Part shown: positions 1 to 64,000 of the stretch, in pieces | Layout of the letters: the number at the start of each line of letters is the position of its first letter | Numbering within the stretch: the first letter of the stretch is position 1 | Assembly (NCBI GenBank): GCA_035714785.1 | Contig: DASTLQ010000004.1 | Span: 48,248 to 112,247 of the forward strand | Direction: 5' to 3' | Source: Minisyncoccota bacterium | GTDB taxonomy: Bacteria; Patescibacteriota; Minisyncoccia; Phycocordibacterales; UBA9973 | Length of the DNA stretch: 64,000 nucleotides | Notes under the pieces: generated by a model | Databases searched by the model: none | The model's input: only the letters and a program-made list of their open reading frames with translations | What the model was told of the DNA's origin: nothing | Program-made: the position numbers and the translations under genes

Positions 1-185
1 AAGAAGCACTCGGGCTCTACAACGCAGGCGCTACTTTTGTGGTGATGCCACATTATCTCGGGGCGCAGTATGCATCAGAGAGAATTGAAAAATGGGGTAT
101 CATGAAAGAGAAAGCTGATTGGGAAAGTGAAAAAGCAAAACATCTGGAATATTTGGAAAATAGAAAAAAGTTTACAGAGGAGTAA
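1..185 (+). CDS. 3' fragment of a gene running off the window start; unknown function (C-terminus faintly RCK/TrkA-C-like)
   Basis: Frame 3 is open from position 3 to TAA at 183-185 and encodes ...NAGATFVVMPHYLGAQYASERIEKWG... No start codon lies within the window. Confidence 0.3.
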   Translation, partial: EALGLYNAGATFVVMPHYLGAQYASERIEKWGIMKEKADWESEKAKHLEYLENRKKFTEE

Positions 186-220
186 AAAGTGCGCATTTAT
201 AAATAATTTTAAAATAAAAA

Positions 221-670
221 ATGAAAAAAACATATTTATGGATAGTGGTGCTGATTGTTTTAGTAGCAATTGCGTGGATAGCTATGGAAGAGAGAAGAGA
301 AGTGACGGCTCCGTCGGTAGTTGAGGAAATAAGCAACGAGGACGCAAGTGACGAAACAGAAAATACGGTGACAGAAGTATCCGCGGATGCAGAAGTAAAA
401 GAGTTTGTGATAGAGGGTAACAATTTTGCCTTTGTTCCAAATACTATGGAAGTTAAAAAGGGGGATAAGGTGAAAGTAGTGTTTAAATCTACCGAAGGTT
501 TCCATGATTTTGTGATTGATGAATACGGGGCTGCAACAAAACAACTTCGCGCTCCGGCAGAGGAAGTACTTGAGTTTACTGCAGATAAGGTAGGCACTTT
601 TGAATACTATTGTTCAGTGGGCACTCATCGTCAAATGGGAATGGTAGGAACTTTGACCGTGACGGAGTAG
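221..670 (+). CDS. membrane-anchored cupredoxin (type-1 blue copper protein, plastocyanin/amicyanin-like)
   Basis: N-terminal TM helix. The C-terminus carries His (EGFHDF) and a YYCSVGTHRQMGM Cys-His-Met ligand set typical of cupredoxins. Confidence 0.6.
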   Translation: MKKTYLWIVVLIVLVAIAWIAMEERREVTAPSVVEEISNEDASDETENTVTEVSADAEVKEFVIEGNNFAFVPNTMEVKKGDKVKVVFKSTEGFHDFVIDEYGAATKQLRAPAEEVLEFTADKVGTFEYYCSVGTHRQMGMVGTLTVTE

Positions 671-679
671 AATATAAGA

Positions 680-1078
680 ATGGTAGAACTATCTCAAAAA
701 GAAAAGAAACGTTTTTCCGTGGTGGCGCGAATCAATAGCGCCAACCATGCTTGGCGAGGAATAAAAATATTGCTATCAGCATGTCACAATATGTGGGGAC
801 ATATTTTCTTTTCTTTGGTTGCTGTGTATTTAGGATTTATTTTGGAAATTTCTTCCTACGAATGGATAGCGATCGTCTTTGCTATTGCTTTGGTTGTCGT
901 GACAGAGACATTAAATACTGCGATTGAAATCGATATGGACCTCACTTCTCCGGATTTTCATCCGTACGCTAGAGATACAAAAGATGTGGCGGCGGGAGGA
1001 GTGCTTTTGGCTGTTGTCTTTGCCATCATTATCGGCATGATTGTTTTCTTGCCCAAGATATATCCTATGTTAATATAA
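680..1078 (+). CDS. dgkA: diacylglycerol kinase / undecaprenol kinase family (DgkA)
   Basis: About 130 aa with three TM helices. Motifs ETLNTAIE, D..D and GGVLLAVVFA match the prokaryotic DAGK family. Confidence 0.7.
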   Translation: MVELSQKEKKRFSVVARINSANHAWRGIKILLSACHNMWGHIFFSLVAVYLGFILEISSYEWIAIVFAIALVVVTETLNTAIEIDMDLTSPDFHPYARDTKDVAAGGVLLAVVFAIIIGMIVFLPKIYPMLI

Positions 1079-1082
1079 GATT

Positions 1083-1433
1083 ATGTTTAGATTAAACCGA
1101 GAAAATGTCCTCAGCCTGTTTCTAGCCTTTGTAGTGATCTGGTTTGGGGTAAATGAATTTACAAATCCAGCAAGCTGGACTGCTTTTATTCCACAGTTCT
1201 TAAATGTAAGCGGAGAAATGGCGCGATATATGGTGATGGCTCATGGAGCGATCCTAGTATTGGCTGGGCTTGCATTGGTGTTTGATTGGAAGAGAAGAAG
1301 TGCAGCGTTTGTAATTTTTATAATGATCCTTTCTATCGTCGCAACCATTATTATGGGTGAAGGATTAGGAGAAATTGCAGTGCGTGATATCGGACTGCTC
1401 GGCATGGCTTTGGCTCTGTCGCTTAGAAGTTAA
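1083..1433 (+). CDS. small polytopic membrane protein (DoxX-like)
   Basis: 116 aa with four predicted hydrophobic segments and no catalytic motif. Confidence 0.35.
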   Translation: MFRLNRENVLSLFLAFVVIWFGVNEFTNPASWTAFIPQFLNVSGEMARYMVMAHGAILVLAGLALVFDWKRRSAAFVIFIMILSIVATIIMGEGLGEIAVRDIGLLGMALALSLRS

Positions 1434-1444
1434 AATATAATTTT

Positions 1445-1945
1445 ATGAATACACAAGTAAAAATTTTCGTGGGAGTGATTGCGTTTTTGATTCTTGCCAC
1501 AGTGGTGACTGTTATTATTCGTCAAGGAAGCGGTGGTCCAGCAGTAAAAGACGGACAATATGATTCTTTTGCGCAATGTTTGACCGAACAGGGTGCGATG
1601 TTTTATGGAACTTTTTGGTGTCCTTACTGCAAACAGCAAAAGGATATGTTTGGTTCTTCTGTTAAATATATGCCATACACTGAGTGTTCTACTCCAGATG
1701 GACAGTCCCAGACGGCAGTATGTAGAGAAGCAGAAATTGCCAACTATCCTACTTGGGTATTTGCTGATGGAAGCCGATTAAATGGTCTAGTGCCTCTAGA
1801 GACTTTGGCTGAAAAGACTTCTTGCCAGTTGCCAAGTGATGCTCCGGTGGATGTGTCTTCTGAAGAAGTCGGAGAAAGCTCTTTGGAACCTTCAGCTGAG
1901 CTAGGAGAAGATCAGACAGGATTGGAGGCGGAGGTAGTAGAATAA
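1445..1945 (+). CDS. membrane-anchored thioredoxin-fold thiol-disulfide oxidoreductase (BdbD/DsbA-like)
   Basis: N-terminal TM helix and a WCPYC CxxC active site. It sits immediately upstream of a DsbB-like gene. Confidence 0.5.
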   Translation: MNTQVKIFVGVIAFLILATVVTVIIRQGSGGPAVKDGQYDSFAQCLTEQGAMFYGTFWCPYCKQQKDMFGSSVKYMPYTECSTPDGQSQTAVCREAEIANYPTWVFADGSRLNGLVPLETLAEKTSCQLPSDAPVDVSSEEVGESSLEPSAELGEDQTGLEAEVVE

Positions 1946-1956
1946 TTTAAAAAACT

Positions 1957-2502
1957 ATGACATTCCAAGCAATAAACAACTTAAATATGTTTCTTGGAGC
2001 AGGAGCTATCGCGCTGCAGTTCTTTTCCGTGCTTACGCTTTTCATGCTCTTTTTTGGACCAAGAAAAAATGCTTTTCTTGATTACGTAGACAAGCACTTT
2101 TTGATTTTAGGATTTCTTATTTCGCTTTTCGCATCGCTTTTTTCGATGGTATATACCGAAGTAGTAGGATTCCTAGCATGTGCATTGTGCTGGTATCAGA
2201 GAATCTTTCTTTTCCCGCAAGTATTTCTTTTTGGAGTAGCTCTATGGGAAAAGGATAAGAAAGTGATCAAATATGCGTTACCGCTTCTCCTAGTGGGATT
2301 CGTCATTTCCATCTATCAGACATTCGTATATTACTTTGGAGATGTAAATGCACCCTGCGATGCTTCTGGTATTTCTTGCTATCAACAGCTAGTCTCAGTC
2401 TTCGGCGGATACATCTCGATACCAATGCTTTCGATGACTTCTTTCTTCTCTATGATAGTGCTCCTATCGGTTGTGCATTTTTACGGAAAGAGAAATCTCT
2501 AA
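1957..2502 (+). CDS. disulfide bond formation protein B (DsbB/BdbC family)
   Basis: Four TM helices. CALCWYQR lies in the first periplasmic loop and a second Cys pair (C..C) in the second loop, as in BdbC. Confidence 0.6.
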   Translation: MTFQAINNLNMFLGAGAIALQFFSVLTLFMLFFGPRKNAFLDYVDKHFLILGFLISLFASLFSMVYTEVVGFLACALCWYQRIFLFPQVFLFGVALWEKDKKVIKYALPLLLVGFVISIYQTFVYYFGDVNAPCDASGISCYQQLVSVFGGYISIPMLSMTSFFSMIVLLSVVHFYGKRNL

Positions 2503-2603
2503 AAGGGTCCACCTTCGCCAAAGGCGAAGGCGGACCCTTTACACACCCACCACCCTTACCTGTGGATAACATGCAAGGGGACCCCTTACACTTTATCCAC
2601 AAA
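2501..2603. repeat. composite palindromic repeat copy R1 (hairpin module + DnaA-box module + GGGGACCCC palindrome)
   Basis: Reads GGGTCCACCTTCGCCaaaGGCGAAGGCGGACCC...CCTGTGGATAACATGCAAGGGGACCCCTTAC...TTATCCACA. Confidence 0.85.
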
Positions 2604-2614
2604 TATTAAGAAAT

Positions 2615-2875
2615 ATGGAAAACGAAAAAATAACAAAAGAAGAAAAAAAGGAAAAAGAGACTTTACGAAAAGCCCTGCAGAATCAATCAAAAGGGTACAT
2701 CTTAGCGGGACTTGGATTAGTGTCGGGTCTTGCATGGAATGATGCGATACGGACGCTGATCGAAACGGTCTTTCCATTTTCTAAAGATGAAGTCTGGGTA
2801 AAATTTATATATGCGATAGTTATCACCTTGGTGGTCGTACTCATCGGCCGATATGTTTTTAAGGCGCAAAAATAG
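2615..2875 (+). CDS. hypothetical small membrane protein (Lys/Glu-rich N-terminus, two TM helices)
   Basis: 86-aa ORF bracketed on both sides by repeat copies R1 and R2. Confidence 0.4.
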   Translation: MENEKITKEEKKEKETLRKALQNQSKGYILAGLGLVSGLAWNDAIRTLIETVFPFSKDEVWVKFIYAIVITLVVVLIGRYVFKAQK

Positions 2876-2947
2876 GTGTAAGGGGACCCCTTACCTGTGG
2901 ATAACATGTAAGGGGTCCCCTTACATGTTATCCACAGGGTCCACGTG
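2876..2947. repeat. composite palindromic repeat copy R2
   Basis: Reads GTGTAAGGGGACCCCTTAC CTGTGGATAACATG TAAGGGGTCCCCTTAC ATGTTATCCACAGG GTCCAC. The central ~45 bp is a near-perfect palindrome. Confidence 0.85.
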
Positions 2948-2960
2948 CTAGAATACTGAT

Positions 2961-4514
2961 ATGGAAATTAAAAATAAAGAGGCGCAAATTGCCGTGGTGG
3001 ATTTGGGTTCGCAATACACAGAAATAATCAGGCGAAGTTTGCGCTATCTCGGTTTTTCTTCGGTAATTCTTTCTCCCAATGAAACTTTAGAATGGGTAAG
3101 GCAAAACCATCCAAAGGGCATAATATTGTCCGGTGGAAGTGCCAGCGTATACGACGCTGATGCTCCAAAAATTCCCGAAGAGATTTTAGAACTAAAAATT
3201 CCTATATTTGGAATATGTTTTGGCATGCAGTGGCTCGCGTATATTTCCGACAGAAATGCTGTGCATCAAGTGAAAGAAGGAAAGTCGTATGGACCAGTAG
3301 AAGTAGAAGTGGGCGAAAACACCAAGAGCCATCTTTTTCAAAATGTTGGCAAAAAAATCAAAGCTTGGTCTAGTCATGGAGATTCTGTAAAAATTGCGCC
3401 AGCTGGTTTTCAAATAGTTGCTACGTCAAAAGATGGTTCAGTCATTGAAGCAATGGAAGATTCTTCTAGAAAGTTTTACGGAGTGCAATTTCATCCAGAA
3501 GTAGAACAAACAGAAGATGACAATCAGATTCTATTAAACTTTGTTGAAAAAATTTGCGGATGTGAAAAAGATTATTCTAAAAGTGATGTTATTAAAGAAA
3601 TTCGAGAGAACACTGAAAAGGAATTGGGGCCGGATGGTATAGCCATCATCGGTGTTTCTGGTGGAGTAGACTCTACTACTCTCGCAGCGATCCTCTCTCC
3701 GGTGCTGGGGAATCGTTTAAAAGCTTTCATGATCGATACAGGAGGTATGCGTGAAGGTGAAGTGGAGGCAGTTTTAAAAATAGCTCAAAAGGCGAAGATA
3801 CCTTTGGAAATAATAACAAAATACAAGGAGCGATTTATCGAAGAGATTGGAAAAACGATTGACGCAGAAGAAAAGCGGGCAAAATTTCGCCAAGTATATG
3901 GTGAAGTATTTCGTGAAGTAGCCAAGTCTTACGATGCTACTCATATGATTCAAGGTACTTTAGCCACGGACTTGATTGAGTCAGGAAGCAAGGGAGGCTC
4001 TGCCATGATTAAAACGCATCACAATGTTGATCTTGATTTAGGGTTAAAGGAAATAATGCCTCTCTCTGATTATTTTAAATTTGAAATCAGGGAGCTTGCT
4101 TCAGAGTTTGGATTAGAAGAGCTAGTTGCAAAACGCCAACCATTTCCAGGCCCCGGACTTTTTTTAAGAATTGTTGGAGTTCCTATTACATCTGAGTTGC
4201 TCGAGATTGTCAGAGATGCAGATACCTCCGTAAAAAATATTCTTCAAAAACATGGTGTATATGAAATGATTTCTCAGACAATCGTTTCATTGCTCGGGGT
4301 AAAGACTGTCGGCGTAAAAGGGGATGGAAGAGTATATGGATACGCAATGGCTGTCCGTACTGTAGAAACAGTTGATTTCATGACTGCAAAAGGATTTTAT
4401 TTAAATAAAGAAATATGCGAGGAGATTGTCGCTTCTCTGACTAGTCACAGAGAAATAGTGCGAGTGTTCTTTGACTTTACTCCAAAGCCTCCAGCTACAA
4501 TGGAATATGAATAA
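2961..4514 (+). CDS. guaA: GMP synthase (glutamine-hydrolysing)
   Basis: Class-I GATase with GICFGMQ and HPE. ATP-pyrophosphatase P-loop SGGVDS. Typical GuaA C-terminal dimerisation domain. Confidence 0.95.
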   Translation: MEIKNKEAQIAVVDLGSQYTEIIRRSLRYLGFSSVILSPNETLEWVRQNHPKGIILSGGSASVYDADAPKIPEEILELKIPIFGICFGMQWLAYISDRNAVHQVKEGKSYGPVEVEVGENTKSHLFQNVGKKIKAWSSHGDSVKIAPAGFQIVATSKDGSVIEAMEDSSRKFYGVQFHPEVEQTEDDNQILLNFVEKICGCEKDYSKSDVIKEIRENTEKELGPDGIAIIGVSGGVDSTTLAAILSPVLGNRLKAFMIDTGGMREGEVEAVLKIAQKAKIPLEIITKYKERFIEEIGKTIDAEEKRAKFRQVYGEVFREVAKSYDATHMIQGTLATDLIESGSKGGSAMIKTHHNVDLDLGLKEIMPLSDYFKFEIRELASEFGLEELVAKRQPFPGPGLFLRIVGVPITSELLEIVRDADTSVKNILQKHGVYEMISQTIVSLLGVKTVGVKGDGRVYGYAMAVRTVETVDFMTAKGFYLNKEICEEIVASLTSHREIVRVFFDFTPKPPATMEYE

Positions 4515-5130
4515 TCAACCACAGTTTACACAAAAAGAAAAAAAATTGATAAAGAGTCTGAACACTCCAGCGAAGATTCAGGATTTTTTAAATAAACTTC
4601 CTTTTAATTTTGAAAAGGACGGACACGATACTATTAAATCTCCACTCCGTACTCTTCGCGAAAAGAATGCGCATTGTTTTGAAGGGGCACTTCTCGGTGC
4701 TTATATTTTATCGCAACACGGACACACTCCGCTTTTGCTTCATTTGAAAACGACTAGTGATGATATGGACCATGTGATAGCTCCTTTTAAAATAAATGGA
4801 TTGTGGGGCGCACTGTCGAAAACTAATCATGCTGTTTTGCGATATAGAGATCCGGTGTACAAAAATATTCGCGAATTAGTGATGTCGTATTTTCATGAAT
4901 ATTTTTTATATAACGGGAAGAAGACCCTCAGGCAGTATTCGAAGCCTCTTGATATGCGTGTGTTTAAAAAAGGATGGGAGGTTTCTGTTGAAGATTTGTG
5001 GATCGTAGATGAAGCCTTGGATAGGGCAAAGAATTTCGATATTGCGCCAAAAAATATTATTGCAAAGCTTCGCAAGGCCGACATTCTGGAAAGAAAAGTA
5101 GGGCAAGTAGAAGAATATCCAAAGGGGTAA
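4507..5130 (+). CDS. hypothetical protein (conserved Cys/His, possibly transglutaminase-like)
   Basis: ATG at 4507 overlaps the guaA stop. Soluble protein with HCFEGALLGAYIL...H motifs. No confident family assignment. Confidence 0.4.
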   Translation: MNNQPQFTQKEKKLIKSLNTPAKIQDFLNKLPFNFEKDGHDTIKSPLRTLREKNAHCFEGALLGAYILSQHGHTPLLLHLKTTSDDMDHVIAPFKINGLWGALSKTNHAVLRYRDPVYKNIRELVMSYFHEYFLYNGKKTLRQYSKPLDMRVFKKGWEVSVEDLWIVDEALDRAKNFDIAPKNIIAKLRKADILERKVGQVEEYPKG

Positions 5131-5182
5131 GGGGGGTAAGGGGACCCTTAACATGCAAGGGGACCCCTTACATGTTACATCT
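5123..5182. repeat. composite palindromic repeat copy R3 (degenerate)
   Basis: Reads GGGGTAAGGGGGGTAAGGGGACCCTTAACATGCAAGGGGACCCCTTACATGTTACATC, lying between convergent genes. Confidence 0.8.
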
Positions 5183-7181
5183 AGAGGCCGAAGATTTTGC
5201 GGACTAAGGACACTAGCCAGTTTCTTTTCTGAGGAGCCTCTCGTTCTGCGGACTTTTCTGATTCGCCGCCACGCGCCAATCCTGCGTCATTCCCTAGCTT
5301 CTGGCCGTCCGTCAGTCCCGCGCCACCTCCTAACTTCTCGCCGCCCGCCCGCCTCATCTCTTCGAGCTGTCTTCTAATTTCTTGGCTGATTTCGTCCCTG
5401 CTTGCCAGTGAACGCTGACTTGCTTGAAATGCTCCAATATTATTCTCAACCCCCGCGCGATTTGCTGGCACCGACAAGATTGCACCCACACCCTCCTTCT
5501 TTTCAAATTTTTTCATAAGCTCATTCCAGTTTTTTCCTGATAGGGAAGAAAGGACATAGCTCGTCTCCCAAAGTTTGTTTTTTTCATTTTCATTTTTTAT
5601 CCCACCAGTTGTATCTTCCACATTTTTCAAAAAGCCGTAAGCGGTGTTTTTGGTTGTTCCATGTTTCCAATTTTCAATTTTCTCTCCCATGGCTAGAATG
5701 CCCTGCATAGCCCATGCGGTAGAAGAAACATTTCCAAAACCTCCATTTTCTTTCTGCGATCTTTTCAAAAAATCTTTTGCTTTTGCTATAGAATTTTTTG
5801 CAGAAGAGTTTAGTGGAAAGTTGGAAAGGGCGACGATGCTTGCGCCAGTCATGTCGGGGCTATCATTCCACGAACCGTTTGCCATTTGTTTGGAAATAAT
5901 AAATGACATAGCATTTTGAATCATCTTCTCCTCTGTCGAATATCCCGCGTTCAGTAGCACGATGATGGCAAATACGTCGTCATTGTACAGTGCGGTATCT
6001 CCAAACTGATTGCCTTTATACGAGTCCACAATTTTTTGAATATAGTTTTCACCGTTTGTTCCGTACGGATTTAGTCCTAGGGCCATCAAGGCCATCGCTC
6101 GACGTTCGATGTCTGTCAGAGTATTACCCGTCGGTTTATTTGTAGCCAAATATTGAAAGAGTTTTGCTTTTTCAAGAGGGAAGTCGGAGTTTCCGAAAAA
6201 AGCGATTGCAGTCCATTCAGTGAAAAGATCTGCGCCAAAAGATCCACCTTCTTCTTGCTGAGAAACTAGATATTTGAAAGCATTATTTATATTGAAGTTA
6301 GAATCATTTTCTTCCTTGGTTGTGGTAACTGGTTTCGCTGGGGTCACAGAACTTCCGCCACCACTACTTCCGCTAGAGCCTCCACCACCACTTCCACTGG
6401 AACCGCCACCACTGGAACCGCCACCCCCACCACCTCCGCCGCTGGATGGAGCTGCCGTCACCACTAATTCCTCTGTTGGAAAGTAGTAGTCTTCCTTTAC
6501 TCCAAAATTATATGTGCCCACCGCAAGAGAAGAAAAAATTGCTTTTCCTTCGTTATCTACCGGCATAGTCACTATCTCAAGTGGCGTCCATGGGTCACTC
6601 GGATTTGGCTGTGTCGCCCCGATAGTCACACCTCCTCGAGCGGTCCACGAATTGTTTTCATAGTCGTATAAAAAAGCTGTGACCGTGACAGTACCGTTTG
6701 TGTAGATGGAACTTGCGCTGAGAGTGATTTTACTTTGAGATCCAAAATATACGTATACTGTTTCGTTGCCAGAAAGAATTGTTTTGTCCATTCCTTCTTG
6801 AGGATAATTTCCATTTACCACAAATTGCCAGTCATCGCATTTGTTGCCCGTGGAGCCGTTGATGCATTTTAAATAGAGGGATTCGAAGGAAGAAAAATAC
6901 TGTAACTCCGAGATATTGAAATTTTCACTTAGAAGATCGGCTGTGTTCACAATAGATAGCACGCTTTTTGCGTCGATGGTCCTAGGCGTACCAGTACTAT
7001 CTGTAAGCTCCACCGTTTCTCCTTCAGGTAGAGCAACTGCACCTTCAAATAATTTCACATTTCCATCTTGGATGATCAGGTTTACGTCCGCCAGCGCAAT
7101 TTGGTTTCCAAAAACAAAAGCGATTAATAAAAAGAACCCGATGCCGAACACTGCACTCGATAATGATTTAATTTTTTGCAT
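5181..7181 (-). CDS. secreted or surface protein with a DUF4430-like beta domain, Ig-like domain, Gly/Ser linker and prenyltransferase/squalene-oxidase-like alpha/alpha-toroid repeats (transcobalamin-like architecture)
   Basis: Signal peptide present. The N-terminal domain ends in DDWQFVVNGNYPQEGMDKTILSGNETVYVYFG, the W.F.VNG...G...L..G..V..Y pattern. A GGGGGGGGSSGGGSSGSGGGG linker follows. The C-terminal repeats (ALYNDDVFAIIVLLNAG, MTGASIVALS, STAWAMQGILAMG) resemble alpha/alpha toroid proteins. A candidate cobalamin riboswitch lies directly upstream. Confidence 0.5.
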   Translation of the reverse strand: MQKIKSLSSAVFGIGFFLLIAFVFGNQIALADVNLIIQDGNVKLFEGAVALPEGETVELTDSTGTPRTIDAKSVLSIVNTADLLSENFNISELQYFSSFESLYLKCINGSTGNKCDDWQFVVNGNYPQEGMDKTILSGNETVYVYFGSQSKITLSASSIYTNGTVTVTAFLYDYENNSWTARGGVTIGATQPNPSDPWTPLEIVTMPVDNEGKAIFSSLAVGTYNFGVKEDYYFPTEELVVTAAPSSGGGGGGGGSSGGGSSGSGGGGSSGSSGGGSSVTPAKPVTTTKEENDSNFNINNAFKYLVSQQEEGGSFGADLFTEWTAIAFFGNSDFPLEKAKLFQYLATNKPTGNTLTDIERRAMALMALGLNPYGTNGENYIQKIVDSYKGNQFGDTALYNDDVFAIIVLLNAGYSTEEKMIQNAMSFIISKQMANGSWNDSPDMTGASIVALSNFPLNSSAKNSIAKAKDFLKRSQKENGGFGNVSSTAWAMQGILAMGEKIENWKHGTTKNTAYGFLKNVEDTTGGIKNENEKNKLWETSYVLSSLSGKNWNELMKKFEKKEGVGAILSVPANRAGVENNIGAFQASQRSLASRDEISQEIRRQLEEMRRAGGEKLGGGAGLTDGQKLGNDAGLARGGESEKSAEREAPQKRNWLVSLVRKIFGL

Positions 7182-7234
7182 AGTAATAATAAACTTGGCT
7201 AATAAATAACTGGGCTAATAAATTTGGCTAATAA

Positions 7235-7262
7235 ATAAAAAAATTCTGCCGCCGGCAGAATC
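7235..7262 (-). terminator. intrinsic terminator-like hairpin + U-tract (likely expression platform of the riboswitch)
   Basis: On the minus strand, TTCTGCCGGCGGCAGAA (8-bp stem) is followed by TTTTTTTATTTAT. It lies between the riboswitch core and the start codon at 7181. Confidence 0.45.
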
Positions 7263-7264
7263 AT

Positions 7265-7440
7265 GGTTCCAAAAATCAGTAGAATAAAAAGATTTAGGAT
7301 ATCCTGCTCGGGATCCGCTCGAAATCGAGACGGAAAAAATGAATGGTAGTCGGACTTGTCTCTCAGAGAGAGCATACCGTAGCGGCACTGTACCGGAATC
7401 ACACCGGTTTCCCCAAACATTTTCTTAAATTGTTAAAGGC
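7265..7440 (-). promoter_or_regulatory. candidate cobalamin (B12) riboswitch
   Basis: The minus-strand core GGGGAAACCGGUGUGAUUCCGGUACAGUGCCGCUACGGUA matches the conserved cobalamin-riboswitch core (GGGAA..GGUG.GA.UCC...GCCGC.AC.GUA; compare E. coli btuB AGGGAAUCCAGUGCGAAUCUGGAGCUGACGCGCAGCGGUA). Downstream ACUACCAUUC and CCCGAGCAGGAUAUCC are B12-box-like. It lies 5' of the 5181..7181 gene. Confidence 0.5.
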
Positions 7441-7466
7441 ACGTTTTTATTCTATGCTAGATATAT

Positions 7467-7898
7467 ATGGAAAGCAAGAGGACAAAAATAATGGTTTTTG
7501 GCACCTTTGATGGTCTGCACGAGGGCCATATGGATTTCTTTAGACAGGCAAAGGCTTTGGCGGAATCTCCATCCTTGACTGTATCAATTGCTCGCGACGT
7601 CAATGTAATTCGCATAAAAGGAGTACGTCCGCTATTAAAGGAAGAAGAAAGGCACGATTTAATAGAAAAATCAGGCCTTGCAGATAGGGTAGTATTGGGA
7701 GAAGAAAACGACTATATTTCCCATATTGCCAGAGAGGATCCAGATATCATTGCGCTAGGATATGATCAGAGTGATTATGTGGAAGGATTGGAAGAAAAGC
7801 TTAGAGCAAATAGTATAAAAGCAGAGATTGTCCGATTGAAACCCTATAAAGAAAACATTTTCAAAAATAGTTTGCTTAGAAAACAAACTGGAATATAA
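7467..7898 (+). CDS. cytidylyltransferase-family nucleotidyltransferase (FAD synthetase RibL-like / glycerol-3-P cytidylyltransferase-like)
   Basis: GTFDGLHEGH is the (H/T)xGH motif of the nucleotidyltransferase alpha/beta phosphodiesterase fold. Length 143 aa. Confidence 0.55.
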   Translation: MESKRTKIMVFGTFDGLHEGHMDFFRQAKALAESPSLTVSIARDVNVIRIKGVRPLLKEEERHDLIEKSGLADRVVLGEENDYISHIAREDPDIIALGYDQSDYVEGLEEKLRANSIKAEIVRLKPYKENIFKNSLLRKQTGI

Positions 7899-7906
7899 TT
7901 TAAGAA

Positions 7907-9244
7907 ATGGAAGAAAATCATTTACATGAATATAGGAAGGAAAGGAGTTCGCTCAGTAAAAATTTTTTACTGGTGCTTTCAACTAGTTTTCTCCTTTTTA
8001 TATTTTTCCTTTTAATCACTGTCACTACTGCGTGGTACTTCCGAGCGGATATTTTTAGATATTTTGCCGATGAGTATTTAGCAGAAAATTCTCAGAGTGC
8101 AGTGATGAACACTTTTTCGCAGGAATATGCTGTGGTAAATGCTGTAAAGCTAGCAAATCCTGCTGTAGTATCTGTGGTACTTACTCGCGATGTGCCTACT
8201 TTTGAATATTCTCCCCGAGCGAATCCTTGGAGAGATTTATTCCCTGGCTTACCAGATTTTTTCTTTGATAATTCTCCAGAGTATCGCCAAAATGGAACAG
8301 AAAGAAGGGAAGTCGGAAGTGGGTCAGGCTTTTTGGTTTCTTCGACTGGTCTCATTGTGACCAACAAGCATGTGGTAGATGCGGAAAATGTAGAATACAC
8401 TGTTTTTACAAATGATGGAAAGAAACACAGTGCAGTGGTAGTAGATCGCGATCCACTTTTGGATATTGCTTTCTTAAAAATTGAATCTGATCGCAAAGCT
8501 ATCTTGCCAATCCCATTGAATGAAGAAGAAGATAACGACCCTCCGTTTAGTAGAGGGATTGGTGGATATCCATATCTTCCACTCGGAGATTCGGATATGT
8601 TGGAAGTCGGACAGAGTGTCATCGCTATTGGAAATGCTCTAGGAGAATTTGATAACACTGTTTCAGTAGGAGTAGTTTCCGGTCTGTCCAGATCTATTAT
8701 TGCTGGAAGTGTTTCTGGGGCAAGAGAAGTACTTGATGAAGTGATTCAAACAGACGCCGCTATTAATCCGGGAAATTCCGGCGGACCCTTGCTTGATCTA
8801 GCTGGCCGAGTGATTGGAGTAAATGTGGCGGTGGCCCAAGGTTCTCAAGGGGTAGGGTTTGCCCTTCCAATAAATGCAGTGAAAGGTGCCATTGAATCAG
8901 TAGAAAGTGAAGGTAGAATCATTCGACCATATCTTGGTCTTCGTTACGTGGTGATAGATGGAGAGTTAAAAGAGAGAAATAACCTTTCTGTAGATTATGG
9001 TGTCTTGGTTCGCCCTGGTGCTAATACAGGCGAACCCGCTGTCATTTCGGGAGGTCCTGCAGATAAAGCGGGCTTGCTTGAAAACGATATTATTTTAGAA
9101 ATAAATGGAGAGAAAATAGATCGGGACCATACGCTTGCTTCATTGATTAGAAAAAGAAAAGTTGGAGATCAAGTTAGTCTTCGTATTATGCGGGAAGGAA
9201 AAGAAAGAACAATAGAAGTAACATTGGAAGAAGCTCGAAACTAA
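7907..9244 (+). CDS. htrA: HtrA/DegP-family trypsin-like serine protease with C-terminal PDZ domain
   Basis: N-terminal TM helix. Catalytic His (TNKHVV), Asp, and Ser in GNSGGPL. The PDZ domain carries LGLRYV...GDQVSL. Confidence 0.85.
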   Translation: MEENHLHEYRKERSSLSKNFLLVLSTSFLLFIFFLLITVTTAWYFRADIFRYFADEYLAENSQSAVMNTFSQEYAVVNAVKLANPAVVSVVLTRDVPTFEYSPRANPWRDLFPGLPDFFFDNSPEYRQNGTERREVGSGSGFLVSSTGLIVTNKHVVDAENVEYTVFTNDGKKHSAVVVDRDPLLDIAFLKIESDRKAILPIPLNEEEDNDPPFSRGIGGYPYLPLGDSDMLEVGQSVIAIGNALGEFDNTVSVGVVSGLSRSIIAGSVSGAREVLDEVIQTDAAINPGNSGGPLLDLAGRVIGVNVAVAQGSQGVGFALPINAVKGAIESVESEGRIIRPYLGLRYVVIDGELKERNNLSVDYGVLVRPGANTGEPAVISGGPADKAGLLENDIILEINGEKIDRDHTLASLIRKRKVGDQVSLRIMREGKERTIEVTLEEARN

Positions 9245-9273
9245 AACACCTGCGCTTGGCAGGTGTTTTAGTT

Positions 9274-11205
9274 TTAGACGTTTAGGATTACTGGAATCAC
9301 TAGCGGTCTTTTTGCGGTTTTTTGGTATAGATATTTTGAAATATTTTCTCCAAGGTTTGCTTTTAGATATTCAAAATCAACTGGCTTTGTTTTGGTAGTG
9401 ATATCTTCAACATTTTTTCTGATAAGCAGTCGGACTTGGCGCAATAGTTCTTGATTTTCTTTTAGATAGACGAATCCTCGAGAAATGAGGTCGGGAGATT
9501 TTTTAAGTTTTCCAGTAGCCTGATCTACTACTGCAATGATTACAAACATTCCGTCTTGGGCGAGCATCACTCGGTCTCGAATGACTACGTCTTGATCGTC
9601 TCCCACTGAAATTCCGTCTACCATCATCAGTCCAGATGGAGCTTTTTCTTTTCGGATAGAAATTCTTTCTCCGTCGGGAGATATTTCAATGATGGAACCG
9701 TTGTCAGGTACTACAACATTTTGCTCAGGCATTCCAAGTTCCATGGCAAGCTGTTTGTGAAGCTGGAGACGATAGTGGTTTCCGTGAATTGGAATAAAGA
9801 ATTTTGGATGAGTCTTTTTGTGTAGCCATTTTACGTCTTCTTGGTTTCCATGACCGGTAGCGTGCACAAAGTCTTCACCCGGAGTTCGGTAGCTGATGAT
9901 TTTTACACCTTGGCGGGCGATACCGTCTTTCATTTTTTCTACTGCGCGTTCGTTTCCAGGAATGACCGAAGCGGAAAGAATAATAGTATCACCTTTGTGA
10001 AGCTTAAATTTAGTATGAGTCTTGGTAGCCGCACGGTTTAGAGCAGCGAATTCTTCTCCCTGAGCTCCTGTCATCAAGATCACCACTTTGTCCGGAGGAT
10101 AGTTGTCTACTTCTTCCAGGGGAATAATGGTGCCCTTTTTTGGTTTAAAGAAATTGGCCTCAATAGCCACGTCGATATTTGTCTTCATAGAGCGACCGTC
10201 CAAGGCCACTTTTTTACCCATGGTCTCGGCGGTCTTTACTACGTGTGCCAAGCGGGTGATGTGAGATGCGAAAGCCGCAATGATCATTCTGCCCTTTACT
10301 CTTCGTAAAAGATTTTCAAGTCCTTGGTGCACTTTTGCTTCAGGTAGGGAGTATCCTTCGTTTTCAATATTTGTAGAGTCAGTCAAAAGCAAAAGCACCT
10401 TTTCTTTATCAAAAATAGAATACTCTTTTTCTTCTTCGGGATTAACTACGCCGTCGGTGTGATCTAGTTTGTAGTCACCCGGAGTCACAATCAATCCATG
10501 CCTGGTCTCTATCATTATACCGATGGAGTCGGGGATAGTGTGAGTCACTCCGAAAAATCTTACTTTGATATTTCCTAGAGTAACAGTGTCGCTTTTTTCT
10601 ACGATGTACTCTTTCATTTTTGGAAGTTGAGGAAATTCGGCTGCACGCTTACGCATGAGCAAGATAGAAAGGTTTCGAGAATACACTGGTGGATTGCCGA
10701 TGCGGGAAAGCACCAATGGCACACCTCCGATGTGATCTAGGTGACCGTGGGTCACAATCAAGGCTCGGATTTTATCTTTTCTTTCTTCGAGATATGTAGT
10801 GTTTGGAATCACATAATCTACTCCAGGAGTTTCCTCAGTAGAGAAGTGCATTCCTGCGTCGACCACGATGATATCGTTTCCGATTTCAATAGCGGTCATG
10901 TTTTTTCCGATTTCTTCTACTCCTCCGAGCGGAATGATGCGCACTACTCCTTCTTCAGGTGGTGGGATTTTTCCTTCACCGGCGCCCTTTGGTTTCATTC
11001 TTCCGCCAGCTTGTGCACCACCTCCGCGCCTATCTTTAAAGCCACGCTTGGTGTATTGATAGGTGGAAGTTTTTCTTGATTTTCTTTTATTGTCTTTATC
11101 CTCTCCGTGCGTCCTGTCTCCCTGTGCTCTTTTTAACTCAGGCTGCTCTGCCTTGCGGGCTTCAAAACTTACCGAGCTGAATGATAATCTGGTTTTCTTT
11201 GTCAT
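9274..11205 (-). CDS. rnj: ribonuclease J (metallo-beta-lactamase/beta-CASP RNase)
   Basis: Motifs IPLGGVEEIGKNM and HGHLDHIGG, beta-CASP and C-terminal domains present. The ORF has an ~85-aa Arg/Lys/Gly-rich N-terminal extension. An alternative start at the Met near 10998 is possible. Confidence 0.85.
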   Translation of the reverse strand: MTKKTRLSFSSVSFEARKAEQPELKRAQGDRTHGEDKDNKRKSRKTSTYQYTKRGFKDRRGGGAQAGGRMKPKGAGEGKIPPPEEGVVRIIPLGGVEEIGKNMTAIEIGNDIIVVDAGMHFSTEETPGVDYVIPNTTYLEERKDKIRALIVTHGHLDHIGGVPLVLSRIGNPPVYSRNLSILLMRKRAAEFPQLPKMKEYIVEKSDTVTLGNIKVRFFGVTHTIPDSIGIMIETRHGLIVTPGDYKLDHTDGVVNPEEEKEYSIFDKEKVLLLLTDSTNIENEGYSLPEAKVHQGLENLLRRVKGRMIIAAFASHITRLAHVVKTAETMGKKVALDGRSMKTNIDVAIEANFFKPKKGTIIPLEEVDNYPPDKVVILMTGAQGEEFAALNRAATKTHTKFKLHKGDTIILSASVIPGNERAVEKMKDGIARQGVKIISYRTPGEDFVHATGHGNQEDVKWLHKKTHPKFFIPIHGNHYRLQLHKQLAMELGMPEQNVVVPDNGSIIEISPDGERISIRKEKAPSGLMMVDGISVGDDQDVVIRDRVMLAQDGMFVIIAVVDQATGKLKKSPDLISRGFVYLKENQELLRQVRLLIRKNVEDITTKTKPVDFEYLKANLGENISKYLYQKTAKRPLVIPVILNV

Positions 11206-11234
11206 TATTTATTTTCTTATAATACTGTTATTAA

Positions 11235-12968
11235 TTAATTAGTTTTTGCAAATATTTTCCAAATATTGTCCACCTCTGTATACCAAAGATGGGAGTTTAA
11301 AAATCTGTCCTTGGAAGATGAGAGATTTTCACTCGAAATTCCTTCGACGTTTCCTTTTACTACGTAAATAAAACTTGGACTATATAGAAAGACTGCTGGT
11401 TTTTCTTTCTTTATTTCTTGTTCAAACTGGCTATATTTTTCTGCTCGTACCTCTTCGTCGAGAGTGATCAATGCTTCTTCCAAAATTTTGTCTACTCGCA
11501 CATTTGTGTACATTGCAACATTTAACCCAGGATCTTTTCGCTGAGACGAATGCCAGAATGCAAACAAGTCTGATTGTCGATTGACGATTTCTCCGAATAG
11601 TAAGGCGTCATATTTTCGTGGGCGAATGACAGTCTGATTCAAATCTCCGGATTCAAAAGTTTTTATTTCTACTTGTATGCCGAAATGATCAAGGTCTTCT
11701 TTCACGATGTTTGCTGCTCGGACCAGATCTTCTGAGTTGCTGGTGGAGATAGAAAAGGAGAGAGACTGGTTGTCTTTTCCTTTTTGCCAAATTCCGTCAG
11801 CGTTCTTTTTCCAACCACTTTTGGTTAGCAATTCTTCCGCTTGCGTGATTCGTTCGTCGCGAGGCAGGGTATCTCCATAATTTCCGTTTACTGAAAGTGG
11901 GTCTGGCAGTGGACCGTTGATTACTTTTCCGTATCCATATAGTACCTCACTTACTATTCTATTTTTATCCACCAAAAGGTCAATAGCACTGATGATGTTT
12001 TTGTCTGTAAAAATTTGGTTCTCGCTTTGATTAAAGAAAATACCGAAGATTCGTGGAAGAATATATGACTCCACTCGGTAGCCTTTGCTTTCCAAGAGTT
12101 CTGCGTTTCTAGGAGAGATTTGGGAGATGTGCTCCACTTCTTTTCTTTCAAGGGCAGAAATCAGATCTATTTCGTTTTGATAAAAACGGATATCCATTTT
12201 TTTAATATATGGTCTTCCTAGAGCAAATTTCTTGAAAGGAACTAGTTCAGCTGAGGTGATAGTACCCTGAGGGCTTTTACCCATTTTCTTTATTTGAAAA
12301 GCGCCGGACCCAATTGGGTTAATATTTAAATCTGAAAGTTCCAAGGGAAAACCATTCCAAAGATGTTCGGGCAAAATTCCCACTGTGGTATTTTCAATAA
12401 AAGAAGCATCCGGTCCACGCAATCTAAATGAGACAGTCAGGTCGTCAATCTTTTCTACCTCCACTCCGTCCCAGTTGGCACTGAGAGGGGATCGTAAGAC
12501 AGGATTTTTAATTTCACTGATGGTAAAGAGGATGTCGTCGGCACTGACAGACTCACCGTCATGGAAAAATACTTTTTCTTTTAGCGTGAAAGTGTAAGTA
12601 CGTCCGTCTTCTGAAATCTCGTAACTTTCCGCAAGGTCTGGAATGAGGTCACCTTCAGGATCTTTTCGTAAAAGACCAGAATATACTAGAGCTGAAAGAT
12701 CACGGTCTACGTCAGTGAAAGCAAGTACTGGATTAATGAAGCGGGGAGTACCCACGATTCCTTCTGTGACGCTTCCTCCTCGGAGTGGAGTCTTTACCAT
12801 AAATGATTGATTCAAGTCATGAAGCAGAATAAATGAGCTTATTAAAAATGCAAAAGTCAGCACCGAAAGAATCACCCATTCTTTTTTTGAAAAAGCTGAA
12901 AACGCCAAGAGAAAGTCCTTTTTTGAAGGCAATTTTAAATTGCGTATGAAATCAAATATTTTTTGCAT
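11235..12968 (-). CDS. ABC transporter substrate-binding protein, family 5 (peptide/nickel-type), membrane anchored
   Basis: N-terminal TM helix. DPEGDLIPDLAESYEISEDGRTYTFTLKEKVFFHDGESVSADDILFT matches the SBP_bac_5 signature. Confidence 0.7.
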   Translation of the reverse strand: MQKIFDFIRNLKLPSKKDFLLAFSAFSKKEWVILSVLTFAFLISSFILLHDLNQSFMVKTPLRGGSVTEGIVGTPRFINPVLAFTDVDRDLSALVYSGLLRKDPEGDLIPDLAESYEISEDGRTYTFTLKEKVFFHDGESVSADDILFTISEIKNPVLRSPLSANWDGVEVEKIDDLTVSFRLRGPDASFIENTTVGILPEHLWNGFPLELSDLNINPIGSGAFQIKKMGKSPQGTITSAELVPFKKFALGRPYIKKMDIRFYQNEIDLISALERKEVEHISQISPRNAELLESKGYRVESYILPRIFGIFFNQSENQIFTDKNIISAIDLLVDKNRIVSEVLYGYGKVINGPLPDPLSVNGNYGDTLPRDERITQAEELLTKSGWKKNADGIWQKGKDNQSLSFSISTSNSEDLVRAANIVKEDLDHFGIQVEIKTFESGDLNQTVIRPRKYDALLFGEIVNRQSDLFAFWHSSQRKDPGLNVAMYTNVRVDKILEEALITLDEEVRAEKYSQFEQEIKKEKPAVFLYSPSFIYVVKGNVEGISSENLSSSKDRFLNSHLWYTEVDNIWKIFAKTN

Positions 12969-12990
12969 GATTTAGATAAATGCTGAAAAA

Positions 12991-13230
12991 CTAGAAGCCG
13001 GATCGCACCATGATGGTGAGAACAGCTGAAAGGGCAAATAGAATTCCGCAAATGATGGACAAGATGAATAGAAACTTTTCAAAGCCTCGGCGGACATGGT
13101 GAAAACTGGAATCTCCTCCTCCGAGCGCTCCTCCTACTCCGGCTCCTGTTTGTTGGAGCAGAATAGATGTAACCAATATTACTGACAGTATTATCTGCAC
13201 GTAGGGCAGACTGGTAGCCAATAGCTGCAT
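12991..13230 (-). CDS. secG: preprotein translocase subunit SecG
   Basis: Two TM helices with LLQQTGAGVGGALGGG between them. Start placed at the internal Met (MQLLATS...), because the upstream extension overlaps repeat R4. Confidence 0.65.
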   Translation of the reverse strand: MQLLATSLPYVQIILSVILVTSILLQQTGAGVGGALGGGDSSFHHVRRGFEKFLFILSIICGILFALSAVLTIMVRSGF

Positions 13231-13260
13231 GGGAAGAAGTATTACATAACCCCCGCCAAA

Positions 13261-13353
13261 TTGCAACATGCAAGGTTCCCCTCCAAGGGTCCACCTTCGC
13301 CAGAGGCGAAGGCGGACCCTTTAACACGCAAGGGGACCCCTTACACGTTGCAA
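13261..13353. repeat. composite palindromic repeat copy R4 (with terminal inverted repeats TTGCAACATG / CACGTTGCAA)
   Basis: Reads ...CAAGGGTCCACCTTCGCCAGAGGCGAAGGCGGACCCTTTAACACGCAAGGGGACCCCTTACACGTTGCAA, in the divergent region between secG and the metalloprotease gene. Confidence 0.85.
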
Positions 13354-13382
13354 TTTCCCTTAAAAAGGAGTATAATTAGACC

Positions 13383-15827
13383 ATGAATTTGAATAATGTG
13401 AAGAGCTGGGCTCCGACCATCATTTTAGCCTTATATATAGTGCTATTTGCTACTACGCCCTTGCTAGCAGCCCCAGTTTCCGTATCGGAGGCAGAAACCG
13501 AGATTGTCGGAGAAGTTTCCATATTTCATATAGACGATTTTGCTAATAAATCCAGCAAAAATTTCTACTATATAGACACTAACGAAAAAAGATACTCTTT
13601 TGAGTCTAATCAGGAGCTACCTTTTGAGGCTGGTTCAATCGTAAAAATAAAAGGTAAATTAAAAAATGATGTAATTGCAGTAGACACGGTTCGTAACCCC
13701 GTAGAGCTAGTAAGCGAGAAAAAAAATCATAACGTCATTTCCGCCATAAAAGATTCTGTTGGGGATCAGCGCACGCTCGTCATATTGATGAAAAGTTTTC
13801 CGAGTGACTCAGAACCATTTACCCCAGCCGAAGCGCACAATATGGTTTTCAAAAGTAGATTCCAGAGTTTCATGAAAGAGCAATCCTACGGAAAAGTTTC
13901 TTTCTCAGGAAAAGTGATTGGATGGGTTCCGATAAACAGAAATGTAGCTGAATGTGAGACACCAAGTGAGGCAGAGTACAATAATATTTTTTCTACTCAT
14001 AATATAAATCTTGCGAGCTACGATAGAGTACTCATTTTAAGAAATGACATGGCAGGAGGATGTTCTTCCGTTGGAAAAGCACCGCATACATATGGAGGTC
14101 AGACATATCATTTATCAAAAACTACTGTAGGTCTTTATCGATACGACCAACCTTCCGATTGGGGTACACATGTTTTTCCATGGACAAATTTAGATTTAGT
14201 TCTTTCTCACGAGATGGGCCATGCGCTCGGAGTGGGGCACTCTAATAGTTGGATTTGTGATGGAGAAGTAATATATGGAAACTGTCAGCACTTTGAATAT
14301 GGCAATCATTACGATGCGATGGCTACAGGAAGTCATACTTTGCACTACAATGCATATTTCAAAGAGAAGCTTGGCTGGTTGTCGGAAAATCAAATTTTAA
14401 ATATTACTCAATCGGGGTCTTTTACTCTTACACCTCTCGAGATGAATGGAGGATCAAAGATCGCAAAGATATATATTAATGGTACAAACGAAGCACCGTT
14501 TTTTGTGGAGTTTAGGAGAATCATGGGATATGATTTGAGCCTTGGAAAGCCTGAGCTTTCCATAAATCAGTACGGAGCCTTTGTCAGTCAAATAGGAAAT
14601 ACTGCGGTTCCGACTGTACAGCTTTTGGATATGAGTCCCGAAGCATCTCATCTTTCCAACAATATGAAGAATGTCACATTGAATCCTGTCTCAATTGGAA
14701 ATTCATTAGCGATATTTCATGATCAAGGAAAAGGAATTACTTTGCACGCTCCTCTTGGAATCTCTCGACCTCGCAATGCTATCAGCATGAGGGTGGATAT
14801 AAGCAACCCATCCTGCACTCGAGGACCAATGTCTATCACAAATTTAATAAATGATACATCGGTGAGCATTGGAGGTGCTAGTTTTGTCTCTGCTAATATA
14901 AGAAATAATGATCACTTTGGTTGCGGAAATTCTGATTTTGAAGTTTCCTTCGGGCTTCCAGCTGGATGGTCCTATGAGAATACTTCAACCGTCAGTATCT
15001 TACCCGGCCAGACCAAGATGGGATGGGGGACGTTTAAAGTACCTGCCACTACTACGCTCGGAAATTATCCTGTAACTTTTAAAGTGAAAAATAAAACCAC
15101 CGGACAGATTGGAAAAAAAACATTTCAGGTTTTTGTAGACAATCCGCTTTCGATTACTAACGCCACTCCTTCTTCAGGTCAGGCAGGTACAGTGGTCACC
15201 GTAACTGGTACAGGTTTTAATTCTACTCATACTGCCGTCACTCTCACGGGAAATAATTCATGGTCCGACACAGAGATAGTTTCTGTTTCAAATGGAAGTT
15301 TTCAATATGTCATTCCTGCAGTAATGAATACTTGCAACAAAAGTAATTGCCACACAGTTCCGCTTTCTAATGGCGACTATCATATAAATGTGTACTCCAA
15401 CAATGTTTCAGTAAATACACCTTTTAGAGTAGGAGCGACTTCTACTGTCTCTATTTCCGCAAATCCGATTTCTATTAATCTCGGTCAGTCTTCAATCATT
15501 ACTTGGAATGCACAAAACGTAGCATATTGTTTTGGTCAAGGAGGACTCGGAGGAGTTCTTCCATCTTCTGGACAACAAGTAGTGTATCCACTCGAGACCA
15601 CTTTATATGAAATACGATGCATGAGTGCAGTGGTGGGAGGAGGATTTATGTCCGAATCTGTCACCGTAACTGTAGTGAGTCCAACACCTAGAGATGGAGT
15701 GAAAGGACCCGTAAAAATACAACGAGAGGAATCCATAAAATTACCAACAAAAGGACCAGTGAACAGAGGGACGTCGCCTTCTACCGCGGGTTCTCGTTCT
15801 GTCTCAACAGAGACCGTTAGAAATTAA
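13383..15827 (+). CDS. secreted zinc metalloprotease (HExxH) with C-terminal Ig-like/IPT domains
   Basis: Signal peptide. LVLSHEMGHALGVGHSN is a HExxH zinc-binding motif. The C-terminal half has repeated beta-sandwich segments (TVTGTGFNS..., ISANPISINLGQSSIITW). Confidence 0.5.
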   Translation: MNLNNVKSWAPTIILALYIVLFATTPLLAAPVSVSEAETEIVGEVSIFHIDDFANKSSKNFYYIDTNEKRYSFESNQELPFEAGSIVKIKGKLKNDVIAVDTVRNPVELVSEKKNHNVISAIKDSVGDQRTLVILMKSFPSDSEPFTPAEAHNMVFKSRFQSFMKEQSYGKVSFSGKVIGWVPINRNVAECETPSEAEYNNIFSTHNINLASYDRVLILRNDMAGGCSSVGKAPHTYGGQTYHLSKTTVGLYRYDQPSDWGTHVFPWTNLDLVLSHEMGHALGVGHSNSWICDGEVIYGNCQHFEYGNHYDAMATGSHTLHYNAYFKEKLGWLSENQILNITQSGSFTLTPLEMNGGSKIAKIYINGTNEAPFFVEFRRIMGYDLSLGKPELSINQYGAFVSQIGNTAVPTVQLLDMSPEASHLSNNMKNVTLNPVSIGNSLAIFHDQGKGITLHAPLGISRPRNAISMRVDISNPSCTRGPMSITNLINDTSVSIGGASFVSANIRNNDHFGCGNSDFEVSFGLPAGWSYENTSTVSILPGQTKMGWGTFKVPATTTLGNYPVTFKVKNKTTGQIGKKTFQVFVDNPLSITNATPSSGQAGTVVTVTGTGFNSTHTAVTLTGNNSWSDTEIVSVSNGSFQYVIPAVMNTCNKSNCHTVPLSNGDYHINVYSNNVSVNTPFRVGATSTVSISANPISINLGQSSIITWNAQNVAYCFGQGGLGGVLPSSGQQVVYPLETTLYEIRCMSAVVGGGFMSESVTVTVVSPTPRDGVKGPVKIQREESIKLPTKGPVNRGTSPSTAGSRSVSTETVRN

Positions 15828-15845
15828 AAGTTTATTTAATAAAAA

Positions 15846-16457
15846 ATGCAAAACAATAAAGGTTTTACAACGACAAGTATTGTGATGATCGTGTTACTCG
15901 GAATCGCTATCGCAGCGGGTTCATATTATTTGGGAGCAGAAAAGAGTGCGGTGCAAGAGTATCCGCCTAATGTTTATAACGATGTTTACCCTGAGCCCGT
16001 AGATGATGTTAAGTCAGTCGATAACCCTGTGACACCTACGTCAAACGTCGGCGCAGGCAGTGAACAAGTAAATACAGAGAATTTTAACAATCAACCAGGT
16101 GCGGTAAAATCAATTCAAACCAACAGTAGTACAAGTTGGACCCTAGCAGTGGATCTCTTAACTCATAATCCAAATTGGTTGCCCGGAGTGGATAGTAGTG
16201 GTGGATTTTTTATTAATCAAAACACAATGATTAGAAATTTATCTGTAACAAATGCCACCAAAACATATATTTGTGGAGCAGGCCCAGACGGAAATAGTAC
16301 CACTGCTGATGTTCTCGAAAATACTTCGAGTTTCCTATCAAGTATAAATGCTAATATAAAGAACAAAGATTATAATAGCCAGTTCGTTGGGCCTACAAGT
16401 TATTTTGATATTAAGGGAACAAGCATTATTGCGATTTATCAGCAGTGCTTACCGTAA
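15846..16457 (+). CDS. secreted/membrane-anchored hypothetical protein, paralog A (shared N-terminal module)
   Basis: The N-terminal 36 aa MQNNKGFTTTSIVMIVLLGIAIAAGSYYLGAEKSAV are nearly identical to the next gene at both protein and DNA level. The C-terminus diverges. Confidence 0.45.
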   Translation: MQNNKGFTTTSIVMIVLLGIAIAAGSYYLGAEKSAVQEYPPNVYNDVYPEPVDDVKSVDNPVTPTSNVGAGSEQVNTENFNNQPGAVKSIQTNSSTSWTLAVDLLTHNPNWLPGVDSSGGFFINQNTMIRNLSVTNATKTYICGAGPDGNSTTADVLENTSSFLSSINANIKNKDYNSQFVGPTSYFDIKGTSIIAIYQQCLP

Positions 16458-16475
16458 CTTTCTTAGATTAAAAAA

Positions 16476-17081
16476 ATGCAAAACAACAAAGGTTTTACCA
16501 CAACAAGTATCGTGATAGTCGTGTTACTCGGAATCGCTATCGCAGCGGGTTCATATTATTTGGGAGCAGAAAAGAGTGCGGTGCCAAAATATTCTGAATC
16601 TCCATTTGATAAACTTTCTCAAAATGGACAAAATCAGACGGTGGAGACAAGCAACCAACAGCAAGCTCAGCTTTATAGAAACCCTGACCTTGGTTTTTCA
16701 TTTAATCCATTAGCTTTTGAAGGTGTAAAAACGTGGAACAACTATCCTTTAATTGGGGAAGGTGAGAAAGGGCTAAGCATGAGAGGATATCTTTCATTTC
16801 AAGATCCAGTTTTCTATTTTGCTGGTATGACACCTGATTATTCTGCGGGAAGAGGTACAGACTGCGGGGAAGCAAAAAGCTATCCGACAGAAGCTGAAAT
16901 GACAAATGCGAAAGGTGTTCGCTATATATATAAATATAATACGACAGATGAAATGCAGGGACCTCAGCACGTAGCTTATTTCAAATTAAAAAAAGGTCCC
17001 TTTCCAGTGCTAGGGTTTTGTGGGATTGGTATAAGCGAAAATGATTTTATTAGCGTGATAAATACAGTTACATTAGATTAA
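16476..17081 (+). CDS. secreted/membrane-anchored hypothetical protein, paralog B (shared N-terminal module)
   Basis: Same 5' module as 15846..16457 (about 95 percent nucleotide identity over the first ~110 nt), followed by an unrelated C-terminus. Confidence 0.45.
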   Translation: MQNNKGFTTTSIVIVVLLGIAIAAGSYYLGAEKSAVPKYSESPFDKLSQNGQNQTVETSNQQQAQLYRNPDLGFSFNPLAFEGVKTWNNYPLIGEGEKGLSMRGYLSFQDPVFYFAGMTPDYSAGRGTDCGEAKSYPTEAEMTNAKGVRYIYKYNTTDEMQGPQHVAYFKLKKGPFPVLGFCGIGISENDFISVINTVTLD

Positions 17082-17087
17082 AATTTC

Positions 17088-18098
17088 TTGTATAATACAT
17101 CTATGTCAAATCAATTCGCTGTGCTCGATTTATTCAAAAAATTATTCCACAACTTTAATTCCCGTCAGATGAAGGATGCGACTATCGCATACAAAGAACA
17201 TCTGGATCAAGGAGGAAAGATGATGCTCGCTATGGGTGGCGCTATGTCTAGTGCTCAGATGGGAGTAACTATTGCACCCATGATCAGAAATGGAAAGATT
17301 CATGCTATTTCTTGCACGGGAGCCAATCTCGAAGAATCAGTATTCAGACTAGTGGCTCATGATAGCTATAAAGATTATCCCGACTATAGATATTTTACAA
17401 AAGAGGACGATGAGAAAATATTGGAGCGCGGTGAGCGACGAGTGACCGACACTTCGATTCCAGAAGAAGAAGCATTCCGCGTAGTTGAACCTATTATTTT
17501 GAAACGCTGGAAAGATGCAGAAGCGAAAGGGGAGAGATATTTTCCTCATGAATATTTTTATCAAATACTTCTTTCAGATGAGCTTAAAGATAAATACGAA
17601 GGAAATCCTGAACACTGTTGGTTGCTGGCTGCTGCAGAAAAAAATTTGCCAATCGTAGTACCAGGCTGGGAAGATTCTACACTCGGAAATATTTTTGCGG
17701 GATACTGTAAAGCAGGGGAAGTAAGTCCGACAGTAATGAAGACAGGCGTGGAATACATGATGTATTTATACGACCAGTATAAAGAACTTTCCAAAGACGG
17801 CCCTGGTCTTGGCTTTTTCCAAATCGGTGGAGGAATTTCAGGAGATTTTCCAATCTGTGTGGTGCCTTCAATAAAATATGATCTCAAAGAAGAAGCTCGA
17901 CCCTGGGGATACTTTTGCCAGATTTCTGACAGTACTACTTCGTATGGTTCATACTCTGGTGCGACACCAAATGAAAAAATTACTTGGGACAAGCTTACAA
18001 AAGACACCCCAATGTTCGTGATTGAATCAGATGCCACCATCGTGGCCCCACTTATGTTTGAAGCTATTCTTGACCGATACACGATTTCTCAAAAATAA
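17088..18098 (+). CDS. deoxyhypusine synthase-like (DS family) protein
   Basis: ISCTGANLEESVF and the preceding AMSSAQMG...IRNGKIHAI align with the DHS NAD/spermidine-binding core (human DHS VTTAGGVEEDLIK). Confidence 0.5.
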   Translation: MYNTSMSNQFAVLDLFKKLFHNFNSRQMKDATIAYKEHLDQGGKMMLAMGGAMSSAQMGVTIAPMIRNGKIHAISCTGANLEESVFRLVAHDSYKDYPDYRYFTKEDDEKILERGERRVTDTSIPEEEAFRVVEPIILKRWKDAEAKGERYFPHEYFYQILLSDELKDKYEGNPEHCWLLAAAEKNLPIVVPGWEDSTLGNIFAGYCKAGEVSPTVMKTGVEYMMYLYDQYKELSKDGPGLGFFQIGGGISGDFPICVVPSIKYDLKEEARPWGYFCQISDSTTSYGSYSGATPNEKITWDKLTKDTPMFVIESDATIVAPLMFEAILDRYTISQK

Positions 18099-18674
18099 AT
18101 GTTTAAAGCACTTCTTGCCGCAGTTTTACTTTCACTGGTTTCAATTCCAGGATATGTGGAATGGAATGGTCCGGATCCGTATCCGGCAGTGGATTGGTCG
18201 GGTGCAGTGTCTGAATTGCGTCCGCTAGTTTTAGAATTTGAAAAAAAATGGGGCAAGCCTCTTCGCATTCGCCAAGTATATCGACCGGCCGAATACGGTG
18301 CGCATATCCGATCGGTTTGGGAATTGTGGAGATGGATGAATGGGTATTCTTACACTGAAGGATATTTGTGTGAAGATTTTGATGGACACATTGATCCGCA
18401 AAAAATCGGGAAGCTTTCATATTTTGATCGAAAATTTATTGACGGTGAAGCCAAGAAGCATGCATTTTGGAATGGTGGTACTCCGCCTGCCTGCAAGAGC
18501 GATCATGCTCTCGGAATTGCGGTAGACATCACTCCACCAACTGGCTGGGAAGAATACAAAAAATGGGTAGAGGTAGGAGCTTCCGTAGGGCTGTGTCATT
18601 ACATTGCTGGCGACGAGCCCCATTGGGCCATAGCAGAATTTTTACCGGAGGGCACAGACTGCAAGGCGTTGTAG
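18099..18674 (+). CDS. peptidase M15-like (LAS zinc D-Ala-D-Ala carboxypeptidase/endopeptidase fold) secreted protein
   Basis: Signal peptide. SDHALGIAVDI matches the SxHxxGxAxD zinc-ligand motif, with a C-terminal His (HW). Confidence 0.45.
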   Translation: MFKALLAAVLLSLVSIPGYVEWNGPDPYPAVDWSGAVSELRPLVLEFEKKWGKPLRIRQVYRPAEYGAHIRSVWELWRWMNGYSYTEGYLCEDFDGHIDPQKIGKLSYFDRKFIDGEAKKHAFWNGGTPPACKSDHALGIAVDITPPTGWEEYKKWVEVGASVGLCHYIAGDEPHWAIAEFLPEGTDCKAL

Positions 18675-18774
18675 GTCCTTTAGCGTTGTCAGATTTTAGT
18701 ATTTACAATCGTCATAATACATAGTCTTATAAAGTGCTTATTTTATTAATTATTATTAGTTTATAAAAAGATAA

Positions 18775-21309
18775 ATGAAAAAAATAATACTTGGTTTGTT
18801 TGTGTTTGGTTTGATGTTCTCTTTTGGTTTGAATAACGCGCAAGCGGTCACTTCCACTTCGCTTGATACTCTTTTGAGTAAAAATTATACAGTGGGTTCA
18901 AGAGGTGAAGATGTAAAAACAATTCAGAGCATTCTTATAGAAAAAGGTTTGCTTGCTCCTGGAAATGTCACGGGATATTATGGACCTCTTACTGCTCGCG
19001 CAGTAGCCTCATATAGAAGTCAGAGCGCTTCTACTATGCCAGTAAACGACATAGCTCCTATTCTTCCGACCGCAGCAATAAACCCGTTATCCAAAAGCTG
19101 TCACATTTCCAGTTTTACCGTGAATGGACTTACTTCTGCTACTATTGCAAACAACGTAGGAGCCTCACTTGCTTGGACAACTACAAACTGCTCTTCTCTA
19201 AGTATTTCAAATGTTTCAACTCCAACAAGATTACCACTTTCCGGAAAACTTGAATTGCTTCATCCTCAGACGGGACTTTATACACTAACCGCCAAGGGAT
19301 TAAATAATTCCACAGTTTCTAAGTCAGTATCAGTAATCCTTTCTACTCTTCCAGCAGGATGTACTTCTTCTGTGGGGTACAGTCCTCTCACTGGACTGCC
19401 ATGCTTTGTCGGACCCGTATTGCCAGCAGGATGTACTTCTACTATGGGATATAGTCCTTTGACAGGCTTGCCTTGTAATGGAGGAGTAGTAACCGGAGGA
19501 GGTCCCGTTATTAGTAGTGTCTCCGGTCCTCAATCATTGAATGTCGGTCAGCAAGGAACATGGACAGTCATAGCTTCTGATTCAAGCGGAGGAAATCTCA
19601 GCTACAGCGTAGTATGGGGTGATGAAACTTATAAACCAGCTCCACCACAACCAATGAGTCAGACAGCTACATTTACACATGTATATAGTACAGCTGGAGA
19701 ATATGTCCCTACCTTTACAGTCACCAATCAAAATGGTCAGAGTGCCGAGACGAGCTTGAGTGTGAGAGTAGGTGGAACAATTTCCAATCTTCCATCAGCA
19801 GTTATTAATGCTAACCCTTCTGTTATTCCTAAAGGGAATTCTAGTGTAATTTCTTGGACGTCTAGAAATGCGTCTACTTGCGTAGCAAATGGAGGAATAA
19901 GCGGTTGGCAGGGAACGAAGCCAACTACGGGAATATTTTTAGCTAACCAAATCAATCAGACTACAACATTTCACATTACATGTTCTAACACCAGCGGTCA
20001 GAAGGCATCAGCGTCAGTCAGAGTCATCGTAATTAATCCACCCGTCACCGTCCTTTCTCCAAAAGGAGGGGAAGCGTGGATGAAGGGAACCGCACAGACA
20101 ATAAAATGGCAGGATGATTACAATTACACTACCGACGCGATTAGGTATTATTCAATCAAACTTGTACCAGATTATTATAGCGGATGTGGCGGAAGTTCTC
20201 CGATGGTAGCCTGTCAGGCTGTGAGTTCTTTAATTGAACCATATGTTATATCCGATAACGTGGCATTAAGTTCCAATTCTTTTTCATGGATCGTAGGAAG
20301 AGTATCGAACGATCGTGTCGTGCCTGAAGGTTCATATATGGTTGAAATTTGTGAAAAGTCCACAAATAAATGTGGTTCAAGTAATTCTCATTTCAGGATT
20401 ATCGCCTCTAACGCGTTACCTCCAAATGTAACTATCGTTGCTGGACAGACTACAGTACCCTACAATGGTTCCACAACTATTCGATGGAATTCACAGAATG
20501 CTACAAGCTGTACTATGAATGGTGGTGTCACAGGTTGGACATCTCCAAAGCCAACTTCCGGGGTATTCAACACTGGCCCAATGAGAGCTTCAACTACTTT
20601 CCATATTTCTTGTACTGGAAATGGAATGACTGCTACTGGATCAGTGAGAGTAAATGTAACTAACCCTACTGGAGTTGGCCCTGTCATTAGTGGTGTTTCT
20701 GGTCCTCAATCATTGAATGTCGGTCAGCAAGGAACATGGACAGTCATAGCTTCTGATTCAAGCGGAGGAAATCTCAGCTACAGCGTAGTATGGGGTGATG
20801 AAACTTATAAACCAGCTCCATCACAAACAATGAGTCAGACTGCGACTTTCACTCATGTGTATAGTGTGGCCGGAAACTACAATCCTACCTTCACTGTTAC
20901 CAATCAAAATGGTCAGAGTGCACAGAGTAGCTTGAGCGTGAGGGTATTGGCTCCAGTCCCATCTTCTACTTCAACAATTAATGTTTCAGCAAATGCACTG
21001 AGCGCTTTTAACAACATGGCAACTACTTCTACCATTACTGGTACAGTAGAACCAAATGTCACTTCAACTCAATCTTCTGCAGTATGTAATTTTACTCAAA
21101 CTCTTAGACAGGGGATGAATAATAGCGAAGTAAAGTGTCTTCAACAAATGTTGGGACGAAAAGGCTTCAAAGTGCAAGATGCAGGTTCTGAAACCACATA
21201 TTTCGGAGAAGCCACTCTGTCTGCCCTAAAGGCTTTTCAAACTCAAAAAGGCCTTGTGGCTGATGGAATCTTTGGCGCAAAGAGCCGAGCGGTGTTGATT
21301 GGAAATTAA
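18775..21309 (+). CDS. large secreted cell-wall-associated protein with two PG_binding_1 domains and internally duplicated PKD/Ig-like repeats
   Basis: Signal peptide. N-terminal (GEDVKTIQSILIEKGLLAPGNVTGYYGPLT) and C-terminal (SEVKCLQQMLGRKGFKVQD...GIFGAKS) peptidoglycan-binding modules. Two copies of a ~85-aa unit (SGPQSLNVGQQGTWTVIASDSSGGNLSYSVVWGDETYKPAP) are identical over ~130 nt. Confidence 0.55.
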   Translation: MKKIILGLFVFGLMFSFGLNNAQAVTSTSLDTLLSKNYTVGSRGEDVKTIQSILIEKGLLAPGNVTGYYGPLTARAVASYRSQSASTMPVNDIAPILPTAAINPLSKSCHISSFTVNGLTSATIANNVGASLAWTTTNCSSLSISNVSTPTRLPLSGKLELLHPQTGLYTLTAKGLNNSTVSKSVSVILSTLPAGCTSSVGYSPLTGLPCFVGPVLPAGCTSTMGYSPLTGLPCNGGVVTGGGPVISSVSGPQSLNVGQQGTWTVIASDSSGGNLSYSVVWGDETYKPAPPQPMSQTATFTHVYSTAGEYVPTFTVTNQNGQSAETSLSVRVGGTISNLPSAVINANPSVIPKGNSSVISWTSRNASTCVANGGISGWQGTKPTTGIFLANQINQTTTFHITCSNTSGQKASASVRVIVINPPVTVLSPKGGEAWMKGTAQTIKWQDDYNYTTDAIRYYSIKLVPDYYSGCGGSSPMVACQAVSSLIEPYVISDNVALSSNSFSWIVGRVSNDRVVPEGSYMVEICEKSTNKCGSSNSHFRIIASNALPPNVTIVAGQTTVPYNGSTTIRWNSQNATSCTMNGGVTGWTSPKPTSGVFNTGPMRASTTFHISCTGNGMTATGSVRVNVTNPTGVGPVISGVSGPQSLNVGQQGTWTVIASDSSGGNLSYSVVWGDETYKPAPSQTMSQTATFTHVYSVAGNYNPTFTVTNQNGQSAQSSLSVRVLAPVPSSTSTINVSANALSAFNNMATTSTITGTVEPNVTSTQSSAVCNFTQTLRQGMNNSEVKCLQQMLGRKGFKVQDAGSETTYFGEATLSALKAFQTQKGLVADGIFGAKSRAVLIGN

Positions 21310-21323
21310 GGCTTAAATTAGGC

Positions 21324-21350
21324 TTGACTTTAGTTTTCGCTTAGTATAAT
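21324..21350 (+). promoter_or_regulatory. candidate sigma70-type promoter upstream of 16S rRNA
   Basis: TTGACT at 21324-21329, a 15-nt spacer, and TATAAT at 21345-21350. The spacer is shorter than optimal. Confidence 0.3.
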
Positions 21351-22395
21351 ATACACAAGAACGTCATCCATACGGATAGGCGTTTTTGTTTGAACTTTGA
21401 CAATATGATTGAATAAAATTGAGAACGCCGACATTTCAAGTCGGCAAGCAAGTCTCAAGAAGTTTTGTAAATAAATAATCAGAGCTAGGAACAAGAAATT
21501 AAAACACAAAAACAATACTGTTTTTTGTTTTGTTTCGTTCCACTGTCAATTTTTTAAAATGACAGCCTAACTTTTAGTTAGAGTTTGATCCTAGCTCAGG
21601 ATGAACGCTGGCGGCGTGGCTAAGGCATGCAAGTCGAACGAATCAGTCCCATGAATGGATGAAAGAAGTTTTGAGTAGCAATACAAGAGACAGATGGATT
21701 TCTGGATTGGGTTTGCTGGTTAGTGGCGAACGAGGTAGTAATACATAGGAACTTCCCCCAGAGTCGTGAATAATCCGGAGAAATCCGGACTAATACACGA
21801 TGGTCTCTTCCGCCAATTGGCGGAAGAGTAAAGTTTTAACGCTCTGGGAAAGGCCTGTGCGATATCAGCTAGTTGGTAGGGTAATGGCCTACCAAGGCTA
21901 TGACGTCTAGGGGAGCTGAGAGGCTGACCCCCACCGATGGAACTGAGACACGGTCCATACACCTACGGGTGGCTGCAGTCAAGAACCTTCCACAATGGAC
22001 GAAAGTCTGATGGAGCGACGCCGCGTGATTGATGAAGTCCCTTTGGGACGTAAAGATCTTTTATGAGGGAAGAAGTTTATTGACGGTACCTCATGAATAA
22101 GAGGCTCCTAATCTCGTGCCAGCAGGAGCGGTAATACGAGAGCCTCGAGCGTTATCCGGAATTATTGGGCGTAAAGGGTGCGTAGGTTGTTCTGTTAGTC
22201 TTTCGTTAAATCCTTGGGCTTAACCCAAGAACCGCGGAAGAAACGGCAGGACTTGAAAGTGCGAGAGGCGTACGGAACTCATGGTGTAGGGGTGAAATCC
22301 GTTGATATCATGGGGAACACCGAAGGCGAAAGCAGTACGCTGGCGCATATTTGACACTGAAGCACGAAAGCGTGGGTAGCGAATGGGATTAGATA

Positions 22396-23436
22396 ATCCC
22401 GTCACCGCATTACAATAGTGACGAAGGTGTCTCTTTTTTGTGGCGACACAAGATTGCAATCTAGCTATATCGGTGAAACTCCATACAATATGAAATTTAC
22501 TGATTTCGTATGGACAACCCCGAGGGAAGTTTGATATTTATATCAAACCCCGTAGAGACTATGAATTTGAGAAAAGATAGTAGGAGTTATTAACATTAAT
22601 AAATATGAAAATAACACCTTTGTCAAAAAATGTTCGAGACATCATTCTCGGGTCACTTTTGGGAGATGGCTCTTTGGCCATAAATCCAAAATACAAAAGT
22701 CCTCGATTTTCTTTCAGGCATTCCGTTAAACAAAAGGAATATTTCTTTTGGAAGATGGACATGTTAAAAGAAATTTCAGGTGAATCTTGTTATTGGCTTC
22801 AAGGTAGTGAAAAAAAGCCAGATGGTTGGGGAACGGCCAAATACCGTTTTCAGAGCAGGGCATTGGCTTGTTTGACTGAAATTTATAATCTAACTCATCA
22901 CAGAGTTTCAGGTACTAAAGTTCGGGTAACAAGAAAATGGCTAAATCAATTGTCTCCTTTGTCGCTTGCGATATGGTGGCAAGATGATGGATCCCTTGTA
23001 TCTGATTCCCGCCAGGGAGTGATTTGTACGGATGGTTTTTCCTTTGAAGAAGTGGAAATCATTCATCAATATTTTAGAAAAGTTTGGAATATTGAAACAA
23101 AAATTGGCCGAGTTTCAAATCAAGATAAGTGGAGGATTTGGATTCGATCTTCTGAGGAACTAAAAAAATTCCTCAGGATTATAATTCCGCATGTGTATAC
23201 AAAAAGCATGCTTTATAAAATACTCCTCATCTATAAAGACTCTCAAGTTCAAGAACGCTGGATATCTGAGTTAATTTCTTTAGGAAATTTTTCTGAAAAA
23301 GAAATTAGAGAAGTTCTAGAAAATAGAATTTCAAGAAAGCTCAGATAAAGATATAGTCCGGACTGTATGGCAACATACAGAGGTAAACAGAAATGTTTTA
23401 CCCTTCATAATTTAATTATGAAAGTAACAAAATCAA
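22396..23436 (+). mobile_element. intron (probably group I) inserted in 16S rRNA after GGGATTAGATA, carrying a homing-endonuclease ORF
   Basis: It breaks the universally conserved GGATTAGATACCCTGGTAGTCC region. The boundaries are approximate, to within a few nt. Confidence 0.7.
22605..23348 (+). CDS. double-motif LAGLIDADG homing endonuclease (intron-encoded)
   Basis: Two LAGLIDADG motifs, ILGSLLGDGSL and AIWWQDDGSL, in a 247-aa ORF lying entirely within the 16S intron. Confidence 0.85.
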   Translation: MKITPLSKNVRDIILGSLLGDGSLAINPKYKSPRFSFRHSVKQKEYFFWKMDMLKEISGESCYWLQGSEKKPDGWGTAKYRFQSRALACLTEIYNLTHHRVSGTKVRVTRKWLNQLSPLSLAIWWQDDGSLVSDSRQGVICTDGFSFEEVEIIHQYFRKVWNIETKIGRVSNQDKWRIWIRSSEELKKFLRIIIPHVYTKSMLYKILLIYKDSQVQERWISELISLGNFSEKEIREVLENRISRKLR

Positions 23437-23531
23437 CCCCAGTAGTCCACGCCCTAAACGATCTTCTCTCGGTTTTCGGAGTATCGACCCTCTGAGAGCC
23501 TTAGCTAACGCGTTAAGAGAAGCGCCTGGGA

Positions 23532-23563
<32 letters not shown>

Positions 23564-23977
23564 AGACGGGGACTTGCACAAGCAGTGGATTATGTGGTTT
23601 AATTCGATGGTAAACGAAGAACCTTACCAGGGTTAGAAATCCTATTGAAAGGTCTAGGAAACTAGATCCCTCGCAAGACTGTAGGACAGGTGATGCATGG
23701 CCGTCGTCAGTTCGTGGTTTGAATTGTACCCTTAAGTGGGCTAACGAACGCAACCCTCGTTGTGTGTTACAAGTGTCACACGAGACTGCCCCCACCAAAG
23801 CGCACGAAGCGCGAAAATTTTTTCGCAATAACTTCGCGAATTTTGGTGGGGGAGGAAGGAGAGGATGACGCCAGGTCAGCATGTCCCTTTGATACCCTGG
23901 GCTACACACATAATACAATGGCCGTTACAACGCGCAGCGACGAGGCGACTCTGAGCTAATCGTCTAAAAGTGGCCTA

Positions 23978-24014
<37 letters not shown>

Positions 24015-24412
24015 TGGAATTGCTAGTAATCGCGGGTCAGCTAAACCGCGGTGAATACGTTCTCAAGTCTTGTACTCACCGCCCGTCAATTCAAGGGAGC
24101 CGGGAGTACCCGAAGGCTCTGCGTTCGCAGGGACTACGGTAAGCTCGGTGACAGGGAATAAGTCGTAACAAGGCACGGCTAGCGGAAGCTGGTCGTGGAA
24201 TAATTCAATTTGAAAATCTTCTTTTCTGCTTTATGCGGGAAAGAATTATTGAGTCGATATTGTACAGCTCAATTGACTGTACAATGGACAATGATTTCAG
24301 TCCTAAAAGGAATCTGACATGAGGCAAAGACCCAAGTTAAGGAACGAAACAAAACAAAGGACAGTAAGAAAAAGCTCGCTAATGGCGAGCTTTTTCTGTT
24401 ATAATTTTAGAC

Positions 24413-25318
24413 ATGGAAAAGGGTGCGCATCGAAAAATCGGAATCATTCGTGGAGGGAAAAAACATTACAACGCTTCTTTGAAAGAAGGAAGCGATTTAA
24501 TCGCACATGTATTTGAACGACTTTCTCATGCATGGAAGCCGATTGATATTTTTATCGACAAAAATGGAGCATGGCATGCTAGAGGCGTGCCAGCGAGCCC
24601 AGAAAATTTTGCAGAAAAGGCAGATGTGTTTTGGGATACTACTCGAAATCATGAGCACTTATTAATAGGAAATGTACCGGTGGTGAATGCCTCAGGCGGT
24701 ATCGCTTCTTTATCAATCTCTGGGAGAAAAATGTTTGAAGAGAGTATGAAAGAGATAGGAGTGCGAATTCCTCGGCACATTCTAATTCCCGAGTATCAAC
24801 AAGACATAGATGGTCCGCTTGAAAAATTTATTTTAAAAAAATCCTCAGAAATTTTTGAAAAATTCTCTCCACCTTGGCAAGTGAGATTGTATCCAGGAAG
24901 CGCTAAAGAAGGCGCCCGACTAGTAAGGACTTTTCCCGAGCTTTCAAATGCTCTAGCGGACGGGGTGGGTTACGGCCGAAGTATTCTGATTGAAGAATAC
25001 GTTGGAGGAGAAAAAATACAACTTCACTCGGTGGCTGGTTTTCGTGGGCAGGAGACGTATGTTTTTCCTCCTACTGAAGGTCGGAAAGCGGAAAAAGAAA
25101 AAGCAGTAAATCTCGCTAAAAGTTTGCATAAATATGTGCCTGCTCCGCATTACCTTTTTGCTCAGTTTGTTTTTCACCCAAAGAGGGGAGTATATCTCGA
25201 GGAGCTTGAATTCTCACCCGATCTAGACCCACAATCTCATTTTGCAAAAGCCTGCGCTTCCGTAGGTGCCAAGATGCACCACGTCATAGAACACATCCTA
25301 GGAAAGGCCAAGGTGTAA
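24413..25318 (+). CDS. D-alanine--D-alanine ligase-family ATP-grasp protein (divergent)
   Basis: N-terminal KIGIIRGGKKHYNASLKEGSDLIAHVF resembles the Ddl N-domain. The central and C-terminal ATP-grasp region carries EEYVGGEKIQ. Confidence 0.5.
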   Translation: MEKGAHRKIGIIRGGKKHYNASLKEGSDLIAHVFERLSHAWKPIDIFIDKNGAWHARGVPASPENFAEKADVFWDTTRNHEHLLIGNVPVVNASGGIASLSISGRKMFEESMKEIGVRIPRHILIPEYQQDIDGPLEKFILKKSSEIFEKFSPPWQVRLYPGSAKEGARLVRTFPELSNALADGVGYGRSILIEEYVGGEKIQLHSVAGFRGQETYVFPPTEGRKAEKEKAVNLAKSLHKYVPAPHYLFAQFVFHPKRGVYLEELEFSPDLDPQSHFAKACASVGAKMHHVIEHILGKAKV

Positions 25319-25418
25319 GGCCAAGGGGTAAGGGGACCCCTTACCCCACCCCTTACCCCAACATGTAAGGGGTCCCCTTACATGTTATCCACAGGGGGCA
25401 AGGGGTCCCCTTACATGT
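25312..25418. repeat. composite palindromic repeat copy R5 (multi-unit)
   Basis: Reads GGTGTAAGGCCAAGGGGTAAGGGGACCCCTTACCCCACCCCTTACCCCAACATGTAAGGGGTCCCCTTACATGTTATCCACAGGGGGCAAGGGGTCCCCTTACATGTG. Confidence 0.85.
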
Positions 25419-25530
25419 GTAGTATAATAATTAAAGGTCGCTTTAAAAGGATTTAAAAAACTACAACTATCATGTCCTTCGGAGGCCACTAAGACCAAAG
25501 AGACAGCATTGCTGTCTCTTTGTAGTTTCA

Positions 25531-26712
25531 ATGCAAAAACACACATCATCCAAATCAAATTGTGCTTACTGCGGAGATGCTCCCATAAACCATGCATTTT
25601 CATATACTGGGGGTGTGATTTCAATGTTTGTTGATCCTTTTTTTGGCAAACTTTCCCGTTTGGTGCCTCAGTTTGCTGTAGACGGGGTGGATTATTTTTT
25701 AAAGTTACTTTTCCATATTCTGCGCGCTATGAGAATAATCCGACTTTCCCGGGATTCTGAAAAGGCCACCACTTTGCGATCAAAGGTAATTTGGGCTGAA
25801 GCTCTGAATAGGGGGATACATATGGAGCAGATAGTTGTCTTTGGAAAATATACGGACAACTATCGTGCAAAGGTGCAAGGCAAATATATTTATTTCGATA
25901 GCTTGCCACTGCCTCATCGCCCACTCAATGACAATGAGGAATGGGATGATAAATTTTATATGAAAAAAGTTTTTGCGGGAGAAAATATTCCGATTCCTGC
26001 ATGTCACAGTTTACCTATTTTCAAAAAAGATCGAAGAAAAATTTTTGATAAATTGCAAAAACCAGTAATAGTAAAACCTCGCAAAGGTTCTCGAGGGAGA
26101 CACACTACTACAAATATCGAAGCATGGGACGAATTTGAAAAAGCATATCAACGAGCAAAAGTATTAAGCCCGGAGGTAGTCGGTGAAGAACATTTAAAAG
26201 GATATGTTTGTCGGGCTACTTGCGTAGCAGGTAAGCTTGCTGGTTTTTATAGAGCAGAGCAAGCTAGTATCACGGGAGATGGAAAAAAATCTATCATAGA
26301 ATTAATAGATGAAAAAAATAAAAACAGACCAGAACGCGTGTCAGAAATTAAATTCACAGATGAAATAAATGAAAGCATAAAGAGACTTGGTTTTAAGAAA
26401 GAAGACGTGTTGCCCATGGGAACCAAAGTAGAGCTTTCTCACCGCACAGGCAGGTTGTTTGGCGGAATCACCAAGGAAATGCTAGACGAATTGCATCCGA
26501 GCTTTGTACCAGTACTCGAAAAAGCAGCTCAAGCTACTACCCTTTCGGTGGTTGGCATGGATTGCATTATTCCAAACCCAGAGCATCCGGAGGACTCCCA
26601 ACGCTGGGGAATCATTGAATGTAACACTCTACCTTTTATCGATCTTCACTATTACGCACTAGATGGAAAACCAAAAAATATTGCAGGCATGATTTGGGAT
26701 TTGTGGAAATAA
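25531..26712 (+). CDS. ATP-grasp ligase resembling the N-terminal ATP-grasp domain of cyanophycin synthetase (CphA-like)
   Basis: PVIVKPRKGSRGRHTT...GYVCRATCVAGKLAGFYRAEQASITGDGKKSIIELIDEKN parallels CphA (VVIKP..G.QGRGV...RVLVVGG.VVAA..R.PA.V.GDG..TI.ELI). The start codon is uncertain. Confidence 0.45.
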   Translation: MQKHTSSKSNCAYCGDAPINHAFSYTGGVISMFVDPFFGKLSRLVPQFAVDGVDYFLKLLFHILRAMRIIRLSRDSEKATTLRSKVIWAEALNRGIHMEQIVVFGKYTDNYRAKVQGKYIYFDSLPLPHRPLNDNEEWDDKFYMKKVFAGENIPIPACHSLPIFKKDRRKIFDKLQKPVIVKPRKGSRGRHTTTNIEAWDEFEKAYQRAKVLSPEVVGEEHLKGYVCRATCVAGKLAGFYRAEQASITGDGKKSIIELIDEKNKNRPERVSEIKFTDEINESIKRLGFKKEDVLPMGTKVELSHRTGRLFGGITKEMLDELHPSFVPVLEKAAQATTLSVVGMDCIIPNPEHPEDSQRWGIIECNTLPFIDLHYYALDGKPKNIAGMIWDLWK

Positions 26713-26836
26713 GGCTTCAAATATGGTAAAATGAAATAGAATTATTTTTATCTGTGACGAGTGATCGCACTCACATAGGCACATATGTTGGAGTTTCGCC
26801 ATCACTCGTCTCAAGTGAAAATAATTTAAAAAAATT

Positions 26837-26868
26837 CTGTCACCAAAATGGTGGCAGTTTTTTTATTT
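26837..26868 (+). terminator. rho-independent terminator-like hairpin + T-tract
   Basis: CTGTCACCaaaaTGGTGGCAG is followed by TTTTTTTATTTT. Confidence 0.4.
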
Positions 26869-27042
26869 TAAAATAAAAAAGTTATCCACAGTTTTGATAT
26901 AAATGTATTGTATTTGATTTCTAGATGCGAGATAATTAAGTTGTTCCTAGCAATAATTGTTTAGAAAAATTTTTTCGTAAGAAAAAATTTTTAGGTCGTG
27001 ATTATTGCAGACTAAATTAAAAATTTAATTCTAAAAAATATT

Positions 27043-27147
27043 ATGGCAGTAAAAAAAGCTAAGAAGGCTGCAAAGAAAGTTGCAAAGAAGCCTGCAAAGA
27101 GAGTAGCAAAGAAGAGCGCAAAGAAGAGCACAAAGAAGCGAGCGTAG
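27043..27147 (+). CDS. 34-aa Lys/Ala-rich basic mini-protein (histone H1-tail / AKKA-repeat-like)
   Basis: ATG at 27043 to TAG at 27145-27147 encodes MAVKKAKKAAKKVAKKPAKRVAKKSAKKSTKKRA. It is absent from the ORF track because it is under 60 aa. The antisense 70-aa ORF is low complexity. Confidence 0.4.
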   Translation: MAVKKAKKAAKKVAKKPAKRVAKKSAKKSTKKRA

Positions 27148-27237
27148 TCTTTTGTCTCTTGAAGAACTTCCGAATCCTATCTGCCCTTGGGCGGATGACG
27201 GGTCGGAAGTTTTTCGTTTTTATGCTAGAATCGGAGG

Positions 27238-29718
27238 ATGGGAATTTTATCAGGATTATTTGGAGATTCAAGCGCCCAGTACATTAAAGGGGCAAGCAAG
27301 GCAGTGGCAAAGATAAATGCCATGGAGGGCGATTTTACGGGCCTGGCTGATGCTGATTTTCCAAAAAAGACATTAGAATATAAAGAAAGGTTGGCAAAAG
27401 GGGAGAAGATTGAGGATCTTCTGCTGGAAGCTTTTGCCTTGGTGCGGGAGGCGGCGAAGAGAAACCTAGGAGAAAGACATTATGATGTTCAGCTGATCGG
27501 AGGTATTACTTTAAATAGTGGACAAATTGCCGAAATGAAAACCGGAGAAGGAAAGACCTTGGTGGCTACTCTTCCAGCCTACCTAAATGCTCTCACTGGC
27601 AAAGGAGTGCATGTGGTCACCGTAAACGACTACCTTGCTCGCAGAGACGCTGTGCTTATGGGTCAGGTTTATAATTTTTTGGGTTTGTCTGTGGGAATAA
27701 TTAATTCACAGAACGTTTCTTATTTATACGATCCAAGGCATACCGAAGAAGATAAAGAACGTGATGCGGTAGGAGAGTTTAAAATAATTTATGATTTTCT
27801 AAAACCATGCACTCGAAAAGAAGCATATGCTGCAGACATTACTTATGGTACAAACCATGAATACGGTTTCGACTATTTGCGAGACAATCTCGCCACCTCT
27901 GTCGATCAGATGGTTCAGCGCGGACATCACTATGCTATTGTCGACGAAGTTGACTCTATTCTCATTGACGAAGCGCGAACTCCGCTTATCATTTCTTCAC
28001 CATCTTCCGAATCTGAAGATTTTTATGTAAAGTTTTATCAAATCGCTCGGCAACTAAAGAAAGAAGATGATTACAAGGTGGATGAAAAGCTGAAAGCCAT
28101 CACTCTCACTGACGAAGGAATCACTAAGGCAGAAAATTTGCTTGGGGTAGACAATATATATACGGAAAAGGGAATAAAATACGTGCACCATTTGGAGACA
28201 GCCGTAAAAGCCCAGGCTCTTTTTGAACGAGACAAGGATTACGTTGTAAAAGAAGGGGAGGTAATCATCGTGGACCCATTTACTGGGCGTCTACAGCCGG
28301 GTAGACGATGGTCAGAGGGAATTCACCAAGCTATTGAAGCCAAAGAAGGGGTAAAGATTGAAAAAGAGAGTCGTTCTTCGGGTACTATTACTTTCCAAAA
28401 CTATTTCCGTTTTTATGAAAAGCTATCCGGAATGACTGGTACAGCCGCTACTTCTGCTGAAGAATTTTTGAAAGTGTACGGACTTGATGTGGTGGTGATT
28501 CCTACTCATCGTCCGATGGTGCGTCTCGATCATCCAGATCTCATATATCAAAGTGAAAAAGGAAAGTTTCAGGCTATCGCCAAAAAAGTGAAAGACCTAA
28601 ATACAAAAGGTCAGCCTGTTTTGATTGGTACTATTTCTATTGAAAAAAATGAATTGCTCTCTGCATATCTACGCCAAGAAGGAGTTGAGCATACTATTTT
28701 GAACGCCAAGAATCATGAGCGTGAGGGTGAAATCATCGCTCAAGCAGGTAGAAAAGGAGGAGTAACTATTGCCACCAACATGGCCGGTCGCGGAATCGAC
28801 ATCAAGCTCGGAGGAAATCCTTATACTGAAGAAAGCCATGAAGATGTAAAATCCCTTGGTGGACTTTTTGTGTTGGGTACTGAGCGCCATGAAGCAAGAC
28901 GTATCGACAATCAGCTTCGAGGACGAGCAGGCCGTCAGGGAGATCCAGGAGAAACTCAGTTTTTTGTTTCGCTTGAAGATGATCTGATGCGAGTCTTCGG
29001 GTCAGAAAGAATTCAGACCATGATGGGACGTTTTGGAATTCCAGAAGACGTGCCAATTGAAAATCGTTTTGTTGGAAAACAGCTCGAAGGAGCTCAGAAA
29101 AAAATCGAAGGTTTCCATTTTGATGCCAGAAAACATACTCTTGAATATGACGACGTGATGAATCATCAGCGTGGAGTGATATATGAACGCCGTCGAAAGA
29201 TGCTTTTGGCAGAAAAAGAGGGAATTGAAGAAGTACTGAATGATATTTGCGAAGGCAGAGAAGGTGCTGAAGAAATGGTTGCTGATAAAAGAGAAAAGAT
29301 TGGTGACAAGGCTCTTCTTGAAACTGTTCGACGTATTGCACTGTATACTACAGACAATCTTTGGATGGAACACTTGGAACAGATGGACTACTTGAGGTCT
29401 TCAGTAAATTTGCGAGCATATGGTCAGCGAGAACCAATCGTGGAGTATAAAAAAGAAGGTCTGCGAATGTTTAGAGAAATGGAAGAAGCATTCAGAGAGC
29501 AGGCAATTTCTCTGATAGGGAATATAAATACTGAAAATGTCCGCAATCTAGAACCCGAGAAGCCGGTAATTCAGACTTTGGTTTTAGGGCAAGCTTCTCC
29601 AGATTCTGTGCCAGAAAATACTGTCTCTACTGCTCAAAATGATGAAAATAAAGTAGGCAGAAATGATCCTTGTCCATGTGGGTCAGGTAAAAAATATAAA
29701 AAATGCCACGGGGCTTAA
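27238..29718 (+). CDS. secA: preprotein translocase ATPase SecA
   Basis: Walker A MKTGEGKT, DEAD-like DEVDSILIDEARTPLIIS, helical scaffold and wing domains, and a C-terminal zinc finger CPCGSGKKYKKCHG. Confidence 0.95.
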   Translation: MGILSGLFGDSSAQYIKGASKAVAKINAMEGDFTGLADADFPKKTLEYKERLAKGEKIEDLLLEAFALVREAAKRNLGERHYDVQLIGGITLNSGQIAEMKTGEGKTLVATLPAYLNALTGKGVHVVTVNDYLARRDAVLMGQVYNFLGLSVGIINSQNVSYLYDPRHTEEDKERDAVGEFKIIYDFLKPCTRKEAYAADITYGTNHEYGFDYLRDNLATSVDQMVQRGHHYAIVDEVDSILIDEARTPLIISSPSSESEDFYVKFYQIARQLKKEDDYKVDEKLKAITLTDEGITKAENLLGVDNIYTEKGIKYVHHLETAVKAQALFERDKDYVVKEGEVIIVDPFTGRLQPGRRWSEGIHQAIEAKEGVKIEKESRSSGTITFQNYFRFYEKLSGMTGTAATSAEEFLKVYGLDVVVIPTHRPMVRLDHPDLIYQSEKGKFQAIAKKVKDLNTKGQPVLIGTISIEKNELLSAYLRQEGVEHTILNAKNHEREGEIIAQAGRKGGVTIATNMAGRGIDIKLGGNPYTEESHEDVKSLGGLFVLGTERHEARRIDNQLRGRAGRQGDPGETQFFVSLEDDLMRVFGSERIQTMMGRFGIPEDVPIENRFVGKQLEGAQKKIEGFHFDARKHTLEYDDVMNHQRGVIYERRRKMLLAEKEGIEEVLNDICEGREGAEEMVADKREKIGDKALLETVRRIALYTTDNLWMEHLEQMDYLRSSVNLRAYGQREPIVEYKKEGLRMFREMEEAFREQAISLIGNINTENVRNLEPEKPVIQTLVLGQASPDSVPENTVSTAQNDENKVGRNDPCPCGSGKKYKKCHGA

Positions 29719-29739
29719 TGGGTGATATAATAACCATAT

Positions 29740-30477
29740 ATGTCGCAACATTCTTATTACATCGCTAAAAATCATGATCTAGTCCTTGATAATCAAGGCA
29801 AACGTTATCATCTTTCCATAAAGGATCTTCCAAAGGAAGAAATGCCTCGAGAAAAGCTCCTAAAGCATGGGCTTTCTGCGCTGTCTGTTCCTGAGCTTCT
29901 GGCTTTAGTTTTAGGCACGGGTACTGTCAAAGAAGATGTCCTTGAAATGTCTTCTCGGATAATTCGAAATTACGGAGAGGGCAGTATCATGTTTGAAAAA
30001 GATCCAAAAGCGTTAGCCGAAAATTTTGATGTACCTATCGGGAAAGCTAGTCAGATCGTGGCATGTGCAGAGCTAGGCCGAAGATTTTTCCAAAAAAATG
30101 AATCTTCGCTTCCAGTCGTACGTACTGCTCGAGAAGTATATGAGTATGTAAAAGACATGCACAACCTTTCCAAGGAAAATCTTCGCGGAATATATCTTAA
30201 TGCTCACTACAAAGTCATTCACGATGAAGTAATTTCAATCGGAACAGTAGATGGAAGTATCATTCATCCGAGAGAAGTTTTCAAGCCAGCCATTGAGCGA
30301 TCGGCGGTAGCTCTCATTTTGGTGCACAATCATCCATCGGGAGTGACCGAGCCATCTGAGGCAGATATCGCTGTGACCAAGCAATTAATTGAAGCTGGAA
30401 AAGTGCTTGGAGTAGATTTGATCGACCATGTGATTGTCACCCGAGATTCTTTTGTCAGCATTCCCGCAGACTATTAA
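29740..30477 (+). CDS. radC: RadC-like JAB/MPN domain protein (UPF0758)
   Basis: N-terminal HhH region (LLALVLGTG) and a JAMM motif HNHPSG...SEAD. Confidence 0.8.
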   Translation: MSQHSYYIAKNHDLVLDNQGKRYHLSIKDLPKEEMPREKLLKHGLSALSVPELLALVLGTGTVKEDVLEMSSRIIRNYGEGSIMFEKDPKALAENFDVPIGKASQIVACAELGRRFFQKNESSLPVVRTAREVYEYVKDMHNLSKENLRGIYLNAHYKVIHDEVISIGTVDGSIIHPREVFKPAIERSAVALILVHNHPSGVTEPSEADIAVTKQLIEAGKVLGVDLIDHVIVTRDSFVSIPADY

Positions 30478-30482
30478 ATTTT

Positions 30483-30758
30483 ATGATTTATTCTCCTTAT
30501 ACAATCCGCTTACCGAGATACTGGATGGTGGAAGACAAACCGGAGAAAAAATATTCTCGATCTTTACCAGAGGCTCGAGAAAATCTGCTTTTTCATATTT
30601 CAAGTGACGACTATTTTGGGACTCTTGCCACTTCGCTGAATTTGCTTAAACAATCCCTAGAGGATGGCAGAAACTTTGAAATAGGAAAAAAGTCTCTGGC
30701 TCACAGCGTGGATGACCTTATGTACCTGCAGAGAAATTACAAAATAACTAAAAAATAA
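30483..30758 (+). CDS. hypothetical protein
   Basis: 91-aa ORF with no recognised motif. Confidence 0.3.
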   Translation: MIYSPYTIRLPRYWMVEDKPEKKYSRSLPEARENLLFHISSDDYFGTLATSLNLLKQSLEDGRNFEIGKKSLAHSVDDLMYLQRNYKITKK

Positions 30759-30762
30759 CAGA

Positions 30763-30957
30763 ATGGAAATAGGAGAATATAAGCATTTTAAAGGAGGAAT
30801 ATATGCAGTGACAGGGGTTGCCAAGTTTTCCGAAGATCCCGAAAAGGAGTTCGTCATTTACGAGCATGATGGTGTTCTCTGGGCGCGTCCCAAAGAAATG
30901 TTTTTAGAAGATGTAGTGGTCGATGGGAAAAAAGTGCCGAGATTTAAAAAGATATAA
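30763..30957 (+). CDS. DUF1653-like small protein
   Basis: YKHFKGGIYAV...EKEFVIYEH matches the DUF1653 pattern (Y.HYKG..Y). Confidence 0.45.
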   Translation: MEIGEYKHFKGGIYAVTGVAKFSEDPEKEFVIYEHDGVLWARPKEMFLEDVVVDGKKVPRFKKI

Positions 30958-31306
30958 TTATATGATGGAAGGAAAAGGGGAATTCACATATCGAGAAAAA
31001 AAAGAGATAAGAGAAACTCTGACAAAGGCACTTTCCAATTTTATTATTCTTTTTGAGAACGCTGTTGATAATTACGGGCTCGATAAAATTGAAATACAAA
31101 AGGCCGTAGAACAGTTAAATATGAAAGAAATGACGAAGCAATTATATGCAAAAGGTAATAGGAAAGAAGAGGTTTCTCAGATTGCTGAAGAATATAATGC
31201 GCTGGTGAAAAGGATTTTATCTAATGAGTTTAATGCCTTGGCGGAAAACGTGCAGGAGATAAGAAAAAAATTGAGAGAGCTGTTTCTAGAGGCGAAAAAA
31301 TTATAA
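30923..31306 (+). CDS. hypothetical coiled-coil protein
   Basis: Charged, helical 127-aa ORF. The start is uncertain (Met-rich N-terminus). Confidence 0.3.
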   Translation: MGKKCRDLKRYNYMMEGKGEFTYREKKEIRETLTKALSNFIILFENAVDNYGLDKIEIQKAVEQLNMKEMTKQLYAKGNRKEEVSQIAEEYNALVKRILSNEFNALAENVQEIRKKLRELFLEAKKL

Positions 31307-32559
31307 TGCTTCTTAAAAAACTGAAAATTAAACGCAGGATGATCACCTGGCTGTCTGCTATGCATTTTTTTGGTAATCCTTCGGCAAAGATGAAAATAGT
31401 GGGAGTGACTGGTACCAATGGAAAGACCACCACCACTACGCTGTTGTACGATGTGGCTATGGCACTCGGACATAAATCTGGACTAATCGGGACGGTAGAA
31501 AATAGGATAGGAGAGGAAAGACTACCAGCTACTCATACTACGCCTGATCCACTAAACTTAAATAAATTGTTGAAAAAGATGGCGGAAGCTGGGTGTGAGT
31601 ACGTCTTTATGGAAGTTTCTTCCCATGCACTTGATCAGAAGCGTACGGCGGGGGTAGCTTTTGCTGGCGCGGTTTTTACCAATCTGACTCATGATCATTT
31701 AGACTATCATCAAAATGTTGAAAATTATTTTAATGCAAAGAAGAAATTGTTTAAATATCTCCCTGCTACTTCTTTTGCCATTTCGAATGTGGATGATCCA
31801 TACGGAGAGAAAATACTAGAAGGAATTTCTGGCCGAAAGTTTTCATATGGTTTTGATAAAAAGGCAGATTATTATGGAAAGATAGACAGTCTAAATTTTT
31901 CTGGCCTTCAGCTTGAAATAAATAGCACCCCAATCACATCAAAGTTGATTGGAAAATTTAATGCGTATAATATTTTAGCGGTTTGGAGCGTTTGCAATTT
32001 ACTTGGTTTTGATATGAAAAAAGTGGCGGAAATATTTAAAGGTATAAAGCCACCAAACGGAAGATTTGAACATTTTGTTTCTCCGACCGGAGCGCTCGTG
32101 ATCATAGACTACGCTCATACTCCAGATGCCCTTCTAAAAGTACTTCTAACCGCCAACGAAATTAAGTGTAAGGGGTCCCCTTGCATGTTATCCACAGGTG
32201 CACCGAGGTTGATTTCCCTCGCTGGATGTGGTGGGGACAGAGATCCAATGAAGCGGGAAAAGATGGGGCGAATAGCAGCCGAGCTTTCAGATATTTCGAT
32301 ATTTACTTCTGATAATCCTCGAAACGAAGACCCGTCGAAAATCATTGAAGAAATGAAAACAAGCCTGACGCCCGACCTTTTGGAAAAAGTAAAGACAATT
32401 CCTGATCGTAGGGAAGCTATTATAAAAAGTGTCCGAATTGCCAAAGAAGGGGATATCATTCTCTGCGCTGGAAAGGGGCACGAAGATTATCAAGAGATAG
32501 AAGGCGTCAAGCACCACTTTAATGACCTAGAGGAATACAAAAAAGCATATGAAAAATAA
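31306..32559 (+). CDS. murE: UDP-N-acetylmuramoyl-tripeptide synthetase MurE-like Mur ligase (short N-terminus, repeat insertion)
   Basis: P-loop GVTGTNGKTTTT, HTTPD, DYAHTPDAL, GCGGDRD and SDNPRNEDP are MurE hallmarks. Only ~28 aa precede the P-loop. A 33-nt repeat copy is inserted in-frame between DALLKVL... and ...ISLAGCGGDRD. Confidence 0.75.
   Translation: MLLKKLKIKRRMITWLSAMHFFGNPSAKMKIVGVTGTNGKTTTTTLLYDVAMALGHKSGLIGTVENRIGEERLPATHTTPDPLNLNKLLKKMAEAGCEYVFMEVSSHALDQKRTAGVAFAGAVFTNLTHDHLDYHQNVENYFNAKKKLFKYLPATSFAISNVDDPYGEKILEGISGRKFSYGFDKKADYYGKIDSLNFSGLQLEINSTPITSKLIGKFNAYNILAVWSVCNLLGFDMKKVAEIFKGIKPPNGRFEHFVSPTGALVIIDYAHTPDALLKVLLTANEIKCKGSPCMLSTGAPRLISLAGCGGDRDPMKREKMGRIAAELSDISIFTSDNPRNEDPSKIIEEMKTSLTPDLLEKVKTIPDRREAIIKSVRIAKEGDIILCAGKGHEDYQEIEGVKHHFNDLEEYKKAYEK
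32166..32198. repeat. repeat copy R6 inside the murE coding sequence (in-frame, 33 nt)
   Basis: GTGTAAGGGGTCCCCTTGCATGTTATCCACAGG is translated as CKGSPCMLSTG within MurE. Confidence 0.85.
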
Positions 32560-33904
32560 ATCTACCCAAAAAAATAATTTCCGACAATTTTTCGCAGGAA
32601 AAAAGATCACCGTGATGGGGCTAGGAATTTTGGGCCGTGGTTTAGGGTATACAAAATTTATGGCCGAATGTGGAGCCGATTTGATAGTGACCGATTTAAA
32701 GACAAAAAAAGAACTCGCCAGCTCTATAAAGGAGCTTGGAAAATTTAAGAATATCCAATTTGTACTTGGCGAACACCGCCTAGAAGACTTTCGCAATCGG
32801 GACATGATTTTGAAAGCTGCGGGAGTGCCAATGAATTCTCCTTTTATAGAAGAGGCTCGCCAAAATAGCATTCCGATAGAGATGGATGTTTCTTTTTTTG
32901 CTAAACTTTCTCCGAGCACAATACTGGTCGGAGTGACAGGCACTCGCGGAAAATCTATGACCACTGCGTTAATTTATGAGATTTTAAGAAAGAACGAAAA
33001 GGTTTTGAAAGGAAAAGTATATCTTGGGGGAAACATGCGGGGAATAGCGACTCTTCCTCTTCTTAGGAAAACGAGCCTTGCCCTTGGAAAGACAATAGTA
33101 GTCTGCGAGCTAGATTCATGGCAGTTGCAAGGATTTGGTGATGCTAAAATTTCTCCGCAAGTTTCAGTTTTTACATCTTTTATGCCCGACCATATGAATT
33201 ACTACAAGGATGATTTGAAAAAATATTTTAATGATAAAGCAAATATTTTTAAGTATCAAAAGAAAGGGGACTTGCTTGTGGTGCGCCCTCTTGTGCGCAA
33301 ACTCATTCCGAAAAATTTGAAAAGTACCCTTTTAGTGGTAGACCCGAAGACAGCTCAAAAGTATGAGTTTGTCGTTCCGGGCACTCATCAACGTGAAAAT
33401 CTCGCTTGCGCCATAGAAGTTGCAAAATATTTTAAAATTCCTAAAACTAATATCGAAAAGGCCGTTAAAAATTTTAAAGGTCTAGAAGGACGGATGCAAT
33501 ATCTGCTAAAGATAAATGGAGTAAAGATTTACAACGATAACAACGCTACTACTCCGGAGGCTACAATTGCGGGAATTGAGGCGCTAGTTAATGAAAAGAT
33601 AATTTTAATTTCAGGAGGCTCAGACAAAGGGCTAGACACAAAAAAATTAGTGGGAATGATGGAGAAGAACTGCAAGAAGGTGATACTTTTGACAGGAACG
33701 GGCACGGCTAAGCTGCCTTTAATTTCTAATTCCATAAAAGTGAAGTCACTTAATGAGGCCGTCCGCACCGCACTTAAAGAGGCAAAAAAGGGAGATATCA
33801 TTTTATTTAGCCCTGCTTTTGCTTCCTTTGGCCCACCGCCAGGAGGATTCAAGAATGAATATGATCGCGGGGATCAATTTATAGATATAGTGAAAAGAAT
33901 ATAA
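32549..33904 (+). CDS. murD: UDP-N-acetylmuramoylalanine--D-glutamate ligase
   Basis: N-terminal Rossmann motif ITVMGLGILGRGLG. P-loop GVTGTRGKSMTT, DSWQL, and C-terminal domain. Confidence 0.85.
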   Translation: MKNKSTQKNNFRQFFAGKKITVMGLGILGRGLGYTKFMAECGADLIVTDLKTKKELASSIKELGKFKNIQFVLGEHRLEDFRNRDMILKAAGVPMNSPFIEEARQNSIPIEMDVSFFAKLSPSTILVGVTGTRGKSMTTALIYEILRKNEKVLKGKVYLGGNMRGIATLPLLRKTSLALGKTIVVCELDSWQLQGFGDAKISPQVSVFTSFMPDHMNYYKDDLKKYFNDKANIFKYQKKGDLLVVRPLVRKLIPKNLKSTLLVVDPKTAQKYEFVVPGTHQRENLACAIEVAKYFKIPKTNIEKAVKNFKGLEGRMQYLLKINGVKIYNDNNATTPEATIAGIEALVNEKIILISGGSDKGLDTKKLVGMMEKNCKKVILLTGTGTAKLPLISNSIKVKSLNEAVRTALKEAKKGDIILFSPAFASFGPPPGGFKNEYDRGDQFIDIVKRI

Positions 33905-35145
33905 TGAGCACTAATTTAGACTTATCACAAATTAAGAAAATATTTTTCATCGGTATCGGTGGAATAGGTATTTCTGCTTTAGCCAAGATGGCGCTCTCTC
34001 GCGGGATAGAAGTGTCTGGAGTAAATGACGAAGAAACAGAGAAGACGCTGAGTTCATTAGTAGGAGATGGCGCAGAGGTGGTTATGTTGAAAGATTACCA
34101 GTCTTTGCCCGAGGCGGATATGTATGTTTATAGTGATGCTTGGATTCATCGCGGACCCGAGATAATAGATTCGGCTAAAAAAACGGGGAAGCCAACCCTT
34201 TCATATTTTGAAGCACTTGGAAAGTTTGCCGAGGAATATAAAGTGATAGCCATTTCAGGTACGCATGGAAAGACTTCCACCACGGCTATGGTGGCGGAGA
34301 TATTGATAGATGCTCAAATGGATCCGACGGTAGTAGTAGGATCTTTTGTAAAAAAATTTGGAAGCAATTTTAGAAAAGGGGAGAGCTCGTATCTAGTAGT
34401 AGAAGCCGACGAATATAATCGACATTTTTTAAATTTTAATCCGTTTATCGGAGTGGTCACCAATATTGAAGCTGATCACCTCGATTGTTACAAAGATCTT
34501 GCAGATATAAAAAAAGCTTTCGAGCAATTTTTGGCGCAAAGCCAAAACGTAATTGTAGATTTTGAAAAGTATCTAGAAAAAGTGCCAAAGCTCGCCGTGC
34601 CAGGTGAACACAATCGTCAAAATGCTGCTACCGCACTAGCGGTAGCGGATTTGTTGGGTGTGGATCTAGGGTCTGCCAAAAGATCGCTCTCAAATTTTGC
34701 GGGAACATGGAGACGTCTAGAGAAGATTAGAGAAACTAGCGAAGGGGTAATTGTGTATGATGATTATGCACATCATCCCACTGAAATCAAAGCGAGCCTT
34801 CAAGCACTGCGCGAACTTTACCCCTTAGGGCAAAAGAAAATCACAGTCGTTTTTCAACCTCATCTATATAGTCGGACAAAAGCCTTGTTTGATGATTTTG
34901 CGACCAGCTTCAAAGGCGCCGACAGGGTAATATTACTTCCTATATACTTTGCTAGAGAAAATCCGGACGAAAGCATTTCTTGTGGTAAGCTTGCAGAAGC
35001 AATATGTGCTACTGGGCAGTCTGCGATCGCATTTACTGATTTTGAACTGACTGAGAACTATTTGAAAGACTTAGAATTTGGACCCGATGACATTTTTGTC
35101 ACCATGGGGGCAGGGGAAGCCTACAAAGTAGCTGAAATTCTGTAA
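33904..35145 (+). CDS. murC: UDP-N-acetylmuramate--L-alanine ligase
   Basis: IFFIGIGGIGISALAKMA (the MurC N-terminal GIGG), P-loop AISGTHGKTSTT, and DYAHHPTEI. Confidence 0.85.
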   Translation: MSTNLDLSQIKKIFFIGIGGIGISALAKMALSRGIEVSGVNDEETEKTLSSLVGDGAEVVMLKDYQSLPEADMYVYSDAWIHRGPEIIDSAKKTGKPTLSYFEALGKFAEEYKVIAISGTHGKTSTTAMVAEILIDAQMDPTVVVGSFVKKFGSNFRKGESSYLVVEADEYNRHFLNFNPFIGVVTNIEADHLDCYKDLADIKKAFEQFLAQSQNVIVDFEKYLEKVPKLAVPGEHNRQNAATALAVADLLGVDLGSAKRSLSNFAGTWRRLEKIRETSEGVIVYDDYAHHPTEIKASLQALRELYPLGQKKITVVFQPHLYSRTKALFDDFATSFKGADRVILLPIYFARENPDESISCGKLAEAICATGQSAIAFTDFELTENYLKDLEFGPDDIFVTMGAGEAYKVAEIL

Positions 35146-35171
35146 AATAGGCGACAAAAAAAAGAAAAAGA

Positions 35172-35239
35172 CCTGTGGATAACATGCAAGGGGACCCCTT
35201 ACATGTTATCCACAGGGTAAGGGGTCCCCTTGCATGCAG
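35172..35239. repeat. composite palindromic repeat copy R7
   Basis: Reads CCTGTGGATAACATGCAAGGGGACCCCTTACATGTTATCCACAGGGTAAGGGGTCCCCTTGCATGCAG, immediately after the murC stop. Confidence 0.85.
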
Positions 35240-35503
35240 AATTAGGCTATTTATGGCTAATTTTGTCAAACTCATATCGGCAATATAGCCTTATTTTACA
35301 ACGTATAATGGATTTGACATACCCTAAAAAAGTGGTTTAACTATTGACTTTTGTTTACAGGTATGCTACCATATAAGCATGTCCTTACTTATAGGCGCAA
35401 GCCTAATAGATAAGGGCTTTTTCAGTAGAAGCTGAATATCCAATCTACTCAGGTGGAATTGGAATACGGAAAGGAAAGTTTGGCGGAGCTTAACCGCCAA
35501 CGT

Positions 35504-36136
35504 ATGTATAAAAACAAAACAATACGGTTTGTGCATTCCCTGATGATATTGCCATTGTTAACAGGCGCTACGCCTATAACGGCAAACATCCCTAACGGTA
35601 ATCCGGGAAACGCCGAAATCGTATTAATACAAAAACAAAATATCGAAGCACTTGGGTCTATGTCTATTAACCAGGCGGACGACCTAAAGGCCAAGACTAT
35701 AGAATTGCGAGCCGAAGCCATTGATGCTTATTTCAAAGCATATGACATGCCACTTGCTGGTACTGGACGCAAAATGGTGGAAGAAGCCGAAAAGAACGGT
35801 ATTGACTGGAGACTTCTACCCGCTATTGCAGTACGAGAATCTACTGGTGGAAAGTTTGCATGTAAAAAGGCAACCTATAGTGCCTTTGGATGGGGATCAT
35901 GTAAGATCAACTTTGAATCTCACGAACGTGCCATTGAAATAGTGGCTATGAACTTGGGAGGAAACAATCCAAACACTGCAAGATACTATAAAGGAAAAGA
36001 TACTCGCGAGATTTTGCTTGCTTACAATCCTCCTTCTATTATTCCAAGATACGTTCCGCAGGTGATAAATATCATGGATAAGATTGGGAAGAAAGATCTA
36101 GAAGCAACCGCACATCTAGCGTTTCAGCAGATCTAA
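35504..36136 (+). CDS. secreted hypothetical protein (weak lytic-transglycosylase/cell-wall-hydrolase-like segment)
   Basis: Start taken at the Met before the TM/signal helix. GIDWRLLPAIAVRESTGG resembles an SLT-domain active-site region. Confidence 0.35.
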   Translation: MYKNKTIRFVHSLMILPLLTGATPITANIPNGNPGNAEIVLIQKQNIEALGSMSINQADDLKAKTIELRAEAIDAYFKAYDMPLAGTGRKMVEEAEKNGIDWRLLPAIAVRESTGGKFACKKATYSAFGWGSCKINFESHERAIEIVAMNLGGNNPNTARYYKGKDTREILLAYNPPSIIPRYVPQVINIMDKIGKKDLEATAHLAFQQI

Positions 36137-36159
36137 AGTCTAAAGATTTAACATTTGAA

Positions 36160-36268
36160 AAAACAGGTAAGGGGATGACCCTTACCTGTTTTGCGTGTAA
36201 GGGGACCCCTTACCCTGTGGATAACATGCAAGGGGACCCCTTACCCCAAGGTGGGCCCTTTCCTTACA
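36160..36268. repeat. composite palindromic repeat copy R8 (includes an A-tract/hairpin/T-tract bidirectional-terminator-like unit)
   Basis: Reads AAAAAACAGGTAAGGGGATGACCCTTACCTGTTTTGCGTGTAAGGGGACCCCTTACCCTGTGGATAACATGCAAGGGGACCCCTTACCCCAAGGTGGGCCC, between convergent genes. Confidence 0.85.
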
Positions 36269-36269
36269 C

Positions 36270-37355
36270 TTATTTCTCGTCGAGATGCATTAGAGTCATC
36301 TTGTGTTCTTTTGGTTCAAAGAGAGTAATCTGGAAGTTGTAGTTTTTTCCAAGTTCCAACTTTTCTCTTAGTTTTGATTCAAGACCAAATGTAGAATTGT
36401 GTACCAATCCAGCCACTCCTTCTTTGATTGAAACGAGGGCACCGTGTTTGTTGTATTTGATCACAACTCCTTTGATGATGTCTCCCTTTTTGATTTTTCC
36501 TTCAAACTCTTTCCAAGGGTTTTCCTTGAGGGCTTTGATAGATAGTGAGATCTTGCCTTCTTTGATTTCGATGACCTTAGCTTTTATCTTGTCTCCGATT
36601 TTAAACATTGCCCGTGGGTCTTCAACTAGCCCCCAGTCAAGCTCGGAGATGTGTACTAGTCCTTCTAGTCCATTTTCAAGCTTTAAGAATACTCCGAAAT
36701 CTACGATACCAGCTACGGTGCATTCTAGCTCATCACCCACAGCATACTTTGATAGGATCTCTTTCTTTTCTTCTGGATTGTTGTCTTTTTCAGAAAAGAT
36801 TAGCTTGCCTTCTTTTGGAAGAGTAGAGATGATCATCACCGTGATGCTCTCGCCTACAAGCTTCTTTAATTCTTTCAAAATTTTATCTTTATCAGAATCT
36901 AATACTCTAGGATAGTGTTCTGTCTTTAGTTGAGAAGCAGGCAAGAAACCTTGAATGCCCTGCCATTCCAAAATCAATCCTCCCTTGTTTGCGTCCTTTA
37001 CCTCGAGGCTGAATACTGCTTTTGCCTTGATAGCTTTTTCTGCTTCGCTCCATAGGAGGGCTTGTTTAGCTTCCTTGAGGGATAGCTCGATGTAGCCGTT
37101 TTCGTTTTCAGCTTCAACTACTTTTGCCTTGATAGAATCTCCGACGTTAATTTTTCGGATGATATCTTTGGCGTTGATAAATTCTCGTCCGTAAATGACT
37201 CCAGTTCCAAAAGGGGAAAGATCCACGTATACCGAGGATTTCTTTATTAAGATTACTGGCCCTTCTACCAAAGAATCAATTTTTGGCTTTTCTAAACTGC
37301 GATCTACGATTGACTTTAAAACTAAATTTTCTGTTACTGTCTCTTCTTTTATCAT
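36270..37355 (-). CDS. rpsA: 30S ribosomal protein S1 (four S1 domains)
   Basis: Repeated S1/OB motifs (G..V.G.V..I..FGAFV-like: VGDELECTVAGIVDFGVFLKLENGLEGLVHISEL, GDIIKGVVIKYNKHGALVSI). Confidence 0.8.
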   Translation of the reverse strand: MIKEETVTENLVLKSIVDRSLEKPKIDSLVEGPVILIKKSSVYVDLSPFGTGVIYGREFINAKDIIRKINVGDSIKAKVVEAENENGYIELSLKEAKQALLWSEAEKAIKAKAVFSLEVKDANKGGLILEWQGIQGFLPASQLKTEHYPRVLDSDKDKILKELKKLVGESITVMIISTLPKEGKLIFSEKDNNPEEKKEILSKYAVGDELECTVAGIVDFGVFLKLENGLEGLVHISELDWGLVEDPRAMFKIGDKIKAKVIEIKEGKISLSIKALKENPWKEFEGKIKKGDIIKGVVIKYNKHGALVSIKEGVAGLVHNSTFGLESKLREKLELGKNYNFQITLFEPKEHKMTLMHLDEK

Positions 37356-37543
37356 AAATTAAAATTCCCGCCTAAAAGCGGGATTGAGGTCTAGGTTCTT
37401 TTTATTTCATAGCTTTTTAAAGGCTATGATAGTCAAAAAGGGTTACCCTAAATCCGTGCTTTAATAAATATTAAACTTTCTCCATCCTACTACAATTCCC
37501 CAATTTTGCAAGTTTTTAACACCCAGAATTCACCAATTTTGAT

Positions 37544-37572
37544 TTGTACCCATTGCCTTTTCTTGCTATAAT
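37544..37572 (+). promoter_or_regulatory. candidate sigma70-type promoter giving a leaderless transcript
   Basis: TTGTAC at 37544-37549, a 17-nt spacer, and TATAAT at 37567-37572. The ATG of the next gene is at 37580, about 7-8 nt downstream of the -10. Confidence 0.35.
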
Positions 37573-37579
37573 ATAGGCA

Positions 37580-38209
37580 ATGATAATCACATATTTCGGC
37601 AAACAGTTTTGGAAGATAACCCAAGGCGAGATGGTGCTCGCCTTTAATCCTGTGAGCAAGGAGTCAAAATTAAAGTCCTCCACTCGCTTTGGAGCAGACG
37701 TCGCCCTAGTCTCTGTAAATCATCCAGACTACAATGGAGTGGAACAGCTTTCGTATGGAGAGAGGATGCCTTTCGTAGTAGACGGTCCGGGAAATTATGA
37801 AGTAAAAGACATATTTATCCATGGCGCGATTTCGAATGCGAATTTGGATGAAAAAAAATACGTCAACACCGTTTATTCTTTTGTTCTCGATAGCATAAAG
37901 ATAGTTTTTTTGGGACCACTTGGAGAAGAAGAGCTATCCAAAGAGGCAAGAGAGCTTGCCGAATCCCCAGACATTCTTTTTGTGCCTGTGGGTAATAAAG
38001 ACACTCTCAATCCAAAAAATGCCGCCAAGCTAGCAGCTTCACTTGAACCAAAGCTAGTGATTCCTATGGACTATGATGATGCGACTCTGAAAACATTCCT
38101 AAAAGAAATGGGAGATGAGAAAGCAGATACTCTCGACAAACTTACTATTAAAAGAAAAGATCTTGAGGGAAGTGAAGGAAAAGTAATCGTTTTGAAAAGC
38201 AGTCAATAG
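37580..38209 (+). CDS. metallo-beta-lactamase-fold metal-dependent hydrolase (UPF0173-like)
   Basis: MIITYFGKQFWKI...DVALVSVNHPDY resembles the MKITYLGHS...H.D MBL-fold family. Confidence 0.5.
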   Translation: MIITYFGKQFWKITQGEMVLAFNPVSKESKLKSSTRFGADVALVSVNHPDYNGVEQLSYGERMPFVVDGPGNYEVKDIFIHGAISNANLDEKKYVNTVYSFVLDSIKIVFLGPLGEEELSKEARELAESPDILFVPVGNKDTLNPKNAAKLAASLEPKLVIPMDYDDATLKTFLKEMGDEKADTLDKLTIKRKDLEGSEGKVIVLKSSQ

Positions 38210-38212
38210 AGT

Positions 38213-38422
38213 ATGAAAAAGATTATTCATCATTTAAGAAAACAACCCGAAGATGTCCGAAGACATGTTTTACATATTGTAACTTTTGTGGCCGGCATTA
38301 TTCTCATCTTGTTATGGGTCTTTAGTCTAGGAAGAGATTTTTCAAGTGATGATACCCAGAGAGAGATCAAGCAAGATTTGCAACCGTTCAACTTATTGAA
38401 AGACAGCATCATGAAAAAATAA
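38213..38422 (+). CDS. small membrane protein, hypothetical
   Basis: 69 aa with one TM helix, directly upstream of gyrA. Confidence 0.3.
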
Positions 38423-38424
38423 TT

Positions 38425-40893
38425 ATGGCAAAGATTAAAGCACCAATAGAAGAAATACCGAGAGTAAACGTAGTGCCCGTGGATGTAGTGGCAGAAATGA
38501 AAGAATCATACTTGGCCTATGCCATGTCTGTGATCACTTCGCGTGCCCTTCCTGATGTCCGAGATGGATTAAAGCCAGTGCATCGTCGTATTCTCTATGC
38601 CATGCATGAAATGGGACTTACTGTTTCGGGTCGTTTCAGAAAGTCAGCTGCAGTAGTCGGAGACGTGCTCGGAAAATATCATCCACATGGAGACGTGGCA
38701 GTTTATGACTCTATGGTGGGAATGGCTCAGGACTTTTCGTACAGATACCCTCTAATCATGGGGCAAGGAAACTTCGGTTCTATTGATGGAGACAACGCTG
38801 CTGCTATGCGTTATACCGAGGCCAAAATGTCTAGAATTTCTTCGGAGCTTCTTCGTGATCTTGAAAAGGAAACTGTAGACCTGCGCGCAAACTACGATCA
38901 GACTTTAAAGGAACCTTCCGTGCTTCCAGCTGCAGTGCCTACATTGCTTTTGAATGGAACTCTAGGTATTGCAGTCGGAATGGCTACAAATATACCTCCG
39001 CACAATTTGTTTGAAGTGGTGGAAGCTACTCGACACTTGATTGAGAATGAGGATGCTACTACCGAAGACTTGATGCAATTTGTAAAAGGTCCCGATTTTC
39101 CAACGGGCGGTATTGCTTATGGGCAAAAAGATATGCTCCATGCATATTCAGGTGGCCGAGGAGGAGTGGTTTGTCGAGGAGAGGCTGAGATTGTAGAAAA
39201 CAAAGGAGGAAATTTCCAAATCATCATCACTTCTATTCCTTATCGTGTAAACAAAGCAAACCTCATCATGGCTATCGCCGAACTAGTGCAGGAGAAAAAG
39301 CTGGATGGCATCAAGGGTCTGCGTGACGAATCCACTCGCGATATTCGCATCGTGATCGACTTGAAATCAACCGCTCATCCGGAAAAAGTATTAAATTATA
39401 TTTATAAAAATACCCAGCTTGAATCCAATTTTAATTTCAATATGGTGGCCTTGGTAGAAGGAGTTCCTCAGACTCTTTCTCTAAAATCTATTCTTTCCCA
39501 GTTTATTCTTCACCGTAAAGAAGTGGTCCGCAGGAGGACAGAATACGATTTACGGAAAGCCGAAGAGCGTGAGCATATTTTGCTTGGTTTGAAAAAAGCG
39601 CTTGATAAAATCGATCGAGTGATCACCATCATTCGTGGCTCTAAAAATTCAGCTGCCGCAAAAATAAATTTGATAAAGGAATTTAAATTCTCTGATCTTC
39701 AGGCTACCGCTATTTTGGAAATGCGACTTTCCAAGCTCGCAGGCCTTGAAAGAAAGGCAGTACTCGATGAACTTGAAGAAAAGCAAAAATTCATAAAAGA
39801 AATGAAAGAAATTTTGGCTAGTGCAAAGCGAATGCTAAAGATTATTTCCACAGAGCTTGGCGAGATTGCAGAAAAATACAAAGATGAACGCCGAACCAGA
39901 ATCATGAAAGGGGGAGTGAAAGAAATCTCCGACGAAGACTTGATTCCAGAAAAAGAAACTGTGCTAGTGCTTACCGCTGGCGGGTACGTAAAGCGCACTG
40001 ATCCATCAGAGTATCGCTCACAGAAGCGAGGAGGAGTAGGAGTAGTAGATCTAGAGACAAAGGAAGAAGATTTTGTCACCATGCTTGTCTTCGGCTCAAC
40101 TCATAGCGATCTATTATTCTTTACCAATCTTGGAAAAGCATATCAGATGAAGATGTATGATATACCAGAGGGCCGACGAGCTACTCGCGGAAAGTCCATC
40201 ATGAATTTCCTAGCGCTTGGTGGTGAAGAAAAAGTGACTTCAATTTTAGCTTTGCCAAAAAATCTAGATAAATCAGGTCTTTCTCTCATGCTGGTCACCA
40301 AGGCCGGCACAGCAAAGAAGATGTCCGCAGGAAGCTTCAAAGACGTACGTCGAAGCGGAATCATTGCTATTCGCCTAGAAAAAAATGACAGCTTGATCGG
40401 AGCATTTTTGACAGACAAGGGAGATGAAGTGATGGTAGCCACAGGCGAGGGACAGTCTATCCGATTCAAGGAATCTGATATACGCGAGATGGGACGTTCT
40501 GCGGGTGGAGTGAGAGGAATCAAGCTTGGAAAGAGTGATGAAGTAATCGGAGTAGATGTAATTAAAAAAGATAGTACCCCATCCGCCGGCGGAGGATATT
40601 TCCTCACCATGAGTGCAAATGGTTTTGGAAAGAAAACTTCCTTGAAAGAATACAAGGTACAGAAAAGAGGGGGAAGCGGTATCAAGACTGCCAAAGTCAC
40701 CACCAAGACAGGAAAGCTGATCGTAGGGAAAGTGCTTACTGGAACTGAAGAGGAAATCATCGCGATGTCCAAAAAGGGACAGGTGATTCGTACCGCCTTG
40801 AAAGATATCTCGGCTCTCGGCAGACAGACTCAAGGAGTGACTGTGATGAGATTGCGTTCGGGTGATAGTATTGCGTCAGTGGTGTGTTCCTAG
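38425..40893 (+). CDS. gyrA: DNA gyrase subunit A
   Basis: [20 protein letters not shown] and [20 protein letters not shown], with catalytic Tyr. C-terminal beta-pinwheel repeats carry QKRGGVG/QKRGGSG GyrA-box-like motifs. Confidence 0.9.
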
Positions 40894-40918
40894 AGGTAGG
40901 GCTATAAAGCTTTGCAAA

Positions 40919-41440
40919 ATGTTTACAAATCCAGAAAAAAATTTAAGAGAATTTAATCTCCAAGAACACATGATCGTGGCGGACCTTGGCGCAGGCACAG
41001 GGCACTATGCTATTCCAGCTGGTAGAATTGTTTCTCGAGGAAAAGTTTATGCAGTAGAAATACAAAAAGATTTCTTAGAAACTATTCGTAATCGCGTAAA
41101 AGAATCTCACTTGGGAAATGTCGAGTGTTTATGGGGCAATATTGAAAAAATTGGAGGCACCAAGCTTGGCGACGATACCATCGATCGAGTGATAGCTTCA
41201 AACGTATTTTTCCAAGTAGATGATAAGAATGATTTTATAAAAGAAGTAAAGAGAATTTTAAAGCCCGGTGGCAAGGTTCTTTTGATAGATCACTGCCCCG
41301 AGCGATCACATCTGGGGCTTAAGAGTGCGGTCTCAAAAGAAAAGGCGAAAGAAATGTTTATCGGTAAAGGATTTGAATTTGAGAAATTTATTGACGCAGG
41401 AAGCCATCATTATGGTATAATTTTAATTAACAAAAAGTGA
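40919..41440 (+). CDS. class I SAM-dependent methyltransferase
   Basis: VADLGAGTGHYAI is motif I (GxGxG). The acidic residue after beta-2 is AVE. Confidence 0.6.
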   Translation: MFTNPEKNLREFNLQEHMIVADLGAGTGHYAIPAGRIVSRGKVYAVEIQKDFLETIRNRVKESHLGNVECLWGNIEKIGGTKLGDDTIDRVIASNVFFQVDDKNDFIKEVKRILKPGGKVLLIDHCPERSHLGLKSAVSKEKAKEMFIGKGFEFEKFIDAGSHHYGIILINKK

Positions 41441-42729
41441 AAAATTTTCAGATAATCATTCTCATCGTATTCATCATTGGCGCTATCGTAGGTATTTTAG
41501 TATTCTCGGGAACTATTCCACTCGGAGATAAAGATAATGAAGAAGGTTCAGGTGGAACAGTGGTACTTTGGGGTACTATGAAATCCGCTGATATTGCCTT
41601 TGCAGTCGAAGACTTTAATAGAACCAACAATGTATACAATCTCCAATATGTAGAAAAGCGTGCAGAAACTTTTGATCAAGACCTACTCGAAGCACTAGCA
41701 TCCGGAGTTGGACCTGACCTTTTTATAATTTCAAATGATTTGGTATATAAATACAGCAACAAAATTCTGACCATTCCCTACAAGAGCTATCCAATTGCCG
41801 TTTTCAAACAAAATTTCGTAGGGGCTGGGGAAGTATTTTTAAACTCCCTAGGTGCCATGGCTTTTCCACTAGCAGTAGATCCTATGGTGATGTACTACAG
41901 CCGTTCTATGCTTGATTCAAATAATATCGTGTATCCTCCAGAAACTTGGGATCAGCTCGGAGCTTTAGCTCCCGTGCTTGGAAGAAAAGATGAATCAAGG
42001 AAGATCCTAAAAAGCGCAGTGGCGCTGGGGCAGTTTTCAAATGTCAGACACGCAAAGGATATCATGGCGATGCTCTTTATGCAGGCAGGAAATCCGATTG
42101 TCGCAGAGAGGAGTGGTTCCTTCATTTCAGTACTTGATCAATCCACAGCTACCTACAACCCGGAAGCTATTTTAGAAGCTTATACAGCCTTTGCTAATCC
42201 AATGAAGGAAGTTTACTCTTGGAATAAATCTCTGCAAAATTCTCAAGATGCTTTCAGTGCCGAAAATCTCGTATTTTATTTTGGATATGCGACGGAGCTT
42301 CGATCTCTCGTAGAAAAAAATCCCAATCAAAATTTTATGGTGGCTCCTATGCCTCAGATTCCTGGTTCTCAAGCTAAGCTTACTTTCGGTAGGGTGACAG
42401 GGGTAGCAGTATCGAGTGCTTCAAAAAATTTAAACAGCGCATTTTTAGTGGCAAGCCTTTTGTCCACCAGTAATTTCGGAGGAGAATTTGCTAAAGCTAT
42501 GGGAGCAGCTCCTGCGCGTAGAGAATTGCTCACTGCCACTCCCGAGGATTCCTATCAGCCAGTATTTTATTCCTCTGCTTTGATTGCTCGAAGTTGGCTG
42601 GATCCTTCACCAATCGATTCAAATGAAATCTTTCAAGGAATGGTGGAAAAGGTACTATCAAATAACCTAAATCCGTCCCAAGCTATTCGTGAGGGTTCTT
42701 CAAAATTAAATTTATTACTTATTCGATAA
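41437..42729 (+). CDS. extracellular solute-binding protein (ABC transporter SBP family 1-like), membrane anchored
   Basis: N-terminal TM helix followed by GTVVLWGTMK and a periplasmic-binding-protein type II fold pattern. Confidence 0.45.
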   Translation: MKNFQIIILIVFIIGAIVGILVFSGTIPLGDKDNEEGSGGTVVLWGTMKSADIAFAVEDFNRTNNVYNLQYVEKRAETFDQDLLEALASGVGPDLFIISNDLVYKYSNKILTIPYKSYPIAVFKQNFVGAGEVFLNSLGAMAFPLAVDPMVMYYSRSMLDSNNIVYPPETWDQLGALAPVLGRKDESRKILKSAVALGQFSNVRHAKDIMAMLFMQAGNPIVAERSGSFISVLDQSTATYNPEAILEAYTAFANPMKEVYSWNKSLQNSQDAFSAENLVFYFGYATELRSLVEKNPNQNFMVAPMPQIPGSQAKLTFGRVTGVAVSSASKNLNSAFLVASLLSTSNFGGEFAKAMGAAPARRELLTATPEDSYQPVFYSSALIARSWLDPSPIDSNEIFQGMVEKVLSNNLNPSQAIREGSSKLNLLLIR

Positions 42730-42730
42730 T

Positions 42731-43120
42731 ATGTATAAAAAAATAATTTTTCTCGCAGTTGTTCTTCTTCTGGTCATCGCTCCGGTAGATATTTTCCCTG
42801 CAGTAGCAGAAGGATTGGTAAAGTGTGGCACAGATAAGCCATGCGGATTTGAAGATCTTTTGATTTTAATAAATACGGTAGTGAACTTCGTGATGATTCA
42901 GTTAATGATTCCTTTGGCTGCGCTTTTGTTTGCTTATGCGGGAGGAATGCTGATGTTCTCAGGAGGAGAAGTATCAAAGAGACAACAAGCCAAGAAAATA
43001 TTTACCAATGTCGCCCTAGGTCTCATCATAGCGGCCGCATCATGGCTCATCGTCAATACAGTCCTTACCATTATGGGGTATAACGGTGCTTGGATAGGAT
43101 TTAAAGATGTTGTACAATAA
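42731..43120 (+). CDS. pilin-like two-TM small protein (CPR T4SS-pilin / VirB2-TrbC-like family), paralog 1
   Basis: Signal/TM segment, then a hydrophobic helix, a short charged loop (GGEVSKRQQAKK) and a second hydrophobic helix. Confidence 0.45.
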   Translation: MYKKIIFLAVVLLLVIAPVDIFPAVAEGLVKCGTDKPCGFEDLLILINTVVNFVMIQLMIPLAALLFAYAGGMLMFSGGEVSKRQQAKKIFTNVALGLIIAAASWLIVNTVLTIMGYNGAWIGFKDVVQ

Positions 43121-43502
43121 ATTTATGAAAATTATAAAAAATCCACTTGTTATCATCACTATCATAATGCTGGTGTCCTTTTTTCCTTTGGTTACATTTG
43201 GTCAGGCTACTGGTAGCGCACCACCTGCACCCCCCGTGGAAAACCCAATTAAAAATCCCATCGGTGTCAGCTCGTTTACTGGACTCCTAAAACAAATCCT
43301 GGAAGGGGCGATCAAAATTGGTATGCCAGTCATAGCGCTTGCGATTATTTATTCAGGTTTTCTTTTTGTTGCAGCTCAAGGTAATCCAGAAAAACTCGAT
43401 ACGGCCAAGAAATCTTTCGTATATACTTTGATCGGAGCAGCTATACTACTCGGAGCTTGGGCACTGGCTCAAGTGATCACAACGACCGTGCTTTCTTTAT
43501 AA
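43107..43502 (+). CDS. pilin-like two-TM small protein, paralog 2
   Basis: Same topology. The loop reads AAQGNPEKLDTAKKS. Confidence 0.45.
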   Translation: MLYNKFMKIIKNPLVIITIIMLVSFFPLVTFGQATGSAPPAPPVENPIKNPIGVSSFTGLLKQILEGAIKIGMPVIALAIIYSGFLFVAAQGNPEKLDTAKKSFVYTLIGAAILLGAWALAQVITTTVLSL

Positions 43503-43520
43503 ACTAATATAATTATTTAA

Positions 43521-44435
43521 ATGGAAATCAAAGATATAATAATCAAGCTCGGAAATTTACTGGATACATTGTTACCCGTATTAGTTTTAGCTGGTGTGGT
43601 GATTTTCGTTTGGGGAGTGATTCAATACGTGATAGGAGGGGACGAAGAAGCCAAATCAAAAGGAAAGAATCGCATCATCTGGGGTATCGTCGGGTTTGCG
43701 ATCATTGCAGGATTATATGGTTTAATCAATATAGTATTAAATACTTTTGGGTTGGATCCATCGAGCGGAAATTTGGTTTCGCCTACGGGCCTAGTTCCTG
43801 CTACACCTACGCCAGGTACTTGTGAGGGTACTGGTAACATCGGTTCACTCATCTGTAAAATTGGAACAATTCTCAATTCTATCATTCCTCTCCTCATCAG
43901 CTTCGGGGTAGTAATCTTTGTATGGGGAGTAGTGCAGTACGTGATAGGAGGGGACGAAGAAGCCAAATCAAAAGGAAAAGACAGAATGATTTGGGGAATC
44001 ATCGGACTAGTGGTGATCGCCTCAATGTGGGGATTGGTCAATATGGTAGTGAAAACTTTTGACTTAAATCCGACGGGGTCTAGTGGAGTGGCTAATCAAT
44101 TTTTACAAAATACTAGCCAACTCGGTAATACTCCCGGTACTTGTTCTATCGCTGCAACGGGAGCAAGTCTCGGGGACCTTATGAATTATGCGACCTGTCT
44201 GATTACTAAGTCGGTAATTCCTCTAATCTTTTCATTGGCAGTTCTCTTGTTCGTCTGGGGAGTAGTACAGTATGTGATATCTGGAGCAAATGAAGAACAA
44301 AAAGACAAAGGGAAGAATTTCATGATATGGGGAATCATTGCGCTTACTGTGATGGTGTCTGTCTGGGGGATTGTGCGCATTGTAGGTGATACTTTTGGGA
44401 TAGAATATGCGATTCCGCAGGTGAAGAGCAGGTAG
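43521..44435 (+). CDS. triple-module pilin-like protein (three tandem two-TM pilin-like units fused in one ORF)
   Basis: Three repeats of VIFVWGV(I/V)QYVIGGDEEAKSKGK(N/D)R(I/M)IWGI(V/I)G...NTFGL. The first two share an identical 40-nt stretch TACGTGATAGGAGGGGACGAAGAAGCCAAATCAAAAGGAAA. Confidence 0.5.
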   Translation: MEIKDIIIKLGNLLDTLLPVLVLAGVVIFVWGVIQYVIGGDEEAKSKGKNRIIWGIVGFAIIAGLYGLINIVLNTFGLDPSSGNLVSPTGLVPATPTPGTCEGTGNIGSLICKIGTILNSIIPLLISFGVVIFVWGVVQYVIGGDEEAKSKGKDRMIWGIIGLVVIASMWGLVNMVVKTFDLNPTGSSGVANQFLQNTSQLGNTPGTCSIAATGASLGDLMNYATCLITKSVIPLIFSLAVLLFVWGVVQYVISGANEEQKDKGKNFMIWGIIALTVMVSVWGIVRIVGDTFGIEYAIPQVKSR

Positions 44436-44567
44436 GCGGTATCCACAGTTTCCTCTTTTGTCTTTATTTTGTATGGTATAATTAAAAAAGAACCTAAACA
44501 TTAGGAAAAAATTATAAGGTCGTTTCCGCGAGAGCGGTGTTATCAATAATCCCGTTAGGGAAAAAAA

Positions 44568-44954
44568 ATGAAAAATAAATTAATCGTATTTATGGTTTCC
44601 GCAGCCTCATTGGCTTCTATGCCTTTGTTTGCTTTGGCGCAGGGTAGAGGAGGTGCTTGTAGTGTAGTAAACACACAAAATACCATTCAGGGTATCATTT
44701 GTAAGGCAGGAGAAATATTGGGAGTAGTGCTTCCATTCTTGGTTGCATTGGCAGTTGTTATCTTTGTGTGGGGAGTAGTGATGTATGTTGTTTCAAGTGA
44801 CGAGGAAGCAAAGAGCGCTGGAAGAAACAGAATGATCTGGGGAATTGTCGGTCTTGCAGTGATCGTATCATTGTGGGGATTGGTAAGAATCTTGACCAAT
44901 ACTTTTGACCTTAACACAAATCAGGGTGTTACTTTGCCAGTACTTCCTTACTAA
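44568..44954 (+). CDS. pilin-like two-TM small protein, paralog 4
   Basis: VIFVWGVVMYVVSSDEEAKSAGRNRMIWGIVGLAVIVSLWGLVRILTNTFDL is the same module. Confidence 0.5.
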   Translation: MKNKLIVFMVSAASLASMPLFALAQGRGGACSVVNTQNTIQGIICKAGEILGVVLPFLVALAVVIFVWGVVMYVVSSDEEAKSAGRNRMIWGIVGLAVIVSLWGLVRILTNTFDLNTNQGVTLPVLPY

Positions 44955-44957
44955 TAA

Positions 44958-45296
44958 ATGATGACCTGGCTCTTCGGAAATATAGCCTACGCGAGCGTGG
45001 ATGCCTTTATGGCAAACGTGGGACGGCTCATCATCAATCCACTCATTACTCTTCTTTTTGCCTTGGCGGCTGCATACTTTCTTTACGGGGTTTTCCAGTT
45101 TATTGCAAATGCCCAAAATGATGAGAAGAGAACTCAAGGCAAAAGTCATATGCTTTGGGGAGTGATCGGAATAGTGATAATGTTGGGAGTATGGACAATA
45201 CTAAATATTGTTTTAAAAACTTTCAATATTGATGGAATAAATCCTGAGCAGGGAACAGTACAATTAAACGAGTACAACCCAAGCTTTCCGAAGTAG
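44958..45296 (+). CDS. pilin-like two-TM small protein, paralog 5
   Basis: AAAYFLYGVFQFIANAQNDEKRTQGKSHMLWGVIGIVIMLGVWTILNIVLKTFNI. Confidence 0.45.
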   Translation: MMTWLFGNIAYASVDAFMANVGRLIINPLITLLFALAAAYFLYGVFQFIANAQNDEKRTQGKSHMLWGVIGIVIMLGVWTILNIVLKTFNIDGINPEQGTVQLNEYNPSFPK

Positions 45297-45379
45297 CATA
45301 GAATTGTGAAATTAAGTAGCACAGAAACGAAAATATAATCAGGAATATAAAAAGGCGAGCTATGTGCTCGCCTTTTGCG

Positions 45380-45928
45380 TTAATGATTTACTACCTCCCA
45401 AATCCTAACTCTTGCTGTGTTGTTAGGATTTCCAGAGACTATTCTTACGGCACCAGCACTCCTTGGCGGGATTGCGATGGTGCCTTTTCCAGAATAGAAG
45501 ATTGTGTCTTTTATTCCTGGAAAGATCATTTTGATTGGATCTCCTTGCGTATCCAATTCAAAATCGTAGTCAAAGATTACGAGGCATGGCGTGTAAGTGT
45601 CATGCCTTAGAATGAGTGCTTTCGTGGTGGGCGGCGGGGGAGAATACGTGTGGACAGTTGTCACAGGCTTCGGAAACCATGATTCTGTCCATGCCGAAAT
45701 TACTTTCAGCATGACAAAAAGAAAAACTATGATTGCGCCGATCATTAATGTGTTAATGATCAGTTTGCTGTTCGAGTTGTTTTTTATTATGGTTGTAGAT
45801 CCGGCAGGAGGTGAGCAAGGAGAAGGGTTTGAAGAATGGATCTTTGCCTTTTGTTTTGCTGCGGCATAAGCTATCAACGAAAAGAAGACCAAGATCACTA
45901 TAACGAGAAGTGCAATAATATAAATCAT
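45380..45928 (-). CDS. membrane protein co-transcribed with SPFH protein (possible NfeD-like partner)
   Basis: Its start overlaps the stop of the SPFH gene. Two TM helices precede a soluble beta-rich C-terminal domain. Confidence 0.3.
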   Translation of the reverse strand: MIYIIALLVIVILVFFSLIAYAAAKQKAKIHSSNPSPCSPPAGSTTIIKNNSNSKLIINTLMIGAIIVFLFVMLKVISAWTESWFPKPVTTVHTYSPPPPTTKALILRHDTYTPCLVIFDYDFELDTQGDPIKMIFPGIKDTIFYSGKGTIAIPPRSAGAVRIVSGNPNNTARVRIWEVVNH

Positions 45929-47031
45929 TGTTCACCTCCTGTTCCAGTTCCTGTCGGAATGACGGGCTTAGCGTTATCAGAGTTTTGCACCCAAGTAGTG
46001 AGCTTGGAATCCCTTACAGCCTGTGCTTGCATGATACGGCCCGTAGTGTTTACCACTTCCGTACTTGCGCCCTTGAAATTATCTACAAGCTGTTTTATTT
46101 CTACTCCTTTTGCCTCTGCCAACTTTTTTTGTCGGTCAAAATCAGCTTGCGTTTCGATATCGGTTTTGGCTTTGTATAACTCAGCTTTAATAATACCAGC
46201 CTCCTTTTCTTTTTTTGCGGTTTCCACTTTGGCATTTCCTTCTTCAATAGCAAGAGCAACTGCCTGCATAGCTTTTACTGTTTCATTGTCACCAGCTTGA
46301 TAGTCATTAATGGCTATGCTTATTATCATTACTCCTACTAAATCAATTAATGCCTCATTGAAAGCACCATTTGGATCTTTTAGGTGGCTTAAAACTCCAC
46401 CCACTTCACCTTTATTTTGGGACATGAATTCTCCGAGAGTCATGTCGTTTAGCTTGTCAATTACAGCACTTTCTAGAAGACTACCCATTTGGGTAAAAAA
46501 GTTACCGTTAAATACATATAAAGGAATGTATGCATTAACGACTTGAAATTGCACTATAATTTTAAGGTGAACCGTTAGCCTATCTTTCATTTCTATGTCG
46601 GTAAAGACGTACGGGCGGGGAGCCTCAAAACGTAGATGGTCCACAATTTCTGTCGTGGCAGGTGCCATCCAGTTTGATGGTTCAGTGCCTCTGAGATTTT
46701 CTTTTTGTTTTGTTATCTGGAACTGTCTCACTCTATAAAAAGGATAAAATCCAAAATAATATATTCCATATTTGTCGCGAAGTCTTCTATTTCGGGGGCT
46801 TAGCTGTTGGGTTCTTCCGTTTGATTTTTCAATCAATCGTGTTTTTTGGTCCACTATGTATCCTGGAACTTCCATTATAACGTGATCCAAGATATCTCCC
46901 TTTTCGATATATTTTATTCCATTTGATTTACCAAATGTATAAAAAATATCTAAAAGTGCTAGGGCTCTTATTATATAGGATCTTAAGACCCAAATTATAA
47001 TCAAGAGTAGTGCGATGATGTAAGTTTCCAT
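45925..47031 (-). CDS. SPFH/band-7 domain protein (stomatin/flotillin-like)
   Basis: N-terminal TM, a band-7 core (VFTDIEMKDRLTVHLKIIVQFQVVNAYIPLYVF...), and a C-terminal Ala/Glu/Lys-rich coiled coil. Confidence 0.65.
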   Translation of the reverse strand: METYIIALLLIIIWVLRSYIIRALALLDIFYTFGKSNGIKYIEKGDILDHVIMEVPGYIVDQKTRLIEKSNGRTQQLSPRNRRLRDKYGIYYFGFYPFYRVRQFQITKQKENLRGTEPSNWMAPATTEIVDHLRFEAPRPYVFTDIEMKDRLTVHLKIIVQFQVVNAYIPLYVFNGNFFTQMGSLLESAVIDKLNDMTLGEFMSQNKGEVGGVLSHLKDPNGAFNEALIDLVGVMIISIAINDYQAGDNETVKAMQAVALAIEEGNAKVETAKKEKEAGIIKAELYKAKTDIETQADFDRQKKLAEAKGVEIKQLVDNFKGASTEVVNTTGRIMQAQAVRDSKLTTWVQNSDNAKPVIPTGTGTGGEQ

Positions 47032-47179
47032 TTTTTTATTCCTTATATTAAATTTTCAATGATGATTATTTACTTTCACACTACAACAAAATACAAAAAA
47101 GTCAAGCCGAGTGGCCTGACTTTTTGTGATTAGATTATGGAATATTTTTCGGTGGTTTTAGCCTTACTCTCTATATTCC

Positions 47180-47908
47180 TTACGCGTGTTTCATTGGAGC
47201 AGAGCGATACTGTGATTCACCTCCGAAATATTTTCTCCAGATAAAGACAATCGCGCCGATTAGTATGACGAATATAATCCACTGAAGGATGCCTGTAGGA
47301 AAGAATCCACGAGAACCGAATACTGCGTTTGCGGTGAGGCTCTTGTAGCTTTCGTCGCCACGAATTGTGCCACTTGTATTTCCCGACATACTTTCATAAC
47401 CAGTTAGTGCACTAGCACCATAGGATCCGCCAGTGTATGAGGTATATCCTGTGGGAGCAGTAGAATTTACTACAAAGGAAGCAGGATTTGAAAATCCACC
47501 ACCTGGCATATCGTTTATCACTGTGATGTATTGTCTGCCTGGTGTCATCACATCTCGTTCATTAAGCTGTACTACTAGGCGAGTGGGACTCACATAGGTG
47601 ACAGTGCGAGGAGCGTCATTAAAGCGAACATTGGAGCTCGGAATAAAACCATTTCCTGTAATAGTGACTTTTATTATTTGTGCTTGAACTGTCGCGCTAT
47701 CAGGTGTGATAGATAGGATGTATGGTACTGGGTTTAGGGCCGGGGTAGAAGGGTTGTAGTTCCCGCCTGGGTTATATGACGGTCCTGTGTCTGCAAATGG
47801 GGCAGGCTGAAAATACGTATAAACTCGTGCGTCTGAAATACCTGGAAAAGCTAGGAAAAACCCTGAAATTCCAAGGATTATTAAGTTGTATTTAATGATA
47901 TTACTCAT
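47180..47908 (-). CDS. membrane-anchored IPT/TIG (Ig-like) domain protein
   Basis: Start trimmed to the Met at 47908, because the longer ORF overlaps tRNA-Leu. Signal/TM, ITPDSATVQAQIIKVTITGNGF Ig-like, and a C-terminal TM helix. Confidence 0.45.
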   Translation of the reverse strand: MSNIIKYNLIILGISGFFLAFPGISDARVYTYFQPAPFADTGPSYNPGGNYNPSTPALNPVPYILSITPDSATVQAQIIKVTITGNGFIPSSNVRFNDAPRTVTYVSPTRLVVQLNERDVMTPGRQYITVINDMPGGGFSNPASFVVNSTAPTGYTSYTGGSYGASALTGYESMSGNTSGTIRGDESYKSLTANAVFGSRGFFPTGILQWIIFVILIGAIVFIWRKYFGGESQYRSAPMKHA

Positions 47909-47944
47909 AAGTAATAGTATATCACCTTTAGAGCAAAATGTCAA

Positions 47945-48029
47945 GGTGCTGGAGGAGGGACTCGAACCCTCAAGCCTTGCGGCACTAGTTCCTAAGACTA
48001 GCGCGTATACCAATTCCGCCACTCCAGCA
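47945..48029 (-). tRNA. tRNA-Leu (anticodon TAG), type II
   Basis: Reverse complement GCTGGAGTGGCGGAATTGGTATACGCGCTAGTCTTAGGAACTAGTGCCGCAAGGCTTGAGGGTTCGAGTCCCTCCTCCAGCACC. Anticodon loop CTTAGGA, long variable arm. Confidence 0.9.
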
Positions 48030-48058
48030 AACAAAATACTTTCATGCATCATACTGCA

Positions 48059-48134
48059 TGGTGCGCCCAGAGGGAATCGAACCCCCGACCATCTCCTTAA
48101 GAGGGAGCTGCTCTACCAGCTGAGCTATGGGCGC
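48059..48134 (-). tRNA. tRNA-Lys (anticodon CTT)
   Basis: Reverse complement GCGCCCATAGCTCAGCTGGTAGAGCAGCTCCCTCTTAAGGAGATGGTCGGGGGTTCGATTCCCTCTGGGCGCACCA. Anticodon loop CTCTTAA, CCA encoded. Confidence 0.9.
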
Positions 48135-48146
48135 ATTACTATTTCC

Positions 48147-48230
48147 GGTGCCCGAGGTGGGAGTCGAACCCACATGCCTTACGGCGATCGATCTTAAGTC
48201 GATTGCGGCTACCAATTACGCCACTCGGGC
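48147..48230 (-). tRNA. tRNA-Leu (anticodon TAA), type II
   Basis: Reverse complement GCCCGAGTGGCGTAATTGGTAGCCGCAATCGACTTAAGATCGATCGCCGTAAGGCATGTGGGTTCGACTCCCACCTCGGGCACC. Anticodon loop CTTAAGA. Confidence 0.9.
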
Positions 48231-48295
48231 AATTGCCGTCTTTGTAAAAGAAGCACTCGGACCATTATATTGTTATCTCTTTCAAATTACAATAG

Positions 48296-48367
48296 AGGCC
48301 TGGGGCGGAATTGAACCGCCGTATATTCCTTTTGCAGAGGAATGCCTTACCACTTGGCTACCAGGCC
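48296..48367 (-). tRNA. tRNA-Cys (anticodon GCA)
   Basis: Reverse complement GGCCTGGTAGCCAAGTGGTAAGGCATTCCTCTGCAAAAGGAATATACGGCGGTTCAATTCCGCCCCAGGCCT. Anticodon loop CTGCAAA, discriminator U. Confidence 0.9.
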
Positions 48368-48411
48368 GTACATTTTATTTATTTTACAAGCTGAGCGCTT
48401 TTGCTTTAATC

Positions 48412-48714
48412 CTACTCACCGCGAAGCAATTCGTCAATTTTTTGCCTGTTCTTTTCTCCGCGATCTATTTCTATGTCTATAAAAGGAACAATCTTTGTAT
48501 TCAAACTTTTCTTTAAAACTTCTCTTATTTCTCTTCGCTTTCGCTTGGCAAAACCTATGGCAGCGTTTTCTTTGTCTTCGGGTAGGACTGTGATAAAGAC
48601 TGTACCACGCTTCATATCTTCAGAAATCAAACAGTTTGTGACAGTGATTAGGGAAGTACCGTTGCCTTCTTCGCCGAGAAAGCGAGCGGTGACTTCTTTT
48701 ACCAAACTTTGCAT
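48412..48714 (-). CDS. rbfA: ribosome-binding factor A
   Basis: Sits immediately downstream of infB. About 100 aa KH-like protein with SLVKEVTARFL...GTSLITVTNCLISEDMKRGTVFITVL, resembling RbfA (R..R....I...LA.IL...L..P.L..VTVT.V.VS.DL..A.VYV). Confidence 0.6.
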   Translation of the reverse strand: MQSLVKEVTARFLGEEGNGTSLITVTNCLISEDMKRGTVFITVLPEDKENAAIGFAKRKRREIREVLKKSLNTKIVPFIDIEIDRGEKNRQKIDELLRGE

Positions 48715-48715
48715 G

Positions 48716-50233
48716 TTATCTTTGCGTGACATTGATTGATTCAATTACGTCTCCGGGAGCGATTTCTACACTTGATTCCATCATCATTCCGAATTCGGCT
48801 CCTTCTTCGACTTCTCGGACCTTTGTTTTGTTCTTTTCAAGATTTGTAATCTTACCTTTACCTATCTCAAAATCTCGGCGCATGATTCTAGCTTCGCCAT
48901 CCATGGAGAGACGTCCTTCCACTACTTTTCCACCTGCGATTTGTTTATCACGATTCTTGCTGAATACTTTTAAGATTTTTGCTTTTCCAGTCACTTCCGA
49001 GGTCTCTATTTTAGGACGACGATTTTCCATTTCTTTTTCGAGCCACTCAGTGAGTTTATAGATCACGTCGAAGGTAAAGATGTTTATTCCTTTCTGCATG
49101 GCTATCTCCATAGCACTCTTGTCTGCTTTTACATTAAATCCTATTACTAGCACATTCTCTGGAGTGGTGATTGTCTTTACATCAAATTCAGATACAGGTC
49201 CGGCTCCTTTTTGCACTATGCGAAATTCTGCATTTTCGCTTTTAATTTTATTGACTTCTTTTTCAATGGCTTCAATGCTACCCCAAGCATCTGCTTTCAA
49301 AATGATTGGAATTATTTTTTTGTCGTCCTGTGAAGAAGACTCGGGTGATATTTCATTTTCCGTAATATTTTTTCCAGCTTCCACCGCGTAGCTTTCTGCC
49401 TCTCGTTTGTTTGAGAAACCTTTAAATTCTGCTCCAATGCGTGGCATTTTGCTCCACCCTACTAAGCGAATAGGGGAGGAAAAAGAGGCTTCATTGATCG
49501 CTTTGCCTAAAAAGTTTTCCATGATGTTGGTGGTGCATACGCTATCATTTACCGCTACTGCCATGCCTTTCTTAAGACTTCCGTCTTTAATGACAAGCGT
49601 CGCTTGGATACCTCTTTTTGGATCTAGGTGAGCTTCGATCACGTATCCTGTGGCATTTTTTTCGAGGTCTCCTTGAAATCCTTCCATCAGAGCCATGATG
49701 TTTATTAGTGAAAGGAGGTTATCTACTCCTTCACCAGTTTTTGCAGAAATCTCTGCGACGGGAATTTTACCTCCAAAGTTTTCTAGATATACTTCGTTTT
49801 CTGCAAGTTCAATCTTTGTCTTTTCAATGTTGGCAGCTGGCTTGTCTATTTTATTTATTGCCACAATAAAAGGAATACCGCTTTCAATGATGGTATTTTT
49901 TGCTTCAATGGTTTGAGGCTTTACTCCGTCCTCAGCAGAGACTATCAGAATCGCGATGTCTGCTACTAGAGCACCTCGCTCTCTCATCTTGGTAAATGAT
50001 TCATGGCCGGGAGTATCTAAAAAAGTAATTTTTCTTTCTACTCCATCTTCGTCGTTATGTTTTACTTCATAGGCTGAAAGTGTTTGGGTGATTCCGCCAG
50101 CTTCTTTTTCTACAATGTTGGTGTTGCGAAGATAGTCGAGCAGGGTAGATTTACCATGGTCGATATGTCCCATGATAACTACTACTGGCGCTCTTTCCGA
50201 GAGCGCATTTTGTTTTGCTTCTTGATTTTTCAT
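48716..50233 (-). CDS. infB: translation initiation factor IF-2 (short form lacking N-terminal domains)
   Basis: G-domain [23 protein letters not shown] and NKID, followed by beta-barrel domains. Confidence 0.9.
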
Positions 50234-50235
50234 AG

Positions 50236-50691
50236 TTATACTTTTGCTCGCTCCAATGCATCCTTTTCTTCGGCAGTGAGTTCGTAAGTAGAGTCTCCTT
50301 TTTTAATCGGCTTAGCGAAGACACTCATTCTTTCCCTTGAATACAAACTGGAAAGAACTACTCCATCACCTTCTTCATTTAAAAGTCCGATGGCAAAGCT
50401 TTGGTTGCTTCCTTGGTCTGGAAATGGATTGAATCGAATTGTTTCAAGACCGCGGATGCTCTTTTTTAGTTTGGCTTCAATGATGGCGATTTCTTTCTCA
50501 AATTTTGCTTTGGCAGTTTCTAGCTTTGCGATTTGATCCTGCATAGAAAGGATAGTCTCCTCTAGATCTTTGGCTTTTTTGCCAAGGAAGAATTTCTTTA
50601 GTCTCGTTTCTGTGCGAAGTGCCCAAGCAATGCCGATGATTACGGCCAAGAGGAGAATACCTAAAAAAATAATTTGGAGCTTTGGATCCAT
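50236..50691 (-). CDS. DUF4446-like membrane-anchored coiled-coil protein
   Basis: N-terminal TM helix, a coiled coil, and a C-terminal domain. Confidence 0.35.
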   Translation of the reverse strand: MDPKLQIIFLGILLLAVIIGIAWALRTETRLKKFFLGKKAKDLEETILSMQDQIAKLETAKAKFEKEIAIIEAKLKKSIRGLETIRFNPFPDQGSNQSFAIGLLNEEGDGVVLSSLYSRERMSVFAKPIKKGDSTYELTAEEKDALERAKV

Positions 50692-50754
50692 AGGGTTTCA
50701 ATATATACTATTTCCATGGTTAAATCAAACCGCCAAAAAGTGAAAAACATATAT

Positions 50755-51906
50755 ATGGACTATGCCTCCTCGGCTTCTCCGAACCCTAGTTCGATTCATT
50801 TACAAGGGGTAGGGGCAAAAAATGACCTCGAATCAGCTAGAAAGATGGTGGCTGATGTATTTAGCGCTCGCCCTGATAGTGTGATTTTTACTAGTGGTGG
50901 AACAGAGAGCAACAATCTAGCAATCCAAGGAATCATATTGGGATGGTGGCAGAAAGAGAGAAAATCTGGAAAGAAATTAAATGCCAAATATTTACCTCAC
51001 ATCGTGACTACAAACATTGAACATCCATCTGTACTTGAGACTGTTGGGATGCTTAAAGAGCGAGGACAAGCAGAAGTCACCATATTACCCGTAGAAGTGA
51101 GTGGGATAGTGGATCCAAAGAAAATACGAAAAGCGATTAAAAAAAATACAGTGTTAGTGTCGGTCATGTATGCCAACAATGAAATAGGTACTATCGAACC
51201 GATTCGGGAGATTGCTAAAGAGATCCGTCACTATCGAAAAGAAAATGAAACCGAGTATCCATTTTTTCATACTGATGCTGCTCAGGCACCAAATTATTTA
51301 GAATTAAATACAGAAAGACTCGGAGTAGACATGCTTACTTTGACTGGAGCAAAAATTCCGGAAGCTGGCAGGGTAGGGGTGTTGTATAAAAGAAAATCTG
51401 TTTTGCTCGCTCCGGTCATGGCCGGAGGGGATCAAGAGTTTGGATTGCGCGCAGGCACAGAAAGTATTTTTGAAATTACTAAATTTGCCAAAGCTCTTCG
51501 TCGTGCCGAGAGTGAAAGAGAAAAAGAAAGTAAAAGACTTTTAGGAATTCGTGATTATCTTTACAAAAAAATTCAAAAAATTGTGCCAGAAGTAATCATT
51601 AACGGCGAGATGGAAAACAGATTGCCCAACAATTTAAATATCACCATTCCCCATATTCCGAGCGACCTTTTGGTGATTGAGCTTTCTAGCCGAGGTATCA
51701 TGATTTCAGAAAAAAGTGCATGCAAGTCTGGTGAAGAAAAAGCTTCGCATGTGATAGTGGCGATACGAGAGAAGGAAGGGAAAAATAGTGGCGACACAGG
51801 ATCGCTCCGGTTTTCCCTGGGACGGGATACGACGAAAGCGGATATTGACTATACACTGAAAGCACTTTCAGAGATCTTAATAAAACATAAAAAGTGGTAT
51901 CATTAG
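50755..51906 (+). CDS. cysteine desulfurase (class V aminotransferase, IscS/NifS-like)
   Basis: Start at MDYASS. Motifs FTSGGTESNNLAI, a PLP-lysine region and SACKSGE match the NifS family. Confidence 0.8.
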   Translation: MDYASSASPNPSSIHLQGVGAKNDLESARKMVADVFSARPDSVIFTSGGTESNNLAIQGIILGWWQKERKSGKKLNAKYLPHIVTTNIEHPSVLETVGMLKERGQAEVTILPVEVSGIVDPKKIRKAIKKNTVLVSVMYANNEIGTIEPIREIAKEIRHYRKENETEYPFFHTDAAQAPNYLELNTERLGVDMLTLTGAKIPEAGRVGVLYKRKSVLLAPVMAGGDQEFGLRAGTESIFEITKFAKALRRAESEREKESKRLLGIRDYLYKKIQKIVPEVIINGEMENRLPNNLNITIPHIPSDLLVIELSSRGIMISEKSACKSGEEKASHVIVAIREKEGKNSGDTGSLRFSLGRDTTKADIDYTLKALSEILIKHKKWYH

Positions 51907-51909
51907 TAT

Positions 51910-53121
51910 ATGGAAAAGTTTCCTTCAAATAATAAAAGGAATATAGGCAAGAATATCCGTAACATTGCGGGAGGCATAGGTGTTTCTGCTCTCGCTTTTT
52001 TTGCTGAAAAAGCACTTGAAGGATCAGAGATTAATGTTTCGAATAATAAAAATAATATTGAAAATAAAATTGAATGGGAAAGAAATGAATTGGAGTTTCA
52101 GGAGGGATCTATGGAAAATATGGCTTTCAATTTAGCCAAGAAGGAAATTAGGTACGAAGAGGATTTTCGTTCGCATATGGAAAGAATACAATATCTAGAA
52201 AAACTTATACGAGAATATGTAGCTGAGATAGATTATCGTGAATCCAATGGGAAACCTTCTGATAAATATGTTCAAAAAACCACTGAAGAGCTTAGAATAG
52301 CTATTGGTGATAATGAAAAATTGATAAGTCTATGCCAAGTGATGATTGATCAATTGGCTAAAAAAAAGGAGATACTACCAGAATTGGTCAAAGAAAAAAT
52401 TAAAGAAATAAAAAAGAAAATATTCTTTTATGATATAGGAAGACAATGGGTGCTTGATAACATGAAAAATCCAGAATATTCCAATAGACTAAAGGAGGAG
52501 TATCGGTCTGATATCTTAACAGGAAACGAATTGAAAGAATATTTAGAACTAGCAAGATCATATAGAATACATAAAGCATCTGATGGAAATTTTGTTATTT
52601 CACAGAATATTACCGAAAGTCATGGAAATAGCGCAGGAAATGTAGAAGCTTTCTTTGATGCTTCTACACAAACAGTTTTTTTCCCATTAGACATAGATTC
52701 CGTGAATGCAGTTAATTACGCAATACATGAATATGCTCATAAGATAACTACTGGAAATATATTTCTATCCTCCAAAGCCATTTCACTTTTTAAAGATGCC
52801 TTTAATAGTTTGTCTATGTTGGAAAATGTAGACTCAAATGCCAATATTTTAAAAATCATTTCTTATTACTCTGATCCTACTGAAATGTATGCACGAAAAA
52901 AAGTATTTGAACATGACTTAGAAGTATTGGGAGTAAAAAAGTATGAAGAACAATTTACAAAAGAACATTACCTTAAAGCGTTACAACTCGAGAAGGAAGG
53001 CAAGTTAAATAACGATAGTCGCGAATTTTTGCTTATTATAAAACCGAATATGATCGAAAAAGTGATGAATGAAATTGCGGATGCGGATTTTAATGAAAAG
53101 GAAGTGGAGGGAATGGTCTAA
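51910..53121 (+). CDS. hypothetical membrane-anchored coiled-coil protein with HExxH-like motif; markedly AT-rich gene
   Basis: One N-terminal TM helix, a long Lys/Glu-rich coiled coil, and AIHEYAHK (HEXXH) followed by SDPTEMYARK. No family assigned. Confidence 0.35.
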   Translation: MEKFPSNNKRNIGKNIRNIAGGIGVSALAFFAEKALEGSEINVSNNKNNIENKIEWERNELEFQEGSMENMAFNLAKKEIRYEEDFRSHMERIQYLEKLIREYVAEIDYRESNGKPSDKYVQKTTEELRIAIGDNEKLISLCQVMIDQLAKKKEILPELVKEKIKEIKKKIFFYDIGRQWVLDNMKNPEYSNRLKEEYRSDILTGNELKEYLELARSYRIHKASDGNFVISQNITESHGNSAGNVEAFFDASTQTVFFPLDIDSVNAVNYAIHEYAHKITTGNIFLSSKAISLFKDAFNSLSMLENVDSNANILKIISYYSDPTEMYARKKVFEHDLEVLGVKKYEEQFTKEHYLKALQLEKEGKLNNDSREFLLIIKPNMIEKVMNEIADADFNEKEVEGMV

Positions 53122-53243
53122 CCAAAAAATGGTATCGATAATAACACCATCTTTAATTTGATTTTAATAAAATTGTGCTATAATACCTTGATAAGCGGCA
53201 GATTTCTCTGAAATTTATTAGGGTTTTTGTCGTCTTAAAACAT

Positions 53244-55943
53244 ATGCCACCACTACATAAATTTACAGCTAAATCACGTGACGCCATTAAAAAGGCTCAC
53301 GAGCTTGCTATTGAACGAGGACAAAACCATGTGTCTTCGCTTCATCTTTTAGCAGCTATGCTTCTCCAAGAAGAGAGCATGGTGAATTCCATTTTAGATA
53401 AACTAGAAGTAGACACGGTTCTTTTGACTGACGCAGTGCTTGAGTCTATAGAGATGCCTGAGACCAACAGCACTCTGTCGCCTTCATATCAGATATATTT
53501 GAATCCTGATTTAGCTCAGGTGATTGAGCACTCGGTAAAGCTGGCAGAATACATGAAGGATGATTTTGTTTCGACCGAGCATCTTTTCATCGCTATGCTT
53601 GAAGTACCGGGTGATACTCGAGAACTTTTAGCCCGATACAGAATTTCAAAGGACGGCATCATGAAAGTGTTAGAAGAACTTCGCAGTCAAAACATCACAG
53701 ACGTAGGTGAGCCAAAAAAATTCCGATTGCTTTTGAAATACACTCGAAACCTAACTAAGCTCGCAAAAGAAGACAAGCTTGATCCTGTTATCGGACGTGA
53801 CAAAGAGATCACTCGAATCATGCAGATTCTTTCAAGACGAACTAAAAACAATCCAATTTTAATCGGAGAAGCAGGAACAGGAAAGACAGCAGTGGTGGAA
53901 GGCTTGGCAGAAAGAATCGTAAAGAGTAATGTTTCCGAATCTTTAAAAGACAAGGAGCTAGTATCGCTAGACTTGGGACTTTTGATTGCCGGTACAAAAT
54001 ATCGGGGAGAATTTGAAGAGCGACTAAAAGGATTGATGAAAGAAATTGAAAGAGCGGAAGGAAAGATCATTCTTTTTATCGACGAGATTCATACTATTGT
54101 AGGTGCCGGCGGTACCGAAGGTACTATGGATGCTTCCAATATGTTAAAACCAGCTTTATCCAGAGGGGAGCTTCGGGCCATTGGCGCCACCACTTTGCGA
54201 GAATACCAGAAACATATTGAAAAAGATCCAGCTTTGGCTCGTCGCTTTCAGCCTGTGTATATAGATGAGCCAGTATCTGAGGACGCTATCGCTATCTTAC
54301 GTGGCCTAAAAGAAAAATATGAACTTTTCCATGGGGTGCGAATCACCGATGATGCAATCGTGGCAGCGGTAAATTTTTCTACTCGATATATAACAAACAG
54401 ATTTTTACCAGACAAGGCAGTAGACCTGATCGATGAAGCATCTTCTTCTTTAAAGATTGCACTTGAAAACAAGCCACCAATACTTGAGGAAACTCATCGA
54501 AAGATTATGCGTCTCGAAGTAGAGAAAGAAGCTTTAAAAAAAGAAATCTCTGCTATGGGAGGATCCTTGTCTGCTGAAGAAAAGCGAAAAGAGAAAAGAA
54601 TAAAGGAGAGGATAAAAAATATTGATACGGAGATTGCAAACTATAAAGAAAAGACTCATGAGCTTGAACTAAAATGGCAAAATGAAAAGGAGATCGTGGT
54701 TGAAATTCGTTCTATCAAAAAAGAGCTCGAGACTATGCGTTTAGAAGCTGAAAGTGCCGAGATGCGAGCAGATCTTTCTAGGGCTGCAGAAATTCGTTAT
54801 GGAAAGATTCCTTCTCTAAAAAAGGAACTCGAAACTAAACTTAGCCGTTTGAAGAAACTTCAGCGGTCACGCAGAATTTTGAAAGAAGAAGTGAATGCTG
54901 AAGACGTGGCAGAAGTAGTGGCTCGATGGACTGGAATTCCGCTTACAAAAATGCTTGAGGAAGACAGGGAGAAGCTAGAAAAAATGGAAGGAGAACTTTC
55001 CAGACGCGTTGTTGGACAAAAAGACGCGATTCACCGAGTAGCTGATGTGATACGTCGCTCACGAGCAGGAATCTCGGACCCAAATCGTCCGATTGGTTCT
55101 TTTATTTTCCTTGGTCCTACGGGAGTGGGAAAAACAGAGCTCACAAAAGCACTGGCAGAATTCATGTTCAATGATGACAGCGCTCTCATTAGAGTAGATA
55201 TGTCTGAATATATGGAAAGGCACTCAGTTTCAAAGCTGATTGGTTCTCCTCCCGGATATGTTGGTTACGAAGAATCTGGCCAGCTGACAGAGGCTGTGCG
55301 CCACCGACCGTATTCCGTCGTGCTTTTAGACGAGATTGAAAAGGCTCACCCAGAGATATTCAATATGCTATTGCAGGTGATAGATGAAGGACGTCTGACT
55401 GATGGAAAAGGACGAGTAGTAAATTTCAAAAACACTATCATTATTCTCACTTCAAATATCGGTTCACAGTATGTGGAAAAATTGGAAGCAATCGGATTCT
55501 CCAACAATCAGACTGAGCAGGATTACCATCGCATGAAAGAAAAAATCAACGACGCCTTAAAGGATCATTTTAGACCAGAGTTTTTAAACCGTATAGATGA
55601 AATAGTCACCTTTGATTTGTTGTCCGAGTCCGCAATTAAGGAAATCGTAGGTCATCGCGTAAAAGTAGTAGGAGATAGACTAGCTACCAAAGACATTGGA
55701 TTTAAAATAGACGAGGAAGCACTGGTGCTCTTGGCCAAAGAAGGATACGATCCACATTACGGAGCTCGACCACTTAACCGTTTGATCCAAAACAAGATTC
55801 TAAATCCAGTAGCTACCTTCATCATCTCAAACGGAGTATCCGCAGGTGATACTATCTTTGTGCATGTAAAAAACGGAGAGCTTGCCATTGAAGCAAAAAA
55901 GGGCCGAGCCAAAAGCCGAATGCCCGTAAAGTCTCGTTCCTAA
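53244..55943 (+). CDS. clpB: ATP-dependent chaperone ClpB
   Basis: Clp N domain, two AAA+ modules ([15 protein letters not shown] and [15 protein letters not shown]), and a long middle coiled-coil (M) domain. Confidence 0.9.
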
Positions 55944-55992
55944 CAAACATTACAAAAGAAGGACATGATCCTCGTAACCTTTTTGAAGGATT

Positions 55993-56784
55993 ATGCCCAG
56001 ACGTTGGACAACCACAGAAGAAAATAAATATCGCTTGGAATTATTTTCGCTTTATATAGAGCAAAACAAAAGCCTGCGTGAAGTTGCTTTAGCTCTTAAT
56101 ATTACGGAAGCCAGTGTGTTCTCAAGATTAAAAAGATTGGGAATAAAAACTTGCCCGACTCTCAAGGATAACTATCTTCGAAAAAGAAAAGATTTAACGA
56201 TTCCCACAGAGTACTCAGCAGACTTGGCGGAATTCTTTGGTGTCATGCTTGGGGATGGACACCTCAGTCATTTTCAGGCTACGGTTACGTTAGGTAATAA
56301 GGAAAAAAACTACGCTGAGCATGTAAGTGTACTTTTTCAAAAAGTTTTTGGCGTAGCAGGTACGATTTGCGTACGGAAGAGCTTGTATAGAGATGTGTAT
56401 CTTGGCTCGGTAGAGGTTACATCGTGGTTGTTTAAAGAAGGTCTTGTTTCTAATAAGGTGAAATCACAAGTGAATGCACCTTCTTGGATATTTCGAGAAA
56501 GTATTCTCATGGAAAATTTTTTACGAGGATTTTTTGATACTGACGGATCAGTTTATAAATTAAAATTTGGCATTCAGATTTCGTTCTGCAACAGATCGTT
56601 ACCGTTGCTGGAATCTTTACATTTAATGCTAAAAAAGTTAAAATACCATCCGTCAAATATCAGTGGTTTTAATTTTTATCTTACTAGACGAAAAGAAGTC
56701 AAAAGATTCTTTGAAGAGGTAAGGCCTGCTAATTCAAAGCACGTTAGGAGATATTTTGAAATAATGAATGCGTCGGTCGGATAG
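55993..56784 (+). CDS. free-standing double-motif LAGLIDADG homing endonuclease with N-terminal HTH region
   Basis: Motifs FFGVMLGDGHL and LRGFFDTDGSVY. The 3' end overlaps the first ~15 nt of tRNA-Tyr. Confidence 0.7.
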   Translation: MPRRWTTTEENKYRLELFSLYIEQNKSLREVALALNITEASVFSRLKRLGIKTCPTLKDNYLRKRKDLTIPTEYSADLAEFFGVMLGDGHLSHFQATVTLGNKEKNYAEHVSVLFQKVFGVAGTICVRKSLYRDVYLGSVEVTSWLFKEGLVSNKVKSQVNAPSWIFRESILMENFLRGFFDTDGSVYKLKFGIQISFCNRSLPLLESLHLMLKKLKYHPSNISGFNFYLTRRKEVKRFFEEVRPANSKHVRRYFEIMNASVG

Positions 56785-56853
56785 TGGCTATTCCAGGAGA
56801 CTGTAAATCTCCCGCCTTAATTGGCATCGGTGGTTCGAGTCCACCCCGGCGCA
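56770..56853 (+). tRNA. tRNA-Tyr (anticodon GTA), type II
   Basis: GCGTCGGTCGGATAGTGGCTATTCCAGGAGACTGTAAATCTCCCGCCTTAATTGGCATCGGTGGTTCGAGTCCACCCCGGCGCA. Anticodon loop CTGTAAA, long variable arm. Confidence 0.85.
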
Positions 56854-56899
56854 CAACATGTAAGGGGACATGTAAGGGGACCCCTTACACCTTACACCC
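56854..56899. repeat. repeat copy R9 (palindrome module only)
   Basis: Reads CAACATGTAAGGGGACATGTAAGGGGACCCCTTACACCTTACACCC, directly after tRNA-Tyr. Confidence 0.8.
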
Positions 56900-56905
56900 A
56901 AAAAT

Positions 56906-57334
56906 ATGGACACAAATCCTGACAATAAAAAAAAGTTTTTAAAAAACAGTAAAAGGATTTTTATCTGTAACATCGTTGTTGTTCTAGGTTATATTGGCTT
57001 CTTTTTATTGGTAGGAGAAAATTTTGGTCTCATATTTGCATATTTGCCGTTGATAATAGCTTTGATGTTTCTTTCCTTGATTACAATAATATCCGATATA
57101 TATTTAGCGGTGCATTATTTTAAATACAAAGATTACAAAATGTTCTCCCTTGCTTTGCTTCTGTTAGTGATAGTGTCTTTTCCGTTTTATCTTCCATTAA
57201 TAAATTTATCTTCGAACAGTTCAAAATTGGAAAGGATGAATCAGCAACTTCTTTTCAACGAACAACAAGAAATGGCTGAGAAAGCCATATTAAAGGAACG
57301 AGATGAATTAATGAAAGAGCCAACGGGCATTTAA
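56906..57334 (+). CDS. hypothetical polytopic membrane protein (AT-rich)
   Basis: Three or four hydrophobic helices and a C-terminal charged tail. Confidence 0.3.
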   Translation: MDTNPDNKKKFLKNSKRIFICNIVVVLGYIGFFLLVGENFGLIFAYLPLIIALMFLSLITIISDIYLAVHYFKYKDYKMFSLALLLLVIVSFPFYLPLINLSSNSSKLERMNQQLLFNEQQEMAEKAILKERDELMKEPTGI

Positions 57335-57374
57335 CCTGTGGATAACATGTAAGGGGACCCCTTGCCCTTACACC
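57335..57374. repeat. repeat copy R10
   Basis: Reads CCTGTGGATAACATGTAAGGGGACCCCTTGCCCTTACACC, directly after the stop at 57334. Confidence 0.85.
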
Positions 57375-57443
57375 TTTGACTTTTATTGATAACATTGTAA
57401 TGTTTATATAGAAAAATTAAAACAATTATTTTAGAGGTGTAAA

Positions 57444-58001
57444 TTGAAAAAACAAATCAGTTTCTCTACGTTTTTAGCAACTTGGTTTATGTCTGGGTTG
57501 CTAAAACCCATTCCGCCATTTAAGGCGATGGCAGGGACATACGGTAGCTTTCTGGCGCTTCCTTTGTGTTATTTAGGGTTAATATATTCTGAAAATTTAT
57601 TTTTTAACACCACGCCAACTGATGCAGGAAAATTTGTTTTATACATGGCTCTGGTGGTAATGGTGTATTTTTTTGGCATGCTAACTGTACCTATTGCTGA
57701 AGATGAATTAGGGGAGCAAATAGACTGGAAGGGTAAAATCAAAACAAGGGATCAGAACCAGATTGTAATTGACGAGGTTTTGGGAATGCTAATTTCTTGC
57801 ATTCCGATACTTTTCGTACCGCGAAAGTTAGAGTATTTTCTGTTTGCTTTCGTGCTGTTTAGAATCTTTGATATTGTTAAGATCCCGCCAACCAGGTACT
57901 TTGATAAAATCAAAAGTGCCTTTGGGGTGATGATGGACGACGTGATCGCGGGAATATATGCCGCAGCGTCGTTATGGTTTTTGATTAAGTATTTATTGTA
58001 G
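57444..58001 (+). CDS. pgpA: phosphatidylglycerophosphatase A-like (PgpA family)
   Basis: AGTYGSFLALPL and IDEVLGMLIS resemble the PgpA motifs (GTFGSL, DEVVGM). Confidence 0.5.
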   Translation: MKKQISFSTFLATWFMSGLLKPIPPFKAMAGTYGSFLALPLCYLGLIYSENLFFNTTPTDAGKFVLYMALVVMVYFFGMLTVPIAEDELGEQIDWKGKIKTRDQNQIVIDEVLGMLISCIPILFVPRKLEYFLFAFVLFRIFDIVKIPPTRYFDKIKSAFGVMMDDVIAGIYAAASLWFLIKYLL

Positions 58002-58043
58002 CCGTTTTCAACACAAGAAGTCGTTGGAGACGGCTTTTTGTTT

Positions 58044-58119
58044 AGGGCGAAGGTGGACCCTTACTACACAAAAAAATGATTTAACCTGTGGATAACATGT
58101 AAGGGGACCCCTTACACCC
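58044..58119. repeat. repeat copy R11 (half hairpin module + DnaA-box module + palindrome)
   Basis: Reads AGGGCGAAGGTGGACCCTTAC...CCTGTGGATAACATGTAAGGGGACCCCTTACACCC. Confidence 0.85.
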
Positions 58120-58225
58120 TTGCTAGATTTCCAAAAATATGAAAGATGTGTTATGATACTTGAAAGCCCGCAGGCTTTTTTTGTTTGAGCGGCTTTTAAA
58201 ATTTTTTACTTAAATTACTTAAATT

Positions 58226-60031
58226 ATGGAAATCAGAAATATAGCAATCATCGCTCACGTGGACCACGGCAAGACTACTCTTACCGATGCTCTCATGCGC
58301 CAAAACGGCGCTGCGGAAGAAGAAGGATTTTCTATGGATTCCAACGCTATTGAAAAGGAGCGGGGGATTACTATTTATTCAAAAAATACTTCTATTTATT
58401 ACAAGGATACGAAGATAAACATCGTGGACACGCCAGGTCACGCGGATTTCGGCTCGGAAGTGGAGCGAGTATTACGGGCTATCGACTCTGTGCTCCTTCT
58501 AGTGGACGCAGTAGAAGGTCCTATGCCTCAGACTCGTTTTGTACTTAAAAAGTCTCTAGAGCTTGGTTTAAAGCCTATTGTGGTCATAAATAAGATAGAT
58601 AAGCCCGCTGCGGATGCTGATCGAGTGCATGAGGAAGTATTCGACCTATTCCTAGAGCTCGGTGCAACCAATGACCAAGCAGATTTCACTACGGTATATG
58701 CAATTGGCCGAGATGGAGTAGCATTTAAAAAAATGGGAGATGATTCTACCGACCTTTCTCCACTGCTAGATATTATTTTAGAAAAAGTACCCGCAGCTCC
58801 GGCAAATTTTAATGAAAAAATGTCCGCTCAGGTTTTCAATCTTGCATATGACAATTTCCTCGGACGTATGGCTATCGCTCGAATTTATTCAGGAAAGGTT
58901 ACTTCGGGCTCACAAATACTTGTAAAAGGAGAACATCCTGTCCGAAAAGGAAAGATCACTAAACTTTTTAGTTTCGAAGGGGTAGTCCGCAAGGAAATAC
59001 AAGAAGCTCAGTCTGGAGATATCGTGCTGGTGGCTGGAATTCCAGATATTTATATTGGTGAGACACTTTGTGAAGATGATGGAGTAGAGCCTATGCCCGC
59101 TATCGCTATTGATGAACCCACTCTGTCTTTAAATTTTCTAGTGAATGATTCTCCGTTTGCCGGAAAGGAAGGAAAATTTGTTACTTCGCGTCAATTAAAA
59201 GAAAGATTAGAAAAAGAGCTTGAGGTGAATGTTGGACTAAAAGTAGATTTTTCTCCTGACCAGGGAGAACAACTCGGTCCGTCTTTTTTCAAAATATATG
59301 GAAGAGGGGAACTGCACTTGGCGGTGCTTCTGGAAAACATGCGTAGAGAAGGATTTGAAATGCAGGTATCTCAGCCGGAGGTAATCATAAAAGAAGAAGA
59401 TGGAATCAAGAAAGAACCTTTCGAAGAAACTATCATTGACGTACCGATGGAATATTCTGGCACAGTTATAGAAAAGCTTGGAAAGCGCCGAGGGATGGTG
59501 ACAGATATGTCTGAGAAAAATGGAGTGATGAGAATTGTGGTTGAAATCCCTACCCGAGGACTCCTCGGATATCGTGGTGAATTTATCATCGATACCAAGG
59601 GAGAGGGGATCATTTCTTCGCGAGTCATTGGCTTTAAAGACTTTGCCGGGGATATAAAAAAGAGGGAATACGGATCCATGTCTTCAATGGTCTCAGGCAA
59701 GGCGGTGGCCTTTGCTCTTGCAAATCTACAGGAACGTGGTATACTATATATAGGTCATGGTACCGAAGTTTACGAAGGTATGGTGATTGGTAATGTTTCC
59801 AAGGGTGAAGATATGGCAGTAAACCCTTCTAAAGGAAAACAATTGACCAATATGCGAGCCTCTGGAACAGACGATGCTATATACCTCAATCCTCCTTTTA
59901 CCTTAAGTATTGAGCGAGGATTGGAAGTAATGAGTCACGATGAATATTTGGAAATAACTCCCGCTTCTGTCCGTCTTCGTAAGAAGCACTTGACGGAATT
60001 AGATCGAGTGCGCGCAACTAGAGCAAAATAA
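58226..60031 (+). CDS. typA: translational GTPase TypA/BipA
   Basis: IRNIAIIAHVDHGKTTL, DTPGHADF and NKID, followed by EF-G-like domains. Confidence 0.9.
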   Translation: MEIRNIAIIAHVDHGKTTLTDALMRQNGAAEEEGFSMDSNAIEKERGITIYSKNTSIYYKDTKINIVDTPGHADFGSEVERVLRAIDSVLLLVDAVEGPMPQTRFVLKKSLELGLKPIVVINKIDKPAADADRVHEEVFDLFLELGATNDQADFTTVYAIGRDGVAFKKMGDDSTDLSPLLDIILEKVPAAPANFNEKMSAQVFNLAYDNFLGRMAIARIYSGKVTSGSQILVKGEHPVRKGKITKLFSFEGVVRKEIQEAQSGDIVLVAGIPDIYIGETLCEDDGVEPMPAIAIDEPTLSLNFLVNDSPFAGKEGKFVTSRQLKERLEKELEVNVGLKVDFSPDQGEQLGPSFFKIYGRGELHLAVLLENMRREGFEMQVSQPEVIIKEEDGIKKEPFEETIIDVPMEYSGTVIEKLGKRRGMVTDMSEKNGVMRIVVEIPTRGLLGYRGEFIIDTKGEGIISSRVIGFKDFAGDIKKREYGSMSSMVSGKAVAFALANLQERGILYIGHGTEVYEGMVIGNVSKGEDMAVNPSKGKQLTNMRASGTDDAIYLNPPFTLSIERGLEVMSHDEYLEITPASVRLRKKHLTELDRVRATRAK

Positions 60032-60106
60032 TCCAAAATTTATTTGACACTTAAGGCATTCGTAAATATAATACTATAGATAGAGTGTCTTATAAATTTC
60101 TTACAT

Positions 60107-61135
60107 ATGTCAAACATATCATTTAAACCAAAACAGGTTACAAAGAAGATAACTTCTCATTTAGGCGACCGAACTCGCGATGTCATCATGAATCGCTATG
60201 GCCTAACTTCTGATGCAAAGAGAAAAACTCTTGAAGAAATTGGCCGTAAATACGGTATTACCCGCGAAAGAGTGCGCCAAATCGAAAATGTTGCCTTTAA
60301 TATGATCAAAAAATCATCTGCTTTTCACGAAGAAAAGGGAATTTTTGACGAGCTAAAGGAGCTTATTCACTCTCTAGGAGCAATCATATCTGAGCATGAT
60401 CTTCTTCATCATATTTCAAAGGATAAAGCTACTCAAAACCATATTCACTTCTACCTTCATCTCGGAGATCACTTCACAAAACACGCAGACGATCCTCACT
60501 TCAAATCTCGCTGGAGTATAAACGATGATATGGCACAAGTAGTGCATGATGCTTTAAGAAAATTATATGCAAATCTTTCTGACGAGGATCTTGTTCCTGA
60601 AAGTGAAATGATAAAAAAATTCTTTGATCAAATGAAGGATGTTTCTGAACACTATCGTGATGAAGAAATGGTAAAGCGATGGCTTTCTCTTTCGAAAACA
60701 ATTTCCAAAAATCCTCTTGGAGAATGGGGAAAGGCTACCTCACCAAATATTCGTACTCGTGGAGTAAAGGACTATGCATACTTGATCATGCGAAAACATG
60801 GATCCCCAATGCACTTCAGAGAAGTGGCGGATGCAATCACCAAGACTTTTAGCCGAAAGACCCACTACGCAACATGTCACAACGAGCTCATTAAAGATTC
60901 CCGTTTCGTACTTGTGGGACGCGGACTATATGCTTTAGCAGAATGGGGATACAAGACTGGTATTGCCCGAGACGTAATCAGGGATATTCTAAAACGAGAA
61001 GGTCCACTTTCCAAAGAAGAAGTGATAGAAAAGGTGATGAAGGAGCGATATTTCAAGAAAAACACTATTATCGTAAACCTTGTAAATTCTAAATATTTCA
61101 AAAAGACTAAAAACGGGATGTATACTTTAGCTTAA
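60107..61135 (+). CDS. DNA-binding protein with N-terminal sigma-70 region-4-like HTH plus uncharacterised C-terminal domain
   Basis: TLEEIGRKYGITRERVRQIENVAFNMIKK is a sigma70 region-4 HTH, here placed at the N-terminus. Confidence 0.4.
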   Translation: MSNISFKPKQVTKKITSHLGDRTRDVIMNRYGLTSDAKRKTLEEIGRKYGITRERVRQIENVAFNMIKKSSAFHEEKGIFDELKELIHSLGAIISEHDLLHHISKDKATQNHIHFYLHLGDHFTKHADDPHFKSRWSINDDMAQVVHDALRKLYANLSDEDLVPESEMIKKFFDQMKDVSEHYRDEEMVKRWLSLSKTISKNPLGEWGKATSPNIRTRGVKDYAYLIMRKHGSPMHFREVADAITKTFSRKTHYATCHNELIKDSRFVLVGRGLYALAEWGYKTGIARDVIRDILKREGPLSKEEVIEKVMKERYFKKNTIIVNLVNSKYFKKTKNGMYTLA

Positions 61136-61197
61136 CTCTTTTCTGGAAAGCCTCGACCCATCTAGCGGTCGAGGCTTTTTTGTACTAAAATATACAT

Positions 61198-62628
61198 ATG
61201 TGGAAATGGAAGGATCTGTCCAAGGATGTTATCGGGCCAATAGAGCTCGTTATTATTTTAGTCATTCTCTATACGCTTGCGTCTATGATTTTTCCTGCTC
61301 TGGCAGTCACTCTGTCTTCTGACGCAGGAATTGTAAATGTTGTCTTTTTCTATCTGTATAAATTTATCTTACTTATTTTCCCAGTGGCGGGAACTATCTT
61401 CTTACTATATTACGCTCACATGTTTTGGCTACATTATATTCGTGCAAACTTTATTTCTGGGATTACTTGGGTGTTGTTAGAAGTTACACCTCCGCGAGAC
61501 GTTTTAAGGTCCCCGAGAGCAATGGAGCTTTTTTTAAACAATGCTTTATATCATATGAGCGAAAAAAGTGGGCTTGAAATGTACTGGCAGGGAGCGGTAA
61601 GATTTTGGTTTTCACTTGAGATTGCTTCTATTGGCGGACAGGTTCGTTTTTATATACGTGCTCCGAGCAGGACCAAGGAATTGCTTGAGACTCAGATGTA
61701 TGCAGCATATCCGCAGTCACAGGTGAGAGTAGTAGAAGACTATACTCTAGCCGTGGATAAGATCACTGAAGACAGCAAATGGAACCTGTGGGGTTGTGAA
61801 TTCACTTATACAAACCCCGATGCTTATCCTATTAAAACTTACGTAGACTACGGCCTCGACAAGGATCCAAAAGAAGAACAGAAAGTAGATCCTATCGCTC
61901 CGGTGGTAGAGCTTTTCAGTGTGATTGGTAAAGATGAGCAGATGTGGTGCCAGATCGTCGTGGCTCCTTCAAAGAAACAATACAAGACTCCCGGAACTTT
62001 GTTTAAGACTCATGGATGGGTGGAAGAAGTTGAAGAGGAAATAAAGAGGCTCTTAATTCAATTTACCCGTCAGCACCCTAAACAACCAAACGGTATTACT
62101 CCTATAGAAATTCGACCACCGGATTTCTTGTCGGAGATTACCAAAAAGGCTAGCGCCAAAATGCTAAAGCTTGGTTTTGATACCGGAATAAGGGTTTGTT
62201 ATGTTGCTAAAAAAGAGGCTTTCAACATGAACAACAGACGTAATATTCGTATGATCTTTCGCCAGTATGCTGCTCCAAATTCAAATGAACTAGTGAGGGT
62301 GAATTCTACTCAGGCAGATGCTTTTGGAAAAAATCAATTCACCGCGTTTTTTCCACTTTCAACCAAAAAGGTTTATAAACTGGCTGATCGTATGTTGCTT
62401 GAATATAGAGAGCGAGAATTCTTTAATCCACCTATGAGACACAAGATTCATCTACCCTGGCCCCTTTCTCCATTGATCTTTCCGAATTTTTTTCATCACC
62501 ATATTATGGTCATGAATACCGAAGAAATTGCTACCCTTTGGCACTTCCCAGGTCAGATTTTGAAAGTACCAAGCCTAGAGCGTATCGAATCCAAGGAAGC
62601 TTCTCCTCCTACAAATCTTCCAATTTAA
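61198..62628 (+). CDS. hypothetical membrane protein (three N-terminal TM helices, large cytoplasmic domain)
   Basis: No nucleotide-binding or catalytic motif recognised. Confidence 0.35.
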   Translation: MWKWKDLSKDVIGPIELVIILVILYTLASMIFPALAVTLSSDAGIVNVVFFYLYKFILLIFPVAGTIFLLYYAHMFWLHYIRANFISGITWVLLEVTPPRDVLRSPRAMELFLNNALYHMSEKSGLEMYWQGAVRFWFSLEIASIGGQVRFYIRAPSRTKELLETQMYAAYPQSQVRVVEDYTLAVDKITEDSKWNLWGCEFTYTNPDAYPIKTYVDYGLDKDPKEEQKVDPIAPVVELFSVIGKDEQMWCQIVVAPSKKQYKTPGTLFKTHGWVEEVEEEIKRLLIQFTRQHPKQPNGITPIEIRPPDFLSEITKKASAKMLKLGFDTGIRVCYVAKKEAFNMNNRRNIRMIFRQYAAPNSNELVRVNSTQADAFGKNQFTAFFPLSTKKVYKLADRMLLEYREREFFNPPMRHKIHLPWPLSPLIFPNFFHHHIMVMNTEEIATLWHFPGQILKVPSLERIESKEASPPTNLPI

Positions 62629-62631
62629 TCT

Positions 62632-63507
62632 ATGAAAAAAATCGCTATCACCTGTGCAAGTGTGCTCTTCTTGGCAATAATATTTATTGTCTATGTTTTG
62701 AGTTCACCTCGCAGTTTTCCAGAGGACACTACTTTTAATATTGAAGAAGGAGAGTCGCTTCGAGGTCTTTCTCTGCTTTTAAAAAATGAAAATATTATTC
62801 GTTCCCGTCTTGCATTTGAAACTTTTGTAATTGCATATGGAGGGGAAAGAAGAATCCGAGAAGGGTACTATTTGTTTGAAAACAGAATTCCGGTTTTTGA
62901 AGTAGCCAGAAGAATGGCGCGAGGTGATCGGCATCTACTGCCTGTCAGAGTCACTATTCCCGAAGGATTTACAGTAAAGGAAATGGCGGAAGCATTTTCT
63001 TCCAAGCTTTCCATGTTTAATAAAGAGCAATTTATCACTCTTGCCAGTGAAAAGGAGGGATATCTTTTTCCTGACACTTACTTCTTATTTCCCAACGATA
63101 CTGACACAGAAGCTTTGAAGCTGATGGAAAAAAACTATGAAAGGAAAATTAAAAATATACGTGGAGATATAGAGAAGTCCGGTAAAACAGAAAATGAAAT
63201 CATCGTGATGGCATCTATCATTGAAAAGGAAGCCAAAGGTAGTGATGATAGAAATATGATTTCTGGAATATTGTGGAACAGAATTTCTATTGATATGCCT
63301 TTACAGGCCGATGCCGCTCCGGAAACGTATCAAAGGAAAGGATTGCCCGAGAAACCTATCGCTAACCCCGGACTTCTGGCCATCAATGCCGCTATAAATC
63401 CTACCCCCACTGATTATCTTTTTTATTTACATGACAAGACAGGGATGATTCATTATGCTGTCACTTATACGGAGCATAAAAAGAATATTGCAAAGTACTT
63501 AAAATGA
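62632..63507 (+). CDS. mltG: endolytic murein transglycosylase MltG (YceG-like)
   Basis: N-terminal TM helix and the YceG fold (EGYLFPDTYF, ITLASIIEKEA). Confidence 0.7.
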   Translation: MKKIAITCASVLFLAIIFIVYVLSSPRSFPEDTTFNIEEGESLRGLSLLLKNENIIRSRLAFETFVIAYGGERRIREGYYLFENRIPVFEVARRMARGDRHLLPVRVTIPEGFTVKEMAEAFSSKLSMFNKEQFITLASEKEGYLFPDTYFLFPNDTDTEALKLMEKNYERKIKNIRGDIEKSGKTENEIIVMASIIEKEAKGSDDRNMISGILWNRISIDMPLQADAAPETYQRKGLPEKPIANPGLLAINAAINPTPTDYLFYLHDKTGMIHYAVTYTEHKKNIAKYLK

Positions 63508-64000
63508 GAAATCAAAATTTTGCCTTTATAGATTTAGAAGCTACTGGAACAAATGTCATTCAACATGAGATTATCGAGATTGGTTGCGTGATTACGGATT
63601 CTGATTTGAATGTAATCGAAGAGTTTGAAATGAAAGTAAAACCAGAGCGGATAGAGGGTGCTGACCCGGTTGCTTTAAAAGTAAATCAATATGACGAATC
63701 GGCTTGGAAAGATGCATACAGTCTAGAGGAAGCGATGGAAATATTTAGTAAGAAAGTAAAAGGTTGTGTGATGGTAGGACAAAATGTTGCTTTCGATTCC
63801 GCTTTCTTGGAGCATGCTTTAGCAACGGTTGGTTTACCAAACGAAATGCATTACCACAAGCTCGACACTCTCTCTATCGCGTGGGCCAAGCTTCATCGAA
63901 ATACCGAGGTGCTTCGTTTTTCTCTACGTGAGCTTTGTGTAAAATTTGGAATAGTGAATGAAAAAGCCCATACCGCCCTATCGGATGCCAGAGCCACCTA
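63504..64000 (+). CDS. DEDDh 3'-5' exonuclease (DnaQ/epsilon-like), 3'-partial at window end
   Basis: Exo I FIDLEATG, Exo II GQNVAFDSAFL, and the beginning of Exo III (H..LSDA). Confidence 0.6.
   Translation, partial: MRNQNFAFIDLEATGTNVIQHEIIEIGCVITDSDLNVIEEFEMKVKPERIEGADPVALKVNQYDESAWKDAYSLEEAMEIFSKKVKGCVMVGQNVAFDSAFLEHALATVGLPNEMHYHKLDTLSIAWAKLHRNTEVLRFSLRELCVKFGIVNEKAHTALSDARAT

Follow-up and report, generated by a model that had tools for sequence, protein, structure and literature searches.

Tiny GC-rich hairpin repeats in a Candidatus Paceibacterota genome behave like selfish REP-type DNA

Introduction

REPs are documented to provide stop codons, to form inverted dimers, to sit inside repair and translation genes and, in some bacteria, to stabilise upstream mRNA (PMC3733652). 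The described REP superfamilies are defined by an unpaired tag, i.e., GTAG or CGTC, which is absent from the element reported here. The latter was found in a 64-kb stretch of DNA, hereafter the window, belonging to the MAG of an uncultured Candidatus Paceibacterota (CPR) bacterium. The hairpin repeats carried by the window are tiny and GC-rich, form a real family and behave like selfish REP-type DNA. A sequence-only reading had described the element as REP/MITE-like; to that picture are now added an intragenic copy, in murE, and a wider family in CPR genomes.

Anatomy of the repeat family

Each of the eleven positions first proposed, R1 to R11, was confirmed to hold a copy, and a twelfth copy lies just past the window, after alaS (3' end of Logan contig L002). 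The recognised unit is the core AAGGGG-W-CCCCTT, mostly extended to GYAAGGGGWCCCCTTRC, and an inverted pair of cores gives a long perfect hairpin. In the window, AAGGGGWCCCCTT occurs 16 times, every time exactly, against 0.06 expected, and a 15-mer search allowing 3 mismatches added just one partial copy in R3 and one chance match. The proposed enrichment in perfect DnaA-box 9-mers was also borne out, with 12 matches to TGTGGATAA/TTATCCACA against 0.43 expected, a number reached in none of 100 shuffles; the repeats contain 11 of these matches, the remaining one, at 26882, being a separate conserved site.

Three shuffled modules, namely A, B, and C, had been distinguished and all of them exist, but A, B, and A' are parts of a single perfect palindrome of 45 nt, CCTGTGGATAACATG-YAAGGGGWCCCCTTR-CATGTTATCCACAGG, which constitutes the full unit. 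In this genome, the cores are joined to a 15-nt arm, CCTGTGGATAACATG, forming either the 45-nt palindrome, complete in R2 and R7, or B-A-B'-A' dimers, in which either of two hairpins can form but not both; all other copies consist of halves, dimers or stuttered patchworks of the unit. Module C is present at 2503-2541 and 13285-13323, with 97% identity between the two; only part of its arms remains at 58044-58064 and in the twelfth copy. Substitutions are absent from all 16 cores and all 10 A arms, and no decayed core was seen in the window; copies differ from one another by the presence, absence or duplication of modules, i.e., structurally and not by substitution. The same loci are found in the independent Logan assembly of run SRR10492801, whose contigs break inside copies, namely at 2571 in R1 (end of L003), at 32193 in R6 (end of L001), at 58090 in R11 (start of L002) and in the twelfth copy.

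Placement and folding of the copies

The copies had been placed almost exclusively after stop codons or between convergent genes. This holds roughly, since seven follow a stop codon or tRNA between genes of the same direction and two lie between convergent genes, but R4 is found between divergent genes and R6 inside murE. Including the twelfth copy, 9 of 12 have a gene or tRNA upstream. Window copies survive in short intergenic gaps and often provide the TAA stop codon. R1 (2501-2606) fills the gap between a dsbB-like gene (end 2502) and a DUF5654 gene (start 2615) with a C hairpin (2502-2541), a spacer, an A arm (2559-2573), a B core (2575-2587), and a degenerate A' arm (DNA fold of -29.7 kcal/mol, z -10.4). 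R2 (2876-2945), between the DUF5654 stop codon (2875) and guaA (2961), exhibits a B(A) core (2880-2892) and then the complete palindrome (2894-2938; A, B(T), A'), folding with a 21-bp stem (z -7.4). Its mirror, R7 (35172-35237), lies after the murC stop (35145) and comprises the complete palindrome (35172-35216) followed by B(T) (35219-35231); in its best fold B pairs with B', leaving the DnaA box in the loop (z -8.0).

R3 (5123-5180) is the entire gap between two convergent genes (4471-5130 on the + strand and 5181-7181 on the - strand) and is made of stuttered GGGGTAA units, a B core (5157-5169), and a truncated A' arm (z -2.5), the stop codon of the upstream ORF being the TAA of GGGGTAAGG. 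At R5 (25312-25420), the stop codon of the ddl-like gene (24413-25318) is the TAA of GGTGTAAGG; this copy has three B cores (25330, 25367, and 25400), one A' arm holding a DnaA box at 25385 and stuttered CCCCTTAC pieces (z -5.5). R9 (56855-56905), composed of a stuttered ACATGTAAGGGG unit, a B core (56874-56886), and a CCTTACA stutter (z -3.4), starts directly after tRNA-Tyr (56770-56854) and ends on the last base before the next ORF (56906). R10 (57335-57380) adjoins a TAA stop (57332-57334) and is a half unit with an A arm (57335-57349), a B core (57351-57363), and a CCCTTAC stutter (z -3.2), while R11 (58044-58119), between pgpA (end 58001) and typA (58226), consists of the partial C arm, an A-rich spacer, an A arm (58085-58099), and a B core (58101-58113).

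Hairpin formation, as anticipated, is strong in the large copies (z -5.5 to -10.4) but weak in R6 (z -0.7). The suggested terminator role is not supported, a hairpin with a T-tract on a transcribed strand being found only in R8 (36160-36270, between convergent genes), whose first hairpin (36160-36192) is a canonical two-way terminator with a B-like stem, followed by B(A) (36199-36211), an A arm (36214-36228), B(A) (36230-36242), and a tail. At R2 and R7, the terminator-like matches fall on the strand that is not transcribed, and canonical terminators exist elsewhere, e.g., at 58162-58179, directly after R11 but separate from it. The copies are not the genome's terminators. That they serve mainly as intrinsic terminators or 3' mRNA-stabilising hairpins would suit their frequent position downstream of a gene or tRNA, the very stable hairpins of the large copies and the mRNA stabilisation by REPs in other bacteria (PMC3733652), but appears highly improbable considering, besides the above, that R4 lies upstream of two divergent genes, that R6 is within murE and that the flanks of the related hairpins described below are opposite to those of a terminator, whichever strand is considered.

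The insertion in murE and a syntenic relative

R6 (32166-32200, + strand) is a half unit (B(T) + A') within the essential gene murE (31306-32559), where bases 32167-32193 correspond to a 27-nt in-frame insertion read as CKGSPCMLS (9 aa) and spanned by the domain Mur_ligase_C. The insertion is lacking in 21 homologues, as well as at codon level in L075 and L076, the closest MurE relative sharing only 67% identity; AAGGG-like bases are present at the site in relatives, e.g., CCC AAG GGT in L076. The latter is syntenic with the window (ddl, secA, murE, murD, murC, orf, S1, and gyrA) and no core was found in its 18.9 kb, including the orthologous sites: (i) the gap orthologous to R5 is 63 nt long and without a core, (ii) R7 has no counterpart in the alignable intergenic region downstream of murC, which aligns on the downstream side of the R7 position, and (iii) a plain terminator, AAAACCCCTC...GAGGGGTTTT, stands downstream of the gene at the position corresponding to R8. 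No copy is therefore needed at a particular site. Taken together, the murE insertion and the core-free relative support a recent insertion of the window repeats, which would have been gained in this lineage.

DnaA boxes

Module A had been read as containing a DnaA box, and the element indeed holds an 11-mer, CTGTGGATAAC, also found in E. coli, where two inverted occurrences, separated by 180 nt, lie between mnmG and mioC; these two are the E. coli oriC boxes R1 and R4. The full unit thus presents two inverted DnaA boxes of high-affinity sequence type, which probably bind DnaA. A solo CTGTGGATAAC site (26881-26891, - strand) stands outside the repeat family, in a non-coding block that is conserved upstream of secA; L076 shares 80% identity over this block, box and flanks being identical over about 27 nt, and this conservation indicates that the box is natively used in this lineage. 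The DnaA-box arm is specific to this genome, as the A+B composite was not found in the other genomes scanned and a DnaA box was present in 0 of the 39 related hairpins. DnaA binding would be a side effect and not the reason for the existence of the family, while the titration of DnaA by the repeats is plausible.

Mobility

R4 (13261-13361) lies in a divergent promoter region, between secG (start 13269) and an ORF (13383), and exhibits variant outer arms, TTGCAACATG...CACGTTGCAA, around a broken B, a C hairpin (13285-13323), and a B core (13330-13342). The outer arms had been viewed as terminal inverted repeats of a MITE-like element; they are variant A arms, which pair with each other and so close a single nested hairpin from the outside (-29.7 kcal/mol, z -7.7), and the anatomy of terminal inverted repeats plus target duplication was not seen at R4, nor was a target duplication at any window copy. 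A cognate transposase had also been envisaged, but no transposase or insertion sequence of any kind is present in the window, no insertion sequence was found in the loci examined beyond it, and a crude screen of 449 ORFs around elements returned no HUH motif. Of the REP/MITE-like description, the dispersed, hairpin-forming and REP-like nature of the element stands but its MITE part does not. A classical MITE, in which the 45-nt palindrome would be two abutted terminal inverted repeats (TGTGG...CCACA) moved by a DDE transposase encoded elsewhere in the genome, is very unlikely. Arms starting with TG and ending with CA, as is common to many DDE elements, TTTAA adjoining R10 and R11, TTAA adjoining R6, and a composite confined to this genome, as expected of a young single-lineage family, would agree with it; against it, besides the lack of target duplications and insertion sequences, many copies are without one or both arms while keeping the core, and it is the core, not the arm, that is conserved in other genomes.

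Related hairpins in other CPR genomes

The core defines perfect 15-19-bp hairpins, 39 when non-redundant, in other CPR MAGs and metagenome contigs. The MAGs are assigned to Parcubacteria, Minisyncoccia, Gottesmanbacteria, and 'Patescibacteria group', and contain several hairpins each. At the central pair, 23 hairpins have A-T and 16 have T-A, with no mismatch, the palindrome reaches at most 1 nt past the core in 32 of 39, and cores in short-loop hairpins are spaced by about 20-23 bp, centre to centre, as derived from lengths. Flanks are T-rich in 5' and A-rich in 3'; TTCAA/TTGAA adjoins seven hairpins, at one end only and never at both, and no target duplication was found. A one-sided conserved flank and no target duplication are features also seen in REPs. 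The shared 13-17-nt core, itself the search key, suggests that the window family and these hairpins have one ancestor.

Most of these hairpins (26 of 39) are intragenic, at least 140 nt inside ORFs, in genes for GT4, SufS, MiaA, RecJ, Wzy, UvrB, GT2, PMT_2, and LepA, and occur in all three reading frames, indicating that what is conserved is DNA and not a peptide. In-frame copies sit in length-variable parts of proteins and are read through as 9-13 added residues, with a gain of about 8-11 aa in LepA respective to uninserted relatives and of about 10 aa in RecJ, the SufS hairpin being within an extra loop of about 32 aa. In UvrB (L012), 12 residues are replaced by the hairpin for a net change of only 1 residue, with a native GACCCCTTA adjoining, an arrangement not accounted for by a simple insertion. 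Several genomes carry a hairpin at the LepA site after VVDG or at the MiaA site after RRLIRAIEV, both being tolerant sites where occupancy is recurrent or long-lived. At the LepA site, empty in L079, many genomes show empty states, hairpins minus the core and peptides resembling decayed copies; compensatory changes also occur (C-G to G-C in L078, A-T versus T-A in L040 and L062), the hairpin staying perfect in three genomes with about 70% protein identity.

Such compensatory changes could reflect selection for structure and point to a host function. The core hairpin would then be a site bound or processed by a conserved CPR protein, and the arms in this genome a dispersed set of DnaA boxes buffering free DnaA or regulating neighbouring genes, in line with the perfect conservation of all cores in the window, the core common to several CPR lineages, the core spacing of about 20-23 bp and the box known from E. 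coli and conserved as a solo site in the relative. This explanation nonetheless appears unlikely, because the syntenic relative is without any copy at orthologous sites, copies are found whatever the context, even within essential genes and in each of the three frames, the LepA site is so often empty, core-less or decayed-looking, no related hairpin has a DnaA box and density outside this genome is low, with one pair per roughly 10-45 kb of loci examined.

Known DNA uptake signals reach a density of roughly one per kb, and likewise occur as inverted pairs and within genes in all frames. Although the window encodes five T4SS-pilin-like genes, the present density is far lower and the copies are clustered. 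An assembly or adapter artefact was rejected on the basis of the independent assembly, the preserved reading frames, and the presence of copies in data from many projects. The reading as uptake signal or artefact is close to refuted.

Spread of the repeats

Spread without a dedicated enzyme, by quasi-palindrome correction, by template switching in or between copies and by slippage that starts at half-core-like sites, has a limited chance of being correct. It would account for the stuttered partial duplications in R3, R5, R9, R10, the twelfth copy, and L081, the paired changes keeping arms perfectly complementary, the replacement in UvrB next to a native GACCCCTTA, the AAGGG-like bases at the murE site in relatives, and the lack of a transposase, but leaves unexplained (i) the recurrence of one 13-17-nt core, sharply bounded on its outside, in distant CPR lineages, (ii) identical composite units at a dozen unlinked sites in 67 kb, and (iii) the one-sided TTCAA flank.

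The window repeats are REP/REPIN/RPE-like palindromic DNA, and there is about an even chance that they are selfish elements of the REP/REPIN kind, palindromic, very small and non-autonomous, spread by an enzyme via a hairpin intermediate. New copies would arise through a single-stranded hairpin recognised by an enzyme encoded elsewhere, most likely a RAYT/IS200-type HUH tyrosine transposase, whose transposition would leave no target duplication. Template switching and slippage at the hairpin may then reshape the copies, giving stuttered partial duplications while keeping arms complementary; the pattern of structural variation itself is observed. Weighing against this reading are the lack of a transposase in the window and of an HUH motif in the 449 ORFs screened, the missing GTAG or CGTC tag, the UvrB replacement, the absence of decayed cores in the window, the compensatory changes at the LepA site and the occurrence of the core outside the family.

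The core is also encountered in unrelated hairpins or iterons of Desulfovibrio and Sutterella phage-like contigs, and in single terminators of Streptomyces, Desulfosarcina, and a Clostridia MAG.

The Palindromic Repeat Family and Its Anatomy

The palindromic repeat family is real, established in this genome together with its structure, and more interesting than a local repeat. A copy was present at every one of the eleven start positions (R1 to R11) proposed by the sequence-only reading, and the 9-mer enrichment it had reported was borne out, with 12 occurrences of TGTGGATAA or its complement in the window where 0.43 would be expected, 11 of the 12 inside the repeats. The core AAGGGGWCCCCTT (module B) occurs 16 times, always exact, against 0.06 expected and spread over 11 loci; with up to three mismatches allowed on the 15-mer, the extra matches amount to one partial copy within R3 and one chance hit. 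A twelfth copy lies just outside the window, 3' of alaS, at the 3' end of a contig (L002) of an independent Logan assembly. The independent assembly of run SRR10492801 recovered the same loci and its contig ends fall within copies, i.e., the repeats break short-read assembly, and for assemblers such elements are a cause of fragmentation in these genomes. Since contigs ending inside copies in a separate assembly fit a genomic repeat, an adapter or chimera artefact was rejected. Exact-protein look-ups matched proteins of this organism in that run only, and the MurE of the window is 100% identical to HEU0085416.1 (annotated Candidatus Paceibacterota), the next best relative standing at 67%.

Three modules had been described as shuffled between copies, namely a 15-nt arm with the DnaA box (A), the core (B) and a separate hairpin (C). 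While the modules themselves were recovered, A, B and the inverted arm A' are not separate parts but a single 45-nt perfect palindrome, CCTGTGGATAACATG - YAAGGGGWCCCCTTR - CATGTTATCCACAGG (A - B - A'), complete at 2894-2938 (R2) and 35172-35216 (R7). Both R2 and R7 are mirror-image dimers in the order B-A-B'-A', with two mutually exclusive hairpins, i.e., A pairing with A', or B pairing with B' and leaving the DnaA box in the loop. R6, R10 and R11 are half copies and the other remaining copies are patchworks with short stuttered duplications; the stutter includes ACATGTAAGGGG present twice in R9, CCCCTTAC pieces in R5 and R10, and GGGGTAA in R3. Module C is a longer hairpin, the outer stem of which (AAGGG...CCCTT) is similar to the core. 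No substitution was found in any of the 16 cores or in 10 A arms, the copies differing structurally. Relative to shuffled controls, the large copies fold with z from -5.5 to -10.4 and the half copies weakly, R6 in murE being at z -0.7. The inverted two-unit long hairpin, a feature of REPINs, is seen in R2, R5 and R7, and an Rfam search at gathering thresholds found an RNA family at none of the copies.

Genomic Placement

Eight of the twelve copies (seven in the window plus the twelfth, after alaS) follow a stop codon or a tRNA and separate genes of the same orientation, two lie between convergent genes, one (R4) between divergent genes and one (R6) inside murE. Nine of the twelve are downstream of ORFs with same-direction or convergent neighbours, the other three being R4 with its divergent genes, R6 within a gene and R9 behind a tRNA; the placement first proposed, after stop codons or between convergent genes, is roughly right. 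In three cases, namely a ddl-like gene, ORF 4471-5130 and alaS, the TAA within GTAAGG is itself the stop codon of the upstream gene. Throughout the window GC skew is positive, and the + strand holds most genes.

Such a placement had suggested a role in termination, which the individual copies do not support. On the transcribed strand only the first hairpin of R8 (36160-36192), with an A-tract, a hairpin and a T-tract between convergent genes, qualifies as a terminator; the terminator-like matches at R2 and R7 lie on the untranscribed strand, and the positions of R4, upstream of two genes, and R6, within one, are a poor fit. Ordinary terminators occur elsewhere in the genome, e.g., 43 nt past R11. 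The repeat family is not the terminator set of this genome, and some copies may stabilise 3' ends. A DNA uptake signal, at about one per kb in coding and non-coding DNA alike, is not what eleven clustered loci in 64 kb resemble; elsewhere, the density is one core pair per ~10-45 kb of loci examined.

The resemblance of TAAGGGG/CCCCTTA to a Shine-Dalgarno/anti-Shine-Dalgarno pair was also considered and mimicry rejected, as the 16S rRNA here has no CCTCC tail. Its 3' end (24160-24215) ends in ...GGAAGCTGGTCGTGGAATAATTC, without the usual anti-Shine-Dalgarno motif. The 16S rRNA gene (21573-24210) measures 2638 nt for a 1533-nt model and has an insertion of ~1.1 kb holding a LAGLIDADG_2 homing-endonuclease ORF (22605-23348). 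Another LAGLIDADG ORF, of the LAGLIDADG_3 type and free-standing (55993-56784), is found downstream of clpB and runs 15 nt into the start of tRNA-Tyr (56770-56854); R9 begins at the base directly following this tRNA.

DnaA Boxes Within and Outside the Repeats

The repeats contain 11 boxes with the consensus 9-mer TTATCCACA, 10 of which have the full 11-mer CTGTGGATAAC. Located inside the arm, this 11-mer is found in ten repeat copies and at one solo site in the window. Escherichia coli has this 11-mer at exactly two sites in the mnmG-mioC interval, inverted and 180 nt apart, which are the high-affinity boxes R1 and R4 of oriC. The solo site (26881-26891) belongs to a non-coding block 80% identical in the syntenic relative L076, box and flanks being identical over ~27 nt; this conservation argues that the motif is used natively in the lineage. 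The block (26860-27000, corresponding to 1790-1950 in L076) is upstream of secA and holds, besides the solo box AAAAAAGTTATCCACAGTTTT, promoter-like hexamers, with a tiny Lys/Ala-rich ORF after it in L076; the MurE proteins of both genomes are just 65% identical.

Judged by their sequence, the repeats would probably bind DnaA. None of the 39 related hairpins detected elsewhere has a DnaA box, and exact scans for the A+B composite (TGTGGATAACATGYAAGGGGWCCCC) gave 0 matches in GTDB species representatives and 0 in JGI metagenomes; so far the composite is known from this genome alone. Neither dnaA nor oriC is within the window. Consensus DnaA boxes away from the origin are likewise present in E. 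coli datA and DARS and in the DnaA-box clusters of Bacillus subtilis, but there the boxes have fixed places on the chromosome and their regulatory role has been demonstrated, whereas the putative boxes here ride on a repeat that is missing in the syntenic relative. A repeat spreading boxes of the E. coli oriC type suggests that mobile DNA could alter DnaA availability.

Gain of Copies and In-Frame Survival Within Genes

Copies of the repeat were gained in this lineage and survived in frame within genes. In the window, MurE reads ...EIK-CKGSPCMLS-TGAPRLISLAGCGGDRD, where the nine extra residues CKGSPCMLS are encoded by TGTAAGGGGTCCCCTTGCATGTTATCC (32167-32193); they are missing from 21 homologues and, at the codon level, from two relatives. 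A search for repeat-encoded peptides gave no match and, as it also missed the MurE of this very genome, carries no information. The relative L076 has in common with the window the order ddl, secA, murE, murD, murC, orf, S1, gyrA, and the core is absent from its 18.9 kb; its region downstream of murC aligns to the window on the downstream side of the R7 position.

Net effects differ from gene to gene. Against +9 aa in MurE, the gain is about 8-11 aa in LepA relative to uninserted relatives and about +10 aa in RecJ, while in SufS the hairpin is within an extra loop of ~32 aa. In UvrB (L012, 2380-2450), the 12 residues of a 36-nt hairpin replace 12 native ones, for a net change of 1 residue, and simple insertion fails to account for this case. 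The hairpin adjoins the native, conserved Asp-Pro-Leu codons GACCCCTTA, which resemble half a core, and this arrangement hints at microhomology-guided conversion; half-core microhomology at the murE, uvrB and lepA target sites amounts to anecdotal cases only.

Core Hairpins in Other CPR Genomes

Scanning for two cores 6-38 nt apart returned 35 metagenome loci and 31 genome loci, from which 39 hairpins were retained after removal of duplicates and unrelated families. They originate from MAGs of Parcubacteria, Minisyncoccia, Gottesmanbacteria and the "Patescibacteria group" and from groundwater or sediment samples, on contigs with a GC content of 35-54% (mostly 36-49%). The core is common to lineages of the candidate phyla radiation (CPR), often within genes. 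The perfect stem is 15-19 bp long, the loop 0-17 nt (median 4), and in 32 of the 39 the palindrome extends at most 1 nt past the core. The central pair is A-T in 23 hairpins and T-A in 16, without any mismatch; orientation of the element as the source of this difference was rejected, since reverse complementing an A..T or a T..A pair leaves it as it was, and the differences must be true base-pair swaps rather than flips. Genome-specific subfamilies exist, one of them with a conserved 16-17-nt loop in two MAGs, one of which has seven copies. The flanks are T-rich in 5' and A-rich in 3', and TTCAA or TTGAA adjoins one end of 7/39 hairpins and both ends of none.

Twenty-six of the 39 hairpins are embedded in long ORFs at a depth of 140 nt or more, without stop or frameshift, their host genes including GT4, SufS, MiaA, RecJ, Wzy, UvrB, GT2, PMT_2 and LepA. 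The core is translated in three frames, as KGTPF/KGSPF, RGPL or QGDPL/QGVPL, which argues for conservation at the DNA and not the peptide level.

GTDB records carrying hairpins (L039-L046, L054-L056, L061, L062, L064, L065, L067-L069; TPA_asm) bear titles such as "uncultured Gammaproteobacteria/Pseudomonadales bacterium". These titles look wrong, judging from the LepA of one such record (CAZUOM01), the best matches of which are Gottesmanbacteria and other Patescibacteria. The core AAGGGGWCCCCTT is also present in unrelated sequences (L004, L016-L019, L048, L070-L074; L006, L023; L025, L027, L028, L037, L047, L049, L051, L063), which comprise 23-nt direct iterons (Sutterella, gut phage-like contigs), a 15-nt tandem array in 181-nt repeats, and hairpins with very similar flanks on high-GC contigs, four of them titled Desulfovibrio. 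Viral contigs yielded just the unrelated 23-nt iterons of Sutterella-like phages and 0 matches to the extended palindrome, hence no sign of a phage vector.

Persistence at the LepA and MiaA Sites

Hairpins persist at given sites over time. After the VVDG motif of LepA, intact hairpins are found in L040 and L062, whose proteins are 70% identical and whose hairpins differ in the central pair (A-T versus T-A). At the same site in L078, AAGGGGTGCCCTTGC...GCAAGGGCACCCCTT is a double change from C-G to G-C that keeps the stem perfect and removes the own symmetry of each core. In L080 (2500-2640), the site is occupied by a nested palindrome of ~100 nt including a GGGGACCCC...GGGGGTCCCC hairpin, with an RNA fold of -46.7 kcal/mol and translated in frame; the hairpin of L081 is of another sort and stuttered, and none is present in L079. 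Many further LepA homologues vary in length at the VVDG site, some with peptides resembling decayed copies. As for MiaA, three genes have a hairpin after RRLIRAIEV, the two compared being ~50% identical; offsets differ slightly, frames differ, and TTCAA precedes each hairpin on the coding strand.

Given the compensatory changes at the LepA site and the absence of substitutions from the cores, a selected role at the level of the host is conceivable. In its fullest form, the core hairpin would be a CPR-wide selected element, bound by a conserved CPR protein and tolerated inside essential genes, its structure being kept by selection as the LepA changes would suggest; fused here with DnaA boxes of high-affinity sequence type, it would set the level of free DnaA. 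This we consider improbable; if true, an organism that has very few regulators would control replication through a dispersed network able to evolve. A core common to distant CPR lineages and the compensatory changes in LepA provide a test bed for whether selection or templated mutation maintains perfect palindromes.

Relation to Known Palindromic Elements

The family is best explained as selfish, non-autonomous palindromic DNA of the REP/REPIN kind, its intragenic copies resembling Rickettsia palindromic elements (RPEs). Mobilisation of REP-type elements is attributed to RAYT tyrosine transposases (Y1 HUH enzymes), the genes for which usually have repeats on either side. REPs, BIMEs and REPINs are high-copy, GC-rich palindromic units of 20-40 nt, often arranged as inverted dimers forming one long hairpin; most follow a gene and have convergent or co-directional ORFs on their two sides, their ends can give a stop codon, and some copies are intragenic, notably in repair and translation genes (PMC3733652). 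The repeats of the window match this description as short dispersed palindromes, with inverted dimers, a location mostly downstream of ORFs, stop-codon supply and intragenic copies. On the other hand, the core alone is already nearly a perfect palindrome, DnaA boxes are present in the arms of this genome, and the copies detected in other CPR genomes are mostly intragenic. The repeat units read GYAAGGGGWCCCCTTRC, where GTAA pairs with TTAC, and neither the window copies nor the 39 other hairpins have the unpaired tag, GTAG or CGTC. With this tag missing and no RAYT-type gene found in the window or among the 449 ORFs screened near elements, the family is not filed as a member of the tagged REP superfamilies. 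CPR bacteria are absent from the REP survey, in which stop-codon supply, inverted dimers and entry into repair and translation genes are known for tagged REPs (PMC3733652).

As to the intragenic copies, the in-frame insertion in murE, absent from orthologues, and the residues gained by LepA, RecJ and SufS are RPE-like. RPEs are inserted in frame in protein-coding genes of a reduced genome and translated, and no transposase is known for them. At 27-47 nt, the present repeats are smaller than RPE-1 (about 100-150 nt), and size and host set them apart; RPEs are found in rickettsiae and other proteobacteria (PMC3733652), not in CPR, and sequence similarity to them would not be expected. A further likeness is with organellar GC clusters, which are unrelated in sequence, and some yeast inserts are bypassed in translation, whereas the frames here stay open. 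In fungal and algal organelles, these clusters are tiny GC-rich palindromes of AT-rich, compact genomes, where they nest, stutter and enter coding regions.

A classical MITE, as the sequence-only reading had envisaged, would have a parent insertion sequence with CCTGTGGATAAC termini (A arm) and target duplications. Bacterial MITEs, e.g., the Neisseria Correia elements with their IHF sites, are likewise small and non-autonomous, can affect neighbouring expression and carry protein-binding sites, but have terminal inverted repeats matching the parent and target duplications, neither of which was seen here: no direct repeats flank any copy, no insertion sequence with matching termini was found in the window or the other loci covered, and the supposed terminal inverted repeats of R4 in fact pair as the palindrome's outer stem. 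Hairpins with sharp ends and a flank on one side only, at sites free of target duplication, suggest that the REP/REPIN-like element would move as a single-stranded hairpin, through an HUH-type enzyme acting in trans, local reshaping of copies possibly arising by template switching. Pfam searches on essentially all ORFs of the window returned housekeeping genes only, with no transposase, integrase or HUH protein. The ORF between R7 and R8 (35453-36136), considered as a transposase, has weak, sub-threshold Pfam similarity to Glucosaminidase/SLT cell-wall hydrolases and none to transposases. A regular-expression screen for HUH/Y motifs gave 0 hits among 449 ORFs near elements, which, for so crude a screen, is weak evidence.

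Literature searches pairing CPR taxa with REPs, MITEs or palindromes turned up no relevant paper on CPR repeat biology, and the core sequence appears in none of the searchable papers. What is distinctive is a core common to CPR lineages and often intragenic, here also with arms bearing DnaA boxes of the E. coli oriC type. CPR genomes are tiny and tightly packed, and such streamlined genomes still harbour selfish DNA. Here it is a hairpin element no longer than 45 nt, which occupies gaps between genes, gives stop codons and lengthens MurE, LepA, MiaA, RecJ and SufS by some residues; it is a concrete origin of lineage-specific insertions in these CPR proteins.

Other Repeats in the Window

Besides the palindromic family, the window contains five tandem T4SS_pilin (PF18895) genes (42731-45296) with internal 95-nt repeats (families D3, D7 and D8), and two neighbouring paralogous ORFs of ~200 aa without Pfam match (15846-17081), the first 122 nt of which are 93% identical. 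A PKD/peptidoglycan-binding protein (18775-21309) has an internal duplication of 279 nt, 87% identical (19351-20946).

Follow-up and report, generated by a model that had tools for sequence, protein, structure and literature searches.

The window analysed here, a 64-kb (64,000-nucleotide) stretch of DNA, contains a locus that probably (at about 70%) serves the acquisition of B12 (corrinoid) in a CPR bacterium. The DNA is annotated as Candidatus Paceibacterota, which agrees with the CPR host named in the first-pass annotation. The leader RNA of the locus carries a cobalamin riboswitch aptamer, and the product of the gene behind it most likely captures corrinoids at the cell surface and is repressed by B12. 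Because a B12-sensing RNA switch is here joined to a protein with transcobalamin's two domain types, B12 scavenging is its most likely role. Such a system had been described at first pass as not well described in CPR; this is true of CPR, but for Gram-positive bacteria a 2007 paper (PMC1796856) had already presented the same architecture with the same predicted function. The scavenging idea itself is thus already known from Burroughs et al. 2007 (PMC1796856), and the novelty lies in the CPR lineage, the riboswitch evidence and the frequent operon partner DUF6580.

A permissive Rfam scan of positions 7150-7500 returned a match to the AdoCbl riboswitch family RF01482 at 7438-7287 (-) with 46.7 bits and an E value of 1.1e-7, covering the full length of the model (model positions 1-149 of 149). 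The gathering score of RF01482 is 50, so the covariance-model search proposed in the first-pass annotation gave a match that is significant yet formally sub-threshold. At gathering thresholds, Rfam returned no cobalamin family from the window as a whole, because the score of this element lies just under that limit. In the RF01482 alignment, the outer helix of the window element has two mismatched (non-canonical) pairs. With a model built for the clade (R1), the element scored 114 bits, within the range of its relatives, and was the sole match within the window. The aptamer shares the strand of the gene, whose ATG follows about 105 nt downstream. The parts of the leader are as follows.

7449..7454 (-): candidate -10 promoter box TAGAAT, about 10 nt upstream of the riboswitch match, read from the sequence
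7301..7438 (-): cobalamin riboswitch aptamer, from RF01482, clade model R1 and covariation
7425-7413 (5' strand) and 7346-7335 (3' strand) (-): outer helix
7408-7392 (-): aptamer hairpin
7391-7375 (-): invariant core ACAGUGCCGCUACGGUA
7374-7357 (-): variable hairpin
7356-7341 (-): B12 box AGUCCGACUACCAUUC
7333-7315 (-): extra, lineage-specific hairpin
7313-7302 (-): 3' hairpin UCCCGAGCAGGA, P13/L13 type
7235..7311 (-): expression platform, from the terminator scan, folding energies and the layout in relatives
7182..7234 (-): spacer from terminator to start codon, with three direct copies of UUUAUUAGCC

All sequence features described at first pass were found where they had been placed, including the quoted core GGGGAAACCGGUGUGAUUCCGGUACAGUGCCGCUACGGUA at 7414-7375 (-). 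One label had to be changed: CCCGAGCAGGA (7313-7302), taken for a B12-box-like element, is really the conserved 3' hairpin that links the aptamer to the expression platform, and the true equivalent of the B12 box is AGUCCGACUACCAUUC at 7356-7341. The position equivalent to the candidate -10 box holds TATACT or TAGAAT in relatives; the assignment is weak because a consensus sigma-70 scan detected no full promoter.

The riboswitch is conserved well beyond the window. The clade model matched upstream of 67 of 80 homologous genes, always on the strand of the gene, and in the first 20 related loci examined, 14 orthologous elements exceeded the Rfam gathering scores. Together with the significant covariance-model match, this upholds the original call of a cobalamin riboswitch with an intrinsic terminator. 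Across 68 riboswitch sequences, 96.2% of cells were paired, compared with 28-48% in slid controls, and 19 of 28 pairs were altered on both sides, indicating compensatory change; none of 500 shuffles matched the observed values. The invariant columns of the clade alignment include GGGGAA, CAGUGCCGCUACGGUA and AAG.CCGA..ACCA. Like the riboswitches of Rfam clan CL00101 (RF00174, RF01482), the element has the core and the B12 box, couples a 3' hairpin to a terminator and precedes a probable B12-acquisition gene, but it is a compact variant, of which the window copy scores just below the curated threshold. Its core reads CAGUGCCGCUACGGU where the RF01482 consensus reads CGGUCCCGCCACUGU, and this variant core occurs in other phyla too. 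We also scanned groundwater and other metagenomes with a riboswitch core pattern, and the big-gene operon proved abundant there, following 54 of 120 sampled matches, the pattern also matching cobalamin riboswitches of high-GC phyla. A few CPR-like copies stood before other genes (L184, L177), with uninformative low-complexity ORFs downstream. No paper linking cobalamin riboswitches to Patescibacteria was found in the literature searched.

The expression platform contains an intrinsic terminator, GAUUCUGCC-GGC-GGCAGAAUU, at 7262-7242 (-), with a 9-bp stem and a loop of 3 nt, followed by a U-tract running to about 7236. The first-pass annotation had correctly placed a GC hairpin with a U-tract about 55 nt before the start codon (the ATG at 7181), though with a stem of 8 bp rather than 9. 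It is the sole terminator-like site in 7150-7560, where shuffled sequences give 0.4. An alternative antiterminator can form between CCGAGCAGGAU (7311-7301) and AUUCUGCCGG (7261-7252), with a folding energy of -14.6 kcal/mol against -11.2 for the terminator alone. Relatives share this terminator/antiterminator layout, and a terminator-like hairpin lies within 170 nt of the aptamer in 55 of 68 leaders. In the spacer 7182..7234, no obvious Shine-Dalgarno sequence was seen; in most relatives, the small DUF4430 gene starts at the position of this spacer.

Because the terminator can alternate with an antiterminator that uses the 3' P13 element of the aptamer, shut-off by B12 is implied. Binding of cytoplasmic cobalamin would hold the 3' hairpin of the aptamer (UCCCGAGCAGGA) in place, leaving the downstream AUUCUGCC free to pair with GGCAGAAU, and the resulting intrinsic terminator would end transcription before the gene. 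When B12 is scarce, GAGCAGGAU would instead pair with AUUCUGCC as an antiterminator and the gene would be transcribed. We infer this mode of switching from the anatomy of the leader and the known working of cobalamin riboswitches.

The regulated gene is the 666-aa ORF predicted at first pass, confirmed at 5181-7181 (-). Homologues of its product numbered 124, all from CPR. The gene is divided as follows.

5181..7181 (-): gene for the transcobalamin-like surface protein, 666 aa, from the ORF list (stop codon 5183-5181)
7089..7181 (-): signal peptide, aa 1-31, predicted cleavage between ALA and DV, read from the sequence
6744..7088 (-): N-terminal beta-domain, aa 32-146
6456..6734 (-): Ig-like beta-sandwich domain, aa 150-242, from AlphaFold secondary structure (pLDDT >90)
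6303..6443 (-): disordered Gly/Ser-rich linker, aa 247-293, from the sequence and a pLDDT <50 over aa 252-293
5502..6299 (-): alpha/alpha toroid, aa 295-560
5184..5501 (-): low-complexity tail, aa 561-651, and C-terminal motif
5228-5184 (-): conserved C-terminal motif KRNWLVSLVRKIFGL, aa 652-666, from family termini

The signal peptide, beta domain, Gly/Ser linker and toroid had all been recognized at first pass, whereas the Ig-like domain (aa 150-242) and the C-terminal tail motif had been overlooked. The N-terminal hydrophobic segment and the A-x-A site followed by D/E are conserved across the family. The call of a DUF4430-type beta domain was borne out by Pfam DUF4430 (PF14478), which matched aa 81-147 with 26.5 bits, above the cutoff of 23.8. 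The domain adopts a beta-grasp in which the helix is followed by an inserted beta-hairpin, as defined in PMC1796856, and contains an invariant W118. The toroid has an alpha6/alpha6 fold with an xNDD[IV]FA motif at aa 399-405, and its invariant residues are aromatic or polar. One of its faces carries Q392, D401, D402, Q432, D443, W490, W538 and Y542. Pfam Cobalamin_bind (PF01122) matched the window toroid weakly and locally (aa 459-513; 23.8 bits against a cutoff of 25), and 24 of 74 family members matched it at E <1e-3 (best E 1.7e-8). The alignment of these 74 members shows no conserved histidine as an axial ligand. NCBIfam was uninformative for the big protein, and equally so for DUF6580 and the small DUF4430 proteins. 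At present, proteins of this kind are annotated either as 'prenyltransferase/squalene oxidase repeat-containing' or as 'terpene cyclase/mutase family', labels that are probably misleading.

Some homologues have a classical TM segment and basic tail in place of the C-terminal motif, which is likely a membrane or surface anchor. Family members also bear assorted surface-protein domains, e.g. Big_2, PG_binding and Bact_surface_Ig-like. The extracellular cobalamin-capture protein of the first-pass annotation therefore stands as most likely a corrinoid-capture protein, but one that probably remains attached to the cell surface instead of being released. After export it would stay at the surface through its C-terminal amphipathic/hydrophobic tail on a long flexible stalk. 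In transcobalamin, intrinsic factor and haptocorrin, the alpha and beta domains close on one corrinoid. By analogy with these carriers, the transcobalamin-type beta-domain and the alpha/alpha toroid of the window protein may likewise close on one corrinoid molecule, with the domain order reversed. The captured corrinoid would then be handed to a membrane transporter encoded outside the window, which is the weakest step of the proposal.

Compared with the vertebrate carriers (PF01122 + DUF4430), the window protein runs in the order beta, Ig, linker, alpha; it adds the Ig domain, a 45-residue Gly/Ser linker and a candidate membrane anchor, its PF01122 match stays under the cutoff, and it lacks a conserved histidine. 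Burroughs, Balaji, Iyer and Aravind (2007, Biol Direct 2:4; PMC1796856) predicted that secreted bacterial proteins with a transcobalamin-like beta-domain and a toroid are B12 scavengers. Like the CPR proteins, members of their SLBB 'transcobalamin-like clade' have a signal peptide, a beta-grasp domain with a beta-hairpin insert and, in their Bacillus example, a C-terminal toroid. Both groups also feature extra Ig domains and anchoring at the surface, and in both the operon encodes another SLBB paralogue; the hosts cannot make B12, and B12 scavenging was the role predicted (PMC1796856). Burroughs et al. drew their examples, which are linked to CbiO/CbiQ-type ECF genes, from Firmicutes and archaea and did not report riboswitch control (PMC1796856), whereas the CPR loci have no ABC/ECF genes, a conserved cobalamin riboswitch in front and often DUF6580 as the last gene. 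The literature searched showed no measurement of B12 binding for any bacterial transcobalamin-like member. Bacteroides BtuG/BtuH also capture corrinoids at the surface ahead of a transporter, as predicted here, and are encoded in B12-regulated loci (PMC6143338). BtuG, however, has an unrelated fold: it is a beta-propeller, attached by a lipid anchor to the outer membrane of a diderm, and passes its ligand on to BtuB. The likeness is a functional analogy only. In Lactobacillus sakei, the homologous pair Lsa1839/Lsa1840 and the ECF module Lsa1836-1838 similarly combine extracellular TC-beta-like and TC-alpha-like modules near a small S-component-type membrane protein, but there alpha and beta form two distinct proteins, the ECF system has its full ATPase and T components, and heme has been proposed as the substrate (bioRxiv 10.1101/864751).

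The operon of the window differs from that of most relatives. A second, anchored DUF4430 protein is encoded between the riboswitch and the big gene in about 65 of 67 riboswitch-positive relatives; the window locus lacks this small partner gene. One other locus (L002) has the riboswitch directly before the big gene, as in the window. DUF6580 follows in about 18 loci and likewise in all four sampled DUF6580 contexts, one of which (L203) lies behind an AdoCbl riboswitch at gathering score. One locus (L205) combines DUF4430 and DUF6580 without a toroid gene. In related CPR lineages, the operon under this riboswitch additionally comprises a small membrane-anchored DUF4430 protein and the polytopic membrane protein DUF6580. 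The 64-kb window contains no DUF6580, and no B12-dependent enzyme, adenosyltransferase, ECF module or BtuCDF was found in it. At the locus itself, a search for B12 transport genes (BtuCDF, ECF-CbrT, BtuM) gave no ABC, ECF or DUF6580 match, and the only solute-binding proteins in the window are unlinked (11235-12968 and 41437-42729). Short Logan contigs of 8.7 and 3.9 kb reaching beyond the window ends showed no B12-related genes. The CPR operons as a whole have no ABC/ECF genes. In distant relatives, the toroid gene is followed by genes for thioredoxin-like and DsbB proteins and by unrelated housekeeping genes, and these neighbours were rejected as transporters.

As a polytopic membrane protein in the riboswitch operon of related CPR lineages, DUF6580 is the best transporter candidate. 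When its profile was compared with solved proteins, it touched only CbrT (ECF-CbrT, PDB 6FNP), at a marginal E value of 0.056 and an hhalign probability of 42%. Both are small polytopic membrane proteins of similar size; unlike ECF-CbrT, the CPR operons have no EcfA/EcfT genes, and the window has no DUF6580. In the L. delbrueckii cluster, the gene order is nrdJ-cbrS-cbrT-pduO. We tentatively propose, as a possible but doubtful scheme, an undescribed CPR corrinoid uptake system in which a riboswitch-controlled surface complex of the anchored DUF4430 protein and the beta-Ig-toroid protein would deliver B12 to DUF6580. The latter would then represent a new family of small polytopic transporters, a distant relation of the ECF S-component CbrT, operating without a dedicated ECF ATPase module.

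Two alternatives concern the window locus itself. The big protein might be mainly an Ig/toroid scaffold or adhesin, with the small DUF4430 protein as the true B12 binder and the window locus a reduced remnant. The position of the small gene, first in the operon in nearly all riboswitch-positive relatives and missing here, would fit this, as would L205 without its toroid gene and the Big_2, PG_binding and Bact_surface_Ig-like domains of the family. We consider it unlikely, since a transcobalamin-type beta-domain with the invariant W118 is part of the large protein itself, the window ORF is intact, L002 shares its arrangement, and the inner-helix motifs of the toroid are highly conserved, as fits a ligand pocket. 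Alternatively, the riboswitch copy may have decayed, leaving the gene constitutive or silent; the sub-threshold Rfam score, the two non-canonical outer-helix pairs, the atypical operon without the small gene and the repeat-containing spacer without a clear ribosome-binding site could be read in this way. None of the invariant core positions has been lost from the window copy, however, which also retains its B12 box, its 3' hairpin and a terminator with a perfect 9-bp stem; its clade-model score lies inside the range of the relatives, so decay is quite improbable.

The remaining alternatives accept an intact locus and question what the protein does. Binding of another tetrapyrrole (e.g. heme) or a corrinoid precursor in place of B12 itself is suggested by TC-beta-like Lsa1839 and TC-alpha-like Lsa1840, whose ECF operon in L. 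sakei was linked to heme uptake (bioRxiv 10.1101/864751), by the view of Burroughs et al. that archaeal members may scavenge a different metabolite (PMC1796856), and by the cobalt-coordinating histidine, which is not conserved in the CPR family. The gene is nevertheless under a cobalamin-class riboswitch conserved across 67 loci, which ties its expression to the corrinoid status of the cell. Intrinsic factor and haptocorrin likewise have no protein axial ligand, and we regard a different ligand as very unlikely. More improbable again is an enzymatic toroid, whether class II terpene-cyclase/prenyltransferase-like or corrinoid-modifying, instead of a passive binder. The first Asp of the DxDD-like motif is variable, being present in only 51 of 74 members (YNDD in the window; V, N, I, S, G, F or M in others), and in a profile alignment the cyclase DxDD falls on another helix, which retains a single Asp. 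The AlphaFold model has one toroid of about 265 residues and no beta-gamma didomain; single-domain cyclases such as MstE exist, and a single toroid alone is not decisive against an enzyme. The protein is, moreover, fused to a B12-carrier beta-domain and predicted to be exported and to be expressed under B12 regulation. A profile search against the PDB gave only local matches to squalene-cyclase repeats, judged to be superfamily-level repeat similarity. A thioester or alpha2-macroglobulin-like reading was rejected because the CGEQ motif is absent: CGEQ/CLEQ occurs in none of the 74 members and the toroid has no cysteine.

For annotation, the example shows that the window riboswitch escapes the Rfam gathering threshold. 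The linkage of this riboswitch to the gene gives independent genomic support for the in-silico prediction of B12 binding made in 2007 (PMC1796856), and puts DUF6580 forward as a candidate transporter.

With their tiny genomes, CPR bacteria are thought to rely on neighbours for cofactors, and to our knowledge the route by which they acquire B12 is undescribed. The conserved cytoplasmic B12 sensor implies that these CPR cells import and use corrinoids, and the gene that it regulates points to the CPR capture machinery.

The first-pass annotation had proposed a cobalamin riboswitch upstream of the large gene, and the sequences it quoted are present in the window at 7445-7182 (-). At gathering thresholds, a whole-window Rfam scan reported only one 16S rRNA and four tRNAs, and no cobalamin family. 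A permissive scan of 7150-7500 returned a significant RF01482 (AdoCbl riboswitch) match at 7438-7287 (-), covering the complete 149-position model with 46.7 bits (E = 1.1e-7). This score is slightly below the curated gathering score of 50, in part because two outer-helix pairs are non-canonical, and the call is statistically sound though sub-cutoff. We retrieved 80 homologous genomic loci; 14 of the first 20 carried a cobalamin-clan riboswitch at or above the Rfam gathering score, upstream of the gene and on its strand. A clade covariance model trained on 15 of these elements gave a single match in the 64-kb window (114 bits) and matched 67/80 loci, always upstream and on the strand of the gene; four of the 13 loci without a match have <650 nt of upstream sequence. 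Across 68 sequences, canonical base-pair cells amounted to 96.2% versus 28-48% with partners slid, 19/28 pairs changed on both sides, and the observed values were reached by 0/500 shuffles. These matches and the covariation establish that the aptamer is a true structured RNA, conserved and of the cobalamin class. Two elements that had been mislabelled, the B12 box and the 3' hairpin, are placed as follows, together with the terminator:

7356-7341 (-), B12-box equivalent, AGUCCGACUACCAUUC
7313-7302 (-), short conserved 3' hairpin, CCCGAGCAGGA
7262-7242 (-), terminator-like hairpin, 9 bp with a 3-nt loop, then a U-tract

The 3' hairpin, with covarying stems, is also found in cobalamin riboswitches from other phyla, and metagenome loci L083-L202, of 30-70% GC, contain the core variant CWGUGCCGCWACGGU with a C-GAGCA-G 3' hairpin, so neither is CPR-specific.

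The leaders share a common order of aptamer, 3' hairpin UCCCGAGCAGGA, variable hairpin, AUUCUGC...GCAGRAU and U-tract. The terminator described in the first pass is a real hairpin and the only terminator-like site in 7150-7560 (shuffle mean 0.4); by strict criteria, 55/68 leaders have such a hairpin no more than 170 nt from the aptamer. In computed folding, the window also offers an antiterminator, CCGAGCAGGAU (7311-7301) paired with AUUCUGCCGG (7261-7252) at -14.6 kcal/mol, which is mutually exclusive with the terminator (-11.2 kcal/mol alone). Among closer relatives of the window, the terminator hairpin has a 5' arm complementary to the 3' hairpin strand. Ligand binding in characterised cobalamin riboswitches stabilises the 3' hairpin via a loop-loop contact; by analogy, the B12-bound aptamer would cause transcription termination, as the leader layout implies. 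The 53 nt that separate the terminator U-tract from the start codon (7182-7234 (-)) have no clear Shine-Dalgarno sequence and hold three direct copies of (A)UUUAUUAGCC, which may be the scar of a lost small DUF4430 gene, since relatives hold that gene at this position. At metagenomic locus L184 (reverse strand; riboswitch 11-47 of the reversed locus), a riboswitch copy with a CPR-type platform and terminator precedes an 849-aa ORF, highly acidic, of low complexity and without a Pfam match, in place of a DUF4430 gene.

The ORF at 5181-7181 (-) encodes 666 aa, with DUF4430 at 26.5 bits (Pfam cutoff 23.8) and several weak toroid-family matches, including Cobalamin_bind PF01122 at 23.8 bits (cutoff 25). 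Of its 124 homologues in a large protein database, all that carry a name come from Patescibacteria/Paceibacterota; the annotation of the window protein likewise reads Candidatus Paceibacterota. An AlphaFold model that used 74 homologues had a mean pLDDT of 82.7, with every folded domain >90, and comprised the following parts:

aa 4-25, N-terminal hydrophobic helix (signal peptide), cleavage ALA/DV after A31
aa 32-146, beta-domain
aa 150-242, Ig-like sandwich
aa 252-293, disordered Gly/Ser linker
aa 295-560, alpha/alpha toroid
aa 561-666, disordered tail with a short helix at its end

Signal peptides occur throughout the family, whose extreme C-terminus carries a conserved basic-hydrophobic KKxWFxRLLxxIFxIF motif after a long low-complexity stalk (window 5184-5228 (-)); in a few homologues, a classical TM segment and basic tail replace it. 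Together these features suggest that the protein is tethered at the cell surface and not freely secreted, and the motif may serve as a CPR signal for surface anchoring or sorting.

Foldseek with the whole model placed complement/A2M, MstE and transcobalamin close together by E-value; such searches are non-discriminating because the toroid dominates them. In the model, the helix of the beta-domain is followed by the beta-hairpin by which the transcobalamin-like SLBB clade is defined, and this marks the domain as specifically of B12-carrier type. Pfam Cobalamin_bind matched 24/74 family members at E <1e-3. A thioester (A2M/complement-type) identity was rejected, as a CGEQ-type motif occurs in 0/74 members. 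A cyclase identity had in its favour a DxDD-like DNDD at aa 399-402 in 49/74 members; its first Asp is not conserved (the window reads YNDD), and in the profile alignment the cyclase motif falls on a different helix. The ligand pocket of the toroid is a putative one. The main alternative is that the ligand is heme, as a Lactobacillus sakei study argued for its TC-like proteins; there, TC-alpha-like and TC-beta-like are separate proteins in an ECF operon. We favour B12-repressed surface capture, with a probability of roughly 70%.

In ~65/67 riboswitch-positive relatives, riboswitch and large gene are separated by a small gene encoding 119-217 aa with an N-terminal membrane anchor and DUF4430 (Pfam 45-59 bits); the riboswitch directly precedes the large gene only in the window and two relatives (L002, L077). 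A polytopic, uncharacterised DUF6580 membrane protein (170-185 aa, Pfam 146-171 bits) is encoded downstream in ~18 loci from more distant relatives and metagenomes. It recurs immediately 3' of DUF4430 and toroid genes, within operons of other CPR lineages under riboswitch control, as follows:

DUF6580 loci: L059, L063, L069, L073, L080, L112, L126, L163, L170, L173, L180, L203-L206 (e.g. L203:6001-6525)

On long CPR contigs, 4/4 sampled DUF6580 genes stood in an operon directly after the DUF4430 gene, with the toroid gene between them in 3/4 contexts; a gathering-score AdoCbl riboswitch preceded one such operon and a significant clade-model match another. NCBI names the family 'DUF6580 family putative transport protein', and we found no paper mentioning it. 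Among solved proteins, its profile matched only the 182-aa membrane chain of 6FNP, weakly (E 0.056); 6FNP is the ECF-CbrT B12 transporter (PMC5997447). As direct profile comparison with CbrT gave a probability of only 42%, the putative DUF6580-CbrT link is a lead, not a result. A thioredoxin-like and DsbB pair lies directly 3' of the toroid gene in distant relatives (L036:4816-5764, L075:4833-5967) and at 1445-2502 (+) in the window, ~3 kb from the toroid gene; it may be connected with Cys106/Cys115, a semi-conserved pair in the beta-domain.

Pfam annotation of ~50 window ORFs revealed only housekeeping genes, with no NrdJ, MetH, PduO, ECF, BtuCDF or DUF6580 among them. The window copy is a minimal variant: the genes that normally accompany it are missing. 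That a cytoplasmic B12 sensor is conserved argues indirectly for entry of corrinoids into the cell. A family-5 solute-binding protein (577 aa, 11235-12968 (-)), encoded 4 kb away from the riboswitch locus, is an orphan without a neighbouring permease gene. In the loci L174 and L189, a cobalamin riboswitch stands ahead of a full transporter set of SBP_bac_5, permease and ATPase. The 16S rRNA gene (21573-24210 (+)) spans 2638 nt versus a 1533-position model and therefore contains large insertions, typical for CPR rRNA introns, one with a LAGLIDADG_2 homing endonuclease ORF (22605-23348, 130 bits). A second homing-endonuclease-like gene, outside rRNA, is a 263-aa LAGLIDADG_3-domain ORF (55993-56784 (+)) directly after the ClpB gene (53244-55943). 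A 304-aa protein (43521-44435 (+)) has three type IV secretion system pilin matches (PF18895, 101 bits), and a run of small ORFs adjoins its gene.

The key earlier work described transcobalamin-like SLBB proteins with signal peptides and surface anchors, alpha/alpha toroid fusions on either side, added Ig domains, a second paralogous SLBB protein in operons and linked CbiO/CbiQ-type transport genes, in hosts without B12 synthesis, and predicted that these proteins scavenge B12 (Burroughs et al. 2007, PMC1796856). The window protein closely fits this description and belongs to this computationally predicted kind; Bacteroides BtuG is analogous in function with an unrelated fold. The riboswitch, terminator and ORF seen in the first pass are confirmed by the RF01482 match, the 9-bp hairpin and the 666-aa frame; its B12-capture interpretation is supported, with tethering suggested over free secretion. 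Its remark that such a system is not well described in CPR holds: our literature search turned up no publication on cobalamin riboswitches or on B12 capture in Patescibacteria, nor on B12 riboswitches linked to these 'prenyltransferase' proteins. Outside CPR, however, the concept had already been put forward (PMC1796856). The new and testable elements are the link to the riboswitch and DUF6580 as a partner.

Follow-up and report, generated by a model that had tools for sequence, protein, structure and literature searches.

REP and REPIN sequences, mobilised by RAYT (TnpA-REP) proteins, are short GC-rich hairpin-forming repeats of 21-65 nt that occur as dozens of near-identical copies, chiefly in intergenic regions and often as inverted or tandem pairs; their occasional in-frame insertions into protein loops are thought to be harmless to activity (PMC6006769). 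The palindromic elements of Rickettsia (RPEs) are selfish repeats found in frame within housekeeping genes that are unrelated to one another, where their peptides occupy positions compatible with the fold and function of the protein (PMC10969869). A MurE of the meso-DAP type uses ATP to ligate meso-DAP to UDP-MurNAc-L-Ala-D-Glu. Canonical MurE ligases (E. coli, 1E8C; M. tuberculosis, 2XJA; S. aureus, 4C12) have three domains. Among characterised Mur ligases, domain 1 is the part that binds UDP, and a two-domain ancestor has been proposed for the Mur-ligase superfamily (PMC10117817). FolC/FPGS, MurT and CapB possess the middle ATPase and C-terminal domains without a UDP-binding N-terminal domain, and use substrates without UDP. 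A literature search for domain-1-less MurE in Patescibacteria found nothing relevant.

The window analysed here, a 64-kb stretch of the metagenome-assembled genome of an uncultured Paceibacteria bacterium, encodes a short murE gene that carries a copy of a dispersed palindromic repeat in its reading frame. The explanation that we favour, with a probability of about 0.8, is that a unit of a lineage-specific, GC-rich palindromic repeat was recently copied into a functional murE of the short type that is standard in Paceibacteria. The features of murE and of the ORFs on its 5' side are as follows.

30483..30758, + strand: conserved 91-aa ORF, function not assigned, between radC and murE (five-genome comparison)
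30962..31306, + strand: ORF of 114 aa, or 127 aa if read from an ATG further upstream; its stop codon and the start of murE overlap as TAATG (ORF list)
31306..32559, + strand: murE, 417 aa, short two-domain form (Mur_ligase_M and Mur_ligase_C, without domain 1) (ORF list, Pfam, NCBIfam NF001126, Foldseek)
31306..31389, + strand: basic N-terminal helix, residues 1-28, MLLKKLKIKRRMITWLSAMHFFGNPSAK, the sole remnant upstream of the P-loop (alignment, PDB match, model)
31402..31431, + strand: ATP-binding P-loop GVTGTNGKTT, residues 33-42 (alignment, motif scan)
32107..32133, + strand: DYAHTPDAL, residues 268-276, at the start of domain 3; the next helix (273-289) runs up to the insert (motif scan, model)
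32164..32199, + strand: 36-nt stretch equal to the copy at 2558..2593 (- strand), containing the 33-mer at 32166..32198 (window scan, copy comparison)
32167..32193, + strand: net insertion of 27 nt, TGTAAGGGGTCCCCTTGCATGTTATCC, encoding CKGSPCMLS, residues 288-296 (codon alignment with L003, L004 and L005)
32224..32244, + strand: GCGGDRD, residues 307-313, immediately past the strand 302-306 (motif scan, model)
32308..32334, + strand: SDNPRNEDP, residues 335-343, which holds DNPR (motif scan)

The murE product (417 aa in the ORF list, 418 aa in the PGAP version) matches Mur_ligase_M at residues 34-228 (1e-54) and Mur_ligase_C at residues 252-391 (1e-26) in Pfam, with no match to the N-terminal Mur ligase domain PF01225. 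It scores 494.1 bits against NF001126, the MurE equivalog of NCBIfam (cut-off 373), covering profile positions 93-482 of 486, and 424.3 bits against TIGR01085 (cut-off 257.3). The best Foldseek matches of its AlphaFold2 model (pLDDT 87.9) are the MurE structures 2xja and 1e8c (TM 0.81-0.87, E about 1e-35); the fold of domains 2 and 3 is thus shared with canonical MurE, at 32-36% sequence identity. The canonical motifs are all present, namely the P-loop, DHLDYH, the Lys-rich NAKKK, DYAHTPDAL, GCGGDRD and DNPR, and so are those that a previous inspection of the DNA letters (the sequence-only reading) had quoted. In the DNPR motif, the N and R residues distinguish meso-A2pm from L-Lys (PMC3681970). 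FolC/FPGS, MurT and CapB resemble this protein in domain architecture but are only distantly related to it (MurT, E about 1e-6 or weaker; FolC, 29.5 bits versus a cut-off of 162.65). The operon continues with murD and murC, the stop codon of one gene overlapping the start codon of the next, and the products of both retain their N-terminal domains according to Pfam. By its sequence the protein encoded here is a genuine MurE, and it shares this operon with MurD and MurC.

The segment ahead of the P-loop has about 28-32 residues, which agrees with the earlier estimate of ~28. In full-length MurE its counterpart is the end of domain 1, the final helix and the linker, with residues 9-18 aligning to residues 83-99 of the PDB chains, so that of domain 1 only the last helix, here strongly basic, is left. 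AlphaFold models the N-terminus as a helix (residues 2-27) with low pLDDT, and L6, R10, R11, H20, N24, P25 and S26 are nearly invariant among 31 sequences. All of the best 120 homologs are 396-442 aa in length and contain the M and C domains only, none of them possessing domain 1. Clustering at 50% puts the short form in a single cluster, and almost all of the remaining best hits are proteins of 470-515 aa or longer fusions, in which residues ~90-100 align with residues ~16-18 of the query; the nearest full-length MurE proteins are no more than 52% identical to this one. The absence of the N-terminal domain reported by the sequence-only reading is real, then, but the implied peculiarity of this locus is not: the two-domain short MurE is standard in the whole clade (Paceibacteria) and is not damage.

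No separate gene for domain 1 was found. The reading frame is closed 24 codons ahead of the murE ATG, and unrelated genes sit tightly upstream of murE in eight loci. A hidden Markov model of domain 1, trained on 113 full-length MurE N-termini, recognized 32 full-length cluster members, close to the training set, at E ~1e-31 or better; it detected nothing in six frames of the 64-kb window (best E 1.2) or of seven related loci (best E 0.93). Each of the five genomes compared has the 91-aa ORF between radC and murE, and in two the ORF runs into the start of murE. This ORF was considered as a stand-alone domain 1 and rejected, the AlphaFold model being a helical hairpin rather than an alpha/beta fold, at low confidence (pLDDT 59); it has no Pfam or NCBIfam match and only 12 homologs. 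Homologs of the 114-aa ORF were sought in the related loci and none were found.

The repeat family to which the murE copy belongs has units of 31-33 nt, and its complete element is a GC-rich palindrome of 45 nt. A search that allows up to three mismatches finds nine occurrences of the 33-mer in the window (none expected from 100 shuffles), and its core, AAGGGGWCCCCTT, is present at 16 sites (0.09 expected). Fifteen of the 16 cores lie in the non-genic 8.5% of the window, the murE copy being the sole intragenic one. The other copies and clusters listed are intergenic.

2558..2593, - strand: twin of the murE copy, with a second, inverted DnaA-box-like arm on its other side (window scan, hairpin fold)
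2880..2938, no strand: cluster of units with a full 45-nt palindrome at 2894..2938 (window scan)
5157..5169, no strand: core between convergent genes (core scan)
13330..13342, no strand: core between divergent genes, secG and a peptidase-like gene (core scan)
25330..25412, no strand: cluster of three cores (core scan)
35172..35231, no strand: cluster downstream of murC, with a full 45-nt palindrome at 35172..35216 (window scan, fold)
36199..36246, no strand: tandem pair of units with a 31-nt period, between convergent genes (window scan)
56874..56886, no strand: core after tRNA-Tyr (core scan)
57335..57367, - strand: repeat unit (window scan)
58085..58117, - strand: repeat unit in which the Logan contig L006 begins (window scan, contig comparison)

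The palindrome at 35172..35216 folds as a DNA hairpin of -19.5 kcal/mol (z -9.1). In its short length, GC-rich hairpins, number and near identity of copies, chiefly intergenic placement and inverted or tandem pairing, the family is like REP and REPIN sequences. It differs from them in its foot, which is GTAA-GGGG or GCAA-GGGG rather than GT[AG]G (PMC6006769), in its arms, which are perfect DnaA-box consensus sequences, and in that no transposase of any kind, RAYT/Y1_Tnp included, is present among the about 58 ORFs of the window; the cognate RAYT (Y1 transposase) gene that REPs have in their genome, usually with REPs on its flanks, may lie beyond it. Because of this, it is copy number and identity alone that suggest mobility. 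The family also differs from REPs in its distribution: a search for the exact pattern in 185,579 GTDB species-representative genomes and in JGI metagenomes found no member of the family, and the sole match, in a Dehalococcoidales MAG (L002), was rejected as an unrelated stand-alone palindrome. RPEs are alike only in what results, a housekeeping enzyme with a peptide added in frame; they are about 100-150 bp long with a conserved peptide ORF of their own, are often intragenic and belong to a phylum unrelated to that of this host, whereas the elements here measure 31-45 nt and one of 16 is intragenic. Nor is the family a typical MITE, as its terminal inverted repeats are a trivial consequence of the palindrome and target-site duplication is absent.

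The copy in murE is identical to its intergenic twin at all 36 nucleotides and spans about two thirds of the complete palindrome, with one arm absent. The sequence-only reading had placed a 33-nt copy in frame at 32166..32198, exactly where it lies, reading CKGSPCMLST(G) in the frame of murE. That reading counted 11 added residues (CKGSPCMLSTG); an insertion there is, but the net gain is nine codons (27 nt), the distance from DYAH to GCGG being 39 codons here versus 30 in the three nearest orthologs. The left end of the insertion could shift by 3 nt and the right end by 6 nt; the orthologs, too, encode the AAG (Lys) and the ACA GGT (Thr-Gly) that stand at these two edges. With the insert excised, murE reads EIK-T-GAPRLIS, and the orthologs read EIK-(S/L/T)-GAGRLIS. 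The insertion-less allele would read ...GAAATTAAG|ACAGGTGCA..., a sequence that is reconstructed, with ambiguous boundaries, because the closest relative in the databases searched is no more than 67% identical; a 33-nt insertion plus a loss of 6 nt would account for the alignment equally well. There is no direct repeat indicative of target-site duplication around the copy (left flank GAAATTAAG, right flank TGCACCGAG). The copying may have been done in trans by a REP-type transposase whose gene lies elsewhere, or by templated repair, which would have used the flanking identities AAG (3 nt) and ACAGGT (6 nt).

In the AlphaFold2 model the insert lies in a coil (residues 290-301; pLDDT of 291-297 below 50) that joins the helix 273-289 to the strand 302-306, in a loop that, to judge from the topology of the fold, probably points away from the active site. 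The length of this loop varies among 119 members of the clade: it is 30 in 90 of them, 29 in nine and 33-42 in the other 20, which possess 3-12 additional residues. The sub-clade P0070/P0093/P0077 alone displays three different loop states. Loop inserts of different lineages are unrelated in sequence, and one is not palindromic; that of L001, 49 nt long, is palindromic and makes the best hairpin of its gene, and an LLASGENE-type peptide is kept in the loops of several relatives. The insert DNA of L001, L009 and L010 has no further copies within their loci of 10-21 kb. The loop is a natural indel hot spot. A repeat tolerated in a surface loop had been one of three readings offered for the insertion, and it is supported by the coil in the model, the variable loop (20/119) and the intact catalytic motifs. 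The copy would persist because it lengthens the gene by a multiple of three, because the unit, which is stop-free in four of six frames, has no stop codon in the frame of murE, and because the loop that received it, in the C-terminal domain, is exposed to solvent, structurally unconstrained and able to accept up to 12 residues in relatives. The retention of intergenic copies only elsewhere in the window would fit selection that purges most intragenic insertions. A repeat insertion in the murE loop is a kind of event already known, and to call a coding insertion of a REP-like element unusual, as was done earlier, was an overstatement, in-frame insertions being documented for both REPs (PMC6006769) and RPEs (PMC10969869).

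If instead murE were decaying, the loss of domain 1 and the insertion of the repeat would be successive steps of pseudogenisation, and it is true that a UDP-binding domain (PMC10117817) is missing and that foreign sequence breaks into domain 3. The short form is common to the best 120 homologs, however, and its N-terminal helix is conserved; the ORF contains no stop codon or frameshift; the score exceeds the curated MurE equivalog cut-off (494 bits versus 373); and murD and murC are next in the operon with their overlapping stop and start codons. This murE agrees with the alignment of 31 sequences at every one of the 118 invariant columns, and among 198 columns of high conservation it has 11 conservative deviations, inside the range of its family (7.5 +/- 4.8 in relatives, maximum 21). 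The combination of full-length orthologs with a frameshift at this locus, raised earlier as a sign of a pseudogene, was checked and is not found. Decay, the second of the earlier readings, is therefore already largely refuted and very improbable; murE is intact, and annotation pipelines should not call it truncated or disrupted. We infer from its sequence that it is a functional two-domain gene encoding an active enzyme. The third reading, that the insertion is an artefact of assembly or library preparation (a mis-join through the repeat, or a chimeric amplification product), draws on the metagenomic origin of the genome and on the fact that each repeat copy breaks the Logan contigs, which were assembled with k=31. 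A mis-join through a repeat would lead to another locus, though, rather than resume murE in frame, and both junctions are present at 100% identity in the independent Logan assembly of SRR10492801, in contigs that were reached by looking up neighbouring genes: L008 (window 26834..32193) crosses the left junction and L007 (window 32170..35199) the right. Since the flanks of the copies share nothing outside the 36 nt, a k-mer path from murE into the repeat needs reads that cross the junction. Both assemblies may stem from one sequencing run, which would leave room for a library-level chimera or a minority allele; on balance an artefact is highly unlikely.

The insertion might also have been selected and not merely tolerated, for example as a DnaA site, as an RNA or DNA hairpin in the murE-murD-murC operon, or as a Cys-x4-Cys loop. 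The murE copy contains a perfect DnaA-box consensus, TTATCCACA, a predicted site at 32188..32196, and three related genomes have TTATCCACAG, without variation, as a cis-element upstream of secA; the mRNA of the insert segment could form a hairpin of -15 kcal/mol, and in the same loop other lineages have palindromic inserts, an LLASGENE-type peptide being retained in several of them. Against such a function stand the distribution of copies (one intragenic versus 15 intergenic), the missing palindrome arm, DNA folding no better than that of shuffled sequence (z -0.37), and the absence of a U-tract after the hairpin, which is thus not an intrinsic terminator. The loop inserts are, moreover, unrelated between lineages and include a non-palindromic one, and 90 of the 119 relatives have a loop of length 30, free of any insert. 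Retention for function is improbable on this evidence, and the copying of a repeat unit into a tolerant loop remains the preferred explanation.

A dispersed palindrome whose two arms are DnaA-box consensus sequences is an unusual repeat. Perfect matches to TTATCCACA number 12 in the 64 kb, 11 of which are in or beside repeat copies and ten of which read TTATCCACAGG. The clusters of DnaA boxes were considered as a replication origin and rejected for this window, where GC skew is positive nearly throughout and dnaA and dnaN are absent. Rfam yielded only sub-threshold noise in the conserved region upstream of secA. If DnaA binds the palindrome, the initiator could be titrated or positioned by it.

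A broader proposal, tentative and as a whole rather doubtful, joins these observations. Paceibacterial MurE would be a distinct functional subclass that binds its nucleotide-peptide substrate without a UDP domain, perhaps by means of the basic N-terminal helix or of a partner such as the conserved small ORFs always found upstream; and the helix-strand loop of domain 3 would be a place where lineage-specific palindromic mobile elements repeatedly land or are retained, the one in this genome having captured the ancestral cis-element TTATCCACAG (a DnaA box) and spread it chromosome-wide.

One surface loop of an essential enzyme repeatedly gains and loses short in-frame segments, some of them palindromic, and is a natural experiment in which selfish repeats generate protein length variation in strongly reduced genomes. 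How MurE works without a UDP-binding domain is a more interesting question than the repeat. A large and populous clade of Patescibacteria builds peptidoglycan using a MurE that lacks the textbook UDP-recognition domain, which bears on the evolution of Mur ligases and on the design of inhibitors directed against the UDP pocket.

The event in murE (31306..32559, plus strand; 417 aa) is a real, recent, in-frame insertion of a palindromic repeat; MurE itself is intact, has the two domains typical of its clade and tolerates the insert in a hypervariable loop at its surface. The 33-mer at 32166..32198 has the sequence given in the sequence-only reading, and the murE copy is identical over 36 nt to an intergenic copy (2558..2593, minus strand). 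The distance from DYAH to GCGG is 39 codons versus 30 in the three nearest orthologs (L003, L004 and L005, with proteins 65-67% identical to this MurE), and excision of TGT...TCC (32167..32193, CKGSPCMLS) yields EIK-T-GAPRLIS, comparable to EIK-(S/L/T)-GAGRLIS of the orthologs; on balance the gene has thus gained 27 nt, and the protein nine residues rather than the eleven first proposed. The outer AAG (3 nt) and ACAGGT (6 nt) of the 36-nt identity are codons also present in the orthologs and may represent microhomology that served templated copying; a 33-nt insertion accompanied by a 6-nt loss may explain them equally well. The repeat unit has no stop codon in four of six frames, and an in-frame survivor is therefore not improbable.

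An assembly artefact is unlikely, as a mis-join at the repeat would tie murE to another locus and not to its own in-frame continuation. Beyond the 36 nt that the two copies share, the sequences flanking one show no similarity to those flanking the other, so junction-crossing reads must exist for each junction. Two contigs of the Logan assembly of SRR10492801, L008 (window 26834..32193) and L007 (32170..35199), cross one junction apiece at 100% identity, although both assemblies possibly derive from the same reads; both contigs end inside the repeat, like other Logan contig ends (35199, 58090).

The suggestion of a decaying murE is contradicted by the protein itself, in which all the MurE motifs first quoted were found. 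It keeps 118 of 118 invariant columns in an alignment of 31 sequences, and its departures at columns where at least 90% of the other sequences agree (11 of 198, every one conservative) lie inside the family spread (7.5 +/- 4.8, maximum 21); its NCBIfam MurE equivalog score is 494 bits against a cut-off of 373. Pfam recognizes the Mur ligase middle (residues 34-228, E 1e-54) and C-terminal (252-391, E 1e-26) domains. An AlphaFold2 model built from the 31 sequences (mean pLDDT 87.9) matches solved MurE structures with TM 0.81-0.87 and places the insert in a coil (290-301; pLDDT under 50 for 291-297) that links helix 273-289 to strand 302-306; in alignment with E. coli MurE, the insert occupies the gap separating ...ARLHCAG from KLWCVFGCGGDRD. 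Judged by the alpha/beta topology of the C-terminal domain, the loop would lie at the N-terminal end of a strand, on the side away from the ligand-binding edge. By all sequence and fold criteria, the presence of domain 1 excepted, the enzyme is MurE, and the coil placement, variable loop and intact enzyme sequence bear out the reading of an insertion tolerated in a surface loop. In the NCBI version (P0001, 418 aa; MMLLKK...), the protein starts one codon earlier, at ATA; 31303..31308 spans this codon and the ATG at 31306, which shares bases with the preceding ORF's stop codon (TAATG).

The length from DYAH to GCGG varies across 119 members of the short-MurE clade: it is 30 in 90 of them, 29 in nine and 33-42 in 20. 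The loop inserts are of several mutually unrelated sequence types, dispersed across a neighbour-joining tree that carries no support values, and three homologues (P0070, P0093 and P0077) that form a sub-clade by a common six-residue indel in domain 2 have three distinct loop states. The LLASGENEVNQPKAG-type insert of P0070, at 10880..10928 of the related locus L001, is an imperfect, GC-rich palindrome of 49 nt (its genome has 34% G+C) and the most stable hairpin in its gene (rank 1 of 136 windows; as DNA, z -3.5, with none of 200 shuffles folding equally well). The same type occurs in P0005, P0008, P0011, P0054, P0074 and P0096, a scatter over the sequence tree that suggests repeated gain or loss. 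Of two other related loci, L010 has an insert that includes the perfect palindrome CCTGCCGGCAGG, and the insert of L011 is not palindromic. The loop between DYAH and GCGG is a natural indel hot spot; given such varied, unrelated inserts in 20 of 119 relatives, the murE of the window thus exemplifies a process that recurs there and partly involves palindromic DNA.

The N-terminal Mur ligase domain was not found in MurE by Pfam, as the sequence-only reading had it, but the absence is not specific to this locus: all 120 best homologues, of which the named ones are Paceibacteria, Parcubacteria, Nomurabacteria or Minisyncoccia, have 396-442 aa and two domains only, and none has a full-length N-terminus. 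The neighbouring MurD (32549..33904) and MurC (33904..35145) have their N-terminal domains (Pfam). The first 28 residues of MurE are conserved (L6, R10, R11, H20, N24, P25 and S26 are near-invariant) and align with the end of domain 1 (last helix plus linker) in full-length enzymes. When 1.84 billion 50%-identity representatives were searched, the short form made up a single cluster (P0076); the other best matches, at most 52% identical, are nearly all 470-515 aa or longer fusion proteins, in which positions ~90-100 align with MurE residues ~16-18. Two seemingly short representatives proved to be truncated gene calls with full-length members in their clusters. Unrelated genes directly precede murE in eight loci, the murE frame in the window is closed 24 codons upstream, and no separate ORF for domain 1 was found in the window or related loci. 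In characterised Mur ligases the N-terminal domain holds the UDP moiety (PMC10117817); no literature was found on how the domain-1-less MurE of the Paceibacteria clade holds its substrate.

Each of the five genomes examined has a small ORF (product 91-103 aa) between radC and murE:
Window 30483..30758: ORF of 91 aa
L001 8339..8650: counterpart
L003 2971..3216: counterpart
L004 102..410: counterpart
L005 6788..7087: counterpart
Its proteins share the invariant motif FHIxxxDYFGTLAT...L(M/V)YLQ, in two of the genomes the ORF and the start of murE overlap, and a DUF1653 gene often sits between this ORF and murE. As a stand-alone domain 1 it was rejected, a low-confidence prediction giving a helical hairpin.

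The repeat is real and beyond chance, since the 33-mer has nine copies in the window at up to three mismatches versus none in 100 shuffles, and the palindromic core AAGGGGWCCCCTT has 16 sites versus 0.09 expected. The unit derived from oriented copies is 31-33 nt, [G/A]TAAGGGGTCCCCTT[A/G]CATGTTATCCACAGG, often paired in tandem or inverted; the complete repeat is a 45-nt palindrome, CCTGTGGATAACATGYAAGGGGWCCCCTTRCATGTTATCCACAGG (for example 35172..35216; DNA hairpin -19.5 kcal/mol, z -9.1). Its two inverted arms, TGTGGATAA ... TTATCCACA, flank a GGGGWCCCC core and match the DnaA-box consensus perfectly; ten of the 12 perfect TTATCCACA boxes in the 64 kb are within the repeat as TTATCCACAGG. Copies spread over 2558..58117, with 15 of 16 cores (10 of 11 loci) intergenic although ~91.5% of the window is genic. 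As markers of an origin in the window, the copies were discounted: GC skew is positive nearly throughout the window, and neither dnaA nor dnaN was found there. No transposase was found among the ~58 ORFs of the window, nor was the element found in 185,579 species-representative genomes or JGI metagenomes; the sole match outside the window, in a Dehalococcoidales MAG (L002), is a single palindrome unrelated to the element. The genome to which the window belongs is metagenome-assembled (TPA) and carries the name Candidatus Paceibacterota bacterium.

ORF 4471..5130 takes its stop codon (5128..5130) from the TAA within a GGGGTAAGGGG repeat unit, and a repeat cluster may have reshaped the 3' end of this second gene. 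A LAGLIDADG_3 endonuclease-like ORF (55993..56784) ends within the start of tRNA-Tyr (56770..56854), after which comes a repeat core at 56874. A second palindromic motif, CCTTCGCC(W)(S)(W)GGCGAAGG / AAGGGTCCGCC, stands beside some cores; ten of its bases (TCGCCTCTGG) are shared, possibly by chance, with the L001 murE insert:
Window ~13345..13375: second motif
L006 (Logan contig) 8684..8730: second motif, past the window end

Upstream of secA, a single AAAAAGTTATCCACAGTTTT box is kept without change in three genomes with proteins just ~62-66% identical:
Window 26876..26895: box
L005 ~3086..3105: box
L001 ~5491..5510: box
The palindromic repeat is absent from two of these three genomes; the invariant box therefore looks like an ancestral cis-element, which may have been captured by the repeat. 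Also before secA, in intergenic sequence, three genomes share a near-invariant, hairpin-forming 55-nt block, GACGAGTGATCGCACTCACATAGGCACATATGTTGGAGTTTCGCCATCACTCGTC (26756..26810). Rfam gave no match to this block, either at the gathering threshold or at E<=1, and it may be a small RNA not yet described. A tiny ORF (27043..27147) for a Lys/Ala-rich peptide of 34 aa, MAVKKAKKAAKKVAKKPAKRVAKKSAKKSTKKRA, is conserved in all three aligned genomes; a terminator-like hairpin comes after it. A weak D-Ala-D-Ala-ligase-like gene (24413..25318) and an ATP-grasp gene (25531..26712) matching the N-terminal half of cyanophycin synthetase (E 4e-41) are kept as a pair upstream of secA in related genomes. Elsewhere in the window, the 16S rRNA gene (21573..24210) is 2638 nt versus a 1533-nt model, its ~1.1-kb insertion encoding a LAGLIDADG_2 homing endonuclease (ORF 22605..23348), and five consecutive small ORFs at 42731..45296 match T4SS_pilin (TrbC/VirB2-like), one with three domain copies.

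A protein-coding insertion of a REP-like element, first considered unusual, is a known phenomenon, of which the murE insertion is a new example. It resembles the in-frame REP insertions in RAYT and other genes, called harmless in flexible loops (PMC6006769), and works similarly to Rickettsia palindromic elements (PMC10969869), although the present element is far smaller than the latter. Unlike canonical REPs it lacks a GT[AG]G foot, and no RAYT was found in the 64-kb window; no target-site duplication was found for it. The element is REP-like in behaviour, but its family is unclassified and lineage-specific. The finding draws moderate interest from three features: the loss of the UDP-binding domain throughout the clade, the palindromic indels that recur in one loop, and the repeat's DnaA-box arms.
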